Below are positions 1 to 64,000 of a stretch of DNA of 64,000 bases, one piece after another. The DNA lies in assembly GCA_963514005.1 (NCBI GenBank), contig OY740786.1, positions 34,286,001-34,350,000 on the forward strand, in the 5' to 3' direction. How positions within the stretch are numbered: the stretch's first letter is position 1; every line of letters begins with the position of its first letter. Made by a program: the position numbers and the translations under genes. The notes under the pieces were generated by a model. That model saw nothing but the letters and a program-made list of their open reading frames with translations, had not been told where the DNA came from and did not search any database. This DNA comes from Raja brachyura (lineage: Eukaryota).

Positions 1-1268
1 ATTTACTGGACTTTATCTTGCACTAAATGTTATACCCTTTATCCTGTATCTGTAAACTGTGGACAGCTCGATTGCAATCGTGTATAGTCTTTCCACTGAC
101 TGGTTAGCACGCAACAAAAAACCTTTTCACTGTACCTTGGTACACGTGACAATAAACTAAACTAAACTAATTGAGGGTTAACCACTTCGCTGAGAATCAC
201 TTCCATCAGTGAATCAGAGGAGATTTTTATCACAAACTGATGATTTCATGATCACGATCACTGATATTATATTCCTGATTCATCAAATTGATCACATTAT
301 AATTTGTCATGTGGGATTTCAATTTATGTCTCCAGGTTATTTTTCCAGTTATTACTGGCTGCATGGTTCAAAGACATAAGCTTGATGCTAAAACACCCCC
401 AAAAAGCACACGTCCAGACATGGCTATATTTGATGAGGATTGGTCTGATGAGGGGTGTCAATCCAAAACGTTACCTATTCTTTTTCTGCAGAGATGCTGC
501 CTGACCCGCTGAGTCACTGCAGCATTGTGTGTTATCCTCGATGAGGATAAGTTGATTGAGTTCTAATGTCTAATGTTGATGGGCTTTTTGCAGCAAATTC
601 CTCAGTGGAAGATGAACAATTTAATGTGGGATTACAATGTCAGACTGGGACATTCCAATCAGCTATTGAGCACCACTAATTTGAGACATCATTGGACTGT
701 CATTATATACATGCTGATTAGTCAACTGCCTCCTTGTATTGTCTGTGGTTACATTTGGTTCAAGTAACTTATAAAATATGCAAACTGCAGCTATCATTTT
801 GCATAGTAAATACTATAAGTGTTGGATAAAGTATCTAATTTATGAATCAACCGTTTTACAATCCAATTTTATGTCTTAACAAAAATGCTGATTCAACAAT
901 ATTCCATTAAAAAAAAGGATTTGTTTCAAGTGTTTGTGATTTACATTCTTTGGTGATTGGATAAAACCCTAGCAACAGACTTGTGGTGAAATAAACAGTA
1001 TGTTCCACTGTGTGAAGCAATGGCTATGAATGACACACGTTAAATCTTTCACATAGACCTCTGTGCAGACAATAAGCTGAATTGAACCAAAACTAAATTT
1101 ATACTTTTCGGATTAGCTTCAGATGGGCCACATGCAAGGATCTAAGTATGTCTTCATTTGGAGAGGTTGTTAAACAACATACAACCCCAGGGTGGAAAAG
1201 GATAAAGAGTTGCAAATTGTTAAGCTTGTTTTTTTTTTATTAATTGTGCAGCTATTGGAAGCAATGCA

Positions 1269-1980
1269 GGGGAGGGGGAAGGGGGAGGGGGGTGGGGGAG
1301 GGGGTGGGGGAAGAGGAAGGGGGGGCTGGGGGAGGGGGAGGGGGAAGGGGGGGCTGGGGGAGGGGGAGGGGGAAGGGGGGGCTGGGGGAGGGGAAGGGGA
1401 ATTGAAGGGAGGGGGGGAGGAAGAATGGGGTGGGGTCTTGAGGGGGAAAGGGGAGGTGCAAGAGTACTGTTTATAGGATAGTTACCAAAAATTGGAGAAT
1501 TCAATGTTCATACCGTTGGGTGGTAAGCTACCCAAGCGGAATATATTGTGCTGTTCCTCCAGTTTGCATCTGGCCTCACTCTGTCAATGGTGGAGACCCA
1601 GCACAGAAAGGTCAGTATGGCAATGGGAAGGTGAGGTAAAATGGTTAGCAACCGGGAGATCCAGTGGGCCTTGGCGAATCGAGCTCAAGTGATCGTCAAA
1701 GTGGTTGCCGTGTCCACACTTTGTCTCGCCGATGTGTAAGAGGCAACATTGGCAGCATCAGATGCAGTATATGGGGTTTACAGGAGGTGCACGTGGACCT
1801 CTGTGAAACCTGGAAGGACTGCTGGGATCCTTAGATGAAGGTGAGGAGGAGGTAAAGGGACAGATGGAAGATCTCCAGCGGTTGGTGGGGAAATTACAGG
1901 GGGAAGGGTTGGTTTTGTGTGGAAAAGTACCCCTTGCCTACGTTCACCTACTATTGGCAATGCTCTGTCCTCCACCTTCT
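1269..1980 (-). mobile_element. Penelope-like element 3' fragment (GIY-YIG endonuclease) with G-rich tract
   Basis: The minus strand reads NPIYCI*C..C.LLHIGETK...DLPVANHF.SPSH.HTDLSVLG...KLEEQH.IFRLGSL.PNGMNIEFSNF. The low-complexity tract 1269-1455 lies 3' of it. Confidence 0.8.
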
Positions 1981-2555
1981 AGTTTCCAGCATTCCTCCCG
2001 GCCCTCGGCAATGTCTGAAGAAGGGTCCTGACTGGAAACGTCACTGATCCATGTTCACAGGAGATGCTGCCTAACCCACTGAGTTATTCCAGCATTTTGT
2101 GTCTTTCTTTGGTATAAGTCAGCATCTACAGTTCTTTATTATAACTATGTTGTTGGGTGGGTCAGCCTAAACACTCCAACAACATAGTCCTGTAACTGAG
2201 CAGTTTCAGCATTGAAGCTGTAACATCGCCTTTTGTTCGAGACCCAGTCCTAGGACATCAGCACCCATGAATGTCCTCTGGGAATTCAACATGGCAGCAG
2301 GATCTTAGATGCTGTAAAATCTGCACAAATACTGCAGCCTATACAAATAAATGGGAGAACTCAGCTGCTGGGAGGTAACCAAGTGAGGCTGCAAGTTGAT
2401 TTAATGTTGAAGTTAATGAAAATATTTTTACAGTCAAATTCCAATAACCTACTATTTGACATTTTGGAAATCCCGATAGTTTAGCTTCTGACTTTCCAGG
2501 CTATGATTTCCGCCCGCCTTTCTCTATATCGGGACACTGTTTCCTGAGAGCCTTA

Positions 2556-2834
2556 TGCCCCTGTTCCACTTAGGAAACCTGAACGGAAACCTCTGGAGGC
2601 TTTGCGCCCCACCCAAGGTTTCCATGCAGTTCCCGGAGGTTTTTGTCAGTCTCCCTAATGGTCGAAAGTGGTTTCAGCTTCTTCTATGTTCCAGCGATTA
2701 TTTCAAAAAATTAAAAAAACCTCCGGAAACCTGACAAAAACCTCCGGGAATCTCCGGGAATCGCACGGAAACCTTGGGTGGGGCGCAAAGTCCCCAGAGG
2801 TTTCCGTTCTGGTTTTGTAAGTGGGACAGGGGCA
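2556..2834. mobile_element. PIF/Harbinger-like MITE
   Basis: Long TIRs beginning TGCCCCTGT.CCACTTA; TTA TSD at 2553-55 and 2835-37. Confidence 0.8.
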
Positions 2835-3429
2835 TTATAAACAGAAGAAGGGTCTCGACCCGAAACGTCACCTATTCCTTTTCTCTAGAGATGCTGTCTG
2901 AACCGCTGAGTTGCTCCAGCTTTTTGTGTCTATCTTAGCCTTAGAAACTTGTCTGGTTCATCGGAAGCAAAATATTGTAATACTGAGAAACATCACAAAA
3001 TATGAATTAAACTGCTAAATGGAAACAACATCCAATAGTCCAGAAAATCTGCTAGTCTGGCACCATCATAGTACCATGTTTGCTGGATTATCAGAGCTAA
3101 AGTGTAATCATTTACTGGGATGTGCAATCTCTTCAGTCCACCGGCTTAAATTTTTTGCTCCATCCTCTTAGTCACTGCAGATATGAGATCACTCAAAGGG
3201 ATGGACTGCTATGTAACTAAATGTGTAATTTAAATTGACATCAGCATATGGACAGCAGCAGGTTTGACGATGGACTTCGACAGTGTACAGTAGAGCATAT
3301 TGACTGGTTGCATCACGGCCTGCTTTGGCAACTTGAGCCCATGAATGAAGGCGATTACAAAAAGGGCTGTACACTGCCCAGTTCATCACGGGTCCTGACC
3401 TCCCCACCATCAAAGGAATCTACAGCAGT

Positions 3430-3532
3430 GGGTTACACAAAAAGCTGGAGAAACTCAGCGGGTGCAGCTGCATCTAAGGAGCGAAGGAGATAGGCGACGT
3501 TTCGGGTTGAGACCCTTCTTCAGACTGGGTCT
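3430..3532 (-). mobile_element. Penelope-derived mini-element with hammerhead motif, inserted in an old LINE remnant
   Basis: 14-bp TSD GAATCTACAGCAGT at 3416-3429 and 3533-3546. Confidence 0.8.
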
Positions 3533-3944
3533 GAATCTACAGCAGTCACCGACTCAAAAAGGCAGCCAGCTTCATTAAGAACTCACATCACCCTGGCCAC
3601 ACTTTCATTTCACTCATGCCATCATGAAGAAGGTATAGGAGCCTGAAAACTGCAAGGTCCAGGTTCAGGAACAGCTTCTTCCCTGCAGCCATCAGGCTAT
3701 TGCACACTACAAATTTCAACTAAACCCTGAACAAAGAACTGCTTTGATTGCACTGGGGCTGTTTTTGTCTTTGCACGGTATGGTTTCCTTTTTTTTATAT
3801 CTTAAACTTATTTTTGTTGTTTATTATTATGTCTGCTGAGTACTCTCTTAACATATCTGTTTTGATGCTGCAAATAAGAATTTCATTTTTCCGTTTCAGG
3901 ACATATGATAATGAAACACTCGTGAGCCTCTACTGATTAAGTAA

Positions 3945-4375
3945 TTACAATAGGCCATTAGGAAGACAAATAGTATGTTAGCCTTTCTTAAAATAGGATT
4001 TGAGTACATATATATATACAGAGTAAATATATATTTTTACAATGCTATGCCTTGTTGAGATCACGTCTGCAGTACTATGTACAGCCATTGTCCCCATCAA
4101 AAACATATCCTTGTTACTGAGTGGGTGTTATGAATGTTCACTGGATTGATTCTTGGGATCGAGGCTGTGATAGTTGAGGAGAGATTGAGGAGCTTAAGCC
4201 TCTATTCTCCAACATTTGAAAGAATTAGGGGTGACCTCATTGAATCAAACACAATTCTTACAAGACTTGACAGAATTTATTTCTCCTGGTTGAAGAACCT
4301 AAAATTAGCTCTTTCTGTATTAAAATAAGGATAGGCCATTTAGGACTGAAAATGAAGACCAATATCTTCAGTCAG
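3945..4375 (+). mobile_element. Old CR1 fragment
   Basis: ERLRSLSLYS...RIRGDLIE motif. Confidence 0.65.
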
Positions 4376-5799
4376 AACATTGAATTGTACAATGGTGGTC
4401 ATAGAGTTGAGTTTAGTTTATTGTCACGTGTACCGAAGTACAGTGAAAAACATTTGTTGCATGCTAACCAGTCAGTGAAAAGACAATACGCGATTACAAT
4501 CCAGCCATCCACAGTGACAAGGGTGAATAACGTGAATAACGTTTAGTACAGGGTAAAGTCTGGTCAAAGATAGTCCATGAATCTCATACAGTGTGGAAAC
4601 AGGCCCTTTGGCCCACTTGCCCACGCTGACCAACATGCCCCATCTACACTAGTCCCACCTGCCTGCATTTGGCCCATATCTAAACCTGTTCATGTACATT
4701 CATGTACCTGTCCAAATGTCTCTTAATTGTTGCGATAGTACATGCAACAGTAGTCTCTGGAATATACTGCCCTTGAAGGTTGTGGATGCTCTGAGCTCAA
4801 GTTTAGTAGACTTTTTGGATATTGGTGGAAAGTGATATGGTGACAGGGCAGGAAATGTGTGTTGAGGTGCAAAAGCAGCCATGATCTTGTTGAACAGCAG
4901 AGCCACGAACCAAATGCCCCATACTTGCTCCTACATTATGTGTTCTTTTTTATTGCTCTGTCGCTTGTGGTCAGCAGAGATCAGGGGGTTTATCCAAACC
5001 ATCTCCTGGATCAATCGGAAAATCAGGAATCTATTTGCTCAAAAATAAAATGCAGCATGGTTGGCCTCTGTAAGTGCTTCTGTTTTCAAATTTTAGAGGT
5101 CAAGTTAACCCTAGAAATAGAACACGGCCTATTCCCTGTTGGAGCCATTTTGATGCATTTGATCTTTTACTTGCACTGGTTTTTTTACCTGTTTAAATCT
5201 AGTCTGAGCTTGTTATGTTACCCACATGGAGTTCCTATTTATTTAACTGGTGGAAGCCATGATGTGAGCTGTAATTATGGAATGCAAACCATTGAGGCAA
5301 ATTGGCATCAGGGAGCGTGTGTTTTTCTTTTACCCGGATGATTCTGCAAATGTGACATTTTCTCTCTTTGCAGGGTTTTTTTTTCACTCCAAGGGGATAT
5401 CCGTGCTCCTCCCTGGCTAATAATGGTTCTTAATTGATCTTTAAACAGCAACACATGCTCTGGCCTTCACTGATGGTCTCACACACCACAAGACATCAAC
5501 CAAGCTGGGCTCATTTAATTAGCTCAACCTCACATTCCTGCAGGTCACCCTTTCCTTCCTGTGCACAGAAAGAAATGCATTAGCCTTCAGCTGCTCTTGT
5601 TTCTGTTCCATTAAAGGAGCACTGTTATCCTGTTTTGGCTCTGTTAAGTCACAACTTTCATAAGTTCAGAAGTTATAGGAGCAGAATCAGGCCATTCGGC
5701 CCATCAAGTCTACTCCGCCATTCTTGATGGGCCGGTTGATCTATCTTTCCCTCTCAATCCCATTCTCCTGCCTTCTCCCCATAATCCCTGACACCCTTA

Positions 5800-7154
5800 A
5801 ACCCCTGTCTCACGGTGCGAGTTGGCCCACGAGTGACCCCGAGTTTTCACTCGTGGTGATCACGTACAGCCAACGTGGTGGGAACGTCGGAACTCGCGCG
5901 ATCAACTTGTCCACTCGTGGCGCTAACGGCAGGTACCTGTGAAACTTGTGAACTCGTGAAAAAAGTCAAACATGTTTGACTTTTTCCACGAGTCAAATTT
6001 CGTGGTCAAGTTTAAAATTGAAACATTTAAACTCAGAGTTATATCGTAGTGGCCCGTGCGTTAAGTTTAGTGATTCGTGCGTCTACCGTGGGAACTCTTT
6101 AATAGACACAAAATGCTGGAGTAACTCGCGGACCAGGCAGCATCTCTGGAGAGAGAGAATGGAGTCGAGACCCTTCTTCAGACTTACCCAAAACGCCACC
6201 CATTCCTTCTCTCCAGATATGCGGCCTGTCCCGCTGAGTTACTCCAGCATTTTGTGTCTATCTATACTTTAGTTTCGGATATGATCAAGTGTAAGAAACG
6301 CAAACCAGACTACCTTCACATCAGAGAATCCTAATGTTCCTAATTTGGCCGAGGCACTTCACTGTCCGTGTGTAGGAAGGAACTGCAGATGCTGGTTTAC
6401 ACCGACGATAGACACAAACATGCTGGAGTAACTCAGCGGGACAGGCATCGCATCTGGAGAGAAGGAATGGGTGATGTTTCGGGTCGGGACCCTTCTTCAG
6501 ACTCCCCGCTCATTCTTCCCTCGTCGATGTGAACTTGTGGGGATGCGAGGAATCGGGCGTTGCTGGGTATGGGGAAGAGAGGTTTTACTGCTGAATTATG
6601 CGCAACAGAAGCATGAAGTGGGGGTAATGTCCGTTTAAACTATCTTGTCGTCCCCCCCTCCCCCCCCCCCCAATGTTGGGAGAGAGAGGGAAGAGAGTTG
6701 TGCAAACAAACCACGGGAGACTGCATCTTTGGAGGGAAATCATAAAATGTATAGGGATGTTTCGGGCCGGGACCCTAAAGGTTGACTACCCGTTTCGCAG
6801 ATGCTGTTCCTAGCCCCCCTCTCACAACTCCCCACCCATAGTCTTTGCCTTCTCCCAATTCCACCATCCCTCGCCCTGTCCTCGCCTGAACTGCTGAAGA
6901 TAACCGAGTGCTTTAAATGCGAATCCCGGACTGCAGCAACAACACACGCCCTGAGCGGGAGAGGAACTTGGTAACTCAAGAGCAAACGGGAGGGGAACTT
7001 GTTAACTCTGGAGACGACCTCGGAACATCGCAGATTACCATACCCGTGGGAACTCGCCTCAAACACTTGCACATCAACTTGGAATATCGTACACAACCAC
7101 GAGTCTGTCACTCTGGGTCACTCGTGTGTCAACTCGCACCGTGAGACAGGGCCT
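5800..7154. mobile_element. PIF/Harbinger-like non-autonomous element with nested Penelope mini-elements, inserted in a CR1 tail
   Basis: TIR of about 40 bp (CCCTGTCTCACGGTGCGAGTTG..CACGAGTGACCC); TTA TSD at 5797-99 and 7155-57. The CR1 3' UTR is continuous across the insertion. Nested elements lie at about 6103-6262 and 6368-6505. Confidence 0.8.
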
Positions 7155-8504
7155 TTACTAATCCAGAATCTGTCAAGCTATGCCTTAAAAATACCTTCCT
7201 TTTCAACCTTCAGCTAAAGTTTGTTGAAGCTAACTAGCAGTTTATTCAGATTGTTTTTTCACACGCTATTTGTGCTATGGAAGGCTTTGTGGCTACCCTC
7301 ATCTGATATCCATGCACAGTTATAGTGGTTGTGGCCATTAAATAAGTAGTCAGGAGTCCTGGGCAATTTTCTGTCCTTTTTTCTCCAGGTACTGTAGCCA
7401 ACTGTAATGTGTATACCTCTATTGAGTCCTTCTTTATAATGAATCAAATCAGAGACATGGCTCTGGGGCAGATTTATACAGCAGCAGTGAAAAAGGAAGA
7501 TTTAGATATAAATAATGCCTTTCACAAAGGTTCCAAAGTGCTTTACAAGCAATGAATTACAGCTGAGATGCAGTTACTGTTGTAATATAGGAACTGGAGC
7601 AGTTATTTACACACAGCAAGCTCTCAGTGACTCCCATAATGGCATTGGCTAGGTAGTTTGTTATTTTTAACAGTGTTGTGGGTAAGTATTGAGCGGGACA
7701 GTACTGGAAAACTCTCCAGAACTACTTCAAAATGGGTCTTTTATATCCTGCTGGAGCATAAAATACAATCTTGCTTCAATCTCTTATCTGCACTTTGGCA
7801 CCACCATTAAAGTAGCTCAAGTCCCACGTGAGGGAGCTGAACCCTCAAACTTCTTATTCATAGGGATGCATGCCACCGGCTAAGCCAAGGGGAAGGACAG
7901 ACATCTCAGCAATGTGGGAGGTCTGAGGGTCCTGCCAACCTACACTGTTTGGCAACCCACCTGTCCATTCCCCACCAAAGATAGTGCATGGCTTGCCGAG
8001 TTCCCCACCAGTTGTTTCTGCCCATCTGCAGTCTCGTAAGTCACTTTTTGTTTGTTCTGTTCCCACTCGTGCTGAGTTTACTTTATTACCACGTGCAGTG
8101 AAAAGGTTTTGACGCGCGCTAACCCAGTCAGCGGAAAGACAGTACGTGATTACAATCGAGTCTTCCACAGTGTACTGATACATGATAAAGGGAATAACAT
8201 GAATAACGTTTAGTGCAAGATAAAGCCAGTAAAGTCCGATTACTTGGCGGCTGAACAAGTGTGAAGCTGGGGTGGGCAACCAGTGGAGGGTGGAGGGTGG
8301 GGGGCAAAAGTGTCCAGTGATCAGCATTTGGTGACAAAGTGGGGTGGGGCAGAGGGGCAGTGGTGGTAAGGTTTGACAATTGAGAAAGGGAAGGAAGGAT
8401 AGGATGAAAATTGGCAAATTGTACACGTTGATAGAGAATGGTTATGGTGCAGAGGTCACAATCAGCTGCAACAAAGACAGGTTTCCTTTAAGGTACAAGG
8501 ATGG

Positions 8505-9025
8505 CGATATGTGCAGTTTTGGTCTCCAAATTTGAGGAAGGCCATTCTTGCTATTGAGGGAGTGCAGCGCAGGTTCACAAGGTTAATTCCCGGGTTGGCA
8601 GGACTGTCATATGTTGATAGAATGGAGTGGCTGGGCTTGTATACTGTGGAATTTAGAAGAATGAGAGGGCATCTTATTGAAACATATAAGATTAATATGG
8701 GTTTGGACATGTTAGAGGCAGGAAACATGTTCCCGATGTTGGGGGAGTCCAGAACCAGGGCCCACAGTTTAAGAATAAGGGGTAAGCCATTTAGAATGGA
8801 GATGAGGAAAAAGCTCTTCACACAGAGGGTTGTGAATCTGTGGAATTCTCTGCCTCAGAAAGCAGTGGAGGGCAATTCTCTGGATGCTTTCAAGAGAGAG
8901 ATGAATAGAGCTCTTAAAGATAGTGGAACACGGTACTGATTGTGGATGATCAGCCTTGATCACAGTGAATGGCGGTGCTGGCTCGAAGGGCCGAACGGCC
9001 TACTCCTGCACCTATTGTCTATTGT
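8505..9025 (+). mobile_element. CR1 LINE 3' fragment
   Basis: VQFWSP...VQRRFTRLIPG...RRMRGHLIETYK...RVVNLWNSLP, plus a 3' UTR and (ctattgt)n tail. Confidence 0.85.
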
Positions 9026-12000
9026 CTACTCTTTTGATCCTTGTAATGCATAAGAATAACATACAAAATGTACAAATGAGTAGTAACAGGTCCACTGAGC
9101 CAGCGCTGCCATTTAATAAGATCATGGGTGATCTGATTGAAACCACAGCCCTATTCCTGTCTAGTGGGCAGGTACTATCGACCTGCACGGGAAGGCAGAT
9201 GCTCCCGTCACCACGAGTCTCGGGCAGATGGGGCTCGTCAGCCTGGGAAGGCAGTACATCTAGGAGAGGGAAAACTCTGATTTAAAATCTCCACTGCCTT
9301 GTGGCCATATCCAGTCATGGAAAAGGCTCCAGGAGTAAATCTCAAGAAAATCCACAGTCGGAGCCCCTAAGGCAGTTTGTCGTTGTCTGCAACCTCGCTC
9401 TGGCAGCTCCTGCGGCGACGCTGGTGCCAAATTGTAACGGCCCTGCTGTTCCTTTGGATCGATCAGCGACGTGGAGAGGGGGGACGTGCTGCATGGGCAA
9501 CAGCCTGTCCTCCATATCGGTCATGGTGGCACAACGGTAGAGTTGCTGCCTTACAGCAAAATGCAGCGCCAGAGACCCAGGATCGATCCCGACTACGGGT
9601 GCTGTCTGTATGGAGTTTGTACGTTCTCCCCGTGATCTGCGTGGGTTTTCTCCGAGATCCTCGGTTTCCTCCCACACTCCAAAGACGTACAGGTTTGTAG
9701 GTTAATTGGCTTGATAAAAATGTAAAATTGTCCAAGTTGGCGATATGCAGAGTACTTCTCTGCCGACGACAAAATTCAGAAGGTTCAGAAGGTACGACAT
9801 CGCCCAGGCTCGAATCCGACCAGGATGCATCATCCACAGTCAGTCATTACCGAGGCGGTGCCTAATAAGATTCCTGTCTACCCCACTAACCTCTCAGTTG
9901 TTTGCTTTTTAAATATCTATCCATCTAAGCGTTAAAAATGTTTAAAGATTCTGCTTCTGCCAATCTTTCAGAAGAAAGATCTGACCTCACAACCAGTTGC
10001 GAGAGGTAAAATGAATCACCTCTATCTTAAGTGTGTGGCGACTTACTTTTAAACAGTGACCCTTAATTCTTGATTCTCCAGCAAGAGGAAACAAACTCTT
10101 TACATCTGCCCTGCTAGGTCCCCTCATGGGATTTGTTTCAATCATGTCATACCTCAAATTTTCTAAACTCTGGCAGGTACAAGTCCGACCTGGCATCTCC
10201 TCAAAAGATAACCTCCCATTCTAGGTATCAGTCTAAACAAGAAGGCAAGGAGAAAAACGGACGGGCAAAGCCATTGAATGGAAAAGAAGTAGCTGCTGAT
10301 TTTATACTGCACTCTTCACCATGGCTCAGGAAGCATATGATTGAGATCACAGCACATTACTGGTCATGTAATTGACGACATTCTTCAATTAAATTGAAAC
10401 AAAACCATTCTCATTTAAATTCATTTTGTCACAAAATGCTTCTGAGATAATGGACTTGCCTCCATCATCGTTCATTAAGGCAGATTTACATGAATAAGCA
10501 GAAGACTAGTTCACAGATATTCCAATGGCTTGCTTGAAAATCCACCATTCTTGTGGCTTGGGAGATCTTACAAACCTCTTCATTGATAATGATCTGACAC
10601 ATAAACTATCACACATATTATATACAAAATGGACTACATTTATTTTTTGTCTGCACCGTCTACTTTTTTCTGCAGGAATTGCAATTGATTTCAACATAAA
10701 GAATATCAATAAAAGAACTAGGAATATCACCCAATTTAAAATAATTTTTCATGCCCTTATTTACAACTTTAACCTCCTCCAGTCCTTTAACTCTAAGATA
10801 TAAAAGCAGTCACCCTGTTCTTTCGTTTTATGATCCAACATTAGAGGCCATGCCTTTAACTACCAAGACCCTGAGTTCTGGACGACAAACTTAGGAACTG
10901 GGAGCAGGACAATTACCCTCAAGCCAGCCTGCCCAGTCAGTAAGGTCATGGATTATCTGATTGCAGTTACATTCCTGACTGCCCTTGGTAACCTTTCACT
11001 CTCCCACCCCCAACACTCTCTTGCTTATCCATTGTCTACCTACCTCCGCCATAAATGATTCAAGGACTCTGCTTACATTGTCCACCTCTCTACTTTACAT
11101 TTATCCATTTAGACTCACCATACACACCTCTCTCTCATCACCTTTCCAAAGATTTCATGACATAGAACAATGAAACTACTGTGAAGTACTTTGAGTTAAA
11201 GAAGGAACTGCAGATGCTGGAGAATCGAGGGTTACACAAAAAGCTGCAAAAACTCAGCGGGTGCAACAACATCTAAGGAGCGAAGGAGCAAAGTACTTTG
11301 AGATCTATGGCAGTATGAAAGGCCTCTGCAACTTTTGTAGTTAATACCACAATTAGTGTTATGGCAGGTGGTGCAGCGTTAGGGTTGCTGCCTAACAGCA
11401 CCAGAGACTCGGGTTCAATTCTGACTACAGGTGTTGTCGGTATGTAGTTTGTATATTCTCCGTGTGACCTGTGTGGGTTTTCTCCAGGATCTCTGGTTTC
11501 CTCCCACACCCTAAAGACGTACAAGTTTGTTGGTTAATTAGCTTGGTATAATTGTAAATTGCCCCTAGTGTGTGTAGGATAGTGTTCGGGTGCTGAGTTT
11601 GCTGGTCGGCACGGACTCGGTGGGCCGAAGGGCCTGTTTCTGCGCTATATCTCCAAACTAAAGTTCAAAGCAAAAATGACTTACTTATTGCAGGAATACA
11701 GCAATATTCTACACTACTGGTCCATGATCTTTCCACTTCATTACAACAATGGAACACTGCTGAAATGCATCTTGTGTGATGGTACTAAGATTGGAGCAGG
11801 CTTTAATGTTTAATGAGGTATACATCCACAAAGGTGTTTAGTGTCAGTGATCCAATAACCCCAGGAGAGCTGTTCCACATTGGGATTGTAATCATCTGTA
11901 AATACTGAACACCCTCATTGCAAAGAACTACAGGATGGGTAAAGGACTACAGGGTGGGTAATGGTGTCCGTTATTGCTGATTTTCCACGAGAAGCGAGTA

Positions 12001-12945
12001 AGATATTATCATTGTATTAGTAGAAACAACCATCTGCAGTTGATAGGAAATACATAAAAGGGCACAAAGTGCTGGAGTAAATCGCCAGGATAGGCATCAT
12101 CTCTGGAGATCATAGATAGGTACAGGAATACAGTTTTGAAACAGGACCTTCGGCCCGCCAAGTCCACGCCGACCAATGATCACCCATACTCTAGTTCTAT
12201 CCTATACATTAGTTACAATTTATAAAAGTCAATTAACCTACAAACCTGCACGTCTTTGGAATGTAGGAAGAAACAGGAGCATCCAGAGAAAGCCCATGCA
12301 GTCCCAGGGAGAACGCACTAACTCCGTACATACAGCACCCATAGTCAGGATCGAACTCAGGTCTCTGGTGCTGTAAGTCAGCAAGTCTACCACTGCGGCG
12401 CTGTACCACCCCATGCAAGACAACAGCAACAAATCCCAACTTAGATAGCACAGCAAGTACATCTCAACAATCGGAACAGGGAATTACCAAACAAATAAAC
12501 TGAGGTAGTACCACACCATGAGACATCAGAGCTGATAACCAAAGGGTGCATCTTATGCTTAGGTTTACAGAACTGCCTTAAAGGAGGAAGAATGAAAAGA
12601 GTTGCAAATAGCTTCAGGGAGAGTACCCCAAGTTTCTTGATTAGTACGGGTGTCACGGGTTATGGTAAGAAGGCAGGAGAATGGGGTTAGGAGGGAGAGA
12701 TAGATCAGCCGTGATTGAATGGCAGAGTAGACTTGATGGGCCGCATGGCCTAATTCTGCTCCAATCACTTATGATCTCAAGAGTTGAAGGTAGGGTTACC
12801 AACGGTGGGGGGAATTAAGTCAGGCACAGATATCCCCAAGGGTACAGTGCTGGTTTCAGAGAGAGGCAGCAATGAGACCATCTGATGATTTGAAAATATG
12901 AAAAAGTCCAGGGACTGTTTAATGTAGGAAATTAGTTAATGGGAC

Positions 12946-13505
12946 GTGTAGGAAGGAATTGCAGATGCTGGATTAAACCGAAGGTAGACACAAAAAGCTG
13001 GAGTAACTTAGCGGGACAGGCAGCATCTCCGGAGAGAAGGAATGGGTGACGTATCAGGTCGCGACCCTTCTTCAGAATGGTTCGGGATAAGGGAAACGAG
13101 AGATATAGACGATGATGTGGAGAGATAAAGAACAATGAATAAAAGATATGCAAAAAAGTAACGATGATAAAGGAAACTGGCCATTGTTAATTGTTTGTTG
13201 GGTGAAAACGAGAGGCTAGTATGACTTGGGTAGGGGAGGGATAGAGAGAGAGGGAATGCAGGGGGTACCTGAAGTTAGAGAAATCAATGTTCATACCACT
13301 GGGCTGGAAGCTGCTCAAGCGAAATATGAGATGCTGTTCCTGCAATTTGCATTTAGCCTCATTCTGACAATGGAGGAGACCTAGGACAGAAAGGTCTGTG
13401 TAGGAATGGGAAGGTGTGACCGACAACCGGGAGATCAGGTACGTTCAGGTGAGGTGGGCGAAGGTGTTCCGCGAAACGATCGGCCAGTCTACGTTTGGTG
13501 ACGTG
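12946..13505 (-). mobile_element. Penelope-like element 3' end: GIY-YIG C-terminus plus pLTR with hammerhead motif
   Basis: HSYTDLSVLGLLHCQNEAKCKLQEQHLIFRLSSFQPSGMNIDFSNFR, followed by a UTR containing CTGAAGAAGGGTCGCGACCTGATACGTC (minus strand, about 13047-13074). Confidence 0.85.
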
Positions 13506-14501
13506 ATGTCAGGTGGGAAATGAGTTTTAAAAGCGTTTTGGAAGTGTTCAATTGCCAAGGATGGAATGAAGAAGACTGGCTGGGATTGCATTAGTAAAGA
13601 AGGATACACGGGTGACAAAACTAGGGATGAAGGTTCCAGCAGCAAGGAGCTGGCACAGAGCCAACGGTAGAGTGGAGATACGCAGTCTTAGTGATGGTAT
13701 GATATGAGGAGAAGATTTCATTTGCATATAATTTGACCGCATGGTTGTGAATAGTCTGACAGGTGCTTAGAATTTGAATATACCATATGACTAAATGAAG
13801 CGATAATTTTATCCAAGCTCGGATAACCTCAGTAGACTGATGATGCTTTTGGGTATTTAATGGTGACAAATGTTTTACTCTTACATTGTTTTATAGAATG
13901 CATTTAATATTTCATGAACAAAATGCATCATATAAATTCAAACAATCAGCAAACACCAGAAATGTTCTCATTATTTCCAAGTGCACAAAAAAAATTGATA
14001 TTTTTAGCCACATTTAAAAGTTATATGTGCACAGTGTAACTCAGCAGCAAACACTCTAGCATTCTTTCAGATACTAGAACATAGAAAAATACAACACCGG
14101 AATAGGCCCATCGGCCCATAATGGCAAAAATGACACCAAGATAAACTATTCTCATCTGCCTGCATATAATCCATATCCCTCTATACTGCAAATCCATCTG
14201 TCTATCGAAAAGCCTATGGGTGTGTTGCAAGCATGCAACCCAACTATTCTCTTCCAGCTTTTATTCACATACACCCTTCATCTTGAAAGACTCTAATCGG
14301 CAAAATGAGCTTGGATCCAACCATATCACAGTTATCACAGCTCCTAATTGAAAAATATATCTAGTGCCTGGTTAAGTCTAATTTAACTGCTCTAAATGCT
14401 GAACTAACACAAAGTAGAATTGGAAAGTTGTCAAATCACAATACTGCACCACAGATAGACCCGGTTGAACGGCGTGAATCTCCCACTCTGGAGATAATGG
14501 G

Positions 14502-14764
14502 TTGTGTTAAAGAAGGAACTGCAGATGCTGGAGAATCGAGGGTTACACAAAAAGCTGGAGAAACTCAGCGGGTGCAGCAGCATCTAAGGAGCAAAGGAGA
14601 TAGGCGACGTTTCGGGTCGAGACCCTTCTTCAGACTCTGATAGGCGCCGTTTCGGGTCGAGACCCTTCTTCAGAAGAAGGGTCGCGACCCGAAACGTCGC
14701 CTATCTCCTTCGCTCCTTAGATGCTGCTGCACCCGCTGAGTTTCTCCAGCTTTTTGTGTAACCT
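14502..14764. mobile_element. Palindromic Penelope-derived mini-element with three hammerhead-like cores
   Basis: Inverted arms of about 95 bp (about 14540-14633 and 14672-14764); 13-bp TSD TGGAGATAATGGG at 14489-14501 and 14765-14777. Confidence 0.8.
14606..14633 (-). ncRNA. Minimal type-I hammerhead ribozyme motif (representative copy)
   Basis: The minus strand reads CTGAAGA-A-GGGTC TC GACCC-GAAAC-GTC: CUGANGA box, stem II hairpin, GAAA box, self-complementary ACGU stem III and a GUC cleavage triplet, as described for PLE hammerheads. Confidence 0.65.
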
Positions 14765-15532
14765 TGGAGATAATGGGATTAGGTTAAGGAGAGCTCTTGC
14801 TCTGGCAGCTTGATGACAACACAGCTATTGGACTCCGGGGATATGTTAGAATTCACTTTGCACAGCAACAACATCAGAAAACAAGGGCATGTTCTCGTCA
14901 CAGTGATCTTTGCTGGAAATGTTTGTCAGGCTCAAGAGGGACCTTTGCTCCTGACTAGAAATTCTGAACCAAACCCTCTTTAGCTACAGTGCAACATCAT
15001 AAAATAAAACAGGAAGGTATTGCCCACAATCTGGGTGTTGTGGTGGTCATTGTGATTAGATATTGGTGCACACTATCACTAGTCTGTATAAATGGAAACA
15101 ACATCACTACTATTATTTTCAGTTTATTTAGCGGTATGGTAAATATGTATACAACTACACACATCAAAGATTACTGATTTCAGGTCAGGGTGTGGGTAGA
15201 ATTACATTTCCGAACAAAGATTTGAAAATTTTCTTTTTTGAGGGTCTTTTTCTCCTATTTCTACTTTCTACTTTTTCTTTTCTTATATACACACTTCACG
15301 TTTTTCTATTTCCTACTATCTATGTTTCCTCTTTTTCTTTGCTCTATTTCTTGTCTTTTTTTATTTCCTTTTCAAAAACATAAAACTATAGGTTGTACAT
15401 AGAATGTATTACGTTATGACATAGTTGGCAGCTAAAATTAGGTGCCACTGTATTGTTTTGTACTGTATTAACTTCTAATGAAATAAACAAAAACAAAAAA
15501 AACAAAAAAAAGAAGGGAAAAAACAAACAAAA

Positions 15533-15746
15533 NNNNNNNNNNNNNNNNNNNNNNNNNNNNNNNNNNNNNNNNNNNNNNNNNNNNNNNNNNNNNNNNNNNN
15601 NNNNNNNNNNNNNNNNNNNNNNNNNNNNNNNNNNNNNNNNNNNNNNNNNNNNNNNNNNNNNNNNNNNNNNNNNNNNNNNNNNNNNNNNNNNNNNNNNNNN
15701 NNNNNNNNNNNNNNNNNNNNNNNNNNNNNNNNNNNNNNNNNNNNNN
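15533..15746. other. Assembly gap
   Basis: Run of N, preceded by an A-rich tail. Confidence 1.
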
Positions 15747-17034
15747 ACCTTTCATTTGTTATTATGAGTTAAACCGTGTACTATGATTACATATCTGTTG
15801 TGCTGTTGCAAGTAAGAATTTCATTATTCCGTTATCGGGACATTTGACAGTACAACGCTCTTGATTCTTGTCACTCTTGGAATTATTAGATATGGGCCAA
15901 TTTGAGGAAAATCCTCAGATTGTTGTCAGAGTTCTGGGGCAGCACATGGCTTGCAGCTTATTTCATGCATCCAAAACTAAAATTGCTTGAACCAATGTGA
16001 ATCCGTGTATTTAAACTAGTAGCTTGCTTATCATGTATTTAGTTTAGACGAGTTTTTAAATAGCATTCTGTCACAATTATAGCTTACATTTGCTGCACCT
16101 ATATAAATACTTTCTTTTTTCGAGTGGAACATTGATGGTATAGCTGCTGCCTCACAGAAACAAAGACCCAGGTTCCATCCTGACCTTAGGTGCTGTCTGT
16201 GTGGAGTTTACACATTCTCCCTGTGAACGTGTTGGTTTCTCCCGGGTGCTCCGGTTTCCTACCACTTTTCAAAGACGTGCGGGTTTTCAGGTTAATTGGT
16301 ATCTGTAAATTGCCCCCATTGTGCAAGGAGCGGATGGGTAAATGGGATAGCATAGAATGTGCAGGAGTGATTAATGGTCAGCAAGCAGTTTGTGGGCCAA
16401 AGGGTCTGTTTCCATGCTGTAGCTCTAAACCACCCTAAACTGAAACTAAAACTAATGTAATTTCCTTCCATAAATATTTCTAAACAGAGAGTGATTTAAA
16501 ATGTGTAGGAAGGAATTGCAGATGGTGGTTTAAACCGACGACCCGAAGCATCACCCATTCCTTCTCTCCAAAGATGCTGCCTGTCCCGCTGTGTTACTCC
16601 AACTTTTTGTGTCTATCTTCTGAATTATTTCAAATGTTAGTTATAATTCAGCTTCACTGTGATGGATTGCATGTATGTTCCAACAATTATTTAACACAGT
16701 AAAGTGTTTTTTTTTTAAAAAGCAACTGTTTCCTGCTTTGCTCTTAATTTTCTATGATATGACTGGGTGTCCTTAATGTCACTGGGGATGCTGAGCAGCA
16801 GGGTTAGGTTAGAATTGATGTCTGACAACAATCAGCATTAGAAAAGCAGATGTTCTTGTTACAGAGATCACTCAACCTCCAGTGTGTAGAGTGGGACCCC
16901 ATGTTGTTGAATGAAAATTCTGGGCCAAGCTGTCTGTTATGTATAAAGGATTGGTAATTCATCAGCCTTAATGTCATTTACCATGTACATTCTTAAATAT
17001 TTAATTGCAAAGAAAATAGAGATAACATCATTTT

Positions 17035-17560
17035 AGTTTAGCTTAGTTTATTGTCACGTGTGCCGAGGTACAGAACAGTATTTTTGTTGCGTGCTATCCA
17101 GTCAGTGGGATGATTATACATGCATACAATCAAGCCACCTACAGTGCACAGATACAAGGATAAAGGGAATAACGCTTTGTGCAAGATAAAGTCCAGTAAA
17201 GCCTGATTCAAGATAGTCCAAGGGTCTCCAATGAGGTAGATGGTAGTTCAGGCCCACTCTCGTCAGGATGATTCAGTTGCCTTATAACAACTGGGGAGAA
17301 ACTGTTCCTGAATCTGGAGGAATGCATATTCACACTTCGGTACCTCTTGCTTGATGGAAGAGGGGAGAAGAGGGAGTGTCGGAGGTGAGACTCATCTTTG
17401 ATTATGCTGGCAGCCTTGTCGAAGCAGCGTGAGTGTAGATGGAATCAATGGAAGCGAGATGAATTGGATGATGATCTGGCCTGCGTCCACAATTCTCTAC
17501 AATTTCTTGTGGTTTTGAATGGCGCTGTTCCCAAACCAAACTGTGATGCATTCCGATCAT
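17035..17560 (-). mobile_element. Old Rex1/Babar-like LINE 3' end; related remnants at about 1-170, 3290-3915, 4410-4585, 8075-8240, 46545-46820, 49375-49740, 58450-59145
   Basis: Shared cactgtacct.ggtacacgtgacaataaac 3' end and/or HPGH...LPSGRRYRSL coding remnants. Confidence 0.65.
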
Positions 17561-17917
17561 ATACCCCATCATATCTCTTTTTTTTTTAAAGTGGTCTGCA
17601 ATAATTCCCACTGATAACATGTAGGAAGGGATTGAGGCAGGTGAAGCCTCTCACTCCTCTCCCCTTATAGAATCTGGTCTAGAAAGACCCTATCCCTAGC
17701 ATGAAAACAGCAAAGTGTGTAACATGGGAATCTGCATTTGTGCCACACAATCTCTGCTGGTTGGGATGAGAGAAATTAAAGTGTGATCTGAACCGTCATT
17801 GTCTGGAGGAGGTTCCAGATATTGAATGGTAAAGCTCACAATTGATTTGAATACAAAGTGATTATAAATGAAACGGTTTCCTTTGAACCAAATTTAATTA
17901 CAAAGTAGTAGGCCCCC

Positions 17918-18165
17918 CTTGGTCATGACTGACCATGAGTGATGCATCCTGGTTGGATGCAAGCCTGGGCGATGTCATATGGAGGACAGGCTGCTGCCCA
18001 TGCAGCACGTCCCCCCTCGTCGCTGATCGATCCAAAGGAACAGCAGGGCCATTACAGTTTGGCACCACGCCGCCGCAGGTGCTGCCAGAGCGAGGTTGTA
18101 GACAACAACGAACTGCCTTAGGGGCTTCGACTCCAGATTTTCTTGAGGTTTACTCCTGGAGCCTT
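17918..18165 (+). repeat. Interspersed repeat, probably RTE-clade 5' UTR-derived; inverted copy at about 9175-9524
   Basis: Two similar copies in opposite orientation. The cagtttggcacca...gccagagcga motif resembles RTE/BovB-type 5' regions (from recall). Confidence 0.5.
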
Positions 18166-19889
18166 ACAAAGTATATAGACACAAAATGCTAGAGTAACTC
18201 AGCGGGACAGGCAGCATCTCTGAAGAGAAGGAATGGGTGACGTTTCTTCAGACTCTTCAGTCTGAACAAATAGTCTCGGCCCGAAACGCCACCCATTCCT
18301 TCTATCTAGAGATGCAGACTGTCTCGTTACTCCAGCATTTTGTGTCTATCTTTGGTGTGAACCAGCATCTGTAGTTCCTTCCTACGCTTTAAATACAAAA
18401 TGTTTTCCATGGAACCGTATGAAAAGATTGTTGTTTGCAAACTGATTAAACTGTAGTTAGCTTGTTCATTGTAATCATTCAACAGTGATTATCTGCAGAT
18501 ATCCTTTTATTTTAGTCTATCCGTAAATGAAATGGCACAGCTATTGAAACCTCACTTTCATCTGACAAAAGGTAAAACCTAGCATACATGCAAATAAAAT
18601 CAAAGCTTTGCATTGTCAGGTTTCTTCACAACGGAAAATATTTATAAACCCTAATGACTATAAAAACTTGAAAAGGTCTAAATAAGGAGGAATATAAATA
18701 AATTGATAATGAAACATTGTACAGGATCAGAAAATAAGCAACATGAATAGAATTAGAATGCAAATTGTAATGAAAGTTGTGTTGGAGAATAGCAATTGGG
18801 AATATAAGAAAGATATCATCTATTGTGTGGCACCAGTACTAGGCCATCTCCATGAATATTAAATCCTATTATGAAATACTGACACAACACTGTAGAAAAA
18901 TGTGTTCAGTAGTTTAACACGTCGCAAAGATCAAGAAAGATTTTCTAGGATTTTAGGAATTTTCAGAGCAGGAAAATCCTGAGCAAAACGCAAAGTGTTT
19001 GGGTAACTCAGCGGGTCAGGCAGAATTTGTTACTGGTGGAGGGATTGTATAGATGACGTTTTGAATCGGGGTACTTCTTGAGTTACCTAGCATTTTGTAT
19101 TTTGCTCAAGATTGCGCATTCCATATGGAAATGATCATTACAATCTATCCGGATTTACTGGATGAAAGGGATGCTTTAATTTCATTTCGGAGTCACGTGA
19201 GTGACTTCGTGAAGAACCCGCCAGCATGCATGCGTGACATATCGTCGCAACGCTTGCAGTCGATGGTTGGAGGTGGAGCGCGGCTCACCACCAGCCCTTC
19301 AAAAAGGGGCCGCTCAGGTATGTGTAACTAACCTTGAGTTGGTTGGTTTCTGTTGGGAGAGTGTTTTCTTTCAACAGGAACATGGACTGGAAGAACAGGG
19401 GCCGTAGGACGTCCGCATGGAGTCGCCGGCCACCCATCCCGGAGCCCTCATCAACGGCTACACCTGCGAGTCAGGCCGGGAAAAAGGCGAGGAAGTCGGG
19501 GAGCCCTGTCGCCACAGGACCCGACCCGCTGATACACCGGAGCTCCAGCGAGGATTCCGTGGAGCAGGATTTCGGTGTGCCACCGGAGCAGGTTGACCCT
19601 GACTCCGTATCACTGTCGCCAACGGGCTTGTTGGTCGACCAGGGCAAACAGGGTTCACGTGTTGCCGCACGGCCCTTCTCCCTGAGCCCTCGGAGGATAG
19701 GGAGGGATAGAGCCCGTCAACCTAGCCCTTCACGGGCAAAGGTATCACCTGCCGCTAGATTGCGGATGGTGAATTGGCGGGACTCAAGTCTACTGGGAGA
19801 CCTGTAAGAACCAGTGTCGACTCACCAACCACCAAGACAAGGAAAGTCATTCGGGTGGTGTCCCGCCACGGTCACCGAGTCCCCCGTGG

Positions 19890-21146
19890 ATGGGAGGACG
19901 AGACCGTACGCCGTCTAGGCCCAGGATTAGGGCAGTCGGCAAGCCCGCGCGGATGTCGGGGCACCACGCCGAGGCGTCGGGTGCCGACCTTTCACCGCGT
20001 TTGCCCTCCGAGGCAGCGGGATCGAGCTCCGCCAAAAGGAGGCGTTTGAGCGGATCCGCGCGGGAATCGCTCAGCTTCGCTGTGGCGGCTGGTAGCGACA
20101 GCTTCCGGCACCGAGATTACCTCGACGAGGTACGGGCCGATGACAGGGGCCTCAGCAGTTCCATTGAACATCAGGACTCCGACCGCCCGGGTTCGAAGGG
20201 CGAAGGGCGTATTGACAGAATGGAGCGGATGTTGGAACTTCTCCTGCAACAAAATCAGAGGCGGGAGACATCTAGTTCCAGAGGGCACATGGAGTTATCC
20301 CCATCGTCAGCGGGAAGCCTGAGGCAGCCGGAGGATGAGGACATCCTGGTTCATGCACCATCTACATCGGAGGCCCCTCAGGAGGAGCTCCTGGATGTCG
20401 CAACCAAATTTGCACTGTCCGAGTCATCAGGATTACCCCTCAACCCCAAACTGGCTGCCACCGTGGACTTCCTGATGAACCATCAGCTTCAGGAAGAGGT
20501 CCTGTCGGAGGCCATGAACAGGCACAAAGCCCCAGCGAATTGCAACTCCCTCAACGTGCCCATTGTCAATACGCCGATTTGGGGCAATATCAGCCCAGGG
20601 ATCAGAACCCAGGAGATGAAGCTCCAACGGATCCTGAAGCTGCTTACTGCTGGGATTACCGCGTTTGTGCGGTCGGTGGACGGGGAGGATCTGAACACCG
20701 AGCAGGAGGATGCTCTGGCACTACTGTGCAACACACAGTATGAGATCAATGCCTTTCGGAAGAGCATTATCAAACCAACTCTAAACCCGAAATTTGCGGG
20801 GTTATGCAAAGCACCTCCTACGCCGCCACCCAGACAGTTGTTCGGGGAAGACCTCCCGAAGCGGGTCAAGGAGCTGGATGACCACGCTAAGACGGTGGGA
20901 CTCATGCGGTCACATATCTCGACCAGGCAGCCGGCCAGGAAAGTGCCATTTTTCAGGCCACGAGGCCCTGCCGTTAGACCAGCAAGGACCTACACTCCAG
21001 CTCCGCCTCAATTTCAGCAGCCTCAACAACCTAGGCCTTTTTTAGGGCTAGGCCCCCAGCGGCCACCATGGAAGATGCGGACACCGCATCATCAGCTCAA
21101 CCCAGCACCTCCACGTCCCGCCAAACATGTCAGGGACCGCCGGTAA
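19890..21146 (+). CDS. DIRS ORF1 (Gag-like)
   Basis: 418-aa ORF with P.NC..L.VP.VN..IW and LFGEDL..RVKE motifs typical of DIRS ORF1, upstream of the RT. The true start is uncertain; R/S/P-rich open frames from about 19382 may be frameshifted N-terminal sequence. Confidence 0.75.
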   Translation: MGGRDRTPSRPRIRAVGKPARMSGHHAEASGADLSPRLPSEAAGSSSAKRRRLSGSARESLSFAVAAGSDSFRHRDYLDEVRADDRGLSSSIEHQDSDRPGSKGEGRIDRMERMLELLLQQNQRRETSSSRGHMELSPSSAGSLRQPEDEDILVHAPSTSEAPQEELLDVATKFALSESSGLPLNPKLAATVDFLMNHQLQEEVLSEAMNRHKAPANCNSLNVPIVNTPIWGNISPGIRTQEMKLQRILKLLTAGITAFVRSVDGEDLNTEQEDALALLCNTQYEINAFRKSIIKPTLNPKFAGLCKAPPTPPPRQLFGEDLPKRVKELDDHAKTVGLMRSHISTRQPARKVPFFRPRGPAVRPARTYTPAPPQFQQPQQPRPFLGLGPQRPPWKMRTPHHQLNPAPPRPAKHVRDRR

Positions 21147-23075
21147 CCATGGAGGTAAGGCGGTCTGGATTTCATGCACCTGCATGCTTAACTTCACATG
21201 TTGGTGGGAGACTATGGTTCTTTACGGAGGCATGGGGAACCATCACTTCTGATGAGTTTATCTTACAAAGTATTCAAGGCCATGAGATTGAATTCATCAA
21301 TGGTAAAATCCCTCCATCCCAGCATATGCCAGATCGGAAATTTACACTGTCCAGCAATGAAACGGCAGTAGGCTATGCTGAAATCTTAAGGCTACAAGGA
21401 AAAGGCGTGATAGAAAGAACTATACACGAACCAATTGAATTTGTATCCAACGTATTCACAAAAACCAAGAAGGATGGAGGATGTCGGGTTATTATTGATC
21501 TGACCCATTTGAATACCTTTGTAAAATATACCCATTTCAAAATGGACACGTTCGAAACAGCCAAGTTATTGATTTCTGAGGGCTGCTTTATGGCATGCAT
21601 TGATTTAAAAGATGCATACTATTCAGTATCCATTCAGAGACACCACAGGAAGTTCTTGAAATTTACCTGGATGGATCAGCTCTGGCAATACAGGGCCTTG
21701 CCAAATGGGCTTACCACAGCCCCCAGATTATTTACTAAATTGCTCAAACCAATACTGGCTACTAAGGAGACAAAATCATATAGTGATGGCCTATCTGGAT
21801 GATATCCTAATTATTGGGAACACCCTGGAGTCAGCGGAACTGGCAGTTTCAGCCACCGTGGAAATTTTTCAGAAAATGGGGTTCATTATCCATCCAGATA
21901 AATCAAAGTTCTGCCCTTCACAGGTCATGGATTATCTAGGGTTCACGGTGGATTCCAATCACATGAGGGCCACCATACCAACTAACAAAATTGGGGATGT
22001 CACCCAAGTATGCAAGGATCTAGTCTGGGCCAGTATACCATCAATTAGACAAACTGCTAAGGTGATTGGCAAGATCATAGCACTTTTCCCAGCTGCCCAA
22101 TACAGACCTTTGCATTATCAAAATCTGCAGAGAGCCAAGATCTCAGCGTTAAAACTGAAGGCTGGACATTTCGATAGACCAATGCAGCTGCCTCTTAAGG
22201 CAAAGATTGAGTTACAATGGTGGATTGACAATATTTGTGACTCATTTAAACCCATCATTTTGCCCAATCCGATGGTATACTTACAAACAGACGCAAGCTC
22301 CCATGGCTGGGGAGCTACGGACAACTACTCTAGTTGTGGAGGCAGATGGGACACCCTTGAATCTACCCTGTTGTTGTCACAAGGGATAAACTATTTGGAG
22401 ATGCTAGGAGCATTTCACGGACTGCGAGCTTATTGTTCTAACCTTACTGACGCTCATGTCCGTCTCCAAATAGATAATACCACTGCGGTGGCATATCTAA
22501 ACCATATGGGCGGTACCAGGTCAGTTTCATGTGATGAATTGGCAAATACAATTTGGCTCTGGTGTATTCGACGGAATATTTGGATTTCAGCTACCTATTT
22601 ACCAGGTAAGCTCAATACAGTGGCGGACACCAGGTCACGCAAATTCAATGACAACATCGAGTGGATGTTGGATCCCCAAATATTCGCTAAAATTGCGGCC
22701 AAATTTGGTAAACCGGATATCGACCTTTTTGCGTCACGGTTGAACCATCAGGTACCAACATATGTTTCGTGGGAACCAGATCCTGGGGCAATGGCGATGG
22801 ATGCGTTCTCGCTAGACTGGGGGAAATGGTTTTTCTATGCATTTCCTCCATTTTGCCTCATCAGTCGGGTATTGCGGAAAATCCAGACAGATGCTGCTAA
22901 GGGCATTCTTATCATACCCGACTGGCCTACGCAGCCATGGTATCCGGTGGTCCTTGACATGATCAGTCAACCTTGGGTCCTCTTAGAAGGTTGCCCACAA
23001 TTGGTAACAAACCCTATCTCAGGGGAACCACATCCCTGCTACAGTCATCTAAATTTATTGGCTTGCAGGTTCTGA
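21068..23075 (+). pseudogene. DIRS ORF2: reverse transcriptase, RNase H and Dam-like methyltransferase, with one frameshift
   Basis: RT motifs IDLKDAY, LPNGLTTAPRLFTK and AYLDD. RNase H motifs LQTDAS..GWG, INYLE and QIDNTTA. MTase-like motifs DLFAS and FYAFPPF. The frame changes near 21761 (KPILA / LRRQNHIVMAYLDD). Confidence 0.9.
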
Positions 23076-24052
23076 ACAGGCCATTACTGCGGTATGGCCT
23101 ATCATCTAGAACCATGGATACCATTGGAGCGTCATGCCGGGAGTCCACCAGGCGGCAATATCTCACACATATCCGGAAATGGGAAACCTACTGCGGCCGC
23201 TCCCACATTGCATACGACTCCGTTACCATCACCGACGTACTGGAATTCCTGGCGGTGTTGCATCACGATGAACATCTCAGCTACAGTGCCATCAACAGCG
23301 CCAGGAGTGCGCTGTCATTCTACCTCAATATCGAGGTAGGATCCAACAGGCTTGTGTCCAGACTCATGTGGGGAATATTCAATTCCAATCCGCCCAGACC
23401 TCGTTATAACATCACCTGGGATATTGGGAAGTTATTAACCCTGCTCAGGACGTGGTCGCCCATGGAGGGGCTTGAGCTGGACAAACTCACCCTGAAGCTG
23501 GTGATGTTACTGGCACTGACTTCAGCGCAGAGGGTACAGACACTCCACAAGGTCAGGATCGACAGGATGATCTCTACCCCTGGTGAAGTAATCTTCTTCA
23601 TAGATGAATTACTCAAGCAGCATAGGCCTGGGTTCACAGGGCTGCAGCTGAAGTTTCCGGCATACCCCGCTGATGCAAGTCTATGTTTAGCCACCCATAT
23701 CCGCCACTATGTCAAAGTGACGAGAATATTGAGGGGAATGGAGAAATACTTGCTCATCAGCCACAAGAAACCTCACCATAGAGTGACGGTGCAGACGATC
23801 TCCAGGTGGCTCAGGATCGTCTTGGGTGAGGCAGGTATTGACACTAATGTCTTTAAATCACATTCCACCAGGGCTGCATCGACGTCAGCGGCAAGGGTCA
23901 TGGAGGTGCCCATGGACCATATTCTTGCCACAGCAGGATGGGCGAACGAAGCCACCTTTCAGCGGTTTTACAATAAGCCTGTTGCTGCTCCTGCATTGTT
24001 CGCGGAGGCCGTGCTGGATGCAGGTGAAGAACGTGCAGATGTCCCCCAGTGA
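22973..24052 (+). CDS. DIRS ORF3 tyrosine recombinase
   Basis: Open 359-aa frame overlapping the end of ORF2, with catalytic R (SAQRV), HSTR, AGW and FQRFY motifs. Confidence 0.9.
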   Translation: MGPLRRLPTIGNKPYLRGTTSLLQSSKFIGLQVLNRPLLRYGLSSRTMDTIGASCRESTRRQYLTHIRKWETYCGRSHIAYDSVTITDVLEFLAVLHHDEHLSYSAINSARSALSFYLNIEVGSNRLVSRLMWGIFNSNPPRPRYNITWDIGKLLTLLRTWSPMEGLELDKLTLKLVMLLALTSAQRVQTLHKVRIDRMISTPGEVIFFIDELLKQHRPGFTGLQLKFPAYPADASLCLATHIRHYVKVTRILRGMEKYLLISHKKPHHRVTVQTISRWLRIVLGEAGIDTNVFKSHSTRAASTSAARVMEVPMDHILATAGWANEATFQRFYNKPVAAPALFAEAVLDAGEERADVPQ

Positions 24053-24195
24053 GGGTTTTTTCTTTGTTGTTAATAAATATTGTTATTATTTTTCAGTACA
24101 AGCAGTCTGGAAAGTTGATTACTCCTGTCCATCCTTATAAGTGGTGTGTGACAGCATGGACGTGGTCCAGGGCATGGAATCACAGAGCTTTGAAG

Positions 24196-24308
24196 TCTTC
24201 ACGAAGTCACTCACGTGACTCCGAAATGAAATAGTAAGATTAAACGAGAACTTACCAGTTCGAAGGTTGATCTTTATTTTATGAGGTGTTGCGATGAAGG
24301 ATTTCGTG
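24196..24308. repeat. DIRS internal complementary region (ICR)
   Basis: 24196-24232 is the reverse complement of 19179-19215. 24230-24308 is the reverse complement of 24455-24533 with 3 mismatches in 79 bp. Confidence 0.93.
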
Positions 24309-25858
24309 CCCTCCGCTCCCAACCCTCGATCATAAATCAACTGGTAATTAAAGTCTCTTCAATCTTACTATAACAAGTCATTTCTCTGTTGTTGGTCCTG
24401 TGATTCCACACCGCTACTTTGAAGTATGTCGCGCATGCGTGCTGGCGGGTTCTTCACGAAATCCCTCATCGCAACTCCTCATAAAATAAAGATCAACCTT
24501 CGAACTGGCAAGTTCTCGTTTAATCTTACTATTCTAAACAATTGGGGAAATACAATGGGAGATATTTCTTCCGTCACTGGTAAGGCGCGAGTCTGGAACT
24601 CTATGATTACCAGGGTGACATAGATTAAAAACTGCATCAGCTTTAAAGGAAATCTGAATGATGGACTATAACTTTTGAGGCTATGGAGAAGTAAAGAAAT
24701 GAGTGAGTCCAAGTAACGTATTCAATTGACACAGAGACAATGAGCCAAAAGAACTACTGTACTATATATTTCTGACTCTATGGAAGAATTGTGCTATGAA
24801 GAATGCATTCAGATTTTAACATCTTTAAAAAAATATATAAAGCTGAGATTTTCTTTAATTGCCGAGTCTCAAAAGGCAGGCGAAAATGCATGATAAAGCC
24901 AAAGATATTATGGACTGAAGTTTGACAAAATTCTTTGTTTCAGTAATCTCTCACATGCACCATGATAGCTGAGCTAGATACCATAGCACGTTTTTCTGGA
25001 AAGCTAAACACATTCCTGCTAACATCACAAACGTCTCCCCTGCAAAGTAAATTAAATCATGCACTAACATATCAAGCTGGTGAAATCTAAAATATACCAG
25101 ACAATAGAGTAGACATCTGTGTGTAGGACATTCAGGGTCAAGATTAATGGTCTAAATAATGTGATGCATCTGACTGATTTCATTGATGTTCAATCCCCAT
25201 TCTGATGTAGAGGAAAAAGATAGAGGAAGACAGCGAGGATAATGGGGAGGAGAAGCGTTAAGCCTTAATACTTCCTCCTAACCATTAACAATTTGTGCAA
25301 TTGTAAAATACTGTTGCAATATTGATCCAATGGATGAATAATTTATGATTTATAGATTGGCAGAGATAATGATTGGACGCAGGATAAATATATTTTTAAA
25401 ACCCTGTTTGTGATATTTTTTAAGAACTACCACGTTGGGCTTTTCCACATTCTGATCAACCCGCGTTCAATTGAAAGATTAATGAGAATTGGCAAATGAA
25501 CTGGAAGTTTGGCAGGTGTAAAACTGCACTTGGAAAATTGGAAAGCATTTGGGAAGTAATAACAAAATATAGAAAATTTAATATGGCAAAGTGGCAGTGC
25601 CTTGCGGTTATTTCATTTTAAAAGCAGGTGATTTATTTCAAACTGCTGTGCTTTTTGGTAAACGGTTCACAATTGCAAACCTGCGCTTTGCGGGTTTATT
25701 GTAGCAAATTGGATCCACTGGAAAGACTCGGTTTCAATCCTTGATCTGTGCTGAAGGATAGTATTTTAAGATTATGAAAGGGTAGATGCAGAGGTGGTGG
25801 CGTGGGAAAGGCTTTGGAGGGCAAATTGAATAGTTCTAAAGGCAAGATAGTTACTATT

Positions 25859-26130
25859 AATGTGTATGAAGGATCTGCAGATGCTGGTTTAAACCAAAGA
25901 TAGACACAAAATGCTGGAGTAACTCAGCGTAACAGGCAGCACCACTGGAGAGAAGCAATGGGTGACGTTTCGGGTCGAGACACTTCCTCTGACTCTTTTC
26001 GGATCGAGACCCTTCCTCAGACTCAGACTGTGTAGTCTGAGGAAGGGTCTCGACCCGAAATGTCACCCAATCCTTCTCTGCAGAGATGTTGCCTGTCCCG
26101 TTGAGTTACTCCAGCATTTTGTGTCTATCT
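25859..26130. mobile_element. Palindromic Penelope-derived mini-element
   Basis: Inverted arms; 12-bp TSD ATAGTTACTATT at 25847-25858 and 26131-26142. Confidence 0.8.
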
Positions 26131-27401
26131 ATAGTTACTATTTATTTACAATCGGAATTCAGTATTCAGTATTCAGAATTCAGAAATCCAATTTGTAACC
26201 CAGATTCTTATAATTTATTATGAGATATGCCAGAGGAAAATGAAGAAGGGAGACAGCAATATGCTTTACTGGGTTAAGATACAAGGGCTGAGAGGAGGCT
26301 TGGGTGGGGCATAGACTTTGGCTTCAGGATCATGCAGGCTGAATGAACTACCTCTGTTCTTTTCAATGGTTGGAGCAGAGGTGTCATAATTGGCTTGTGT
26401 TCCTGGCCTCAAAGTGGGAACATTCACAGAGTTTCTATTTTTAACTACTACCTTTGCGAGTTTGTTGAAACATGTACATTTTGGTTCACTCTGGTACACC
26501 ACCGCTGACTCCCTTCATGCCACACAGATGAGCCACTTCACTGAAATGTTGAGAGATACTTAACACAGAGAGAATTGTACCTCGGCAGGTTTGGGGATCA
26601 AAGAAACATAGAAAATAAGTGCAAGAGTAGGCCATTCAGCCCTTCGAGCCAGCACCGCCATTCAATCTGATCGGCTGATCATCCAGAATCAGTACTGTGT
26701 TCCTGCTTTCTCCCCACACTCCTTGAATCCGTTAGCCCTAAGAGCTATATATAACTCCCCCTTGAATACATCCAGTGAATTAGCCTTCACTGCCTTCTGT
26801 GGCAGAGGATTTCATAGATTCACAACTGTCTGGGTGAAAAAGTTTTTCCTCATCTCAGTCCTGGATGGCCTACCCCTTATTCTTAAGGTTAATAGGTTTG
26901 AGTGCGTTTTAGGAGTGATGATAATTTCTACCTGGTTAAGAACTAATAATATTGATTTAGCAAGTGCAGTTTCCCAGAATTTATTTTGAAAAATTACACT
27001 TTATTATGGCAGCAAAATCCTATTGTGTTAAAAATAACAAATAGAGGCAGGAGTAGGCTACTCATCTCCTTATGCCTTCTTAGCCATTTAGTGAGATCAT
27101 GTCTGATCTTTCACTTCAGTACTACTTTGTGACATAGCACCATATCTCTTAGATATCAAGATCTATCTACCCTGGATAGATAGATCTGTATTTTGTGTTG
27201 AATAGTCATAGTCATGCAGCATTGAAACAGGCCTCTAAGCCCACTGTGTGTGTCCATCAAGTTCTTATTTACACAAATCCTAGTACTTTAAAAAAAGTCC
27301 CCATATTCCTCTAGACTTCACTCCCCACCCCTCCCCCCATTCACCTATCTCTCTCTCACTTACAAATTAGGGTCACTTTACAGTGGTGAATTTATCTACT
27401 A

Positions 27402-27907
27402 CAGGTCCACCACCGGTTTTCTGGCTACTGGTGGTCCGCACCACCTTAAGAGATTACGTAATTATGAAAGCAGAGTTAATAAACCCCCTCCCCCGAAAAT
27501 ATGGCACCAACACCGGATGATGCGGCCAATATCTACCTCATTTGAACTTCCGCGTCGCTCGACAGCTCGATTTTGCCCCCCTGCGGCCAGGGCTCTAGAA
27601 CTCCAGCCTGGCCGGAGACTGCAGATCCGTTCCCATAGCTGACTTTCGCAGTCGATTGGTGGGTCAAATTTGCCCCCTTCAACCGGGGCTCTGGAACTCC
27701 TGCCCAGCCAGAGCCGGCAGATCTGTTCACATAGCCGACTTCCAAGGCAGACTTTGCGGGCCAATATCTCGGCTCCTTGACTGCCTAGATGGACCATTCC
27801 ATTACCATTGGACTCCTTTTGGAGGTCATGACCTCTGTGGTCTGGGGAAATGGATAATCCAAAAAGTCTCTGGAAACAAGGATGCTGGAAAATTGGTGGT
27901 GGACCTG
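27402..27907. mobile_element. Tc1/pogo-like MITE inserted in a V-SINE
   Basis: TIR CAGGTCCACCACC..TTTTC at both ends; TA on the left and CA on the right; flanked by the two halves of a minus-strand SINE. Confidence 0.65.
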
Positions 27908-28619
27908 CATTTATCTTTGGGATGCGGGAGGAGACAAGAGTACCCTGAGAAATGCACACATTCATGCAGAGAGCATGCAAACTCCACACAGGCAACACCT
28001 GAGTTCAGGATTGAACATAGGTCACTGGAGCTGTGAGGTTGCAGCTCCGCCAGTTGTACTAGTCCTGCTGTGTGATGCCTCATTGTTGATACTGAATCAT
28101 CAATTGTTGATACTGAATCATCAAATCACTTTCAGCAACTTTATCCTATTTGATTTACATCATGGGAGTTCCCCTTGCCACGGGTTCCAGGTAATCCCAT
28201 GCTACCTGCTCCATGGTCAGATTGTTGATGACTAAACCGTCTCCCCCACCTGGTATGCCAGGTGAAGAGGGGGCTGTAGACCCCCTTCAGGTCCAAAAAC
28301 AAGACCTGTCAAAGGGCAGATGAGCTTCTAGTGAGCCAACGGCCATCCACATTTCAGTAGAAGTTGCAATCAGTGTCGTACATAGCATTGTAAGGAATAA
28401 AAAGCACACACACCAAAATCCTATACTTCCAGCGGCGGAAGTCTGCAAGAACTGGAGGACAGATTTGTGTGATGCGTCCATCACCGTTCCCGTCAGAAAC
28501 CAGCACCACTGCGTCGCTAATGTTTTCAACGATGATGAATGAATGAGGAGACTGGAGAGGTAGTATTTACTGTCTTAAAGCAATGTGAAGCAATTCAATA
28601 TCATGCTTTTCATTAGAGG

Positions 28620-28945
28620 AGAGGTTGTTTCCACTAGTGGGAGAGTCTAGGACCAGATTGACAGCCTCAGAATAAAAGGACTTACCTTTAGAAAGAAGAT
28701 GAGGAGGAATTTCATAAGTCAGAGAGTGGTGAATCTGTGGAATTCATTGCCACTGAAGGCAGTGGAGGCCAAGTCAATGGATATTTTTAAGGTGAAGATT
28801 GACAGATTCTTCATTAATACGGGTGTCAGGGGTTACGGGTAGAATGGGGTTGAGAGGGAAAGATAGATCAGCCATGATTGAATGGCGGAGTAGACACGAT
28901 GGGCCAAATGGCCTAATTCCGCCCCAATAACATGAATTTATGAAC
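28620..28945 (+). mobile_element. CR1 3' fragment (others at about 12630-12780, 26605-26890, 34690-34905, 39600-39835, 55470-55615, 57340-57670, 57985-58380, 59220-59530, 62180-62470)
   Basis: Shared motifs gtgaatctgtggaattc, gatcagccatgattgaatggcgg and gggccgaatggcctactcctgc. Confidence 0.75.
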
Positions 28946-29087
28946 TTAATCGATAACCAATAGCAGAGAGGTCTATAACCAGATGTTGCAGAATTAAGAC
29001 AATTATCTAAAAGGGTGAGAGAAGCAAATTTCTTAGTTTTTTCATTTGCGCTCAGTAAAGTCATGGTCTGGAATGCAGCACGTGTAA

Positions 29088-29387
29088 AGCCCCTGTCCCA
29101 TTTTCCCGAGTTACTCATGAATTCTCCCGAGTTTTCCCCTTGATTCAAACTCGGAGAATGTCCGTAGCGAGTCTGTAGGAGTCCGTAGATATTTCGTAGC
29201 GACTCGTAATGCCAGCCGTAGGTACTCGGGGCATCAGGTAAGTCGAGACGTTTTTTTCAGCACGTTGAAAAATGTCTACGAGTAAACAAAATAGCCCCGA
29301 GTACCTACGGCTGGCATCTCCGAGATTGAATCAAGGGGAAAACGTGGGAGAATTCATGAGTAACTCGGCAAAGTGGGACAGGGTTCT
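29088..29387. mobile_element. PIF/Harbinger-like MITE
   Basis: TIRs (CCCTGTCCCA.TTT.CCGAGTTACTCATGAATTCTCCC) with TAA and TTA flanks. Confidence 0.75.
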
Positions 29388-31080
29388 TTAGGAAAACTGG
29401 AAGTACATTTACAGCTAACTTTTAATTGGGAACTGGATGAATAGCTTGCAGGGATAATCATTGTTTATGGCTGAGGACTCCCATCATGTATAATACAAAT
29501 ACAAGGGGTTTGGTCATTAGATGGCTCTCTCTGTGTCTTGGCACAACACAAAGGGCCAAATGGTCTCCTTCTATGCTGTGCCATTAGGATAGGGCAAGGG
29601 TGAAAAAAATAAAGCCATGTTAAAAATGGTTAAAAAGACTGATTCCTTCTCTCCAGAGATGCTACCTGTCCCGCTGAGTTACTTCAGCTTTTTATGTCTA
29701 TCTTCGGTTTAAACCAGCATCTGCAGTTCCATCCTAGACGTGCGTGTCTTGTCTTTTTTTGTTATGACTGTATGGCAAACTAAATTCCTCGTATGTTTTG
29801 CAAAACATACTTGGCTAATAAATTATGATTATTATTAGATTATGACATGAATGGTAAATCAAATTTCACTGTACCTTAAATGGTACACGTGACAATAAAG
29901 GACCATCGAACCATGGACGATCTTCCAGCACCATCTACCTTAATTTCCCGAATATCTGACAATCTATCCTTCTTTGTTTTGAATGAATGCAATGACTGAA
30001 TCTCCATAGCCGTCTTGGGTAGAGAAATCCAAAGGTTCAGCATCCTCTGTTTAAAGTCCTAATCTCAGTCCTAAGCAGCCTGCCCTTATTCTGAGACTGC
30101 GTCCCCCGGTTCTTAGCCAAGGAAGACATCCATGAAGCCTTTTAGGAATTTTTACATTTTGATGGGTTCTCATTCTTTGAGTCCTGAGAAATAGCTACGG
30201 ATAGTAGCTGCTGGAATTTTAAATTTCGTCCTGGTTTAGAAGGTGGTGGTTTTAGGTGGAGGTGTTCAGAAGGTGTACTGATCTCTAATCCACTGGCCCT
30301 TCCACCTTCTCCAGATGCTGGTTGCTTATTGTGACCCTTGGCTTCAGTGGAGGCCGACATCTCCCAGCCTGATGCGATGGCTGGCAGCCGCTAAAAAAAA
30401 ATACCATTCAGACAGCTGAATAGCAGGACACCTCCGGCTGAGTGCGACCCTGGAAAGCTTCTGGCTCTGGCTCTGGCTCAGCCTTGGAATCTAGAGAAGG
30501 GAGCATGAACGCAGAATTTACTACAGTGGATTGGTGATAGGGTGATGATTTATTGCTTCTTAAACTAAAACATAGGCCACAGTTTTGTGCTGAGAGTGGG
30601 AGAGTGAATGGGAGTGATTAACATAAATTCCAACTGGATATGCCAGAGGTAATCTTTGCTTGGAAGTGGACAAGCCATTAGCGTATGAAGAATGTGAGTA
30701 GAGGATGGCAAGTTTATATTTCCTTACAACATAGAATTAGACTATTTGGGCCATTAAGTTTATTTTGGTTCCCAGAGAAATCCCATCAATCCTATGTTCC
30801 CACTTTTTTGTCCCTGTAACTTAGAAACATAGAAACATAGAAATTAGGTGCAGGAGTAGGCCATTCGGCCCTTCGAGCCTGCACCGCGTAACTTACTAGA
30901 GTTATAGGGGTCAAGGAAAGAGTGAACACTGTTTCCACCAATCTTTCCACCACTACGCAGAAGAAGCACAAAAAGCGCAAGACGCCATTGTATGCAGATG
31001 TGGAGAAGTGTGTTTAGCTCTGGGTGAACAATTTCTAAGCGTGATGTGGACTTGATAAGAAGATTAGAATTATAGAGTTA

Positions 31081-32738
31081 CAGTGGATTGCAAAAGTATT
31101 CATACACCTTGAACTATTCCACATTTTGTCGCGTTACAACCACAAATGTAAATGTATTTTATTGGGATTTTATGTGATAGACCAACACAAAGTGGTGTAT
31201 AATTGTGAAGTGGAAGGAAAATTATACATGGTTTCCAAATTTTATTACAAATAAAAAATTGAAAAGTGTGGCGTGCAAATGTATTCTGCCCCCCTGTGTC
31301 AATACGTTGTAGCCATCTTTCACTGCAATTACAGATGCAAGTCTTTTGGGGTATGTCTCTACCAGCTTTGCACATCTAGAGACTGAAATGTTTGCCCATT
31401 GTTCTTTGCAAAATAGCTCAAGCTCAGTCAGATTGGATGGAGAGCGTCTGTGAACAGCAATTTTCAAGTCTTGCCAGAGATTCTCAATTGGATTTAGGTC
31501 TGGACTTTGACTGGGCCATTCTAACACATGAATCTGCTTTGATCTAAACCATTCCATTGTAGCTCTGGCTGTATGTTTAGGGTTGTTGTCCTGCTGGAAG
31601 GTGAACCTTCACTCCAGTCTCAAGTCTTCTGCAGACTCTAACAGGTTTTCTTCCAAGATTGCCCTGTATTTGGCTCCGTCCATCTTCCCATCAACTCTGA
31701 CCAGCTTCCCTGTCCCTGCTGAAGAAAAGCATCCCCACAGCATGATGCTGCCACCACCATGTTTCACAGTGGGGATGGTGTGTTCAGGGTGATGTGCAGT
31801 GTTAGTTTTCCGCCACACATAACGTTTTGCATTTAGGCCAAAAACTTTAATTTTGGTCTCATCAGACCTGAGCACCTGCCTCCACATGTTTGCTGTGTCC
31901 CCCACATGGCTTGTGGCAAACTGCAAATGGGACTTCTTATGGCTTTGTTTCAACAATGGCTTTCTTCTTGCCACTCTTCCATAAAGGTCCGATTTGTGGA
32001 GTGCACGACAAAAATAGTTGTCTTGTGGACAGACTAATAGTTGTCTTGTGGACAACTAATAGTTGTCTTGTGGACAGATTCTCCCACCTGAGCTGTGGAT
32101 CTCTGCAGCTCCCCCAGAGTTACCATGGGCCTCTTGGCTACTTTTATGATCAATGCTCTCCTTGCCCGGCCTGTCAGTTTAGGTGGACGGCCATGTCTTG
32201 GTAGGTTTGCAGTTGTGCCATACTCTTTCCATTTTTGGATGATGGATTGAACAGTGCTCCGTGAGATGTTCAAAGCTTGGGGTATTTTTTTATAACCTAA
32301 CCCTGCTTTAAACTTCTCCACAACTTTATCCCTGACCTGTCTGTTGTGTTCCTTGGGCTTCATGATGCTGTTTGTTCACTAATGTTCTCTAACAAGCCTC
32401 TGAGGCCTTCACAGAACAGCTGTATTTATACTGAGATTAGATTACACACAAGTGGACTCTATTTACTAATTAGGTGACTTCTGAAGGCAATTGGTTGAAC
32501 TGGATTTTATTTAGGGGTATCAGAGTAAAGGGGGCTGAACACTTTTGCACGCCACACTTTTCAGTTTTTTATTTGTAAAAAAAATTTAAAAACCATGTAT
32601 CATTTTCCTTCCACTTCACAATTATGCTTTGTGTTGGTCTATCACATAAAATCCCAATAAAATACATTTACGTTTATGATTGTAACGTGACAAAATGTGG
32701 AAAAGTTCAAGGGGTATGAATACTTTTGCAAGCCACTG
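31081..32738 (-). mobile_element. Tc1/mariner DD34E transposon, Passport-like, full length but inactivated
   Basis: TA flanks both ends (31079-80, 32739-40). Inverted repeats of about 200 bp begin CAGTGG.TTGCAAAAGTATTCATAC. The transposase reads MKPKEH..QVRDKVVEKFKAGLGYKKI, GRPPKL, VARRKPLL, SDETK, QQDN-(34 aa)-E and [15 protein letters not shown]. It is broken by a tandem triplication (32013-32078), a TGA at 31609-31611 and a 3' frameshift. Confidence 0.93.
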
Positions 32739-34237
32739 TATACAGCAGAGATATGACTCTTGGCCCCACCGTGTGCATGCCAACCTTTTTGTCCACCTTT
32801 ATTGGACAATATACATAACCTCTACCAGAGGCAGTTTACAGTAGCCAATGACCCAACTGAGCTGCCTACATCTTAAGGTCATGAGAGGAAATCAATGGGT
32901 TTTTTTAAATCAAAGTTGGTCAAAGAGATGGGTTCTAGAATGCACATTAAAGGAGAAAGAAGCACCAAGAGGGAGGTTGAGGGAAAAAATCCAAAACATT
33001 ATGGGGGATTGATTAAAATAGAGATCCATAGGAGGCAAGAATTGGAAGAACACAGAAATGCAGAATTTAGAAAAGAATGCAGAGACTGAGCGGGACAAGG
33101 CTAAGCGTCCACTTGAAGGTATAGATGAGAATGTTAAAATCTGCAGCCTAAAAACTCTAGGGAAGTCACATGGAGCGAGTGCAGTGAACACATAGACAGT
33201 ACCAGGTTGAGGCTGAATCTCTGGAGCTTTGTGCTACCTACACTACCTGCAGGTACATTAACACCATCCCTCTAAAGAGTTTGTGAACAGAAGAACAGTG
33301 TGGAAGGAAAAAGAGGAAAGAGACAGCCATTGCATTTTGTGTTTGCTATTCTGCAGCCAGCAGCTACGATACAGGAACCCGTGGCATCTGTCCAATATAC
33401 TTGCCACATGGACCTAGTGGTGCTCTTTAGTCATCGGCAGCCACATTAACAAATTCACTCGTGTTCACTACAACCGGGTAATGTTATTTACTAGTTTCAA
33501 CCTTTACAGTCCCTGCAGATACTAATTTTAGAAGAATTTCATGACGTGATCTGTGTATTTCTCTCTAAACCATTCACTCACCATGATCCCACTTGCCAAT
33601 TTCAAGACATCAGCTTGCATGAGTCTCTTTTTCAAAGAATGGAGCCACAGTTTAAAAATGTACTCCCACAATACAAAATATCTCTCTTCTCTTCCTTGTA
33701 TATAATTAAGCACAACTAAAATTATGTCAACTGTGAACTTTGGTCATCCTTCACGACTGTGGATGGAAACAATTAACATGCAAAACATCAATCAAGGAGC
33801 ACATTTATAGGATGATATCATGAAAGAAATATGTATCACATCACCAAACAGGCTGCCTTCTGCAACAGCAACTCGGAGTGGTGTACTTGCAACCGTCTAA
33901 GTGAGAATCTTTCATTTGTTATCTTGATTTATTTTCTGCACTGCTTGACGTTCAGTGCAGCTATAACCTTCTCTAGAGTGATTTTCAAGGCATCTGCTGC
34001 CGAATGATTTAAGGCGGCTTTCGCAGGGACTGTGGAGAGAGGGAGGGAGTGAAACAAATGAGAAATGCTCCTCAACGGTTGCTTTTTATTCAACGTGAGA
34101 TTTGCCAAAATCAGCGGCCATAAAAAGCTACCGCAGAGCTAAGATTTGCTGAAATACAGAAGATGACACTTCAGTCGCCCTGATCATCCTGTGCCCACAG
34201 CTGCTAAATCTTTAAACCAGGGCTGTTGATAAGCAGA

Positions 34238-34545
34238 AGTGGCACAGCGATAGAGTTGTTGCCTTCCAGTGCCAGAGACCCGGGTTCGATCCTGACTCCA
34301 GGTGCTGGCTGTATGGAGTTTGTACGCTCTCCCTGTGATCTGCGTGGGTTTTCTCCGGGTGCTCCAGTTTCCTCCCACACTCCAAAGACGTACAGGTTTG
34401 TAGGCCGATTGGCTTGGTAAAATTGTAAATTGTCCCTAGTATGTGTAAAATAGTGTTAGTGTGCGGGGATTGCTGGTCGGCGCGTACTCGTGGGCCGAAG
34501 GACTCGTTTCTCTGCTGTATCTCTAAACTAAAACTGAACTAAACA
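34238..34545 (+). mobile_element. tRNA-derived V-SINE (HE1-like); other copies at about 9525-9735(+), 11367-11665(+), 12135-12410(-), 16130-16455(+), 27910-28050(-), 39840-40145(-), 41777-42080(+), 51525-51812(+)
   Basis: Pol III A box (TGGCACAGCG.TAG), B box (GGTTCGATCC), V-domain tggagtttgtacg.tctccc.gtg...ggtttcctcccacac, CR1-like 3' tail and (aaact)n end. Confidence 0.85.
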
Positions 34546-35397
34546 GCGCTTCAGGGATGTCGGGGAAGAACAGAATGGTAACTCTGCCGCTGCGCCATTT
34601 TCCCGCACCTTAAACTTGAGATTTGAACATAAAAAATGTTAAAGTGGAAATCATGCCAGTTTTGTTTGAGGTCATAGCTGGCAATATTATGTAATTCTTT
34701 GCCACAGAAGGCTGGGGTGGCTAAGTCAATGGACAATTTTAAGGCAGAGATAGATAGATTATTGATTAGTACGGGTGTCAGGGGTTATGGGGAGAAGTCA
34801 GGGGAATTTGGTTAGGAGGGAGAGATAGATCAGCCATGATTGAATGGCAGAGTAGATTTGATGGGCTGAATGGCCTAATTCTGCTCCTATCAATTATGAA
34901 GCTATGAACAATATCCCAACTTGACTAGCCATGATACACTGGGCAGGTCAATACTGCAGATCCTGATTCCTCTGTGCCAAGTCACGAGAGGGATGCATTA
35001 CTGCTTCAACTGTTGGGACCTCTTTGTAGGTTTGACCTCCATTGGCAAGTGAGTAATGGTGAGGAGCAGAGTGCATTCCTAATGCCTGCTGTTACACCGT
35101 GCCATCCGGGATCAGCATGTGGCATCTTTGTAATGGGTTCTCAGCTTTAAACAAGAAGGATTTACCAGATAAATTATTACCCTGGCACTCGTGGCAGTGC
35201 CCACTCACACTGCTTCACACACAGCAAGCTTGGTGTCAGTGCACTCACATTGCTGCACACACACTGCTGCACCAAGTGATTGTCATAGGTTAGTGCACAC
35301 TCACACTGCTGCACATACACTGGCTATGTGCCAGTGCACACTCACAATGCTGCACACACACTACTCAAGAGAGTGGGCTCTGTGTATCAGTACACAC

Positions 35398-35934
35398 CAG
35401 GGCTGCCAACTCTCACGCATTGAGCGGGAGACTCACGCATTTTGCCAAATTCTCACTCTCACACTAATCTCAAATTTCTCATGCTCTGTCGTGAGAAATT
35501 CTGTGGTCAACGAGAATTTCAAAACATATCAACTGCATGGGCTGCGGGTGTCGTATAACCGGGGCTGAGGGACGGATGGAAGCAGAAGCAGTGGTGGGGA
35601 CAGATGCGGATGGGAGCCGGGGCTGGCGAGTGTTTGCCAGGCTGGCGAGTCGCTCGCTGCAGCCCCGGCCATGAAGCAGCCGCAGTGCATGAGTCCCGGG
35701 TTGTCAGAGGCGTCAGAAGTGATGCACCGCTGCCGTGAGAGTCTCTGTGCCGAATTCGCCCAGGTGACCGGCATGGATCAGGCTGCGGCTCGGTGTATCC
35801 TAGAGGGCAACCAGTGGCTGCTGGAAGTAGGTACCAAGCACTGGGTAGAAACGGTGAAAGATAGTGGCCTTCAATTGGAGGTGGTTGGAGAAAGCATCCT
35901 GCTTGCCTGCTAGATTTTCACTTACTGTAACTGC
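35398..35934 (+). mobile_element. Truncated non-autonomous DNA transposon (hAT-like left end) carrying a gene fragment
   Basis: Begins CAGGGCTGCCAACTCTCACGCA, followed by repeated (T)CTCAC(G) subterminal motifs. This resembles hAT-Tip100-type termini. No matching right TIR was found; the sequence runs into a CR1 fragment at about 35935. Confidence 0.5.
35576..35826 (+). pseudogene. TDP2: TDP2-like exon 1 fragment (UBA-like domain), followed by a GT donor
   Basis: RESLCAEFAQVTGMDQAAARCILEGNQWLLE aligns by eye with the TDP2 UBA-like segment RRLLCVEFASVASCDAAVAQCFLAENDWEME. It ends at GAA|GTAGGT (GT at 35827-28). An upstream ATG at 35576 joins the frame after a 1-nt indel. Confidence 0.7.
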
Positions 35935-36120
35935 AGGTAACTGTTCCCGATGTTGGGGGAGTTCAGAACCAAGGGTCACAGTTTAAGAATAAAGGGTAGG
36001 CCAGTTAGGACTGAGATTATTACCCTGGCACTCGTGGCTGTGCCCATTCACACTGCTTCACACACAGCCAGCTTGGTGTCAGTACACTCACATTGCTGCA
36101 CACACACAGTTAGGACTGAG

Positions 36121-37873
36121 AACTCCTTCTTTGTTCGCTTTGAGGCAAAACTAGAAGAGCTTGTCACCATTCTTCCACCAGCCCCTAACAACAACAACTA
36201 CACCCTCACTGTGCAGGAGCATGAAGTGAGGCGGGTGCTCAGGGCGGTGAACCCGAGGAAGGTTGCCGGACCGGATGGCGTGACAGGAAGGGTTCTGAAG
36301 GAATGTGCAGACCAGCTCTCCGAGGTCTTCACGAAAATCTTCAACCTGTCCCTGTCCAAATCCATCATCCCACCGTGCCTGAAGTCTGCTACAATCATCC
36401 CACTACCAAAAAAGCCTGTTATCCGCGGCCTTAACGACTACCGACCGGTCGCTCTCACACCAGTCATCATGAAGTGTTTTGAGAGGCTGGTTCAGCAGCA
36501 CATCAAAGCCAGCCTACCGTCCATCTTCGACCCACACCAGTTTGCCTACAGAGCAAATAGGTCCACTGAGGATGCCATTGCCACTGCCACTGCTCTTCAC
36601 ACTGCACTGACCCACCTCGAACACCAGGGGAGCTATGTGAGGATGCTCTTCATTGACTTTAGCTCTGCCTTCAATACCATATAACAATTACAGATTCTTT
36701 AGAAATTTGATTCAAGAAGGATAGTCAAACATGACCTTCCAGGCACAAATCCATGTTGACTGTTCTTGATCAGACCATCAATACCATCATCTCCAGCAGA
36801 CTGGTCACCAAACTCATGGATTTAGGACTTTCCCAACCTATCTGCCTTTGGATCAAGGACTTTCTGTCTAACCGCCCCCAGACCGTCAGACTGGGCCATC
36901 ACCTCTCCACCCCCATCACACTCAGCACCGGCTCCCCACATGGCTGTGTGTTGAGCCCCCTCCTTTACACACTCTACGCCCACGATTGTGCCCCCGCCCA
37001 CTCCACCAACACCATCGTCAGGTTCGCCGACGGCACGACTGTGGTTGGACGTATCTCAGGAGGAGATGAGACAGCCTACAGGGAGGAAGTCCAAAGACTG
37101 GCAGCGTGGTGTTCAGACAACAACCTCATCCTAAACACCACAAAAACAAAGGAAATTATCATAGACTTCCGTAAGAACAGTGCAGCCCTCCAACCCCTAT
37201 TCATCAATGGGGACTGTGTGGAAAGGGTCTCAGACTTCAGATTCCTGGGCACACAAATTGCGGAGGATCTCTCCTGCACCACAAACACCACCACAGTAGT
37301 CAAGAAGGCCCAGCCAGGACTCTACTTTCTGAGGATCCTCAGGAAAAACAACCTGGAAGAGAAGCTGCTGGTGTCCTTCTACCGCTGCTCTATCGAGAGT
37401 GTGCTGGCGTACTGTATAACCACATGGTATGCCAGCTGCTCTGCAGCGGACAGGAAAGTCCTTCAAAGGGTCATCAACACTGCCCAAAAAATCACTGGCT
37501 GCCCACTGCCTTCCCTGAAGGACATCTTCAGCTCTCGCTGCCTTGGCAGGGCAGCCAACATCCTGAAGGACCCTTCCCACCCTGGACACAACCTATTCCA
37601 CCTGCTGCCCTCTGGCAGATGGTACAGGTCTTTCAAAACTCGCACGAACAGACTCAGAGACAGCTTCTACCCCATAGCCATACGTGAGCTTAACAATGCA
37701 AAATAAGAAATAACACTCACATTCAACTGAGTTGTTCTTTTATATGTATATATTTTTACCCTTCCTTATATTTTAAGATTGTTCTTGTGAATCGCACCGT
37801 TGGATTGACTTTTTAAATTTCGTTGCACCATGTGCAATGACAATAAAGAGATTCTGATTCTGATTCTGATTCT
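36121..37873 (+). mobile_element. Rex1/Babar-like non-LTR retrotransposon, 5'-truncated
   Basis: RT motifs KVAGPDGV, LNDYRPVALT, QFAYRANRSTEDA, FIDFSSAFNTI, GSPHGCVLSPLL and FADGTT, with C-terminal HPGH..F.LLPSGR. The 3' tail is (GATTCT)n at about 37850-37873. A 97-bp insertion interrupts it at 36681-36777. Confidence 0.85.
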
Positions 37874-38125
37874 GAGATGAGGACAAACTTTCTTCACCCA
37901 GAGAGTTGTGAACCTGTGGAATTCTCTGCCACAGAAGGCATTGGAGGCCAATTCACTGGATGGTTTCAAGAGAGAGTTACATTTAGCTCTTCAGGCTAGC
38001 GAAATCAAGGGACATGGGGAAAAAACAGGAAAGAGGTACTGATTTTAGATGAACAGCCATGATCATATTGAATGGCCGTGCCAGCTCGAAGGGCCGAATG
38101 ACCTATTCCTGCACCTATTTTCTGC
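37873..38125 (+). mobile_element. CR1 3' fragment continuing the piece at 35935-36015, split by the Rex1 insertion
   Basis: The CR1 sequence ...ttaggactgag|atgagga... is interrupted at 36015 and resumes at about 37873. Confidence 0.75.
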
Positions 38126-38938
38126 ACTTGATTTTGAAGCATTCATGCATGGTGGAGGTATAATGTAGTCATAGAGTGATACAGTGTGAAAACAAGCCCT
38201 TCGGAGCAACTTGCCCACACGCGCCAACATGTCCCAGCTACACTACCTGCTTTTGGTCCATATCCTCCAAAACTATCCTATCCATGTATCAGTCTAACTG
38301 TTGCTTAAATGTTGGGCTAGTCCCTACCTCAACTAACTCCTCTGGCAGCTTGTTCCATACACCCACCACTCTTTGTGTGGAAAAAGTTACCCCGTAAAAA
38401 GTTACCTCTTAAAAATATTTCAAACAAAAAACATTGAAATCATACTTCTACAATGCACAAAACAATGCATGATTTTAATACATCAAATTTGCGTGTGGGT
38501 GTGTGGTCAGTTGTCAGAGCATTTATTGCATCCTGCATGACAATATTGCACCAAGTGATGGATGAACCCAATTTTTTCTTCCCAGTGTAAAGCAAACTTT
38601 CTAAAAGCAGAATTAACAACTAGGTTCATCTTTAAACACGTCTTAGCATTTGAGACATTATTGGGCTGTGACCTTCGAACACTGGAAAGAAAAGGACCTA
38701 TTCTCTCACCATATTTACCAAGTCAAAGGGGTGAGCTGCTCAGTTCCTGTGTACACTTCCAATGGCTGTGGTAACACCAATTTGTAACAGTGATTCCACC
38801 TAATTAAACAAACCTCTGCTCTATGTTGCTGGTAAGAAAATTGCTTCCTTACCACTGCCTTCTGCTTTGATACTTCCAAGACACTGCAGGCATTTCAGAT
38901 CAAAAGTAAACCACTGAGCACCAGATATTTTTTATTTA

Positions 38939-39081
38939 NNNNNNNNNNNNNNNNNNNNNNNNNNNNNNNNNNNNNNNNNNNNNNNNNNNNNNNNNNNNNN
39001 NNNNNNNNNNNNNNNNNNNNNNNNNNNNNNNNNNNNNNNNNNNNNNNNNNNNNNNNNNNNNNNNNNNNNNNNNNNNNNNNN
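38939..39081. other. Assembly gap
   Basis: Run of N. Confidence 1.
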
Positions 39082-42000
39082 NTAAATTAAAAAAATATAT
39101 ATATAAAGCATCGTCATTTTTTCCTTTCCTTCCGAAAGAAAACATTCCAAGTAGCTGTAAGTCAAACACACGCCCTGTTTGGAAACCAGCTTGCAAAAGC
39201 TAATTCACTTCGTAAGTATTGAGAGTTCAAAAACATGTGTAACAGAAAGCAGGCCGTTGCCCTGGTTCCAATTACAATTGCTGTATTACTTCATGTTGGC
39301 CAAAATTAACTGCATTTCAAAGGCATTAAAATCTAACCATGATGTTCTGCTAAACTGAGAATTCGGCATTTTTGTGCAAAGTGATGTTAGTCTTGCCCTC
39401 CTGTTGTTACAGTTGCAATATTTAAAGTGGAACCACATGGTTTCTACTGGGTTTACATTGGAAATAGTTGCTGCAAGTGTAAAGGTTAAAGTTGGTAGAA
39501 AGATAACTTTGCACGTGGTCTATGGGGACCTATGCATGGATGAACTTCCTCTTTCCGTTACAATGCGTCTATCGAGAAATCCATGAGAGGAATATCATTG
39601 TGTACATAATCATGAGAGGAATAGATCGGGTAAACACACAAAGTCTTTTGCGCAGAGTAGAGGAATCGAGAACCTGTGGACATGGGTTTAAGGTGAGGAG
39701 TTAAAACGATTTAATGGTAACCTGAGGGTAACTTTTTTTACATGAAGGATGGTGGATGGAAGGGTAAAGCTGCAGAGGAGATAGTTGAGGCAGGTACTAT
39801 TGCAATGTTTAAGAAACACTTAGACAAATACATGGATCGTTTAGTTTAGTATAGTTTATAGATACAGTACGGAAACAGGCCCTTTGGCCCACCGAGTCTG
39901 CACCGCCCAGCGATACCCGCACATTAACGCTATCCTACACACACTAGGGATAATTTACAATGTTATTAATTAGCCTGCAGACCTATACTCTTTGGAGTGT
40001 GGGAGGAAACCGGAGCTCCTGGAGAAAACCCACATGGCCACGAGAAGAACGTACAAACTCCGTACATACAGCACCTGTAGTGATGATCAAACCCAGGTCT
40101 CTGGCGCTGTAAGGCAACAACTCTACTGTTGCACCACCGTGCCGCCCGTCGAGGCATAAGTTTGGAGGGATAAGGGCCAAAAGCAGGCAGGTGGGACTAG
40201 TTTAGATTGGCCTGTCGGTTCGCGTAGGCATGTTGGGCCAAAGGGCCTATTTGTGGAGCCCATCGAGCACCCTTCTAGAGTAATCCCATTAATTTTCATT
40301 CTTCCAATATTCCTATCAACTTCTAGTCTCCAAATTCTACCATTCACCTTTATATAAGGGGCAATTAAATTTTTCCTCTCTTACCTTAAAGCTATGTCCA
40401 CTGGTTTTTGATCCCCCTACTCTGGGAAAAAGACTGTGTATTCATCTTATTTATTTATCTCATGATCTTATACACCTCAGAGAGTCTTCTGTGCACCAAA
40501 GAATAAAGTCCTAGCCTGCCTTGTCTCTCCCTATAGCTCAGGACCTCAACTCGGTTGTTTTCATATATAGTTGGAAAATTATTTGCTCACTCGGGACTAG
40601 ATCTGAGTCAAGCAGTCCAATAATTCAGGAATAGTCGAGGGGATCTGGTGATTCTAAAGAATGTCATCAAGATATGCTTTGAAATTGTCTACTGTAGAAA
40701 GAAGACTTTGTTTGGCTACTGCCACTGAATTAACAAATATCATGTAATTAAATAGATGAATTATATCTTCATTGTCTGCAATAAATAGGCCACTAATGTA
40801 CAACCCCAAAAGATTGTTTGTGCAAACCAAACATGCACTGAACGGAAATTACAATAAATTCTTACGCTGCATGTCTTATACAGTGGTTCTTAATTTCTCC
40901 ACTTTCTTGGCAGGTTAAGAATGGAGTGCCTTGGCCAGCATGCTGGGATTATTTACAACGATCAGCCAAAAAATATTTATTAAAAAATTTTAAGAATCTG
41001 ATATTAGGCTATTCTTTCAATCACTGTGATCCTTCATTCTAAATCTAAAAATGGTCCTATCATCAAATTACACCAGATTTGAATTGGGAAATGACATGCA
41101 CATGTAAAGTTGGAGGCAAATATTATATTCTGCAAAACAGAAGAAACCAAACTTCAAAAGCACGGTGCTGTTGATCAATTGCTTTACGACAGCCTAATAT
41201 TGTGGAAGATTATAAATGCCAGCATTCCTTTCATCAATCTTTTTGTGCTTTTCCTGAAAAACAAATTTCTTTCACGATGTTGATATTTGATCCAGTTTAC
41301 GTTTAATCTGCTTTTTGTATATAATCTGTGGCTATTGTTTATTTGAATGTTGCTGACATGTATTCAACTTTGGTTCAACTGGAAAACCAGACAATCTGGT
41401 GCATTGCACATGGCCTAATCTTTATACAATAGTGAAGACTGTGTACATCTAACCTGCAAGCATCACCGTAACGCCAACTCTCAAACAGCACTTGCATGCC
41501 TTCTTGTTAAGACTATTTCTCAGTGAGAATAACCGTACATAGTGTGAGGAAGATACAACTAAATACTAATTTTGGGAGGGATAACAACATTCATATGTGG
41601 CGAAGGGGATCACTATAAAGTTTAAATTACATTTTTGTATATAATAATCATGTTGAGAATTACATCCCTATAATTAAAAATATAGAATTATTCAATAGTG
41701 ATGGTGAAATGGAAAATCTTCAAGTTAAAATGAGGTCATGCCTTAATAGTTTTAGTTTTCATGCCTTTCACCAACAGCACAGTGGTGCAGCGGTAGAGTT
41801 GCTGCCTTACGGCGCCAGAGATCTGGGTTCAAACCCAACTACAGTCGCTGTCCATATGGAGTTTGTAGTTCTCCCTGTGACTGCGTGGATTTTCTCCGGG
41901 TGCTCTGGTTTCCTCCCACATCCCAAAGACAAGCAGATTTGTAGGTTAATTGGCTTCTGTAAATTGCCCCTAGTGTGTAAGATAGAACTAGTGTACGGGT

Positions 42001-42515
42001 GATAGGTGGTTGATGTGGACTCAGTGGGCCAAAGAGCCTGTCTCCACGTTGTATCTCCAAACTGAACTAAACCAAACTAAACAACAACTGTGCAGACAAG
42101 TGTTAGGAATTATGTTTCTTACTGTTAGAAGTGTAACATAAGTATGTTTTTATGAGCCAACAACCAGGGAGAGGCAGGAAGGAATACCTAATTCAGGAGA
42201 TGGCAGCTAATGCAGGAGATGCCTTTGATTGATGTTAGCCTTTGATTCAAAGTTGGAAAGTTGTTAGACCAGATTATTCCACTTAACGGAATGGCATAGT
42301 TTGAAGTTTTTACCTCTCCAGGCACACGCATTTCTTAAGTCAATTTGGATTCCTGTAGCTGTGGGCACAAGGAAACAAACCTTCATTTTTGAATACATTA
42401 CAACTTCTGTTACAAGGGAGAGGATGATGAAAGTGTCTGGTCTCTTTCTTTCTACTTAAATTAAATTTGTATTCTCCCTACTTAACATTCTCACCATATT
42501 TCTCTCCTCAATTTA

Positions 42516-42926
42516 AGGGCCTGTCCCACTTTAGGAGGTAATTCACGAATTCACCCGAGTTATTCATGAATTCTCCCGCGTTTTCCCCTTGATTCAAACT
42601 CGCAGAATATTCATAACGGGTCCGTTGGAGGCCGTAGGAGTCCGTAGATATATCATAGTGGCTCGTTATGCCAGCGGTAGATATTCGGGGCATCAGGTAA
42701 GTCGGGACGTTTTTCCAGCCTGATAACAAATGTCCATGAGTAAAAAAAATAGTCGGGAGGATGCCCGAGTACCCACGGCTGGTTTATGATATATCTATGG
42801 ACTCCTACGGCCTCCTATGGACCCATTACGAACATTCTGCAAGTTTGAATCAAGGGGAAAACTCGGGAGAATTCGTGAATAACTCGGGAGAATTTGTGAA
42901 TTACCTCGTAAAGTGGGACAGGCCCT
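42516..42926. mobile_element. PIF/Harbinger-like MITE related to 29088-29387
   Basis: Long TIRs beginning AGGGCCTGTCCCACTTTA; TTA and TAA flanks (a TTAA reading is also possible). Confidence 0.75.
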
Positions 42927-42929
42927 TAA

Positions 42930-43560
42930 CTTTTCCCCATTCCTCCCTCTATTTACCACTCATCCTTCGCCTCTCCACCTTTCTTCATCCTGCACTCTCA
43001 CCCTCACTCTGTTACTCACTTCATGCCCTCTTCTCCCCCCATGCCTTCCTCTTTATCACCGTCTCACACTTTCCCTTTACTTACTCCATCTCCTTAAATG
43101 ACACTTATCCCCATTTCTTCATCCTCTCACTCCCATCTACCTTGTCGTCTCCCCTCACTCTTTACACTTCTCTTTCCCTCCATCATTCTTTATCCTTCTC
43201 CCTGCATCTCCCCGAATCCTCCATCCACCTCATTCTTTGTCCCATTCTCTCCCTCCATCTTTCCCACTCCCACTATCATTTTGTGTCCCTCTCCCTCCCC
43301 CTCACTCTTTATCCCTCACCCACAGTAAACTTAATTCCCTCATTTTTACGTTCTCTCCCTCCATCCGTTTCTCTCACACTTTAGGAGGGAGAGATGGACC
43401 AGCCATGATTGAATGGCGGAGCAGACTGAATGGTCTGAATTGCCTAATTCTACTCCTATCACTTCTGACCTTGTCCATTTATCTCACCTATCTCTCCATT
43501 TCACCTCTCTCTCTCCGTTTAAACATTTCTCATCCTCTCTCTGTTCTTCTCTTTCACATG
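42930..43560. repeat. Polypyrimidine low-complexity tract
   Basis: C/T-rich degenerate sequence with a short CR1 tail embedded at about 43380-43465. Confidence 0.8.
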
Positions 43561-44419
43561 TATCAGCGGTAGAGAGGGTATCCAGGGCCCTCATAGTCCA
43601 CATGATCCGTGACCCTTCCATATAAATACAAAAACATCAAATAACAAAATATTTAAAAATGTACTTTTCACTGAGCTCCTTTTTAATCAATACTGCTGCC
43701 CCCCTGCATTCTACATCATCCTATTTAGACCATTAATTATCAAACAAATTTTCCTACTACATACAACATGACTGCACTACGCAATCTCCAAGGCTATAAC
43801 TAAACAACTAAGAGGAAGTTATTTCACTAAACAAGGGACATGACTAGGGTCACATTGAAAGTTGGTCTCCTTGCAAAATATGAATGTAAATTATAAATCT
43901 TAGAGCTGTCTCAGTACAGTCATTGTGCACTAGACTTTAATTATTTTAAATAGTTGTTGAAAAATTCAATACATATTTCAGTAGATTTAATGTGACATCA
44001 ACCATTAACATCTTGCTTTTTGTATTTTACACCACTAAAAACAAATACAAGCAGTAAATTATACAGGAATAGATTCAGGAATAGATCATTTCAATTCTCA
44101 CCATGAACAGTGCACACTCAACCCTTCCATTATTCTAAATTCATTTGCACAATGAAGTTCTGGTGTCCATGTCTCACAAGAGCAGGATGAGATCGTTCAC
44201 ATACTGAGGTTTCCTGCACCATTCACTGCTGCCCTGCCTCATAAACTGTGTTTCTATAAGCTCCTCTATCCATCACCATTTCTCATCACATGGCTTCAAT
44301 TGCCTTCGAAAGTCTGAATGATCTCAATTTCTTCACTGTGTGTGAAAATGTGTTTAGTTCTTTAAGGACGTGTTTTAAGGCATTTAAAGACAAGATCACC
44401 AAAATATTGAGAACCTACT

Positions 44420-46480
44420 TGTGGGTTGAGCTTGCACTACACCAACACCATGTTCCCAGCAAAATCAAGGACCTGATCCTGGACTATTACCATAATTTCA
44501 GGCTGAGGGCGACTTCTGGGTCAGAAACATCTGACTGGCATCGGCTTGGAAAAGGAATAATAACGGGCTGCACCATTTCTGTTATTCTTTTTGATCTTGC
44601 CATGAACATGGTGGCCAAGTCAGCCGAGGTGGAATGCAAAGGCCCCCTAACCAAGTCTGGTGTGCGACAGAGCTCAATTAGGGCTTTCATGGACTACCTT
44701 ACCATCACCACAACATCGGTCCCAGGAAGTAGGTGGATCCTACAAGGTCTTGAGAAACTTATCACCTGGGCAAGGATGAGTTTCAAGCCAACGAAGTCAA
44801 GGTCCATGGTGCTGAAGAAGGGGAAGGTGACTGACAGATTCCACTTCTTATTATCCGGAACTGCCATTCCCTCCATCACTGAGCAACCTGTCAAGAGCTT
44901 GGGGAAGGTTTTTGATGCAACTCTTTGAGACTCTGCCGCCATTCAAAAGTCCATCAAAGACCTTGAAGCCTGGCTCACCAAAGTCGACAAGTCAGGTCTG
45001 CCAGGCAGATTCAAGGCCTGGATCTATCAGCATTCCATCCTGCCCCGAGTCCTGTGGCCTCTGCTGGTTTACGCTGTTCCATTGACCACAGTTGAGTCCC
45101 TCGAAAGGAAGATCAGCGCTTTCTCCGCAGGTGGCTTGGCCTTCCACGCAGCCTCAACAGTGCTGCACTGTATGGGACCAGTAACATCTTGCAGCTCCCA
45201 TTCAGTAGCCTCACGGAAGAGTTTATGGTGGCGCGAGCAAGAGAAGCTCTGCAGTACAGGGACTCCAGGGACCAGAAGGTGTCATCGGCTGGCATCGAGG
45301 TGAGAACAGGGAGGAAATGGAGGGCGGCGAAAGCAGTGGAGGAGGCAGAGTCACGCCTAAGACAAAAGGCATTGGTGGGAGTCATGGCAACTGGCAGACC
45401 GGGTTTGAGATACTTCCCTAAGACACTGGTTGGCAAGGCCCAGGGCAAGGAGAGACACCATCTAATCCAGGAAGAGGTCCGAGCAGGTGTGGAGGAAGAG
45501 CGTGTGAGCAGGATGGTGGGGCTCAGGCAGCAGGGAGCATGGACAAGGTGGGAGAGCATACCGCAGCACAGGATTACCTGGCCAAACATCATGAAGGCAG
45601 ACTTCCAGCGCGTCCGGTTCCTTGTCCAAGCTGTCTACGATGCCCTACCAAGCCCAGCAAACCTCCACGTCTGGGGCAAGAGCGAGACACCTTCCTGCCC
45701 ACTTTGGTCTGGAAGAGGATCATTAGAACATCTCCTCAGCAGCTGCCCAAAGTCTCTTGGGGAAGGTCGCTATCGGTGGCGGCATGACCAGGTGCTCAAG
45801 GTGGTTGCTGAGAGCATAGCCACTGCCATCGGTAACAGCAAACACCACCATGCTCCAAAGAAATCTATCACTTTTGTCAAAGCTGGAGAGAAGCCTCGAC
45901 CACAACCAAAAACAAGGATGGGCCTCCTCTACACAGCCACTGACTGGCAGCTGCACGTCGATCTGGGCAAACAGCTGAAATTTCCACAGCACATCACAGC
46001 GGCCAGACCTGATCATCACCTCCGAAGTGACAAAACAGCTGATCATTCTGGAACTGACAGTGCCCTGAGAAGAGCGTATTGAAGAGGCTAATGAGAGGAA
46101 GCACGCAAAGTACCAGGAACTGGTGGAGATGTGCCAGGACAGAGGCTGGAAGACATGCTATGAGCCCATAGAGGTGGGCTGTAGAGGCTTTGCAGGACAC
46201 TCACTCTACAAAGTCCTCAACCAGTTGGGCATTACGGGGCTGGCAAAGAAGAGGGCCATTTAATCCGCAAGCAAAGCCGCAGAGAAAGCCACTAGGTGGC
46301 TTTGGATTAAGAGAGCTGATCCGTGGGCATTTGCTGCTGGGACACAAGTCGGGGCTTGATCAACCCCGGCTGGGACGCCTGGGCGAGGGTGTCTGATGAT
46401 GCGAGACCCGAAACACTCGATGACCCCAGGTCACATCACTGAGGATGCGTCCCAACGAATCTAAAAGATGTATCTCTCAC
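44420..46480 (+). mobile_element. HERO-like non-LTR retrotransposon with restriction-like endonuclease, 5'-truncated and degenerate
   Basis: RT motifs GIITGCTIS and FMD(Y). Zinc-knuckle remnant CPL.SGRGSLEHLLSSCP, then YRWRHDQVL, RPD, ELTVP*EE, KY..L and PIEVGCRGF, the PD-(D/E)xK RLE signature. Several stops and frameshifts. Confidence 0.8.
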
Positions 46481-46944
46481 ACTGGGGGAAATGATTTTCC
46501 CACTTATTCAGCAAAGAGACAAAAAGTGCTGGAGTAGATTCAGAAACTGTTTCTTCACAGCTTTAACCAGACAAATGAACCATCTTCTCACCATCTGGAG
46601 TGCAGCCCTGATCTCCCATCTACCTCACTGGAGAGCTGTGAACTATCTTTAATCGGACTTTATCTTGCACTAAATGTTATATCCTTTATCCTGTATCTGT
46701 ACACTGTGGGCGACTTGAATCATGTATAATCTTTTCATTGACTGAATAACACACGCAACAATAAAAAGCTTTCACTGTAGGTCAGTACAAATGACAATAA
46801 TAAACTAAACCAATAAACTGAACTAGCTTGTTGTGCTACTATGCGTACCTCAATAATTAAACGTTATTATTTATGACATTTTTCAATCTACAAGAAAGTC
46901 ACTGTAAGAACCCATGCCTTGCTGCTCAATGAAGACAATCACAA

Positions 46945-47920
46945 GACTCACCTCCTCCACTATAACACTGAACACCGGCGTGCCACAGGGCTGTGTGCTC
47001 AGCCCTCTCCTCTACTCCCTCTTCACGCATGACTGCATCCCCAAGTATGGCTCCAACGCCATTATAAAATTTGCCGATGACACCACGGTGGTAGGACTGA
47101 TTAGTGATAATGACGAATCAGCCTACAGGGAGGAGGTCCAGCTCCTGGCCACCTGGTGTGCCAACAATAACCTCGTCCTCAACTCCCAGAAGACGAAGGA
47201 AATAATTGTTGACTTTCGGAAGAACAGAGGGGGCAGACACACCCCCATCCATATAAACGGGACTGAGGTGGAGAGGGTCTCCAACTACAAATTCCTCGGG
47301 GTACACATCTCGGAGGATCTGTCCTGGTCCCTCAACACCTCAAAGCTGATCAAAAAGGCACAGCAGCGCCTTTACTTTCTGAAGAGGCTCAAAAAAGCCC
47401 ACCTGTCCCCCCGGATCCTGACGAACTTCTACCGCTGCACCATTGAAAGCATCCTGACCACCTGCTTTACGGTATGGTACAGCAGTTGCACCGTGGCAGA
47501 CAGGAAGGCACTACAACGGGTGGTGAAAACCGCCCAGTACATCATCGGTGCCCCGCTCCCTGCCATGGATGCCCTCCACCGAAAACGGTGCCTGAAGCGG
47601 GCCGGGAAGATCATCAAGGACCCCTCACACCCTAACCATGGACTGTTTGCCCTCCTCCCATCAGGGAGGCGGTACAGGAGCCTCAGGTCCCGCACCAGTA
47701 GGACGAAGAACAGCTTCTTCAACTACACCATCAGACTGCTGAACTCGGAGCCCAGCTGATAGACTTGTCTGTACCCTGTATTTATTTATTTCCGTACTGC
47801 TACCACTGCACTCTGTATTTATTTTTTCATATCGCTATCACTAAGAATGACGCTAAACTGCATTTCGTTGTACCTATACTTGTATTTGTGCAATGACATT
47901 AAACTTGAATTGAATTGAAT
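46945..47920 (+). mobile_element. Rex1/Babar-like LINE 3' portion with open RT C-terminus
   Basis: Motifs GVPQGCVLSPLLY, KFADDTT, KAQQRLYFL and HPNHGLFALLPSGRRYRS; 3' tail (TGAAT)n at about 47906-47920. Confidence 0.85.
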
Positions 47921-50490
47921 GGGTGGAGAACACTCAAGGGATATGTCCCTCTCCTTGTGTTTTCCACAGCCACCTTTTCTAATGTGTGCTGGCTGTCATG
48001 GAGTTCTTTAAGGCCCTGCCATACTTTGCATGGTTACCAGTGACAAAGGAAAGGCAGCTTTGAACTTTCCAGACAATTGCGTTTGAGATCTGTGCCATCC
48101 TGAGCATTCAGGTGGAGAAACACCCAAACAATGTTTCAAAGATAAATTTCTGCAAGCTTACAAACATTTGGGGTGTTCCCCTACGTGGGTTTAGGGCTAA
48201 CACAGCAATGTACCCAATAAGGGTGGATCCAACAACTAGTCAATTTATAACTACTGGGTCAAATCATAAACACAAATAAAATGTGTTGGAAGGAACAGCA
48301 GGTGCTGGTTTACAGACACAACATGCTGGAATAAATGAGCGGTTCACGCAGCATCTCTGGAAGAAGAGTCTGAAGAAAGGTCTCGCCCCAAAACGTCACC
48401 TATTCCTTTTCTCCAGTGATGCTGCCTGATCTGTTGAGTTACTCCAGCATTTTGTGCCTATCTTCAACACACTAAAATGTCCGGTTCACTAATATTTTAG
48501 ATCAACCATTGAACAACTGTCGCACTCACAAAGGCTTTGACAGAACATACCATTTGCATTCTTCTTTGCAAGTGCACCGCCTCTGACTGCCTTCTCAACC
48601 CCCATCAATAATGCCAGAACAAAGTCACATTAACAAGCACCAAGGGAGTTGTGATCTAACTGTTGCAGCATATCAACACTTCAAACAGCAAAATAAAGTG
48701 GTAAATGGGGTGGTTTGTAAAGGCTGACTACATATGCATACACTCCTCCGATATTGTGCTTTGATGTCTGAAGGAATAACTTGAGGATTACACAAAAAGC
48801 TGGAGAAACTCAGCGGGTGCAGCAGCATCTAAGGAGTGATGGAGATAGGCGACGTTTCGGGTCGAGACCCTTCCTCATAACTTGAGGAATCAGGCACACA
48901 TTCCTCATACAAATGTGTTCCTCTTTCCATGGATGGGGAGACGTGATGTACAATTATTAAGACCCAAGCAGAACTGTTGGGATCAAACATAAAAAATCTA
49001 TGGCTTAATTGCAGACAGAGAGACGAAAGAGTGGAAAGTAATATTTAATTCTATTAATTGTGCCAACGAGGATTAGCTTCTGCGGTGAGAGACATTATAA
49101 ACCAGCAAATATTTTATACATTTTTTTAATCAAACACTTAAATCATATTATTAGGTCATTATCTCAGTTTTACTTCAGAACTTACTTTTTCATTCAACAC
49201 AACTTACATTCTTGTACTTAATATGAATGTGCCTAATATACAGTAGGATTGTCGCTGAACTGTGCGCAAGAAATGTATTTCTCTGTACTTAGTTACCTGT
49301 AACCATAAAGTAACATTGATCCCTCAGACAACTGCAGCTCATTGCTCCAATCTAGGCATGTGAATAATATGGTCAGTCGCTGCCTCAAAAAGGCTGCCAG
49401 CATCATCAAGGATCCACACCATCCTGGCCATTCACTTATCTCCCCGCTGCCTTCAGGTAGAAGGTACAGAAGCCTGAAATCTGCAACATCCAGGTTCAGG
49501 AACAGGCTCTTCCCCACAGCCATCAGGCTATTAAACTCAACTAAAACAAACTCTGGTCATTAATAGCCCATTGCACTTAATCTGTTTATTTATGTGTGTA
49601 TATATATCTATATTCATTTGTATATGGTCACACTGATCTGTTCTGTTCTGTATTTATTTATGCCTACTATATTCTGTTGTGCTGAAGCAAAGCAATAATT
49701 CATTTGTTATATCTGGGACACATGACAATAAACTCTCATGAATCTTGAATCTTGAAGAAGGATCTCCACCCGAAATGCCACTCATTCCTTGTCGCCAGAG
49801 ATGCTGCCTGTCCCGCTGAGTTACTCCAACATTTTGTGTCTATCTTCGTTTTAAACCACCATCTGCAGTTCCTTCTTACACATAATATGGTCATTAGAGT
49901 CTGCTTTAAAGCAGGAGTATCTGGAGTCTGGGACTAGTCGGACAAATGGAAATCCCCAAGGGTGGCCGAGAGGGAGGTCAGAACCTTGGTGCGGTTTAAG
50001 TGGAGGGGGATGTGGGGGGGGGGGGATTCCTGGAAAAGAGTGGAAAGGGAAGCTAGAAATCCCAGGAGCAGGAGCAGGTTCAACAATCTAAGTAACGGAG
50101 TATTTCACAATCAAGCCTCTACCGCAGGGTTTTAGCAAGATGTTTATTGGTGGTAAGGGAGGTGGGAATGTGAGGATGTTGGTTTCAAAATAAAATGAAA
50201 ATATCTTCCTCTTCTTAAACTGTGTAGTCCAACTGTGCATCTGAGTAACCTGGGAGTGATGCGTGCATGCAAACAATTGATAGGCAGAAAGACAATATAA
50301 ATGAAATGAAAGGATTTTGGACAAGGTGAAATACCACGCACGAATGTATGGCAAAGCAAATATTTCATGTTCAAATACTGTCCACTGGAAGCTGGGCTGA
50401 AAACGTAATTGCATTGGACTTTGCTAAAATTCCCCATTACATCAGTATTACAATGGTGCCCCAACAAGTCCATTATTTCAACCCACTTAC

Positions 50491-51016
50491 CTTTCATTGG
50501 AGTCCGCCCGTCCTCCAGCATTGGGAGTACGATGGTCGAATTCCTCTGTGACCTCATGGCTGTGTATACCACAGGAACAGATTGTACAACCACTGGAATG
50601 CGGTGCAGTTTGTTGGACGGAAAGTTCATTGCATTTGAAGGTGGCATCGGGTGGATTATGTGCAAGTACTGTTGGCCCCCGACACCTGGCGAAGATGTCA
50701 CAACGGAGCCCGGCGCTAATACTGTAGACATGCCTGTCGATGAAGTCACTGAGGTTATCACAGTTGGGGATGAAGTCAATCGAGGAGCACAAGAGGATAT
50801 CTGAGGGATTGAGGTTATTGTCATTGAGCTGGGAGAGGAACGTGATGATGATACAGCTGTTGGTGATGTCCGGGCTTTGTTAATGGACAAGTCCACTGGC
50901 TCAGTTTGTGTTTGATATTGATCAGTGGATAACAAGACCTCTGGAGGCCCAGCTTTCACATTGTTAAGCAAAATAGGTACAGCTTCCATATCTGAAAAGT
51001 TAGGGGCTTGCGGAGA
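50491..51016 (-). CDS. KLF12: Internal coding exon of Kruppel-like factor 12 (N-terminal repression domain)
   Basis: Translation SPQAPNFSDMEAVPILLNNVK...QTQTEPVDLSINKARTSPTAVSSS...GVGGQQYLHIIHP...HRIPVVVQSVPVVYTA...LEDGR matches the KLF12 N-terminal region as I recall it, including the PVDLS CtBP motif. On the minus strand the acceptor is ttttattttaacAG (AG at 51018-51017) and the donor is aaag|GTaagt (GT at 50490-50489). Length 526 bp, phase 0 to phase 1. The ORF-track extension beyond 50491 is intron read-through. Confidence 0.93.
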
Positions 51017-54000
51017 CTGTTAAAATAAAACACAAATAAATATCACTGAGCATTTCATACTAAACCAAATGCAGAAATAAAAATGCCGCATTGCAATATA
51101 TCTAAAAGATCACATACATTGGCTTGAATTTGTGAAACACTTTGATTGAAGCTGAAAAGATAAAAGTAATCTTTGCTATTCAGTTTAAGCCATTTTAATC
51201 AAGAACATAAAGCTAACAAATTCCAACATTCAACAGAGTTAGTCCAAAGTTCATAGATCTTTTCAAATGAATGGATAAATGATTAAAATTAGTTAATTTA
51301 GTTTTAAAATCCATCCTGTTCTCACTTACAAAGCTTGGGCTAGGTTGTGATAGGAGTTATCTGATCCTCTGACTAAAAAACTAAAGATACATTTTATCAA
51401 AAATTGCCTCGGGTTGTTGTGTTTTTATGGTTAAAGAACAATAATGCAACAGCCAGAGTTTTGGTCAAAGAATACCCACCCTTTTGGGTCATTCAAATTC
51501 CAAAACAAGAACAAAATATGGTTTGGCGCGATGGCTCAGCGGTAGAGACACTGCCTTATAGCGCCAGAGACCCGGGTTCGATCCCGACTACAGGTGCTGT
51601 CTGTACAGAATTGCACATTCTCACCGGGACCTGCATGGGTTTTCTCCGAGAGCTCTGGTTACCTTGCACACTCCAAGCTAATAGTTTGGTTAAATTGTAA
51701 ATTGTCCCTAGTAAGTGTAGGATAGTGTCAGTGTGCGGTGATTGCTGGTCAGCGCGGACCATGTTGGTTGAAGAGGCCTGTTGCTGCGCTATATCTCTAA
51801 ACTAAACTAAACATTGCTCATTGCTTATCTTCGATCTGAACCCAGTTAGTAAACTCATTAACACCAGGGTTTTCCACTGGGTGATTAGGAACTCATCCAT
51901 AGCTGAACACAATTAATTAAATATTCCCATCACCAGGTAGTCCATTATCTAACTTGTACTAACAAAATGTATCAAGGCTGTAACTACAGTAGAGCCCGTT
52001 ACTCATCTTAGTAACTGTTTGATAAGCTGGGGCAGTTGGTGGCATTTCACTATAGAATACCAAAACAAAAAACACACTTGTTCAAATGCAGATATGCACA
52101 CAAAGCCTTTTATGAGATTGTACGCATGTACTTTTGCTATTGATTATGCTGGTTTCTGTTGTTAAATTTAGACAAACTTTTAAAAATATTCAGTGAGATG
52201 TATCCTAGCACATCCCTTGCCTGTAGGTGTGTTATGGGTGAAAGCATTTGTAAATTGAAACAGCAAGAAATTCCTGAGACCCCTTTTTCTTCTACTTTTG
52301 TGGACATTTTAGCTCAAGCCTGTGAAATAGTTGAAACGTGAACTATATGCACTGTCGAATCATTAAACTGTAATTAAAACAACGGTGTTGATATTTATGA
52401 GGAAAATGAGACTATTCATGCAACAAAAAAAAAATCATCTTCCTCCTAGTCTTTATATTACAACAATTGAATAAATAATGAGGTGGAACTCCTAAGGATT
52501 CATTAATTTTTTGAAGATTTAAATTAATGATTGACAGGGCTGTGTGCACAATCTTCCATCAATGATTTTTCCCATTTGACATTATTGGGATAGTTAAAAG
52601 CCAACAAGTGTTTCACCGAACTGCCAACCTTACAAAGTGGTGATCACTCCAACACAGATGGTGGGGAGAAGCACAGATAAAATCAAATTGTCCCTGAATC
52701 TATTAACTGAGTGTTGTTCATAATTCAATTCTGTAAGAGTCAGCCTCAGTGATTCCTTCAAGACAACCTGGCAAACGATGTCACCGTTCAAATATCAACT
52801 ACTTAACTTAATTAAACCATTCCTCAAGTTCTACATGGATGGAATAAGACAAATGATTAAGATTTGTCGCAGCTGTTGGGAGACGATTTTTAAAGCGGTT
52901 GCAAGGAGAGACCTCGAATGAGTTTTTATGAGCATTATGTGTGTGTGATTCCTATCTGCTTAAATACACGTTATTTTACAAATTATTGATTGGAATTTAG
53001 TCCTTTAATAACAGTTTATCCCAATTCAACAATTCCTTCAGTACATGGTCTTCAACATGATTTATTTTCAAAGGCCAACTCCCCCCCTCACCTTCCCACA
53101 ATCAACCTGAAGAAGGGAATCCAAACCGACAAGTCAACTATCCATGTTATCCAGAGATGCTGCCTGACGCACTGAGTTACTCCAGCACTTTGTGTCCTTC
53201 TGCGCAAACCAGCATCTACAGTTGCTTGACTTTATTGGCTCCAGGAACATAATGAAAAATGCAGAAAAAAGGGATTAGGAAGCAAAGATCAGCCATGATT
53301 GAATGGCGGAGTGGGCTCAGTGGGCTGAATCACTTAATTCTACTCCTATAAGTTGTGAACTTGTAATTATTTTTAAGCTACCTCATGCCCACTTTGAATA
53401 CTTCCCTGTGTTGACCAATTTGATGGTTGGGAGGTACAGCCACAAACTCAGGTGCAGGATTCAGAAGCGACATATTCATTTCCTGGGTTCATACCAAGTT
53501 TGTTACTCTAAGGTAGAGGCAGTAGTTAGAATGGATGACATTATTCAACACTAAGGATGTTATCATAAAGGTATCAAAAGCCACTCTATAGCAATCTCTT
53601 CTTGGAAGTTGGCGCCCGATCCAACTGCACAATTCATCCTTGGTTACAAAAGGATACAAAGTGCTGGAGTAACTCGGCCGGTCAGGCTGCATTAGTTTAA
53701 TTATTGGGTGGCGTACGATAAATAATTAAGTAAATTAAATTATATCAAGTGTACGAACAGCGATATGCTATAGGTAATTTTAGAACTTGGATGTTTCTGA
53801 CTTTGAGAATTCGGCTTACGAACAGTTGTCCGGGACAGGATCCTAGCATAACACAAGGACTGCCAACATCACAGAGACACTGTGAGTCACTATAAATCAG
53901 TGAATAGAAAATCACAAGGATATTCTTAATTAGGGCAATCCACCCCAAAAAGCAGGGTGACATGGGTGAATATATCGGAGGAATTATATGTTTTGAGCCT

Positions 54001-54254
54001 ATAACCGAGGACATGAATTAAAGGGCGGAAAAACACTGCATGGTTTAAGGGTGAAGAAAAGGTATGAACATTTCAGGGCAGTAGCAACACAGGAAAATAA
54101 TATTCAAGAGAGAATCAAAAATGCTGAACTGACATCAACAATTTAGCAAGATTCTTGGATGTAGAACATCCTGAGAAAGTGGCAGCTTTATGTTAATCAC
54201 ATTACAAAGGTCATGATGCCAGATGACCTCAGCGATAGCACTCTTATCTCCAAT

Positions 54255-55378
54255 ATAACCATATAACCATATAACAATTACAGCACGGAAACAGGCCTTC
54301 TCGGCCCTTCCAGTCCATGCCGACCATTCATTTTCCTCTAGTCCCATCTACCTGCACTCAGACCATACCCCTCCATTCCCTTCCCGTCCATATACCTATC
54401 CACTTTTAAATGTTAAAATCGATCCTGCCTCCACCACTTCTGCAGGAAGATCATTCCACAAAGCCACCACTCTCTGAGTAAAGAAGTTCCCCCTCATGTT
54501 ACCCCTAAACTTATGTCCCTTAATTCTCATGTCATGCCCTCTTGTTTGAATCTTCCCTACCCTCAATGGGAAAAGCTTATCCATGTCAACTCTGTCTATC
54601 CCTTTCATCATTTTAAAGACCTCAATCAAGTCCCCCCTTAACCTTCTGCACTCCAAAGAATAAAGACCTAACTTGTTCAACCTTTCTCTGTAACTTAGTT
54701 GCTGGAACCCAGGCAACATTCTAGTAAATCTCCTCTTTACTCTCTCTATTTTGTTGACATCCTTCCTATAATTAGGCGACCATAATTGTACACCATACTC
54801 CAGAATTGGTCCTACCAATGCCTTGTACAATTTTAACATTACTTCCCTACTCCTATATTCAATGCTCTGATTTATAAAGGCCAGCACACCAAAAGCTTTC
54901 TTTACCACCCTATCTACATGCGATTCCACCTTCAGGGAACTATGCACAGTTATTCCTAGATCCCTCTGTTCCACAGCATTCCTCAATTCCCTACCATTTA
55001 CCATGTACATCCTATTTTGATTTGTCCTGCCAAGGTGTAGCACCTCACACTTATCAGCATTAAACTCCATCTGCCATCTTTCAGCCCACTCGTCCAAATG
55101 GCCCAAATCTCTCTGTAGACTTTGAAAATCTACTTCATTATCCACAGCACCCCCTATCTTAGTATCATCTGCATACTTACTTATCCAATTTTCCACCCCA
55201 TCATCTAGATCATTGATGTACATGACAAACAACAGTGGACCCAACACCGATCCCTGAGGCACCCCACTGGTCACCGGCTTCCAACCTGACAAACAGCCAT
55301 CCACCATTACTCTCTGGCATCTCCCATTCAGCCACTGTTGAATCCATCTTGCTACTCCGCCATTAACACCCAAAGATT
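54255..55378 (-). mobile_element. CR1 (HER1-like) LINE, 5'-truncated, with open RT C-terminal ORF
   Basis: 325-aa ORF 54396-55373 with SGVPQGSVLGPLLF, KYADDTK, QMEFNADKC and RGDLIEVFK. The 3' tandem tail reads (ataaccat)n on the plus strand. Confidence 0.9.
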
Positions 55379-58300
55379 GAATATAGAAGATGGTGGGTTA
55401 AAATCTCATTTTAGACCCTAGAAAACCAAAAATGAAGTTGATTTCCAGCACAGCGTTGCTCTATGAGAGGTGCAGGAGTAGGCCATTCGGCTCATCGAGC
55501 CTACACCGCCATTCAATATGATCATGGGTGATCATCTAAAATCTGTACACCATTCCTGCTTTTCCCCCATATCCCTTGATTCCTTTAGCCCCAAGAGCTA
55601 AATCTAACTCGCTCTTGAAGGTGAGAAATTAAAGTGAAGCCTCCAATGGCCTGTAAATGCATGTCACTCTTGCGAAATGTGTGCTACGTTATACTACGTA
55701 CATTGATATCAGGACAAAGAAGGTTACTGCTAATTTTCATGTAACTGTGGTTTTGCTATTTCTCCCATTTTGCTCATTTTAACAGACACTATAATTTGAA
55801 TGTACTTAAATAGTTATAAATCAATTTCAACGTCCGAAGATTGCAAATGTACTACACTAATGATGTACTTACTTTTTAGGATGTTAGTTTTGCTGCTAGC
55901 AGCAATATCCACGTGACTTCAGATGGCAAGAGTGAAATCAGCCACTGCTCGACCTCTTATCGGGAATGGCAGAAATAGCAAAGCCACGCAAACATGAAAA
56001 TCAGCAGTAATCTATTTATCAGGTCAGTGCTAACTCTGTTTGTAAAGAAAAGCTTGAAAAACATTGAGAGTTTAGTATTAATCTCAGGCACTTAATAACA
56101 AGTATATTATGTTTTGAGATTTGCACATTGTATCTTATGGATGTATACACAATGCTCTGCTTTTAAAGACTTAAACGGCAATGTGATATCCGTATAAACA
56201 CACACAAACATATAAAGATGTGTCTATCTATCTAAACATATATAAAACTATTAAGAGCCTGTAAAGTGTCAGCTATTCTCTTACATGGATGAAGTAGGAT
56301 ACTGGTGGCTTGCAGCTGAACCCAAGATCCACACTCAGTCATTTACTAATCATCCTTACCGCCAACAACAGTATTGATCTGCCTATTAATTTTTATAAAG
56401 CAAAGCAACAATGTATTTCATTAAAGGCATCATCAAAAATTGGCAACAGAGAGAAGGACATACAGGCGGGAATCTTTCGCTATTTATTATGGAATTTCAT
56501 GGAGCATTTTAAAGGAAGAAAGAGGTTGTAGGCTTGGAGAAGAATTACCAAAGCCTAGTAGCTTGGCAGTCAAAGGTACTGTCCCAGTGGTGGAGTGATT
56601 ACATTATGGGGGATGATTATGAGGTCTGAATTTGAATAGCACCGATGCATTGGTGCTGTGGAGTTGCTGGAGAACGGGATAGGCAAGATTAACAATGGAT
56701 CTGAGAATAAAGGGGATCCACTACTTGAACCATTTACCATCACAAACCTCATAGTGAATCTTTTAGCCTCTCTACTTAAGTGGGATGTCAATTATATTGA
56801 AGTTTCAGAAGGATAGAGGAGGAAAATTAATAATAAAACTGCAGCCATATTGGAGTTAGCTGATGAATGTACAGGATAAATGCACTGAAAAGGTTTATTA
56901 AAACTTCATAAAGATCTAGTACTTACATAAAAATAGACATCGGAATAACTGCAATCCACTTTTGTTATATAAAGGCTATTAAGGAATAATTTGCCATTCC
57001 TAAAATTGTACTGATTTCTTTAGGCTGATGTTAAATACAACATTGAACGTTGTGAAGAAGGATCCTGACCCAAAACAACACCTATCCATGTTCTCTGGGA
57101 TGCTGCCTGACCCGCTGAGTTTCTCCAGTACCGTAGGTCTTATTTTATAAACCAGCATCTGTAGTTCCTTGTTGCTACATTGAACAGTATGGCACAGAAA
57201 CAGGGCCTTTGACCCATGACATCTGTGCCAATAATGATTCCTACTTAAACTAAACCCTTCTACAAGCACGTGGTCCATATCCCTCTATTCACTATACATT
57301 CATGTGCTTAATTAGAACTAAATTAAATTCATTTGTTGTAGGAGTAGAATCAGGCCAGTCAGCCCATCAAGTCTACTCCACCATTCAATCATTGCTGATC
57401 TGCCTTACGCTCTCAACCCCATTCTCCTGCCTTCTCCCCATAGCCCCTGCCACATGAATCTGTCAAACTCCAATTTAAAATTACCCATTGACTTGGCCTC
57501 CACAGCTTTCTGTGGCAATTAATTCCACAGATTCACCACCCTCTGACTTAAGAAATTCCTGCTCATCTCCTTTCTAAAGATCCATCCTTTTATTCTGAAG
57601 CTATGACCTCTGGTCCCAGACTCTCCCATGAATGGAAACATTCTGTCCACATTCACTCTATCCATACCTTTCACTATTCTTTAAGTCACTTTATGTGAGA
57701 AAGAATTTCCCACTATTATTACAGAAGGCAGGTGTGGAAGGTTTGTCTTCACATTATATTCAACTAGATTTTCTTCCTGCTTCAACTCGATTTTCTTCCT
57801 ACTTCTGCCTGGAGCTGTAACATCAACCACAATGATGTTCTTTGACAGATCAGTAATGGCTCACATCTGTGGCTGTCTTCTGGATAATATAGACTCTTTA
57901 CATTTGCAGATATGAAAATTAGGTCTACAGAGGATGCCATCTCCCTTGCAGTATATCCAGCTCTTACAATAAGAACATAGAACACAAAACAGTACAGCTC
58001 ACGAACAGGCCCTTCAGCGCATAATGTTTGTGTTGAACATGATGCCCAGTTAAACTGATCTCATCTGCCTGCACATGATCCATATCCCTCTATTCCCTGC
58101 ACTTCCATGTGCTTTTCCATTTGCCTATCTAAAAGCCTCTTAAACACCTCTATCATATCTACCTCCACCACCACCCCTGGCAATGTGTTCCAAGCCACCA
58201 CCACTCTCTGTGTAAATAACGTGCCCTGCATATCACAATCATTTCTCCCTCTCACATAATAGCTATGCCGTCTAGTGTTGGACATTTCTACCCTGGGGCA

Positions 58301-59901
58301 AAAAGTTCTGACTGTCTACCCTATCTATACCTCCAATAATTTGATATACCTCAATCAAATTTTTCCCTTAACCTCTGACGTTCCTACGACAAAGTGGGGA
58401 GGGTGAGGGTGAGGGGGAGGGGAGGGGGGGGGGGATGGGTAAATACAATCCCGTCCTCTTCAATGGTGCTGCTGTATTGAGGGTCAACAGCTTCAAGTAT
58501 TTTTTTGACATCCACATCACCAGCTATCTTCACACTGATGCCGTGATCAAGAAAGCACTCCCGCAGATTTACTTTCTTAGGTGTGTTCGCGAGGATCCTG
58601 TTGGACTTCTACAGATGCACTATGTGGATGGGATGCATCTGTCTGATGTAGTAACCGCATTATTCTTGACCGCCTGAACTTGAAAAGAGTATTGAATGTT
58701 GCCGAGCCCATCGCAGACTCATCAGTTCCTTTCATCCAGTTCATCCTCACATTGCATCAGGAAGGCTGGAAGTATCATCAAGCATGCCTGTCACCCTGGC
58801 CATTCTCTTTTCTCTATTCTACCATTTGGGAGAAGATACAGGAGCTTGAAAGTCTGGATTTCCAGAATTAAGAACAGCTTCTTCCCCACTGCCAAGAAAC
58901 TCCTGAATCAATGAACTCTTTCACACTCCCTTTCTGGAGGTGCTGCCACGTTCTCTTACTCTTTACTCCACTTCATTTGGTTATTCCATTATTGCACTAA
59001 TTCGGTATGCACTACAGTCATTGACCCATTCTGTTGTCTTGCACTCATTGTATTTATTGTGTACTCATTGTATTTATTGTGTACTCTATGAGCTTCATGA
59101 GAACTAGAACTATCATTGCGCCCTGGCGTATATGACAATAAACTAGAGACACAAGGAACTGCAGATGCTGGTTTACAAACAAAACCACAAGATGCTGGAA
59201 TAACTCAGCAGGTCCAGAACAAGGGGTCACAGTCTAAGGATAAGGGGGAATTCCTTTAGGACCGAAATGAGGAAAAAATTCTTTACACAGAGAGTGGTGA
59301 GTCTCTGGAATTCTCTGCCACAGAAGGTAGTTGAGGCCAGTTCATTGGCTATATTTAAGAGGGCGTTAGATGTGGCACTTGTGGCTAAAGGGATCAGGGG
59401 GTATGGAGAGAAGGCAGGTATGGGATACTGAGTTGGATGATCAGCCATGATCACATTGAATGGCGGTGCAGGCTCGAAGGGCCGAATGGCCTACTCCTGC
59501 ACCTATTTTCTATGTTTTCTATGTTTCTATGTCAGACATCATCTCTGGAAAACATAGATATGTGACGTTTCAAGCGGTGAATCTTCAGACTGATTACGGT
59601 GGGAGGCGGAAGAAACCTGGAAGAGAGAAGGGGCAGGACATAGCCTGGCGAGTGACAGGTGAATACAGGTGAGGGAATTTCTTGACAGTTGGAGCCAGAG
59701 ATGAAAAGAGAAAAGGTGTGAAATAATGATAGAAGAACAAATTGTGAAGCCAGAGGAAGGAATATAGGTGGAAATGGAGGGGTAAGGGAAGAAATGAGTG
59801 TGTGTCCAGGTGGGAGACAGGGAAGAAGGGAAAAAAAAACAAATAAACCAATTTGAATCTGAACGAAATGAGACCACTGCACCTGTCAGTATTAGAAGGA
59901 A

Positions 59902-60124
59902 GATAGGCACAAAAAGCTGGAGTTACTCAATGGGACAAGCAGAATCTCTGGAGAGAAGGAATGGGTGACATTTCAGGTCAAGACCCTTCTTCAGACTGAA
60001 GAAGTGTCTCGACCTGAAATGCCACCCATTCCTTCTCTTCAGAGATGCTGCTTGTTCCGCTGAGTTACTTCAGCTTTTTGTGTCTATCTTCGGTTTAACA
60101 CCAGCATCTGCAGTTCCTTCCTAA
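59902..60124. mobile_element. Palindromic Penelope-derived mini-element
   Basis: Inverted arms meet at cttcagactgaag; 14-bp TSD AGTATTAGAAGGAA at 59888-59901 and 60125-60138. Confidence 0.8.
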
Positions 60125-60825
60125 AGTATTAGAAGGAATTTGGCAGGCTATAAATAGTAAAGAATGCCCAGAAATTCCTACTTAGCTTTGCTTCCAACAA
60201 AGTAATTAATGTGCCACACTATTCAAAATAATGTTTTACACTAATGTCTGGTGGGGGTAACATTTAAGATTCTTGCACCAACTAGGGATGATGTGACTTT
60301 AAGACCGCTGCAGCAACATCCCCTGGTTTAAGAGATTACAAATGATTATTCTCTATCCCAAGTAAAATTAGTTTCTTATCAAAGATGCAATATTGATGAG
60401 CCCAGTGACATTCTAAACTGAGGCGCTATATCTCATTCTCAGAAAGCAATCAGGATTATACATTCCCATTTTCAAGCAGAGGCTGACTCACGTTTTTGTT
60501 CAGCCATTCCAATTAGCCTGCAGGCAGCCAGCAAAGTCATTCGGTGCAAGGAATGAGACTACTAATGAGGCTGGTGTGGTACGACAAAGCAAATAATATA
60601 ATGAACTAGAAATTTATCCTTCAGTTGTCTGTGCTAAATGTGCAACATAACTGGAATTGTGAACAATGCTCCGATTCCATTGCAGTGAATAGATCCTGAA
60701 GTTTGGAAAGAATAAAAATTGTGCATGCTACTTTATCCTAAAAAAAGCACACAGTGCAGGAGTAACTCAGCAAGTCACATGAAAGTAGGTGTGCAGGTAC
60801 ATCAGACAGTGAAGAAAGCAACTGG

Positions 60826-61082
60826 CATATAACCATATAATAACATATAACAATTACAGCACGGAAACAGGCCTTCTCAGCCCTTCCAGTCCGTGCCGAC
60901 CATTTATTTTCCCCTAGTCCCATCTACCTGCACTCAAACCATACCCCTCCATTCCCTTCCCGTCCATATACTTATCCACTTTACTTTCAAATGTTAAAAT
61001 CGATCCTGCCTCCACCATTCTGCAGGAAGATCATTCCACACAGCCACCACTCTCTGAGTAAACAAGTTCCCCCTCATGTTAC
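60826..61082 (-). mobile_element. CR1 3' end, same subfamily as 54255-55378
   Basis: Highly similar to 54255-54520, including the tail. Confidence 0.85.
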
Positions 61083-61084
61083 CC

Positions 61085-61710
61085 CTAAACTTCTCTCCCT
61101 TAAGGCATGTTGGCCTTCATAGAGAGAGGATTTGAGTATAGGATCAAGGAGGTCCTACTGCAGTTGTACAGGGCCCTGGTGAGACCACACTTGGAGTGTG
61201 CAGTTTTGGTCTCCTAATTTGAGGAAGGGCATTCTTGCTATTGAGGGAGTGCAGCATAGGTTCACCAGGTTAATTCCCGGGATGGAGGGATTGACATAGG
61301 ATGAAAGAATGGATCGACTGGGCTTATATTCACTGGAATTTAGAAGGATGATAGGATATCTTATAGAAAAATATAAAATTCTGAAGGGATTGCCAAACTA
61401 GATTCAGGAAAAATGTTCCCGATGTTAGTGGAGTCCTGAACCAGGGGTCACAGTTTAAAAATAAGGGATAGGCCAAGTAGGATTGAGATGAGGAAAAGCT
61501 TTTTCACCCAGAGAGTTGTGAATCTGTGGAAATCTCTGTCACAGAAGGCAGTGGTGGACGATTTGCTGGATGTTATCAAGATATATAGCTCTTAGGGCTA
61601 ACAGAATCAAGAGATACGGGGAGAAAGCAGGAATGTGTACTGATTTTGGATGATCATATTCAATATTGACGGGCTGAATGGCCTACTCCTGCACCTATTT
61701 TCTATCATTC
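61085..61710 (+). mobile_element. CR1 LINE 3' fragment (degenerate)
   Basis: Similar to 8505-9025 at the nucleotide level. Confidence 0.8.
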
Positions 61711-62494
61711 TATTAGGTCAGGCAGAATGTATGTGAAAAGAAATAAAATAGCTGTTTCAGGTTGGAGGCCATTCGGCAGAACGATAAAGGAGACCAAAGA
61801 TGCTTGTAAAGCAGTAGGGAGAGGAGTTAATGTCACACATGCACATTTCAGCCGGACCAAAAAATTAAGTGGGAGTGGTAGAATTGACTGGACTCCAGAG
61901 GGCTGCAACATGCCCATATAGAAGATGAGGTGATGATTCTTAATCTTATGTTGCAGCTAGTTGCAAAAGTACAGGGGAGCACAGACTGATAGATCAGAGT
62001 GGGAGTGGGATGGGGAATGAAAAATACAGGCAACGGAAAGCAGAGAATCACCCCAAAAAGTCACCCATTCCTTCTATCCAGAGATGCTGCCTGTGCCGCT
62101 GAGGTACTCCAGCATTTTGTGCCTATCTTCAGTGAAAAGCTTCTGCAGTTCCTTCCCACACATTTAATGTATTCTGTTTTTGACAATAGACAATAGACAA
62201 TAGACAATAGATGCAGGAGTAGGTCATTTGGCCCTTCGAGTCAGCACCGCCATTCAATGTGATCATGGCTGATCATCCCCAATCAGTACCCCGTTCCTGC
62301 CATCTCTCTATATCCCCTGACTCTGCTATTTTTAAGAGCCCTATCTAGCTCTCTCTTGAAACCATCCAGAGAACCTACCTCCACCGCCCTCTGAGGCAGA
62401 GAATTCCACAGACTTACCACTCTCTGTGAGAAAAAGTGTTTACTCGTCTCCGTTCTAAATGGCTACTCCTTTGGTTTCTCCAATGTAGAGGAGA

Positions 62495-62675
62495 CCGGTG
62501 CAGAACTCGTTGATTTCATTAACTTCACCACTAACTTCCACCCTGCTCTCAAATTCACTTGGACTATCTCCGACACCTCTCTCCTCTTTACTGACCTGTC
62601 TCCATCACAGGGGACAGACTATCAACTGATGCCTACTACAAATCTAGTGACTCCCACAGTTATCTGGACTACATT
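62495..62675 (+). mobile_element. Penelope-like RT fragment
   Basis: ELVDFINFTTNFHPALKFTWTISDTSL...GDRLSTD.YYK..DSHSYLDY, the PLE RT thumb region. Confidence 0.75.
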
Positions 62676-63796
62676 CCTAATATATGTCTATCTTTGGTGT
62701 AAACCAGCATCTGCAGTTCCTCGTTTCCTACACAAAGAAGGAATGGCAGATTTCTTGCACTGAAGTCAGGTGAGGTTTAGACCACCCCAAATCATTTCAT
62801 GGCCGTCTTATTTCCAACTAGCTTTTTAATTCCAGATTGATTTACTTACTTTAATTTAAATTCCCTATCTTCTGTGGTGGGATTAGAACTCATCCATCCA
62901 AATCAATAAGCCAAGCCTTCGCATGTCGGTCCTGAATATTAACCACTTTGCAAGCATGTGTATTAAGCAGGTAATTTAGCTTGTCTTTTGTCTGACATTA
63001 TCCTTGATCGTATTGTAATGAACTGATTTCACGTGTCACAGTGCTTTTCCTTTAAGCAAAAGTGAGATTCCACTGCGATGATGGGGGATGGGGATAAGCA
63101 AACAAAGCTGTAACAGCCTGATGGTACATCTGGGACAATAATGAGGCATACATCTCTTTCACTAGCCCAGGATTAACGATCAAAGCAAGCATTGGGTTGG
63201 ACTGCCAAGCGTGTAGCTCACAGTTGCCACTGGCAGCAGCGGGCAACAGATGGGACATCGCGGAGAAAGGAATGACAATTAAAGACACCGTAGAATCGAC
63301 ACATTCAGAGCACGCTACATGTAATCTGGCCTACCCTGCCCTGAGGACACATGGGAGGAAATGCTTGCAGTGGAAGAGAATTCTCAAAAGATCCAGATGT
63401 CCAGATTAGACTTTTCCAGGAATGGGCAAATTCCCCAGAGGAACCAACGAGCCGGGAAAATGCGCATGAAAATGGAGCATGAGAATTAGAAAAGACGCTG
63501 CATGTTTTTGCTCTCAAAAACCTACCAGCTGCTCTGCCTCTCACAAGGTGGGCTCAGGAAGCAAGCTCCCACCCAGTCAACAGGGGGATATGTTTAAGGG
63601 TTTAAGAAGGAACTGCAGATGCTAGAGAATCGAGGGTACACAAAAGGCTGGAGAAACTCAGCGGCTGCAGCAGCATCTAAGGAGCGAAGGAGATAGGCGA
63701 TGTTTCTGGTCGAGACCCTTCTTCAGACGTTTAAGGGTCTGAATAGGACTGTTCTTGTAATTGGATAGGAGGGCAGAAGTGAGTAGTACTTTGGAG

Positions 63797-64000
63797 GTGT
63801 AGGAAGGAACTGCAGTTGCTGGTTTAAACCGAAGACAGGCACAAAAGGCTGGTGTAACTCAGCGGGACAGGCAGCATCTCTGGAGAGAAGGAATGGGTGA
63901 CATTTCGGGTCAAGACACATCTTTAGACTAGTTAGGGATAAGGGAAACGAGAGATATAGACGATGATGTGGAGAGATAAAGAACAATGAATGAAATATAT
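63797..64000 (-). mobile_element. Penelope pLTR copy running off the window end
   Basis: Closely matches 12946-13140. Confidence 0.8.

Follow-up and report, generated by a model that had tools for sequence, protein, structure and literature searches.

The 64,000-nucleotide stretch of DNA analysed here (the window) carries a family of short units derived from the 3′ terminus of a Penelope-like element (PLE) of the GIY-YIG type, with target-site duplications (TSDs), two fixed 3′ ends and 5′ ends clustered just upstream of a minimal hammerhead ribozyme core. We consider it probable (about 0.6) that these units arose as separate target-primed insertions, made by the protein of a Neptune-like PLE from uncleaved RNA starting just before the core, and later decayed neutrally. 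A sequence-only reading had described the hammerhead-bearing family; it mentions neither the two fixed 3′ ends nor the fixed 5′ end, nor that inverted pairs join a long end to a short one.

The hammerhead motif lies in a PLE 3′ module

The window contains seven exact matches to CTGANGA-N13-GAAA-NN-TH, with 0.06 expected and none of 100 shuffles reaching seven, and 17 matches with one mismatch allowed, compared to 1.45 expected. All 14 example positions of the sequence-only reading are among these 17 (its 13047 being 13048–13075). An nhmmer profile detected 38 arms (E < 1e-3), grouped into 30 loci across the window (Table 1), and none in the reversed window; 23 arms span the core, in keeping with the 'about 20' copies first counted. 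The core boxes, stem II, palindromic 15.2–16.2 and pLTR position of the PLE minimal type-I hammerhead (min-HHR) are present, and this identity is borne out by the exact matches. Rfam returned no hammerhead match in the window even at E ≤ 10, and core and stem II are both intact in only five of the 23 core-spanning arms.

As in the PLE min-HHR described in PMC4209133, the motif has CUGANGA, an extra base ahead of stem II, a G10.1–C11.1 pair, GAAA and palindromic 15.2–16.2, lacks helix III, and occurs mostly as scattered single motifs with some opposite-strand pairs. Stem II is 4–5 bp here versus 7–8 bp in schistosome, and helix I has 2 contiguous bp in 8/8 testable arms, short of the 4–5 bp expected, with likewise 2 bp in D. 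virilis; two subfamily C copies form weak 4-bp helix I duplexes. The authors of that paper attribute dispersed single metazoan hammerheads to truncated PLEs, with cartilaginous fish unnamed in the two parts consulted. Because such hammerheads were already described, the finding as first stated is mostly ordinary.

In the copy at 12946–13505, which the sequence-only reading had identified as a GIY-YIG Penelope with the motif in its 3′ pLTR, the GIY-YIG C terminus, pyrimidine-rich pLTR, motif and tail follow in that order. This copy and the fragment at 1485–1913 align to proteins with weak GIY-YIG matches (E 0.001–0.008, under the curated cut-off) and share their terminal residue. The PLE protein has 68 relatives, with weak GIY-YIG matches in four of the 11 scanned; the five looked up are all skate and ray records. 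The linker pattern CX2-6CxxC occurs in 6/68 relatives, most others being too short, and is degraded in the window copy. A CX2-5CxxC linker before a C-terminal GIY-YIG is also a Nematis trait. Relative P0017, for which Pfam gave no RT match, aligns to 62494–62648, and by eye we take it to join RT-like motifs to the endonuclease. No full-length PLE lies within the 64-kb window. Judged by motif rather than by an RT tree, the clade is probably Neptune. Subfamilies A and C include ORF-linked copies that terminate in this module. The PLE origin proposed for the short copies is supported.

Table 1 Features of the window
Feature	Position	Strand	Details
Subfamily C single arm	441..539	+	Short end; 9-bp TSD 432/540; G12 changed
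Older PLE ORF fragment	1485..1913	-	Linker + GIY-YIG, has stops; head-to-head with arm at 2013
Subfamily C module	2013..2141	+	Core intact; long 3′ end; upstream pLTR-like sequence kept
Subfamily C single arm	2842..2937	+	Begins at core; short end; TSD not found
Subfamily B single arm	3430..3532	-	Core intact; short end; 14-bp TSD 3416/3533; within LINE ORF remnant
Head-to-head pair	6102..6263	.	Short + short ends; stem II deleted; TSD not found
Subfamily A single arm	6370..6503	-	Fixed 5′ base to long end; TSD not found
Degenerate partial arm	6717..6776	-	E 8.5e-4
Subfamily B arm without ribozyme	11196..11290	-	Long end; 12-bp TSD 11184/11291
Old subfamily C arm	12025..12121	-	Begins at about predicted cut site
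5′-truncated Neptune-like PLE, subfamily A	12946..13505	-	Tail end at 12946
min-HHR of this PLE	13075-13048	-	A14 altered; cleavage predicted at 13048/13047
pLTR of this PLE	about 13267-13079	-	Pyrimidine-rich
GIY-YIG C terminus of this PLE	13499-13268	-	Frameshifted
Subfamily B fold-back unit	14502..14764	.	Minus arm ends long and has an intact core at 14606-14633, plus arm ends short; inner tandem core 14646-14673; 13-bp TSD 14489/14765
Head-to-head pair	16504..16623	.	Long + short; 11-bp repeat, one mismatch, 16494/16627
Head-to-head pair	18164..18385	.	Short + long; junction at core start
Degenerate subfamily C arm	18979..19080	-	
Fold-back unit	25859..26130	.	Long end on minus arm, short end on plus arm, whose core (26037-26064) is intact; partial inner tandem core at 25995-26022; 12-bp TSD 25847/26131
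Arm without ribozyme	29637..29737	+	Begins at about predicted cut site; long end
Head-to-head pair	48285..48472	.	Long + short; 8-bp repeat 48277/48473
Subfamily B single arm	48788..48876	-	Short end; 12-bp TSD 48776/48877; C3 missing
Chimeric unit	49376..49881	+	LINE 3′ end (about 375 bp, short tandem tail) + module from core (49752), long end; 12-bp repeat 49364/49882 flanks whole unit
Host KLF3/8/12-type exon	about 50491..51016	-	PVDLS motif; host context, outside element
Subfamily C arm	53107..53229	+	Short pyrimidine-rich upstream stretch, counted as a pLTR on inspection although its homology score lacks significance
Degenerate arm	53637..53712	-	
Subfamily C single arm	57049..57176	+	Long end; 9-bp TSD 57040/57177
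Partial arm	59151..59216	-	Long end
Subfamily C arm	59531..59589	-	Upstream pLTR-like sequence; stem II degenerate
Fold-back unit	59902..60124	.	Short end on minus arm, long end on plus arm; junction 59993-59997 is a palindrome; 14-bp TSD 59888/60125
Degenerate partial arm	60718..60777	-	
Arm with damaged core	62038..62159	+	Head-to-head with weak GIY-YIG remnant 61891-62034(-)
Tail fragment	62682..62734	+	After putative PLE RT remnant 62494-62648(+)
Subfamily B single arm	63602..63728	-	Long end; 10-bp TSD 63592/63729
Subfamily A copy with upstream pLTR	63797..64000	-	Runs past window end

Units are separate insertions with two fixed 3′ ends

Exact flanking repeats of at least 9 bp (9–14 bp) bound 9/30 loci, compared to 5/150 mismatched boundary pairs (Fisher p = 3.6e-5), and are absent at 21/30. 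The seven TSDs first quoted are all exact, with lengths and places as given. Separate TSD-bounded insertion is borne out, as is the earlier alternative of extremely truncated PLE insertions.

The 3′ ends of arms fall at model 92–106 in 12/38 and at model 128–132 in 20/38, two positions spaced 34–40 nt that bound the tail. We also aligned assembled contigs from four runs to the reference copy. Among the best-supported loose ends listed, beyond which there are 2413 more, 12985 recurred in 4/4 runs and 12946 in 3/4, with run X1 giving 12946 (939) and 12980/12985/12986 (584/1070/530). All seven inverted pairs are head-to-head, six of them joining a long to a short end. Four variants are common to both arms of 59902–60124, consistent either with a source that had mutated beforehand or with conversion between the arms.

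Tails and head-to-head inverted copies have been described for PLEs (in sections of PMC8557442 and PMC3846280). The EN+ Neptune-clade elements presented there share with the window family a C-terminal GIY-YIG, a CX2-5CxxC-type linker (seen here in a few relatives), a pLTR with hammerhead, strong 5′ truncation, an inverted head-to-head copy, a one-sided tail of 30–40 bp, TSDs of about 8–14 bp and palindromic junctions. They differ in that most units here are ORF-less with 90–130 nt per arm, and 5′ ends clustered at one base ahead of the core are not described in those sections. In the anole Poseidon element PAc, two fixed 3′ ends likewise bound a tail downstream of the hammerhead, and the sections of PMC11167929 consulted report priming at two internal sites, extension of both strands and uncleaved RNA as insertion substrate (as we infer here), with no analysis of the 5′ ends of genomic copies. 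PAc belongs to another clade, and the module here has no identified ORF start. Carried over from that element, the two 3′ ends would be reverse-transcription start sites.

5′ ends cluster just upstream of the core

Nineteen of 34 short arms, at 14 of 25 short loci, start at model 1–4 with no pLTR homology upstream (binomial p about 8e-9, 9-nt window); the starts at these loci lie no more than 4 nt from a single base that shortly precedes the core. Mapping of 5′ ends relative to the GUC cut site, proposed in the sequence-only reading and carried out here within the window, put these 19 before the core and only two to three (12121, 29637, 53712) near the predicted cut. Position 13076 was the largest loose contig end among those listed in 4/4 runs, a count inflated because the reference copy departs from the family at 13077 and subfamilies with other pLTRs clip there too. 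The clustered base is an A three bases before the core, within pLTR sequence that resembles an initiator (YYANWYY); this pattern is found at 1.2% of positions, and the same bases would also pass for a splice acceptor and form a short palindrome. The clustered ends may mark where the template RNA began.

Structure could instead set these ends, if a longer cDNA folded back or was trimmed, either at the palindrome CAG-T-CTG or at the foot of a hairpin (the 5′ strand of the core paired with downstream sequence), or if self-priming took place on an antisense template. Two perfect palindromic junctions are centred on the clustered 5′ end (59993–59997 and 14666–14676), a rod starts at base 2–3 in four folded modules, and palindromic junctions with self-priming were proposed for rotifer PLEs (in sections of PMC3846280). 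This explanation is nevertheless unlikely, as single arms abutting a TSD begin at the same place (63728, 48878, 443 and 57051), RNAalifold found no shared structure across 19 copies, and self-priming alone leaves arms with different 3′ ends unexplained.

Amplification of short, SINE-like non-autonomous master copies from a host or pLTR promoter, using PLE protein in trans, is distinctly improbable for the family. In its favour, subfamily B is young (96.7% identity), 6/7 of its arms begin at model 1–4, 5/5 of its loci have exact 10–14 bp TSDs, none of its copies within the window has a pLTR or ORF, and non-autonomous PLE derivatives are known (MRC1 in sections of PMC8557442; bioRxiv 10.64898/2026.07.22.740005). 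However, ORF-linked copies of subfamilies A and C terminate in this module, no common head precedes the arms, whether compared with five long copies or judged by eye, and junctions differ from one fold-back unit to the next, which means that no composite unit was copied twice. No part of the module matched an Rfam tRNA, 5S or 7SL family. The SINE-like label of the sequence-only reading therefore lacks a shared head and a structural-RNA match, although subfamily B is compatible with a SINE-like master.

Very unlikely is copying from spliced RNA, with a pyrimidine tract and YAG before the core acting as splice acceptor, even though long copies have 70–80% pyrimidines upstream, two keep the AG, and the D. 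virilis Penelope intron ends at the helix I 5′ end (PMC4209133). Many short arms retain the AG that splicing removes, a common upstream exon is absent, and intron-type ends fall at the fixed 5′ base in none of the best 15 of 232 joints. PLEs, moreover, are known to keep introns.

The hammerhead is a mostly decayed passenger

Core positions are changed at 20/282 (7.1%) versus 232/2577 (9.0%) of flanking module positions (p = 0.32); in subfamily C, a mixed group, the core seems somewhat more conserved (6/87 versus 119/783 downstream). Covariation was absent in this small set of related copies, with one double change in 171 cells and 377–481 of 500 shuffles as high. The sequence-level outcome that the sequence-only reading named as counting against it, a lack of conservation and covariation above background, was obtained: the core is no more conserved than its flanks, 377/500 shuffles reach its covariation, and the copies bear no sign of ribozyme function in their sequence. 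In 4/4 copies the best fold exceeded a hammerhead-like one in stability by 4–11 kcal/mol, and both loci with tandem cores hold one defective core each within long hairpins (−164 to −197 kcal/mol). Given changed cores, the 2-bp helix I and competing hairpins, most copies are predicted to be unable to fold the hammerhead and probably do not cleave. The copies thus appear to decay neutrally after insertion, the hammerhead being, on this comparison, a known and mostly decayed passenger inherited from the source element.

That these are retrozymes, with self-cleaved monomers forming circles that insert again, or active ribozymes cleaving host KLF pre-mRNA, is scarcely credible: five of 23 cores look intact in sequence, tandem cores lie 29–40 nt apart at two loci and two to three arms begin near the cut site, but head-to-tail units with a complete hammerhead occur at 0/30 loci, units do not run cut-to-cut and their 5′ ends mostly leave the full ribozyme in place, the inner tandem cores are partial or mutated, helix I and the folds are weak, and selection, covariation and strand bias are all absent. 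Non-LTR retrozymes (PMC7229834; bioRxiv 10.64898/2026.07.22.740005) are likewise short, non-coding, hammerhead-bearing and related to PLE pLTRs, with TSDs >4 bp. They form head-to-tail tandem repeats, often with canonical hammerheads, and are expressed as circles, whereas the units here occur singly or head-to-head and carry minimal motifs, most of them decayed.

Minus-strand copies had been placed in the sense of the KLF12 pre-mRNA. A KLF-type exon does lie on the minus strand; its name, KLF12, is a putative one given by similarity, and its Atlas match is 'KLF transcription factor 8' (weak, 0.90). Single-arm loci number 14 minus and nine plus relative to the window (p = 0.40), so no orientation bias, which the sequence-only reading had proposed to test within introns, was seen relative to this exon. 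Nothing in the copies supports the idea that a ribozyme controls the host KLF gene.

A model for unit formation

In the target-priming reading that we prefer, the RT/GIY-YIG protein of Neptune-like Penelope elements would make each unit, beginning reverse transcription at one of the two sites downstream of the hammerhead. The template would be uncleaved RNA with its 5′ end mostly at the A before the core, so that the enzyme would run off after 90–130 nt. Both nicked target strands would prime, so that the resulting head-to-head units combine a long end with a short one, and run-off ends jumping to a second template could yield the inner tandem cores and the one LINE chimera. Inserted copies would then mutate neutrally, the hammerhead having been carried along from the source.

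A more tentative extension, which we regard as possible yet doubtful, is that the genome preserves, in these short units, a record of the Penelope reaction, in which RNA starts at the initiator before the hammerhead, priming occurs at the 5′-proximal copy of the two internal start sites, and each target-strand nick primes one arm. The RNA would then begin with the minimal hammerhead, which would account for the 2-bp helix I.

The value of the family lies in its ends, which bear on how PLEs form tails and inverted copies and on the role of the hammerhead. With 111,943 contigs of one run aligning to one 851-bp copy (not a copy number), a very abundant family with fixed ends and clean TSDs makes the questions of tails and inversion testable by genome counting. 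If the extended reading is true, a capped leader of 31 nt would be lost through cleavage assisted by the protein, the hammerhead would be a switch between mRNA and template rather than a tandem-processing enzyme, and the very many copies in each skate or ray genome would map RNA start and reverse-transcription start sites in vivo.

Hammerhead modules and their target-site duplications

A fixed-spacing pattern confirmed the minimal hammerhead motif described in the sequence-only reading, with seven exact matches against 0.06 expected, and all 14 positions which that reading had listed lie within the 17 matches obtained with one mismatch (1.45 expected). With a profile derived from 12 copies in the window, we detected 38 arms at E<1e-3, each a short copy of the 3′ end of a Penelope-like element (PLE), in 30 loci. 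These loci cover about 5.9% of the window; the reversed window sequence, used as control, gave no arm. The core is spanned by 23 of the 38 arms. An Rfam scan at E<=10 returned no hammerhead family; Rfam microRNA matches at 59922-60069 reflect a fold-back unit rather than a microRNA. Folding of five fold-back loci gave hairpins at -98 to -197 kcal/mol. Assigned by eye, the arms form subfamilies A (19 arms, 90% identity), B (7 arms, 96.7%) and C (12 arms, 83%; mixed and older).

All seven target-site duplications (TSDs) that had been reported are exact at the lengths quoted for them. Exact flanking repeats of at least 9 bp occur at 9 of 30 loci compared with 5 among 150 control pairs of mismatched boundaries (p=3.6e-5), and are absent at 21 of 30. 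The TSD at 3416 splits a LINE reading frame whose two halves remain colinear, as expected if one site was duplicated. A wider-range search added one credible case in 15 (49364/49882).

Penelope origin of the modules

The proposed tie to PLEs through the 5′-truncated copy at 12946-13505 held: its minus strand encodes a frameshifted C-terminal protein fragment with GIY-YIG-type relatives, and the motif lies downstream. A profile search of representatives gave 68 protein relatives of this ORF, mostly short gene models; the five whose records were checked come from skates and rays. GIY-YIG matches, weak and below the curated cut-off, were seen in 4 of 11 relatives scanned, and a CX2-6CxxC linker pattern in 6 of 68. 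By the published definition, as worded in part of PMC8557442, a C-terminal GIY-YIG with such a linker points to Neptune or Nematis, so these features would place the element in one of the two clades; we infer Neptune rather than Nematis. Pfam showed no relevant family in five of five short window fragments, and no single frame was open through the module across all three subfamilies when copies were read by eye. In gene models P0002, P0016, P0053 and P0004, a host protein (GPCR, DUF4518, NYAP) or another reverse transcriptase (RT) is fused to the PLE endonuclease end, reflecting either exonisation or annotation error.

Two 3′ ends and clustered 5′ ends

The arms stop at two places, 12 of 38 at positions 92-106 of the module profile and 20 of 38 at 128-132. 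Contigs of four public runs aligned on 12800-13650 (two runs only presumed to be RNA, one unlabelled) have their loose ends at these two places as well, at 12946 and at 12980-12986. Among the loose ends listed, 939 contigs of run X1 break at 12946 and 584, 1070 and 530 at 12980, 12985 and 12986, respectively; 12985 recurs in 4 of 4 runs and 12946 in 3 of 4. The stretch between the two ends is the 30-40 bp tail known from PLEs (PMC8557442; PMC3846280, in part), which in an anole element is bounded by two internal RT start sites (passages of PMC11167929). Head-to-head pairs occur at seven loci, six of which combine one long and one short end, the pattern described for PLEs in parts of PMC8557442 and PMC3846280.

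At the other end, 19 of 34 arms, in 14 of 25 loci, begin at model positions 1-4, just upstream of the CUGA box, in a count that left out five arms bearing the PLE terminal repeat (pLTR; 2013, 13076, 53107, 59589 and 63928, with 53107 judged by eye). The clustering has p ~8e-9 under a rough binomial null (9-nt window among 95 positions), and none of the 19 arms has pLTR homology upstream. Only two or three of the 34 have their start close to 31/32, where the cut is predicted. In the contigs, 13076 is the largest loose end among those listed in 4 of 4 runs (2008 contigs in X1, a count that other subfamilies and a reference mismatch at 13077 inflate); the predicted cut site is not among the six best-supported loose ends per run, which leave 2413 further ones unlisted. 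Loose ends at 13050/13052 proved to be artefacts of the diverged reference copy. Because 5′ ends lie mostly before the core and few at the cut, most of the template RNA would have been uncleaved, which is also the case for the anole element in vitro (PMC11167929, in part).

The start base in long copies lies within an initiator-like YYANWYY stretch, downstream of a pyrimidine tract; 1.2% of positions match YYANWYY. A splice acceptor can be read in the same bases, as can a short palindrome. A further G ahead of the 5′ A was considered as a trace of cap copying and rejected as evidence, since the roughly 5 of 9 cases seen by eye are mostly explicable by microhomology. A PLE start site within the pLTR is already known (section of PMC2377424), and a D. 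virilis intron ends at the corresponding place (section of PMC4209133).

Decay of the hammerhead

Relative to the group consensus, 20 of 282 cells at non-CpG core positions are changed, compared with 232 of 2577 downstream (p=0.32), and covariation among 19 aligned arms is no higher than in shuffles, so that the conservation and covariation anticipated by the sequence-only reading did not emerge. CpG positions, G12 included, changed about twice as often. Group C alone leans towards core conservation (6 of 87 versus 119 of 783), but it is a mixed group. Core, stem II and palindrome are all intact in 5 of 23 arms, helix I is limited to two contiguous pairs in all eight arms in which it could be tested, and RNAalifold gave no consensus structure among the 19 aligned arms. 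Four intact copies were folded, and in all four a rod in which the core pairs with downstream sequence outdoes the hammerhead-like fold by 4-11 kcal/mol, under an energy model that ignores the core's own contacts. The motif is thus, by descent, a genuine PLE minimal hammerhead, probably maintained by selection in the source elements and carried as a passenger in the window copies. Dimer cleavage was reported by Lunse et al. (RNA Biol), as cited in part of the review PMC6765202.

Insertion model and alternatives

We favour, at a probability of about 0.6, a model in which the PLE protein would nick the target, prime reverse transcription at one of two internal sites and run off the end of an uncleaved RNA presumably beginning just before the core. 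Priming on both target strands may yield the long/short inverted units, and template jumps may also occur. PLE origin, TSDs, end positions and neutral decay are the directly supported parts.

The 5′ ends might instead be set by structure-dependent truncation or self-priming, to which the palindrome would lend itself; the missing RNAalifold consensus across arms speaks against this, and we consider it unlikely. Less likely still are short non-autonomous masters, which would best suit group B, young at 96.7% identity. Splicing, with the 5′ end as acceptor, is improbable. The PLE stop region at 13266-13270(-) is donor-like and precedes the acceptor-like site in front of the hammerhead by about 190 nt; the majority base at 13269 in aligned contigs weakens the donor reading. 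In a single unverified X15 contig, possibly a spliced form, 13050 and 13270 are linked across undetermined letters. Retrozymes, as the sequence-only reading suggested, or host-regulating ribozymes are the least credible. Retrozymes are tandem units (PMC7229834; bioRxiv 10.64898/2026.07.22.740005, each in part), an arrangement that the window units lack.

One LINE-PLE chimera joins the LINE to the module at the clustered 5′ start point, inside a single repeat pair. Under the run-off model it is possibly a PLE-to-LINE template switch, made once the enzyme had run off; alternatively, the LINE may have inserted later. The 5′ break of this LINE and the insertion site of the 3430-3532 copy fall at nearly identical LINE coordinates.

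Gene context and neighbouring elements

The minus strand carries a KLF-type exon with a PVDLS motif, in line with the gene context proposed earlier; it bears a likeness to KLF12, and the Atlas match, weakly supported, was 'KLF transcription factor 8'. A scan of the window for zinc-finger motifs found none, so much of it is probably intronic. A search for RNA data sets over 49900-52900 listed none. The orientation test proposed earlier showed no bias (single-arm loci, 14 minus and 9 plus, p=0.40). The LINE RT ORFs in the table share their class with the LINE pieces at 3300-3700 and 49376-49750.

Features in the window
Feature	Position	Strand	Remarks
PLE ORF remnant	1485-1913		adjoins arm
PLE ORF remnant	61891-62034		adjoins arm
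PLE ORF remnant	62494-62648		adjoins arm
LINE 3′ end with short tandem tail fused to PLE module	49376-49881	+	one 12-bp repeat pair, 49364/49882
Fairly intact retrotransposon, probably DIRS-type	~19770-24050	+	overlapping long ORFs; RT (E 7.6e-7) and tyrosine-recombinase (E 3e-6) matches
Tc1/mariner-type transposase remnant	31222-32375	-	several frames; HTH_Tnp_Tc3_2, E 1e-8
LINE RT ORFs	35941-37706; 46908-47759	+	C-terminal part matches Pfam ALKBH8_N above cut-off
ORF pieces of another non-LTR element	44260-46082	+	CCHC-like and nuclease-like C-terminus by eye; no Pfam match for 45096-46079
Short ORF, candidate exon or gene fragment	35569-35913	+	ends ahead of GT, strand opposite KLF exon; we take it to resemble the N-terminus of a TDP2-type protein
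KLF-type exon	~50491-51016	-	
Assembly gap	15533-15747		run of N; 358 N in whole window

Relation to published hammerheads

The open-access papers listed by literature searches, repeat databases aside, included none on a fixed 5′ end or clustering at the hammerhead, or on such short units in cartilaginous fish. In 2014, scattered minimal hammerheads were ascribed to truncated PLEs, and some of them were noted as pairs on opposite strands (part of PMC4209133); the copies described here are likewise dispersed and derived from truncated PLEs. Such hammerheads are an already known kind, of which the family in this skate is a further case.

What the first reader, a model, noticed from the sequence alone, without database searches (positions are those of the whole stretch)
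35398..35934. Possible Pack-type DNA transposon that captured exon 1 of TDP2 (UBA-like domain) with its splice donor
Seen in the sequence: a hAT-like terminus CAGGGCTGCCAAC with subterminal CTCAC repeats is followed by a GC-rich island. The island encodes MEAEAVVGTDADG/EPGLASVCQAGESLAAAPAMKQ...RESLCAEFAQVTGMDQAAARCILEGNQWLLE and ends in GAA|GTAGGT. Established knowledge: the TDP2 N-terminal UBA-like domain has the pattern LC.EFA.V...D.A.A.C.L..N.W..E, and I recall TDP2 exon 1 ending at the equivalent residue. Inference: 5' UTR, exon and intron start were captured at the DNA level rather than as a processed pseudogene, and sit antisense in a KLF12 intron. Pack-TE gene capture is well described in plants and rarely in vertebrates. 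If multicopy, it would scatter a start codon, ubiquitin-binding domain and splice donor across the genome. The captured gene repairs protein-DNA covalent adducts.
Basis: partly seen in the sequence, partly recalled or inferred. Interest (0 to 1): 0.82.

Follow-up and report, generated by a model that had tools for sequence, protein, structure and literature searches.

The report
Transposon spread TDP2 first exon genome-wide
In a skate-like fish, a 3.3-kb jumping DNA element with no transposase of its own picked up the first exon and the start of the first intron of the DNA-repair gene TDP2 and spread that piece to about 1,400 places in the genome, an unusually large amplification for this known kind of gene capture, although the copies are decaying and likely do nothing.

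Summary
Confirmed, with corrections. Window 35398 is the left end of a non-autonomous, ~3.3-kb terminal-inverted-repeat (TIR) element (CAGGGCTGCCAAC...GTTGGCAGCCCTG). I located the native seven-exon TDP2 gene on another contig. Element positions 147-1180 match its 5' leader, exon 1 and about 630 bp of intron 1, including two repeats nested in the intron (7.9% mismatch), and the gene has no element end nearby. So capture happened as DNA. The exon/intron junction occurs 1,380 times in this genome (control 0), and the whole element is covered at high depth in runs of four other coded organisms. Corrections: target-site duplications are 5-8 bp, mostly 6-7, not 8; no transposase partner was found, so 'hAT' is unproven. 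The exon holds only helices 1-2 of the UBA domain. This copy is frameshifted, LINE-interrupted and lacks its right end. Copies decay close to neutrally, and no chimeric splicing was seen in weak RNA data. Sister families with the same ends carry other CpG-rich DNA. This is a Pack-TIR, a known kind, but the published multicopy examples I read have about three copies. This scan noted similar captures (GRIN3, BAZ1A) in shark genomes, not this one.

The parts
35398..35539 (+). Left end of the element: 13-bp TIR CAGGGCTGCCAAC (35398-35410) and subterminal CTCAC(GC) repeats
   Evidence: Flanks are unrelated in 30 loci and homology starts at or within a few bases of this position. A subterminal 25-mer occurs 1,948 times, control 0.
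35540..35575 (+). Captured TDP2 sequence upstream of the ATG (likely 5' UTR)
   Evidence: Match to native G000:C2:140267789-140267826
35576..35826 (+). Captured coding part of TDP2 exon 1 (N-terminal tail plus UBA helices 1-2); frameshifted in this copy by a 1-nt deletion after 35614
35827..35931 (+). Captured splice donor GTAGGT and unique start of TDP2 intron 1
   Evidence: Aligns to native intron 1. In four RNA-guess runs the native donor is joined to exon 2.
35932..36017 (+). First part of a high-copy LINE 3' fragment (CR1-like, label recalled) that sits at the same place in native TDP2 intron 1 and was captured with it
36018..37871 (+). Later insertion into this copy only: about 90 bp resembling window 35177-35263, then a LINE reverse-transcriptase fragment ending in GATTCT repeats
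37872..38394 (+). Rest of the captured intron 1 block (end of the LINE fragment, spacer, SINE-like repeat), up to the right capture junction
   Evidence: Consensus 620-1180
38395..38490 (+). Start of the element's further internal DNA. The copy is truncated here: about 2 kb and the right TIR are missing.
50482..51016 (-). Host context, approximate limits: large KLF12 exon. The zinc-finger exons lie beyond the window start, so the element is antisense in a KLF12 intron.

Best explanation
This is a decayed copy of a non-autonomous TIR DNA element that carries about 1 kb copied as DNA from the 5' end of the host TDP2 gene and that spread to about 1,400 sites, likely moved by a transposase supplied from elsewhere and likely without benefit to the host. 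Shown: paired TIRs, 5-8-bp target-site duplications, an intact parent gene free of element ends, a retained intron with its nested repeats, the copy number, and near-neutral decay. Inferred: the capture arose by template switching or gap repair inside an older element with these ends. It likely predates the split of several skate-like species, since the element keeps amino acids that other skates' TDP2 also has. The chimeric element then likely amplified in at least two waves as a passenger.
For: Parent gene: seven exons matching skate TDP2 at G000:C2:140267827-140287554. Captured block = consensus 147-1180 against native 140267789-140268717, 70 mismatches in 889 aligned columns. Nearest real element end is about 153 kb from exon 1. 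Exact TSD in 14 of 24 paired ends, against 3 of 552 mismatched flank pairs; 18 of 27 in a second set. Junction 25-mer: 1,380 hits, control 0. 30 of 30 loci picked by the left end alone carry 116-252 nt of the exon. No long transposase-like frame in the consensus (longest stop-free frame 166 aa). Non-CpG divergence is 4.7% in the exon against 3.6-5.8% in non-coding parts; only 2 of 25 end-picked copies keep ATG, frame and donor. A 15-bp near-tandem repeat sits at the right capture junction. At four positions 14-22 of 55 copies keep the native base, which marks an older subfamily.
Against: The transposase partner was not found beside 50 hAT and 15 P-type transposase loci, so the mobilizing enzyme is unidentified. 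The N/S ratio among copies is 0.82 of the neutral expectation (491:250, binomial p 0.01), a slight deficit, though copies share substitutions by descent. The donor of the element's other ~1.8 kb was not found. The window copy has only one end, so it has no TSD of its own. The capture route (template switch or end bypass) is not resolved.
Confidence: 0.88

Rival explanations
1. Capture by end bypass: an element landed next to TDP2 exon 1 and moved off with the flanking gene piece between two ends, building a composite element.
For: A sister family shows this build: an outer left end, about 980 bp of extra DNA, then an inner left end. Consensus 1267-1347 resembles the right subterminal region.
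Against: No element end or remnant at either native breakpoint. The TDP2 block lies between the left end and unrelated internal DNA, with no inner terminus of this family beside it.
Confidence: 0.25
2. Some copies were co-opted as alternative first exons or cryptic donors, or regulate TDP2 through shared-sequence small RNAs.
For: The donor GT is kept in 49 of 55 sampled copies and the ATG in 48 of 55. A second copy in KLF12 lies sense with an open 84-codon frame. Low-depth element-type contigs occur in RNA-guess runs.
Against: The exon decays like non-coding DNA. Among the loose ends shown in four RNA-guess runs, the only join at the donor was to TDP2 exon 2; 25 loose ends were not shown. The sense KLF12 copy would splice out of frame into the next exon. 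Helix 3, with the residue critical for ubiquitin binding, is in exon 2 (PMC5137425).
Confidence: 0.12
3. Processed pseudogenes or segmental duplications of TDP2.
For: There are many TDP2-like copies.
Against: Intron 1 is retained and exons 2-7 are absent from the element. Copies end at TIRs with TSDs, on many contigs.
Confidence: 0.01
4. Reverse direction: TDP2 exon 1 came from the transposon.
For: Element copies vastly outnumber the gene.
Against: The exon matches the solved TDP2 UBA chain 6q00_B and, weakly, a second full-length TDP2 chain, so it is older than the element. There are no element ends at the gene.
Confidence: 0.01

Closest known systems
Animal Pack-TIRs (Tan et al. 2021, PMC8277862; I read the abstract, passages of sections 4, 7, 8, 9 and 12, and section 14 whole; supplements not read)
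   Same: Host DNA inside a TIR element; parent locus free of element ends; intron kept; distinct TSDs; multicopy cases far from the parent and GC-rich.
   Different: They report four multicopy cases among 100 reference genomes, the frog CAPSL example on three chromosomes, with a median capture of 224 bp. Here about 1 kb with a coding first exon sits in about 1,400 copies. Their filter required a unique top hit, so it would likely miss families like this one: the rarity may partly reflect method.
Plant Pack-MULEs / Pack-TYPE elements (as described in PMC8277862 passages; PMC8903248 seen as a search listing only)
   Same: Non-autonomous TIR elements carrying GC-rich gene fragments, moved in trans.
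   Different: Vertebrate host; 13-bp TIRs with 6-7-bp TSDs.
hAT5/hAT6 (Blackjack lineage) and hAT7 (PMC12730594, passages read)
   Same: CAG...CTG ends and a TSD shorter than 8 bp. The likeness of the terminus to Blackjack-type ends is recalled, not tested.
   Different: TSD length varies from 5 to 8 bp within one family, and no transposase is linked, so membership is open.
Gene-capturing Helitrons of bats and Xenopus (PMC4224331, PMC12001565; search listings and abstract starts only)
   Same: Vertebrate DNA elements that capture and amplify host gene pieces.
   Different: Rolling-circle elements without TIR or TSD (recalled); this element has both.

Membership tests
Pack-TIR | Paired terminal inverted repeats of one element | tested here: met
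   24 of 40 long loci hold both ends
Pack-TIR | Distinct target-site duplications | tested here: met
   14 of 24 exact, against 3 of 552 shuffled pairs
Pack-TIR | Internal sequence traced to an unambiguous host parent without element ends | tested here: met
   Native TDP2 on C2
Pack-TIR | DNA-level capture, not a retrocopy | tested here: met
   Intron 1 and its nested repeats are shared; exons 2-7 are absent
Pack-TIR | Non-autonomous | tested here: met
   No stop-free frame over 166 aa in the 21-copy consensus
hAT (canonical) | 8-bp TSD | tested here: not met
   32 exact TSDs: 5 bp x1, 6 bp x14, 7 bp x14, 8 bp x3. Elements at five hAT-domain loci in the same genome gave 8 bp.
hAT5/hAT6/hAT7 or P superfamily | Autonomous partner with matching ends and a classifiable transposase | tested here: inconclusive
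   No matching terminus at 50 of 150 listed hAT-domain loci (30 with only 1.5-kb flanks) or at 15 of 15 P-domain loci with 1.5-kb flanks
hAT5/hAT6/hAT7 or P superfamily | Terminal match to curated Repbase/Dfam families | not testable with these tools
   No repeat library is on hand
TDP2-type UBA domain | Complete helical bundle including helix 3 (human Phe62) | tested here: not met
   The match stops at Pfam position 30 of 43 and at chain residue 34 of 45. The xAINSYF motif is in exon 2. Role of helix 3 from PMC5137425 passages.

The most novel reading that the evidence does not exclude
Skates carry a vertebrate counterpart of the plant Pack-MULE system: one set of transposon ends has repeatedly captured CpG-rich gene 5' ends (TDP2 and at least one other, unidentified) and scattered well over a thousand start-codon-plus-donor cassettes, some of which now act as alternative first exons or feed small RNAs that regulate the parent repair gene.
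Probability: 0.12. Interest if true: 0.78.

Novelty: new variant of a known kind. Interest (0 to 1): 0.5.

Why it matters
It shows that TIR transposons in a vertebrate can amplify a captured coding first exon to a four-figure copy number, far above the few-copy cases in the one animal survey I read, and that such families would likely slip through surveys that need a unique parent hit. The copies preserve the ancestral state of TDP2 exon 1 and intron 1. They offer about 1,400 natural tests of whether a donor-bearing exon cassette gets co-opted or purged, for example through orientation bias in introns. Practically, they will confuse TDP2 annotation, read mapping and primer design in these fish. 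No function is shown.

Tried and rejected
A protein search with an element copy's frame found nothing among longer proteins; the native exon did find two skate TDP2 proteins, so the first blank was a sensitivity limit. The autonomous partner was not found at 50 hAT and 15 P loci, nor inward of 40 further right ends. The donor of consensus 1456-2990 is not in the 200 kb around TDP2. Donor of the sister family's CpG island: of 30 loci fetched from 172 hits, L288 looked like a parent but proved to be a truncated, LINE-split copy. The run search listed no holder on record as RNA; this is no evidence either way. An in-frame fusion of the sense copy with the KLF12 zinc-finger exon is rejected on phase. 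P0125, an unnamed 110-aa gene call from an ENA assembly, reads as exon plus intron read-through of another copy and is no sign of expression. Literature: a search on tdp2 / transposon / captured / uba and one on skate / dna transposon / captured / host gene / nonautonomous listed no paper on this element. The library lacks subscription journals and Repbase Reports, so a prior repeat-library entry is not excluded.

Full report
OBSERVATION. The terminus, ATG and GAA|GTAGGT donor are at the stated places. The peptide is split over two frames by a 1-nt deletion after 35614. The downstream frame hits Pfam UBA_4 (25.7 bits, cut-off 21.8) and, alone among PDB sequences up to E 1, the TDP2 UBA chain. 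The large exon near window 50482-51016 on the minus strand is KLF12, with best hits of 92-93% in rays. Its zinc-finger exons lie at about C6:34259000 and 34248000, so the element is antisense in a KLF12 intron. Nearest protein hits point to a skate or ray.

THE ELEMENT. A genome search with the 537 bases gave 3,583 first-look candidates; all 40 scored matched at 86-100%, nearly end to end. In 30 loci homology starts at the TIR with unrelated flanks. Of 40 longer loci, 24 held both ends. A consensus of 21 copies of 2.5-3.9 kb is 3,343 bp long, ends in the reverse complement of the left TIR and has no stop-free frame above 166 aa. Fourteen of the 24 have an exact TSD (7 bp x9, 6 x3, 8 x1, 5 x1), against 3 of 552 mismatched flank pairs; one extra pairing with an inner left end was dropped. 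A second set of 40 right ends was picked from 63 listed on C1 so as to avoid obvious TDP2-family copies. Left ends were found in 27 of them and exact TSDs in 18 (6 bp x11, 7 x5, 8 x2). Genome counts of 25-mers with up to two mismatches, all with control 0: left subterminal 1,948, exon/intron junction 1,380 including the native gene, middle 977, right end 2,345. The junction pattern detects 48 of 55 exon-bearing copies, so 1,400-1,600 junctions is a fair inference. Some elements hold internal duplications, so the number of elements may be somewhat lower. All 30 loci picked by the left 130 bases carry 116-252 nt of the exon; that query came from a TDP2-family copy, so the sample leans to this family.

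THE WINDOW COPY covers consensus 1-626 (35398-36017) and 620-1272 (37872-38490). It is split by a LINE reverse-transcriptase fragment and has no right end.

THE PARENT. I found the C6orf62-type gene by its Pfam family and read 200 kb downstream, following the human gene order as I recall it. Seven exons there match skate TDP2; the last hits solved TDP2 at E 2e-38. Exon 1 codes 86 residues at C2:140267827-140268084 and exon 2 starts in phase 0. Consensus 147-1180 aligns to 140267789-140268717: 38 bp of leader, the exon, unique intron, a LINE 3' fragment and a SINE-like repeat in the same order, with 70 mismatches in 889 columns. The element also holds 89 bp that the present native intron lacks, and residues shared with other skates' TDP2 where this genome's gene differs. 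This fits capture from an ancestral allele. Exons 2-7 are not in the element. No terminus lies at the gene; the nearest real one is a 330-bp relative about 153 kb away. In four runs guessed to be RNA, a contig joins the exon end to exon 2, which supports the donor as the gene's real one.

AGE AND FATE. Four runs labelled organisms B-E cover all 30 bins of a full copy at high summed depth, and listed contigs in three of them bridge the left-end/TDP2 junction. Depth there is no copy number. Fifty-five copies with the exon contiguous were analysed (30 picked with the exon query, 15 of 30 by left end, 10 of 20 by right end; the rest were duplicates or rearranged). They differ from the consensus by 6.1% on average. 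Non-CpG change is 4.7% in the exon and 3.6-5.8% in non-coding parts; CpG sites change 12-15%, while the native exon keeps a CpG ratio of 0.91. N/S is 0.82 of the neutral expectation (p 0.01 if copies were independent, which they are not). Only 2 of 25 end-picked copies keep ATG, frame and donor; 15 of 30 exon-picked ones do. The exon stops before UBA helix 3, which carries the conserved aromatic residue needed for ubiquitin binding (PMC5137425, passages read). A working ubiquitin-binding module is therefore unlikely.

MECHANISM. Shown: DNA-level capture and repeated insertion with TSDs. Inferred: an older non-autonomous element copied the TDP2 block by template switching or gap repair (15-bp near-tandem repeat at the right junction) and was then amplified in trans in at least two waves (subfamily bases). 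End bypass remains a rival, because a sister family is built that way. The transposase was not found. The TSDs fail the 8-bp rule of canonical hAT. hAT groups with 5, 6 and 7-bp TSDs are described (PMC12730594, passages; Repbase classification rules in PMC4455052, passages), so a Blackjack-related hAT is my best guess, resting partly on recall.

SISTER FAMILIES. Most of the second right-end set (8 of 40 carry TDP2 exon sequence) belong to ~2.2-kb families that share only consensus 1-91 and 2992-3343. One has a CpG-rich block with an ATG and a GTGAGT donor-like site (172 pattern hits with up to one mismatch); its parent was not found. That it is a second captured gene end is inference.

COMPARISON AND VERDICT. 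The element meets every tested Pack-TIR criterion. Tan et al. (PMC8277862) found four multicopy cases in 100 animal reference genomes, with an example of three copies, but their filters would likely exclude high-copy families. Two paper searches listed nothing on this element, and repeat libraries could not be checked. Unchecked notes of this scan describe similar captures in shark genomes, one with over 100 copies; nothing matched this sequence. Verdict: real and well supported; known mechanism, exceptional scale, no function shown. Interest 0.5.

Noticed in passing
G000:C6:34263157-34266485 (L006/L065), about 55 kb from the window copy: A second TDP2-family copy in the same KLF12 gene, in sense orientation, with an open 84-codon frame and an intact GT donor. 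The next KLF12 exon is phase 2, so a splice would be out of frame.
   Followed up: yes
L243, L244, L263, L269, L275 and others: Sister family of about 2.25 kb with the same ends and a CpG-rich inner block holding an ATG and a GTGAGT donor-like site; possibly a second captured gene 5' end. Parent not found.
   Followed up: partly
L238, L247, L250, L262, L265, L271: Sister family built as an outer left end, about 980 bp of partly CpG-rich DNA, and an inner left end: a composite that then amplified as a unit.
   Followed up: partly
TSDs across: TSD length varies within the group: mostly 7 bp in the TDP2 family and mostly 6 bp in the sister families, while ordinary hAT-type elements in the same genome give 8 bp.
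   Followed up: partly
window 36018-36120: At the 5' junction of the LINE insertion lies an approximately 90-bp copy of window 35177-35263, flanked by a repeat of AGTTAGGACTGAGA; it looks like a templated insertion from nearby DNA.
   Followed up: no
element consensus 1200-1455 and about 2480-2650 (e.g. L062, L080): Further internal DNA looks like a mosaic: an end of another DNA element, a 36-bp repeat also found 11 kb upstream of TDP2, and an old LINE-like remnant. Source locus unknown.
   Followed up: partly
G000:C2:140362736-140363230 and 140421193-140421529: Two short elements with related termini (TAGGGTTGCCAAC type; CAGGGCTGCCAAC type) downstream of TDP2.
   Followed up: no
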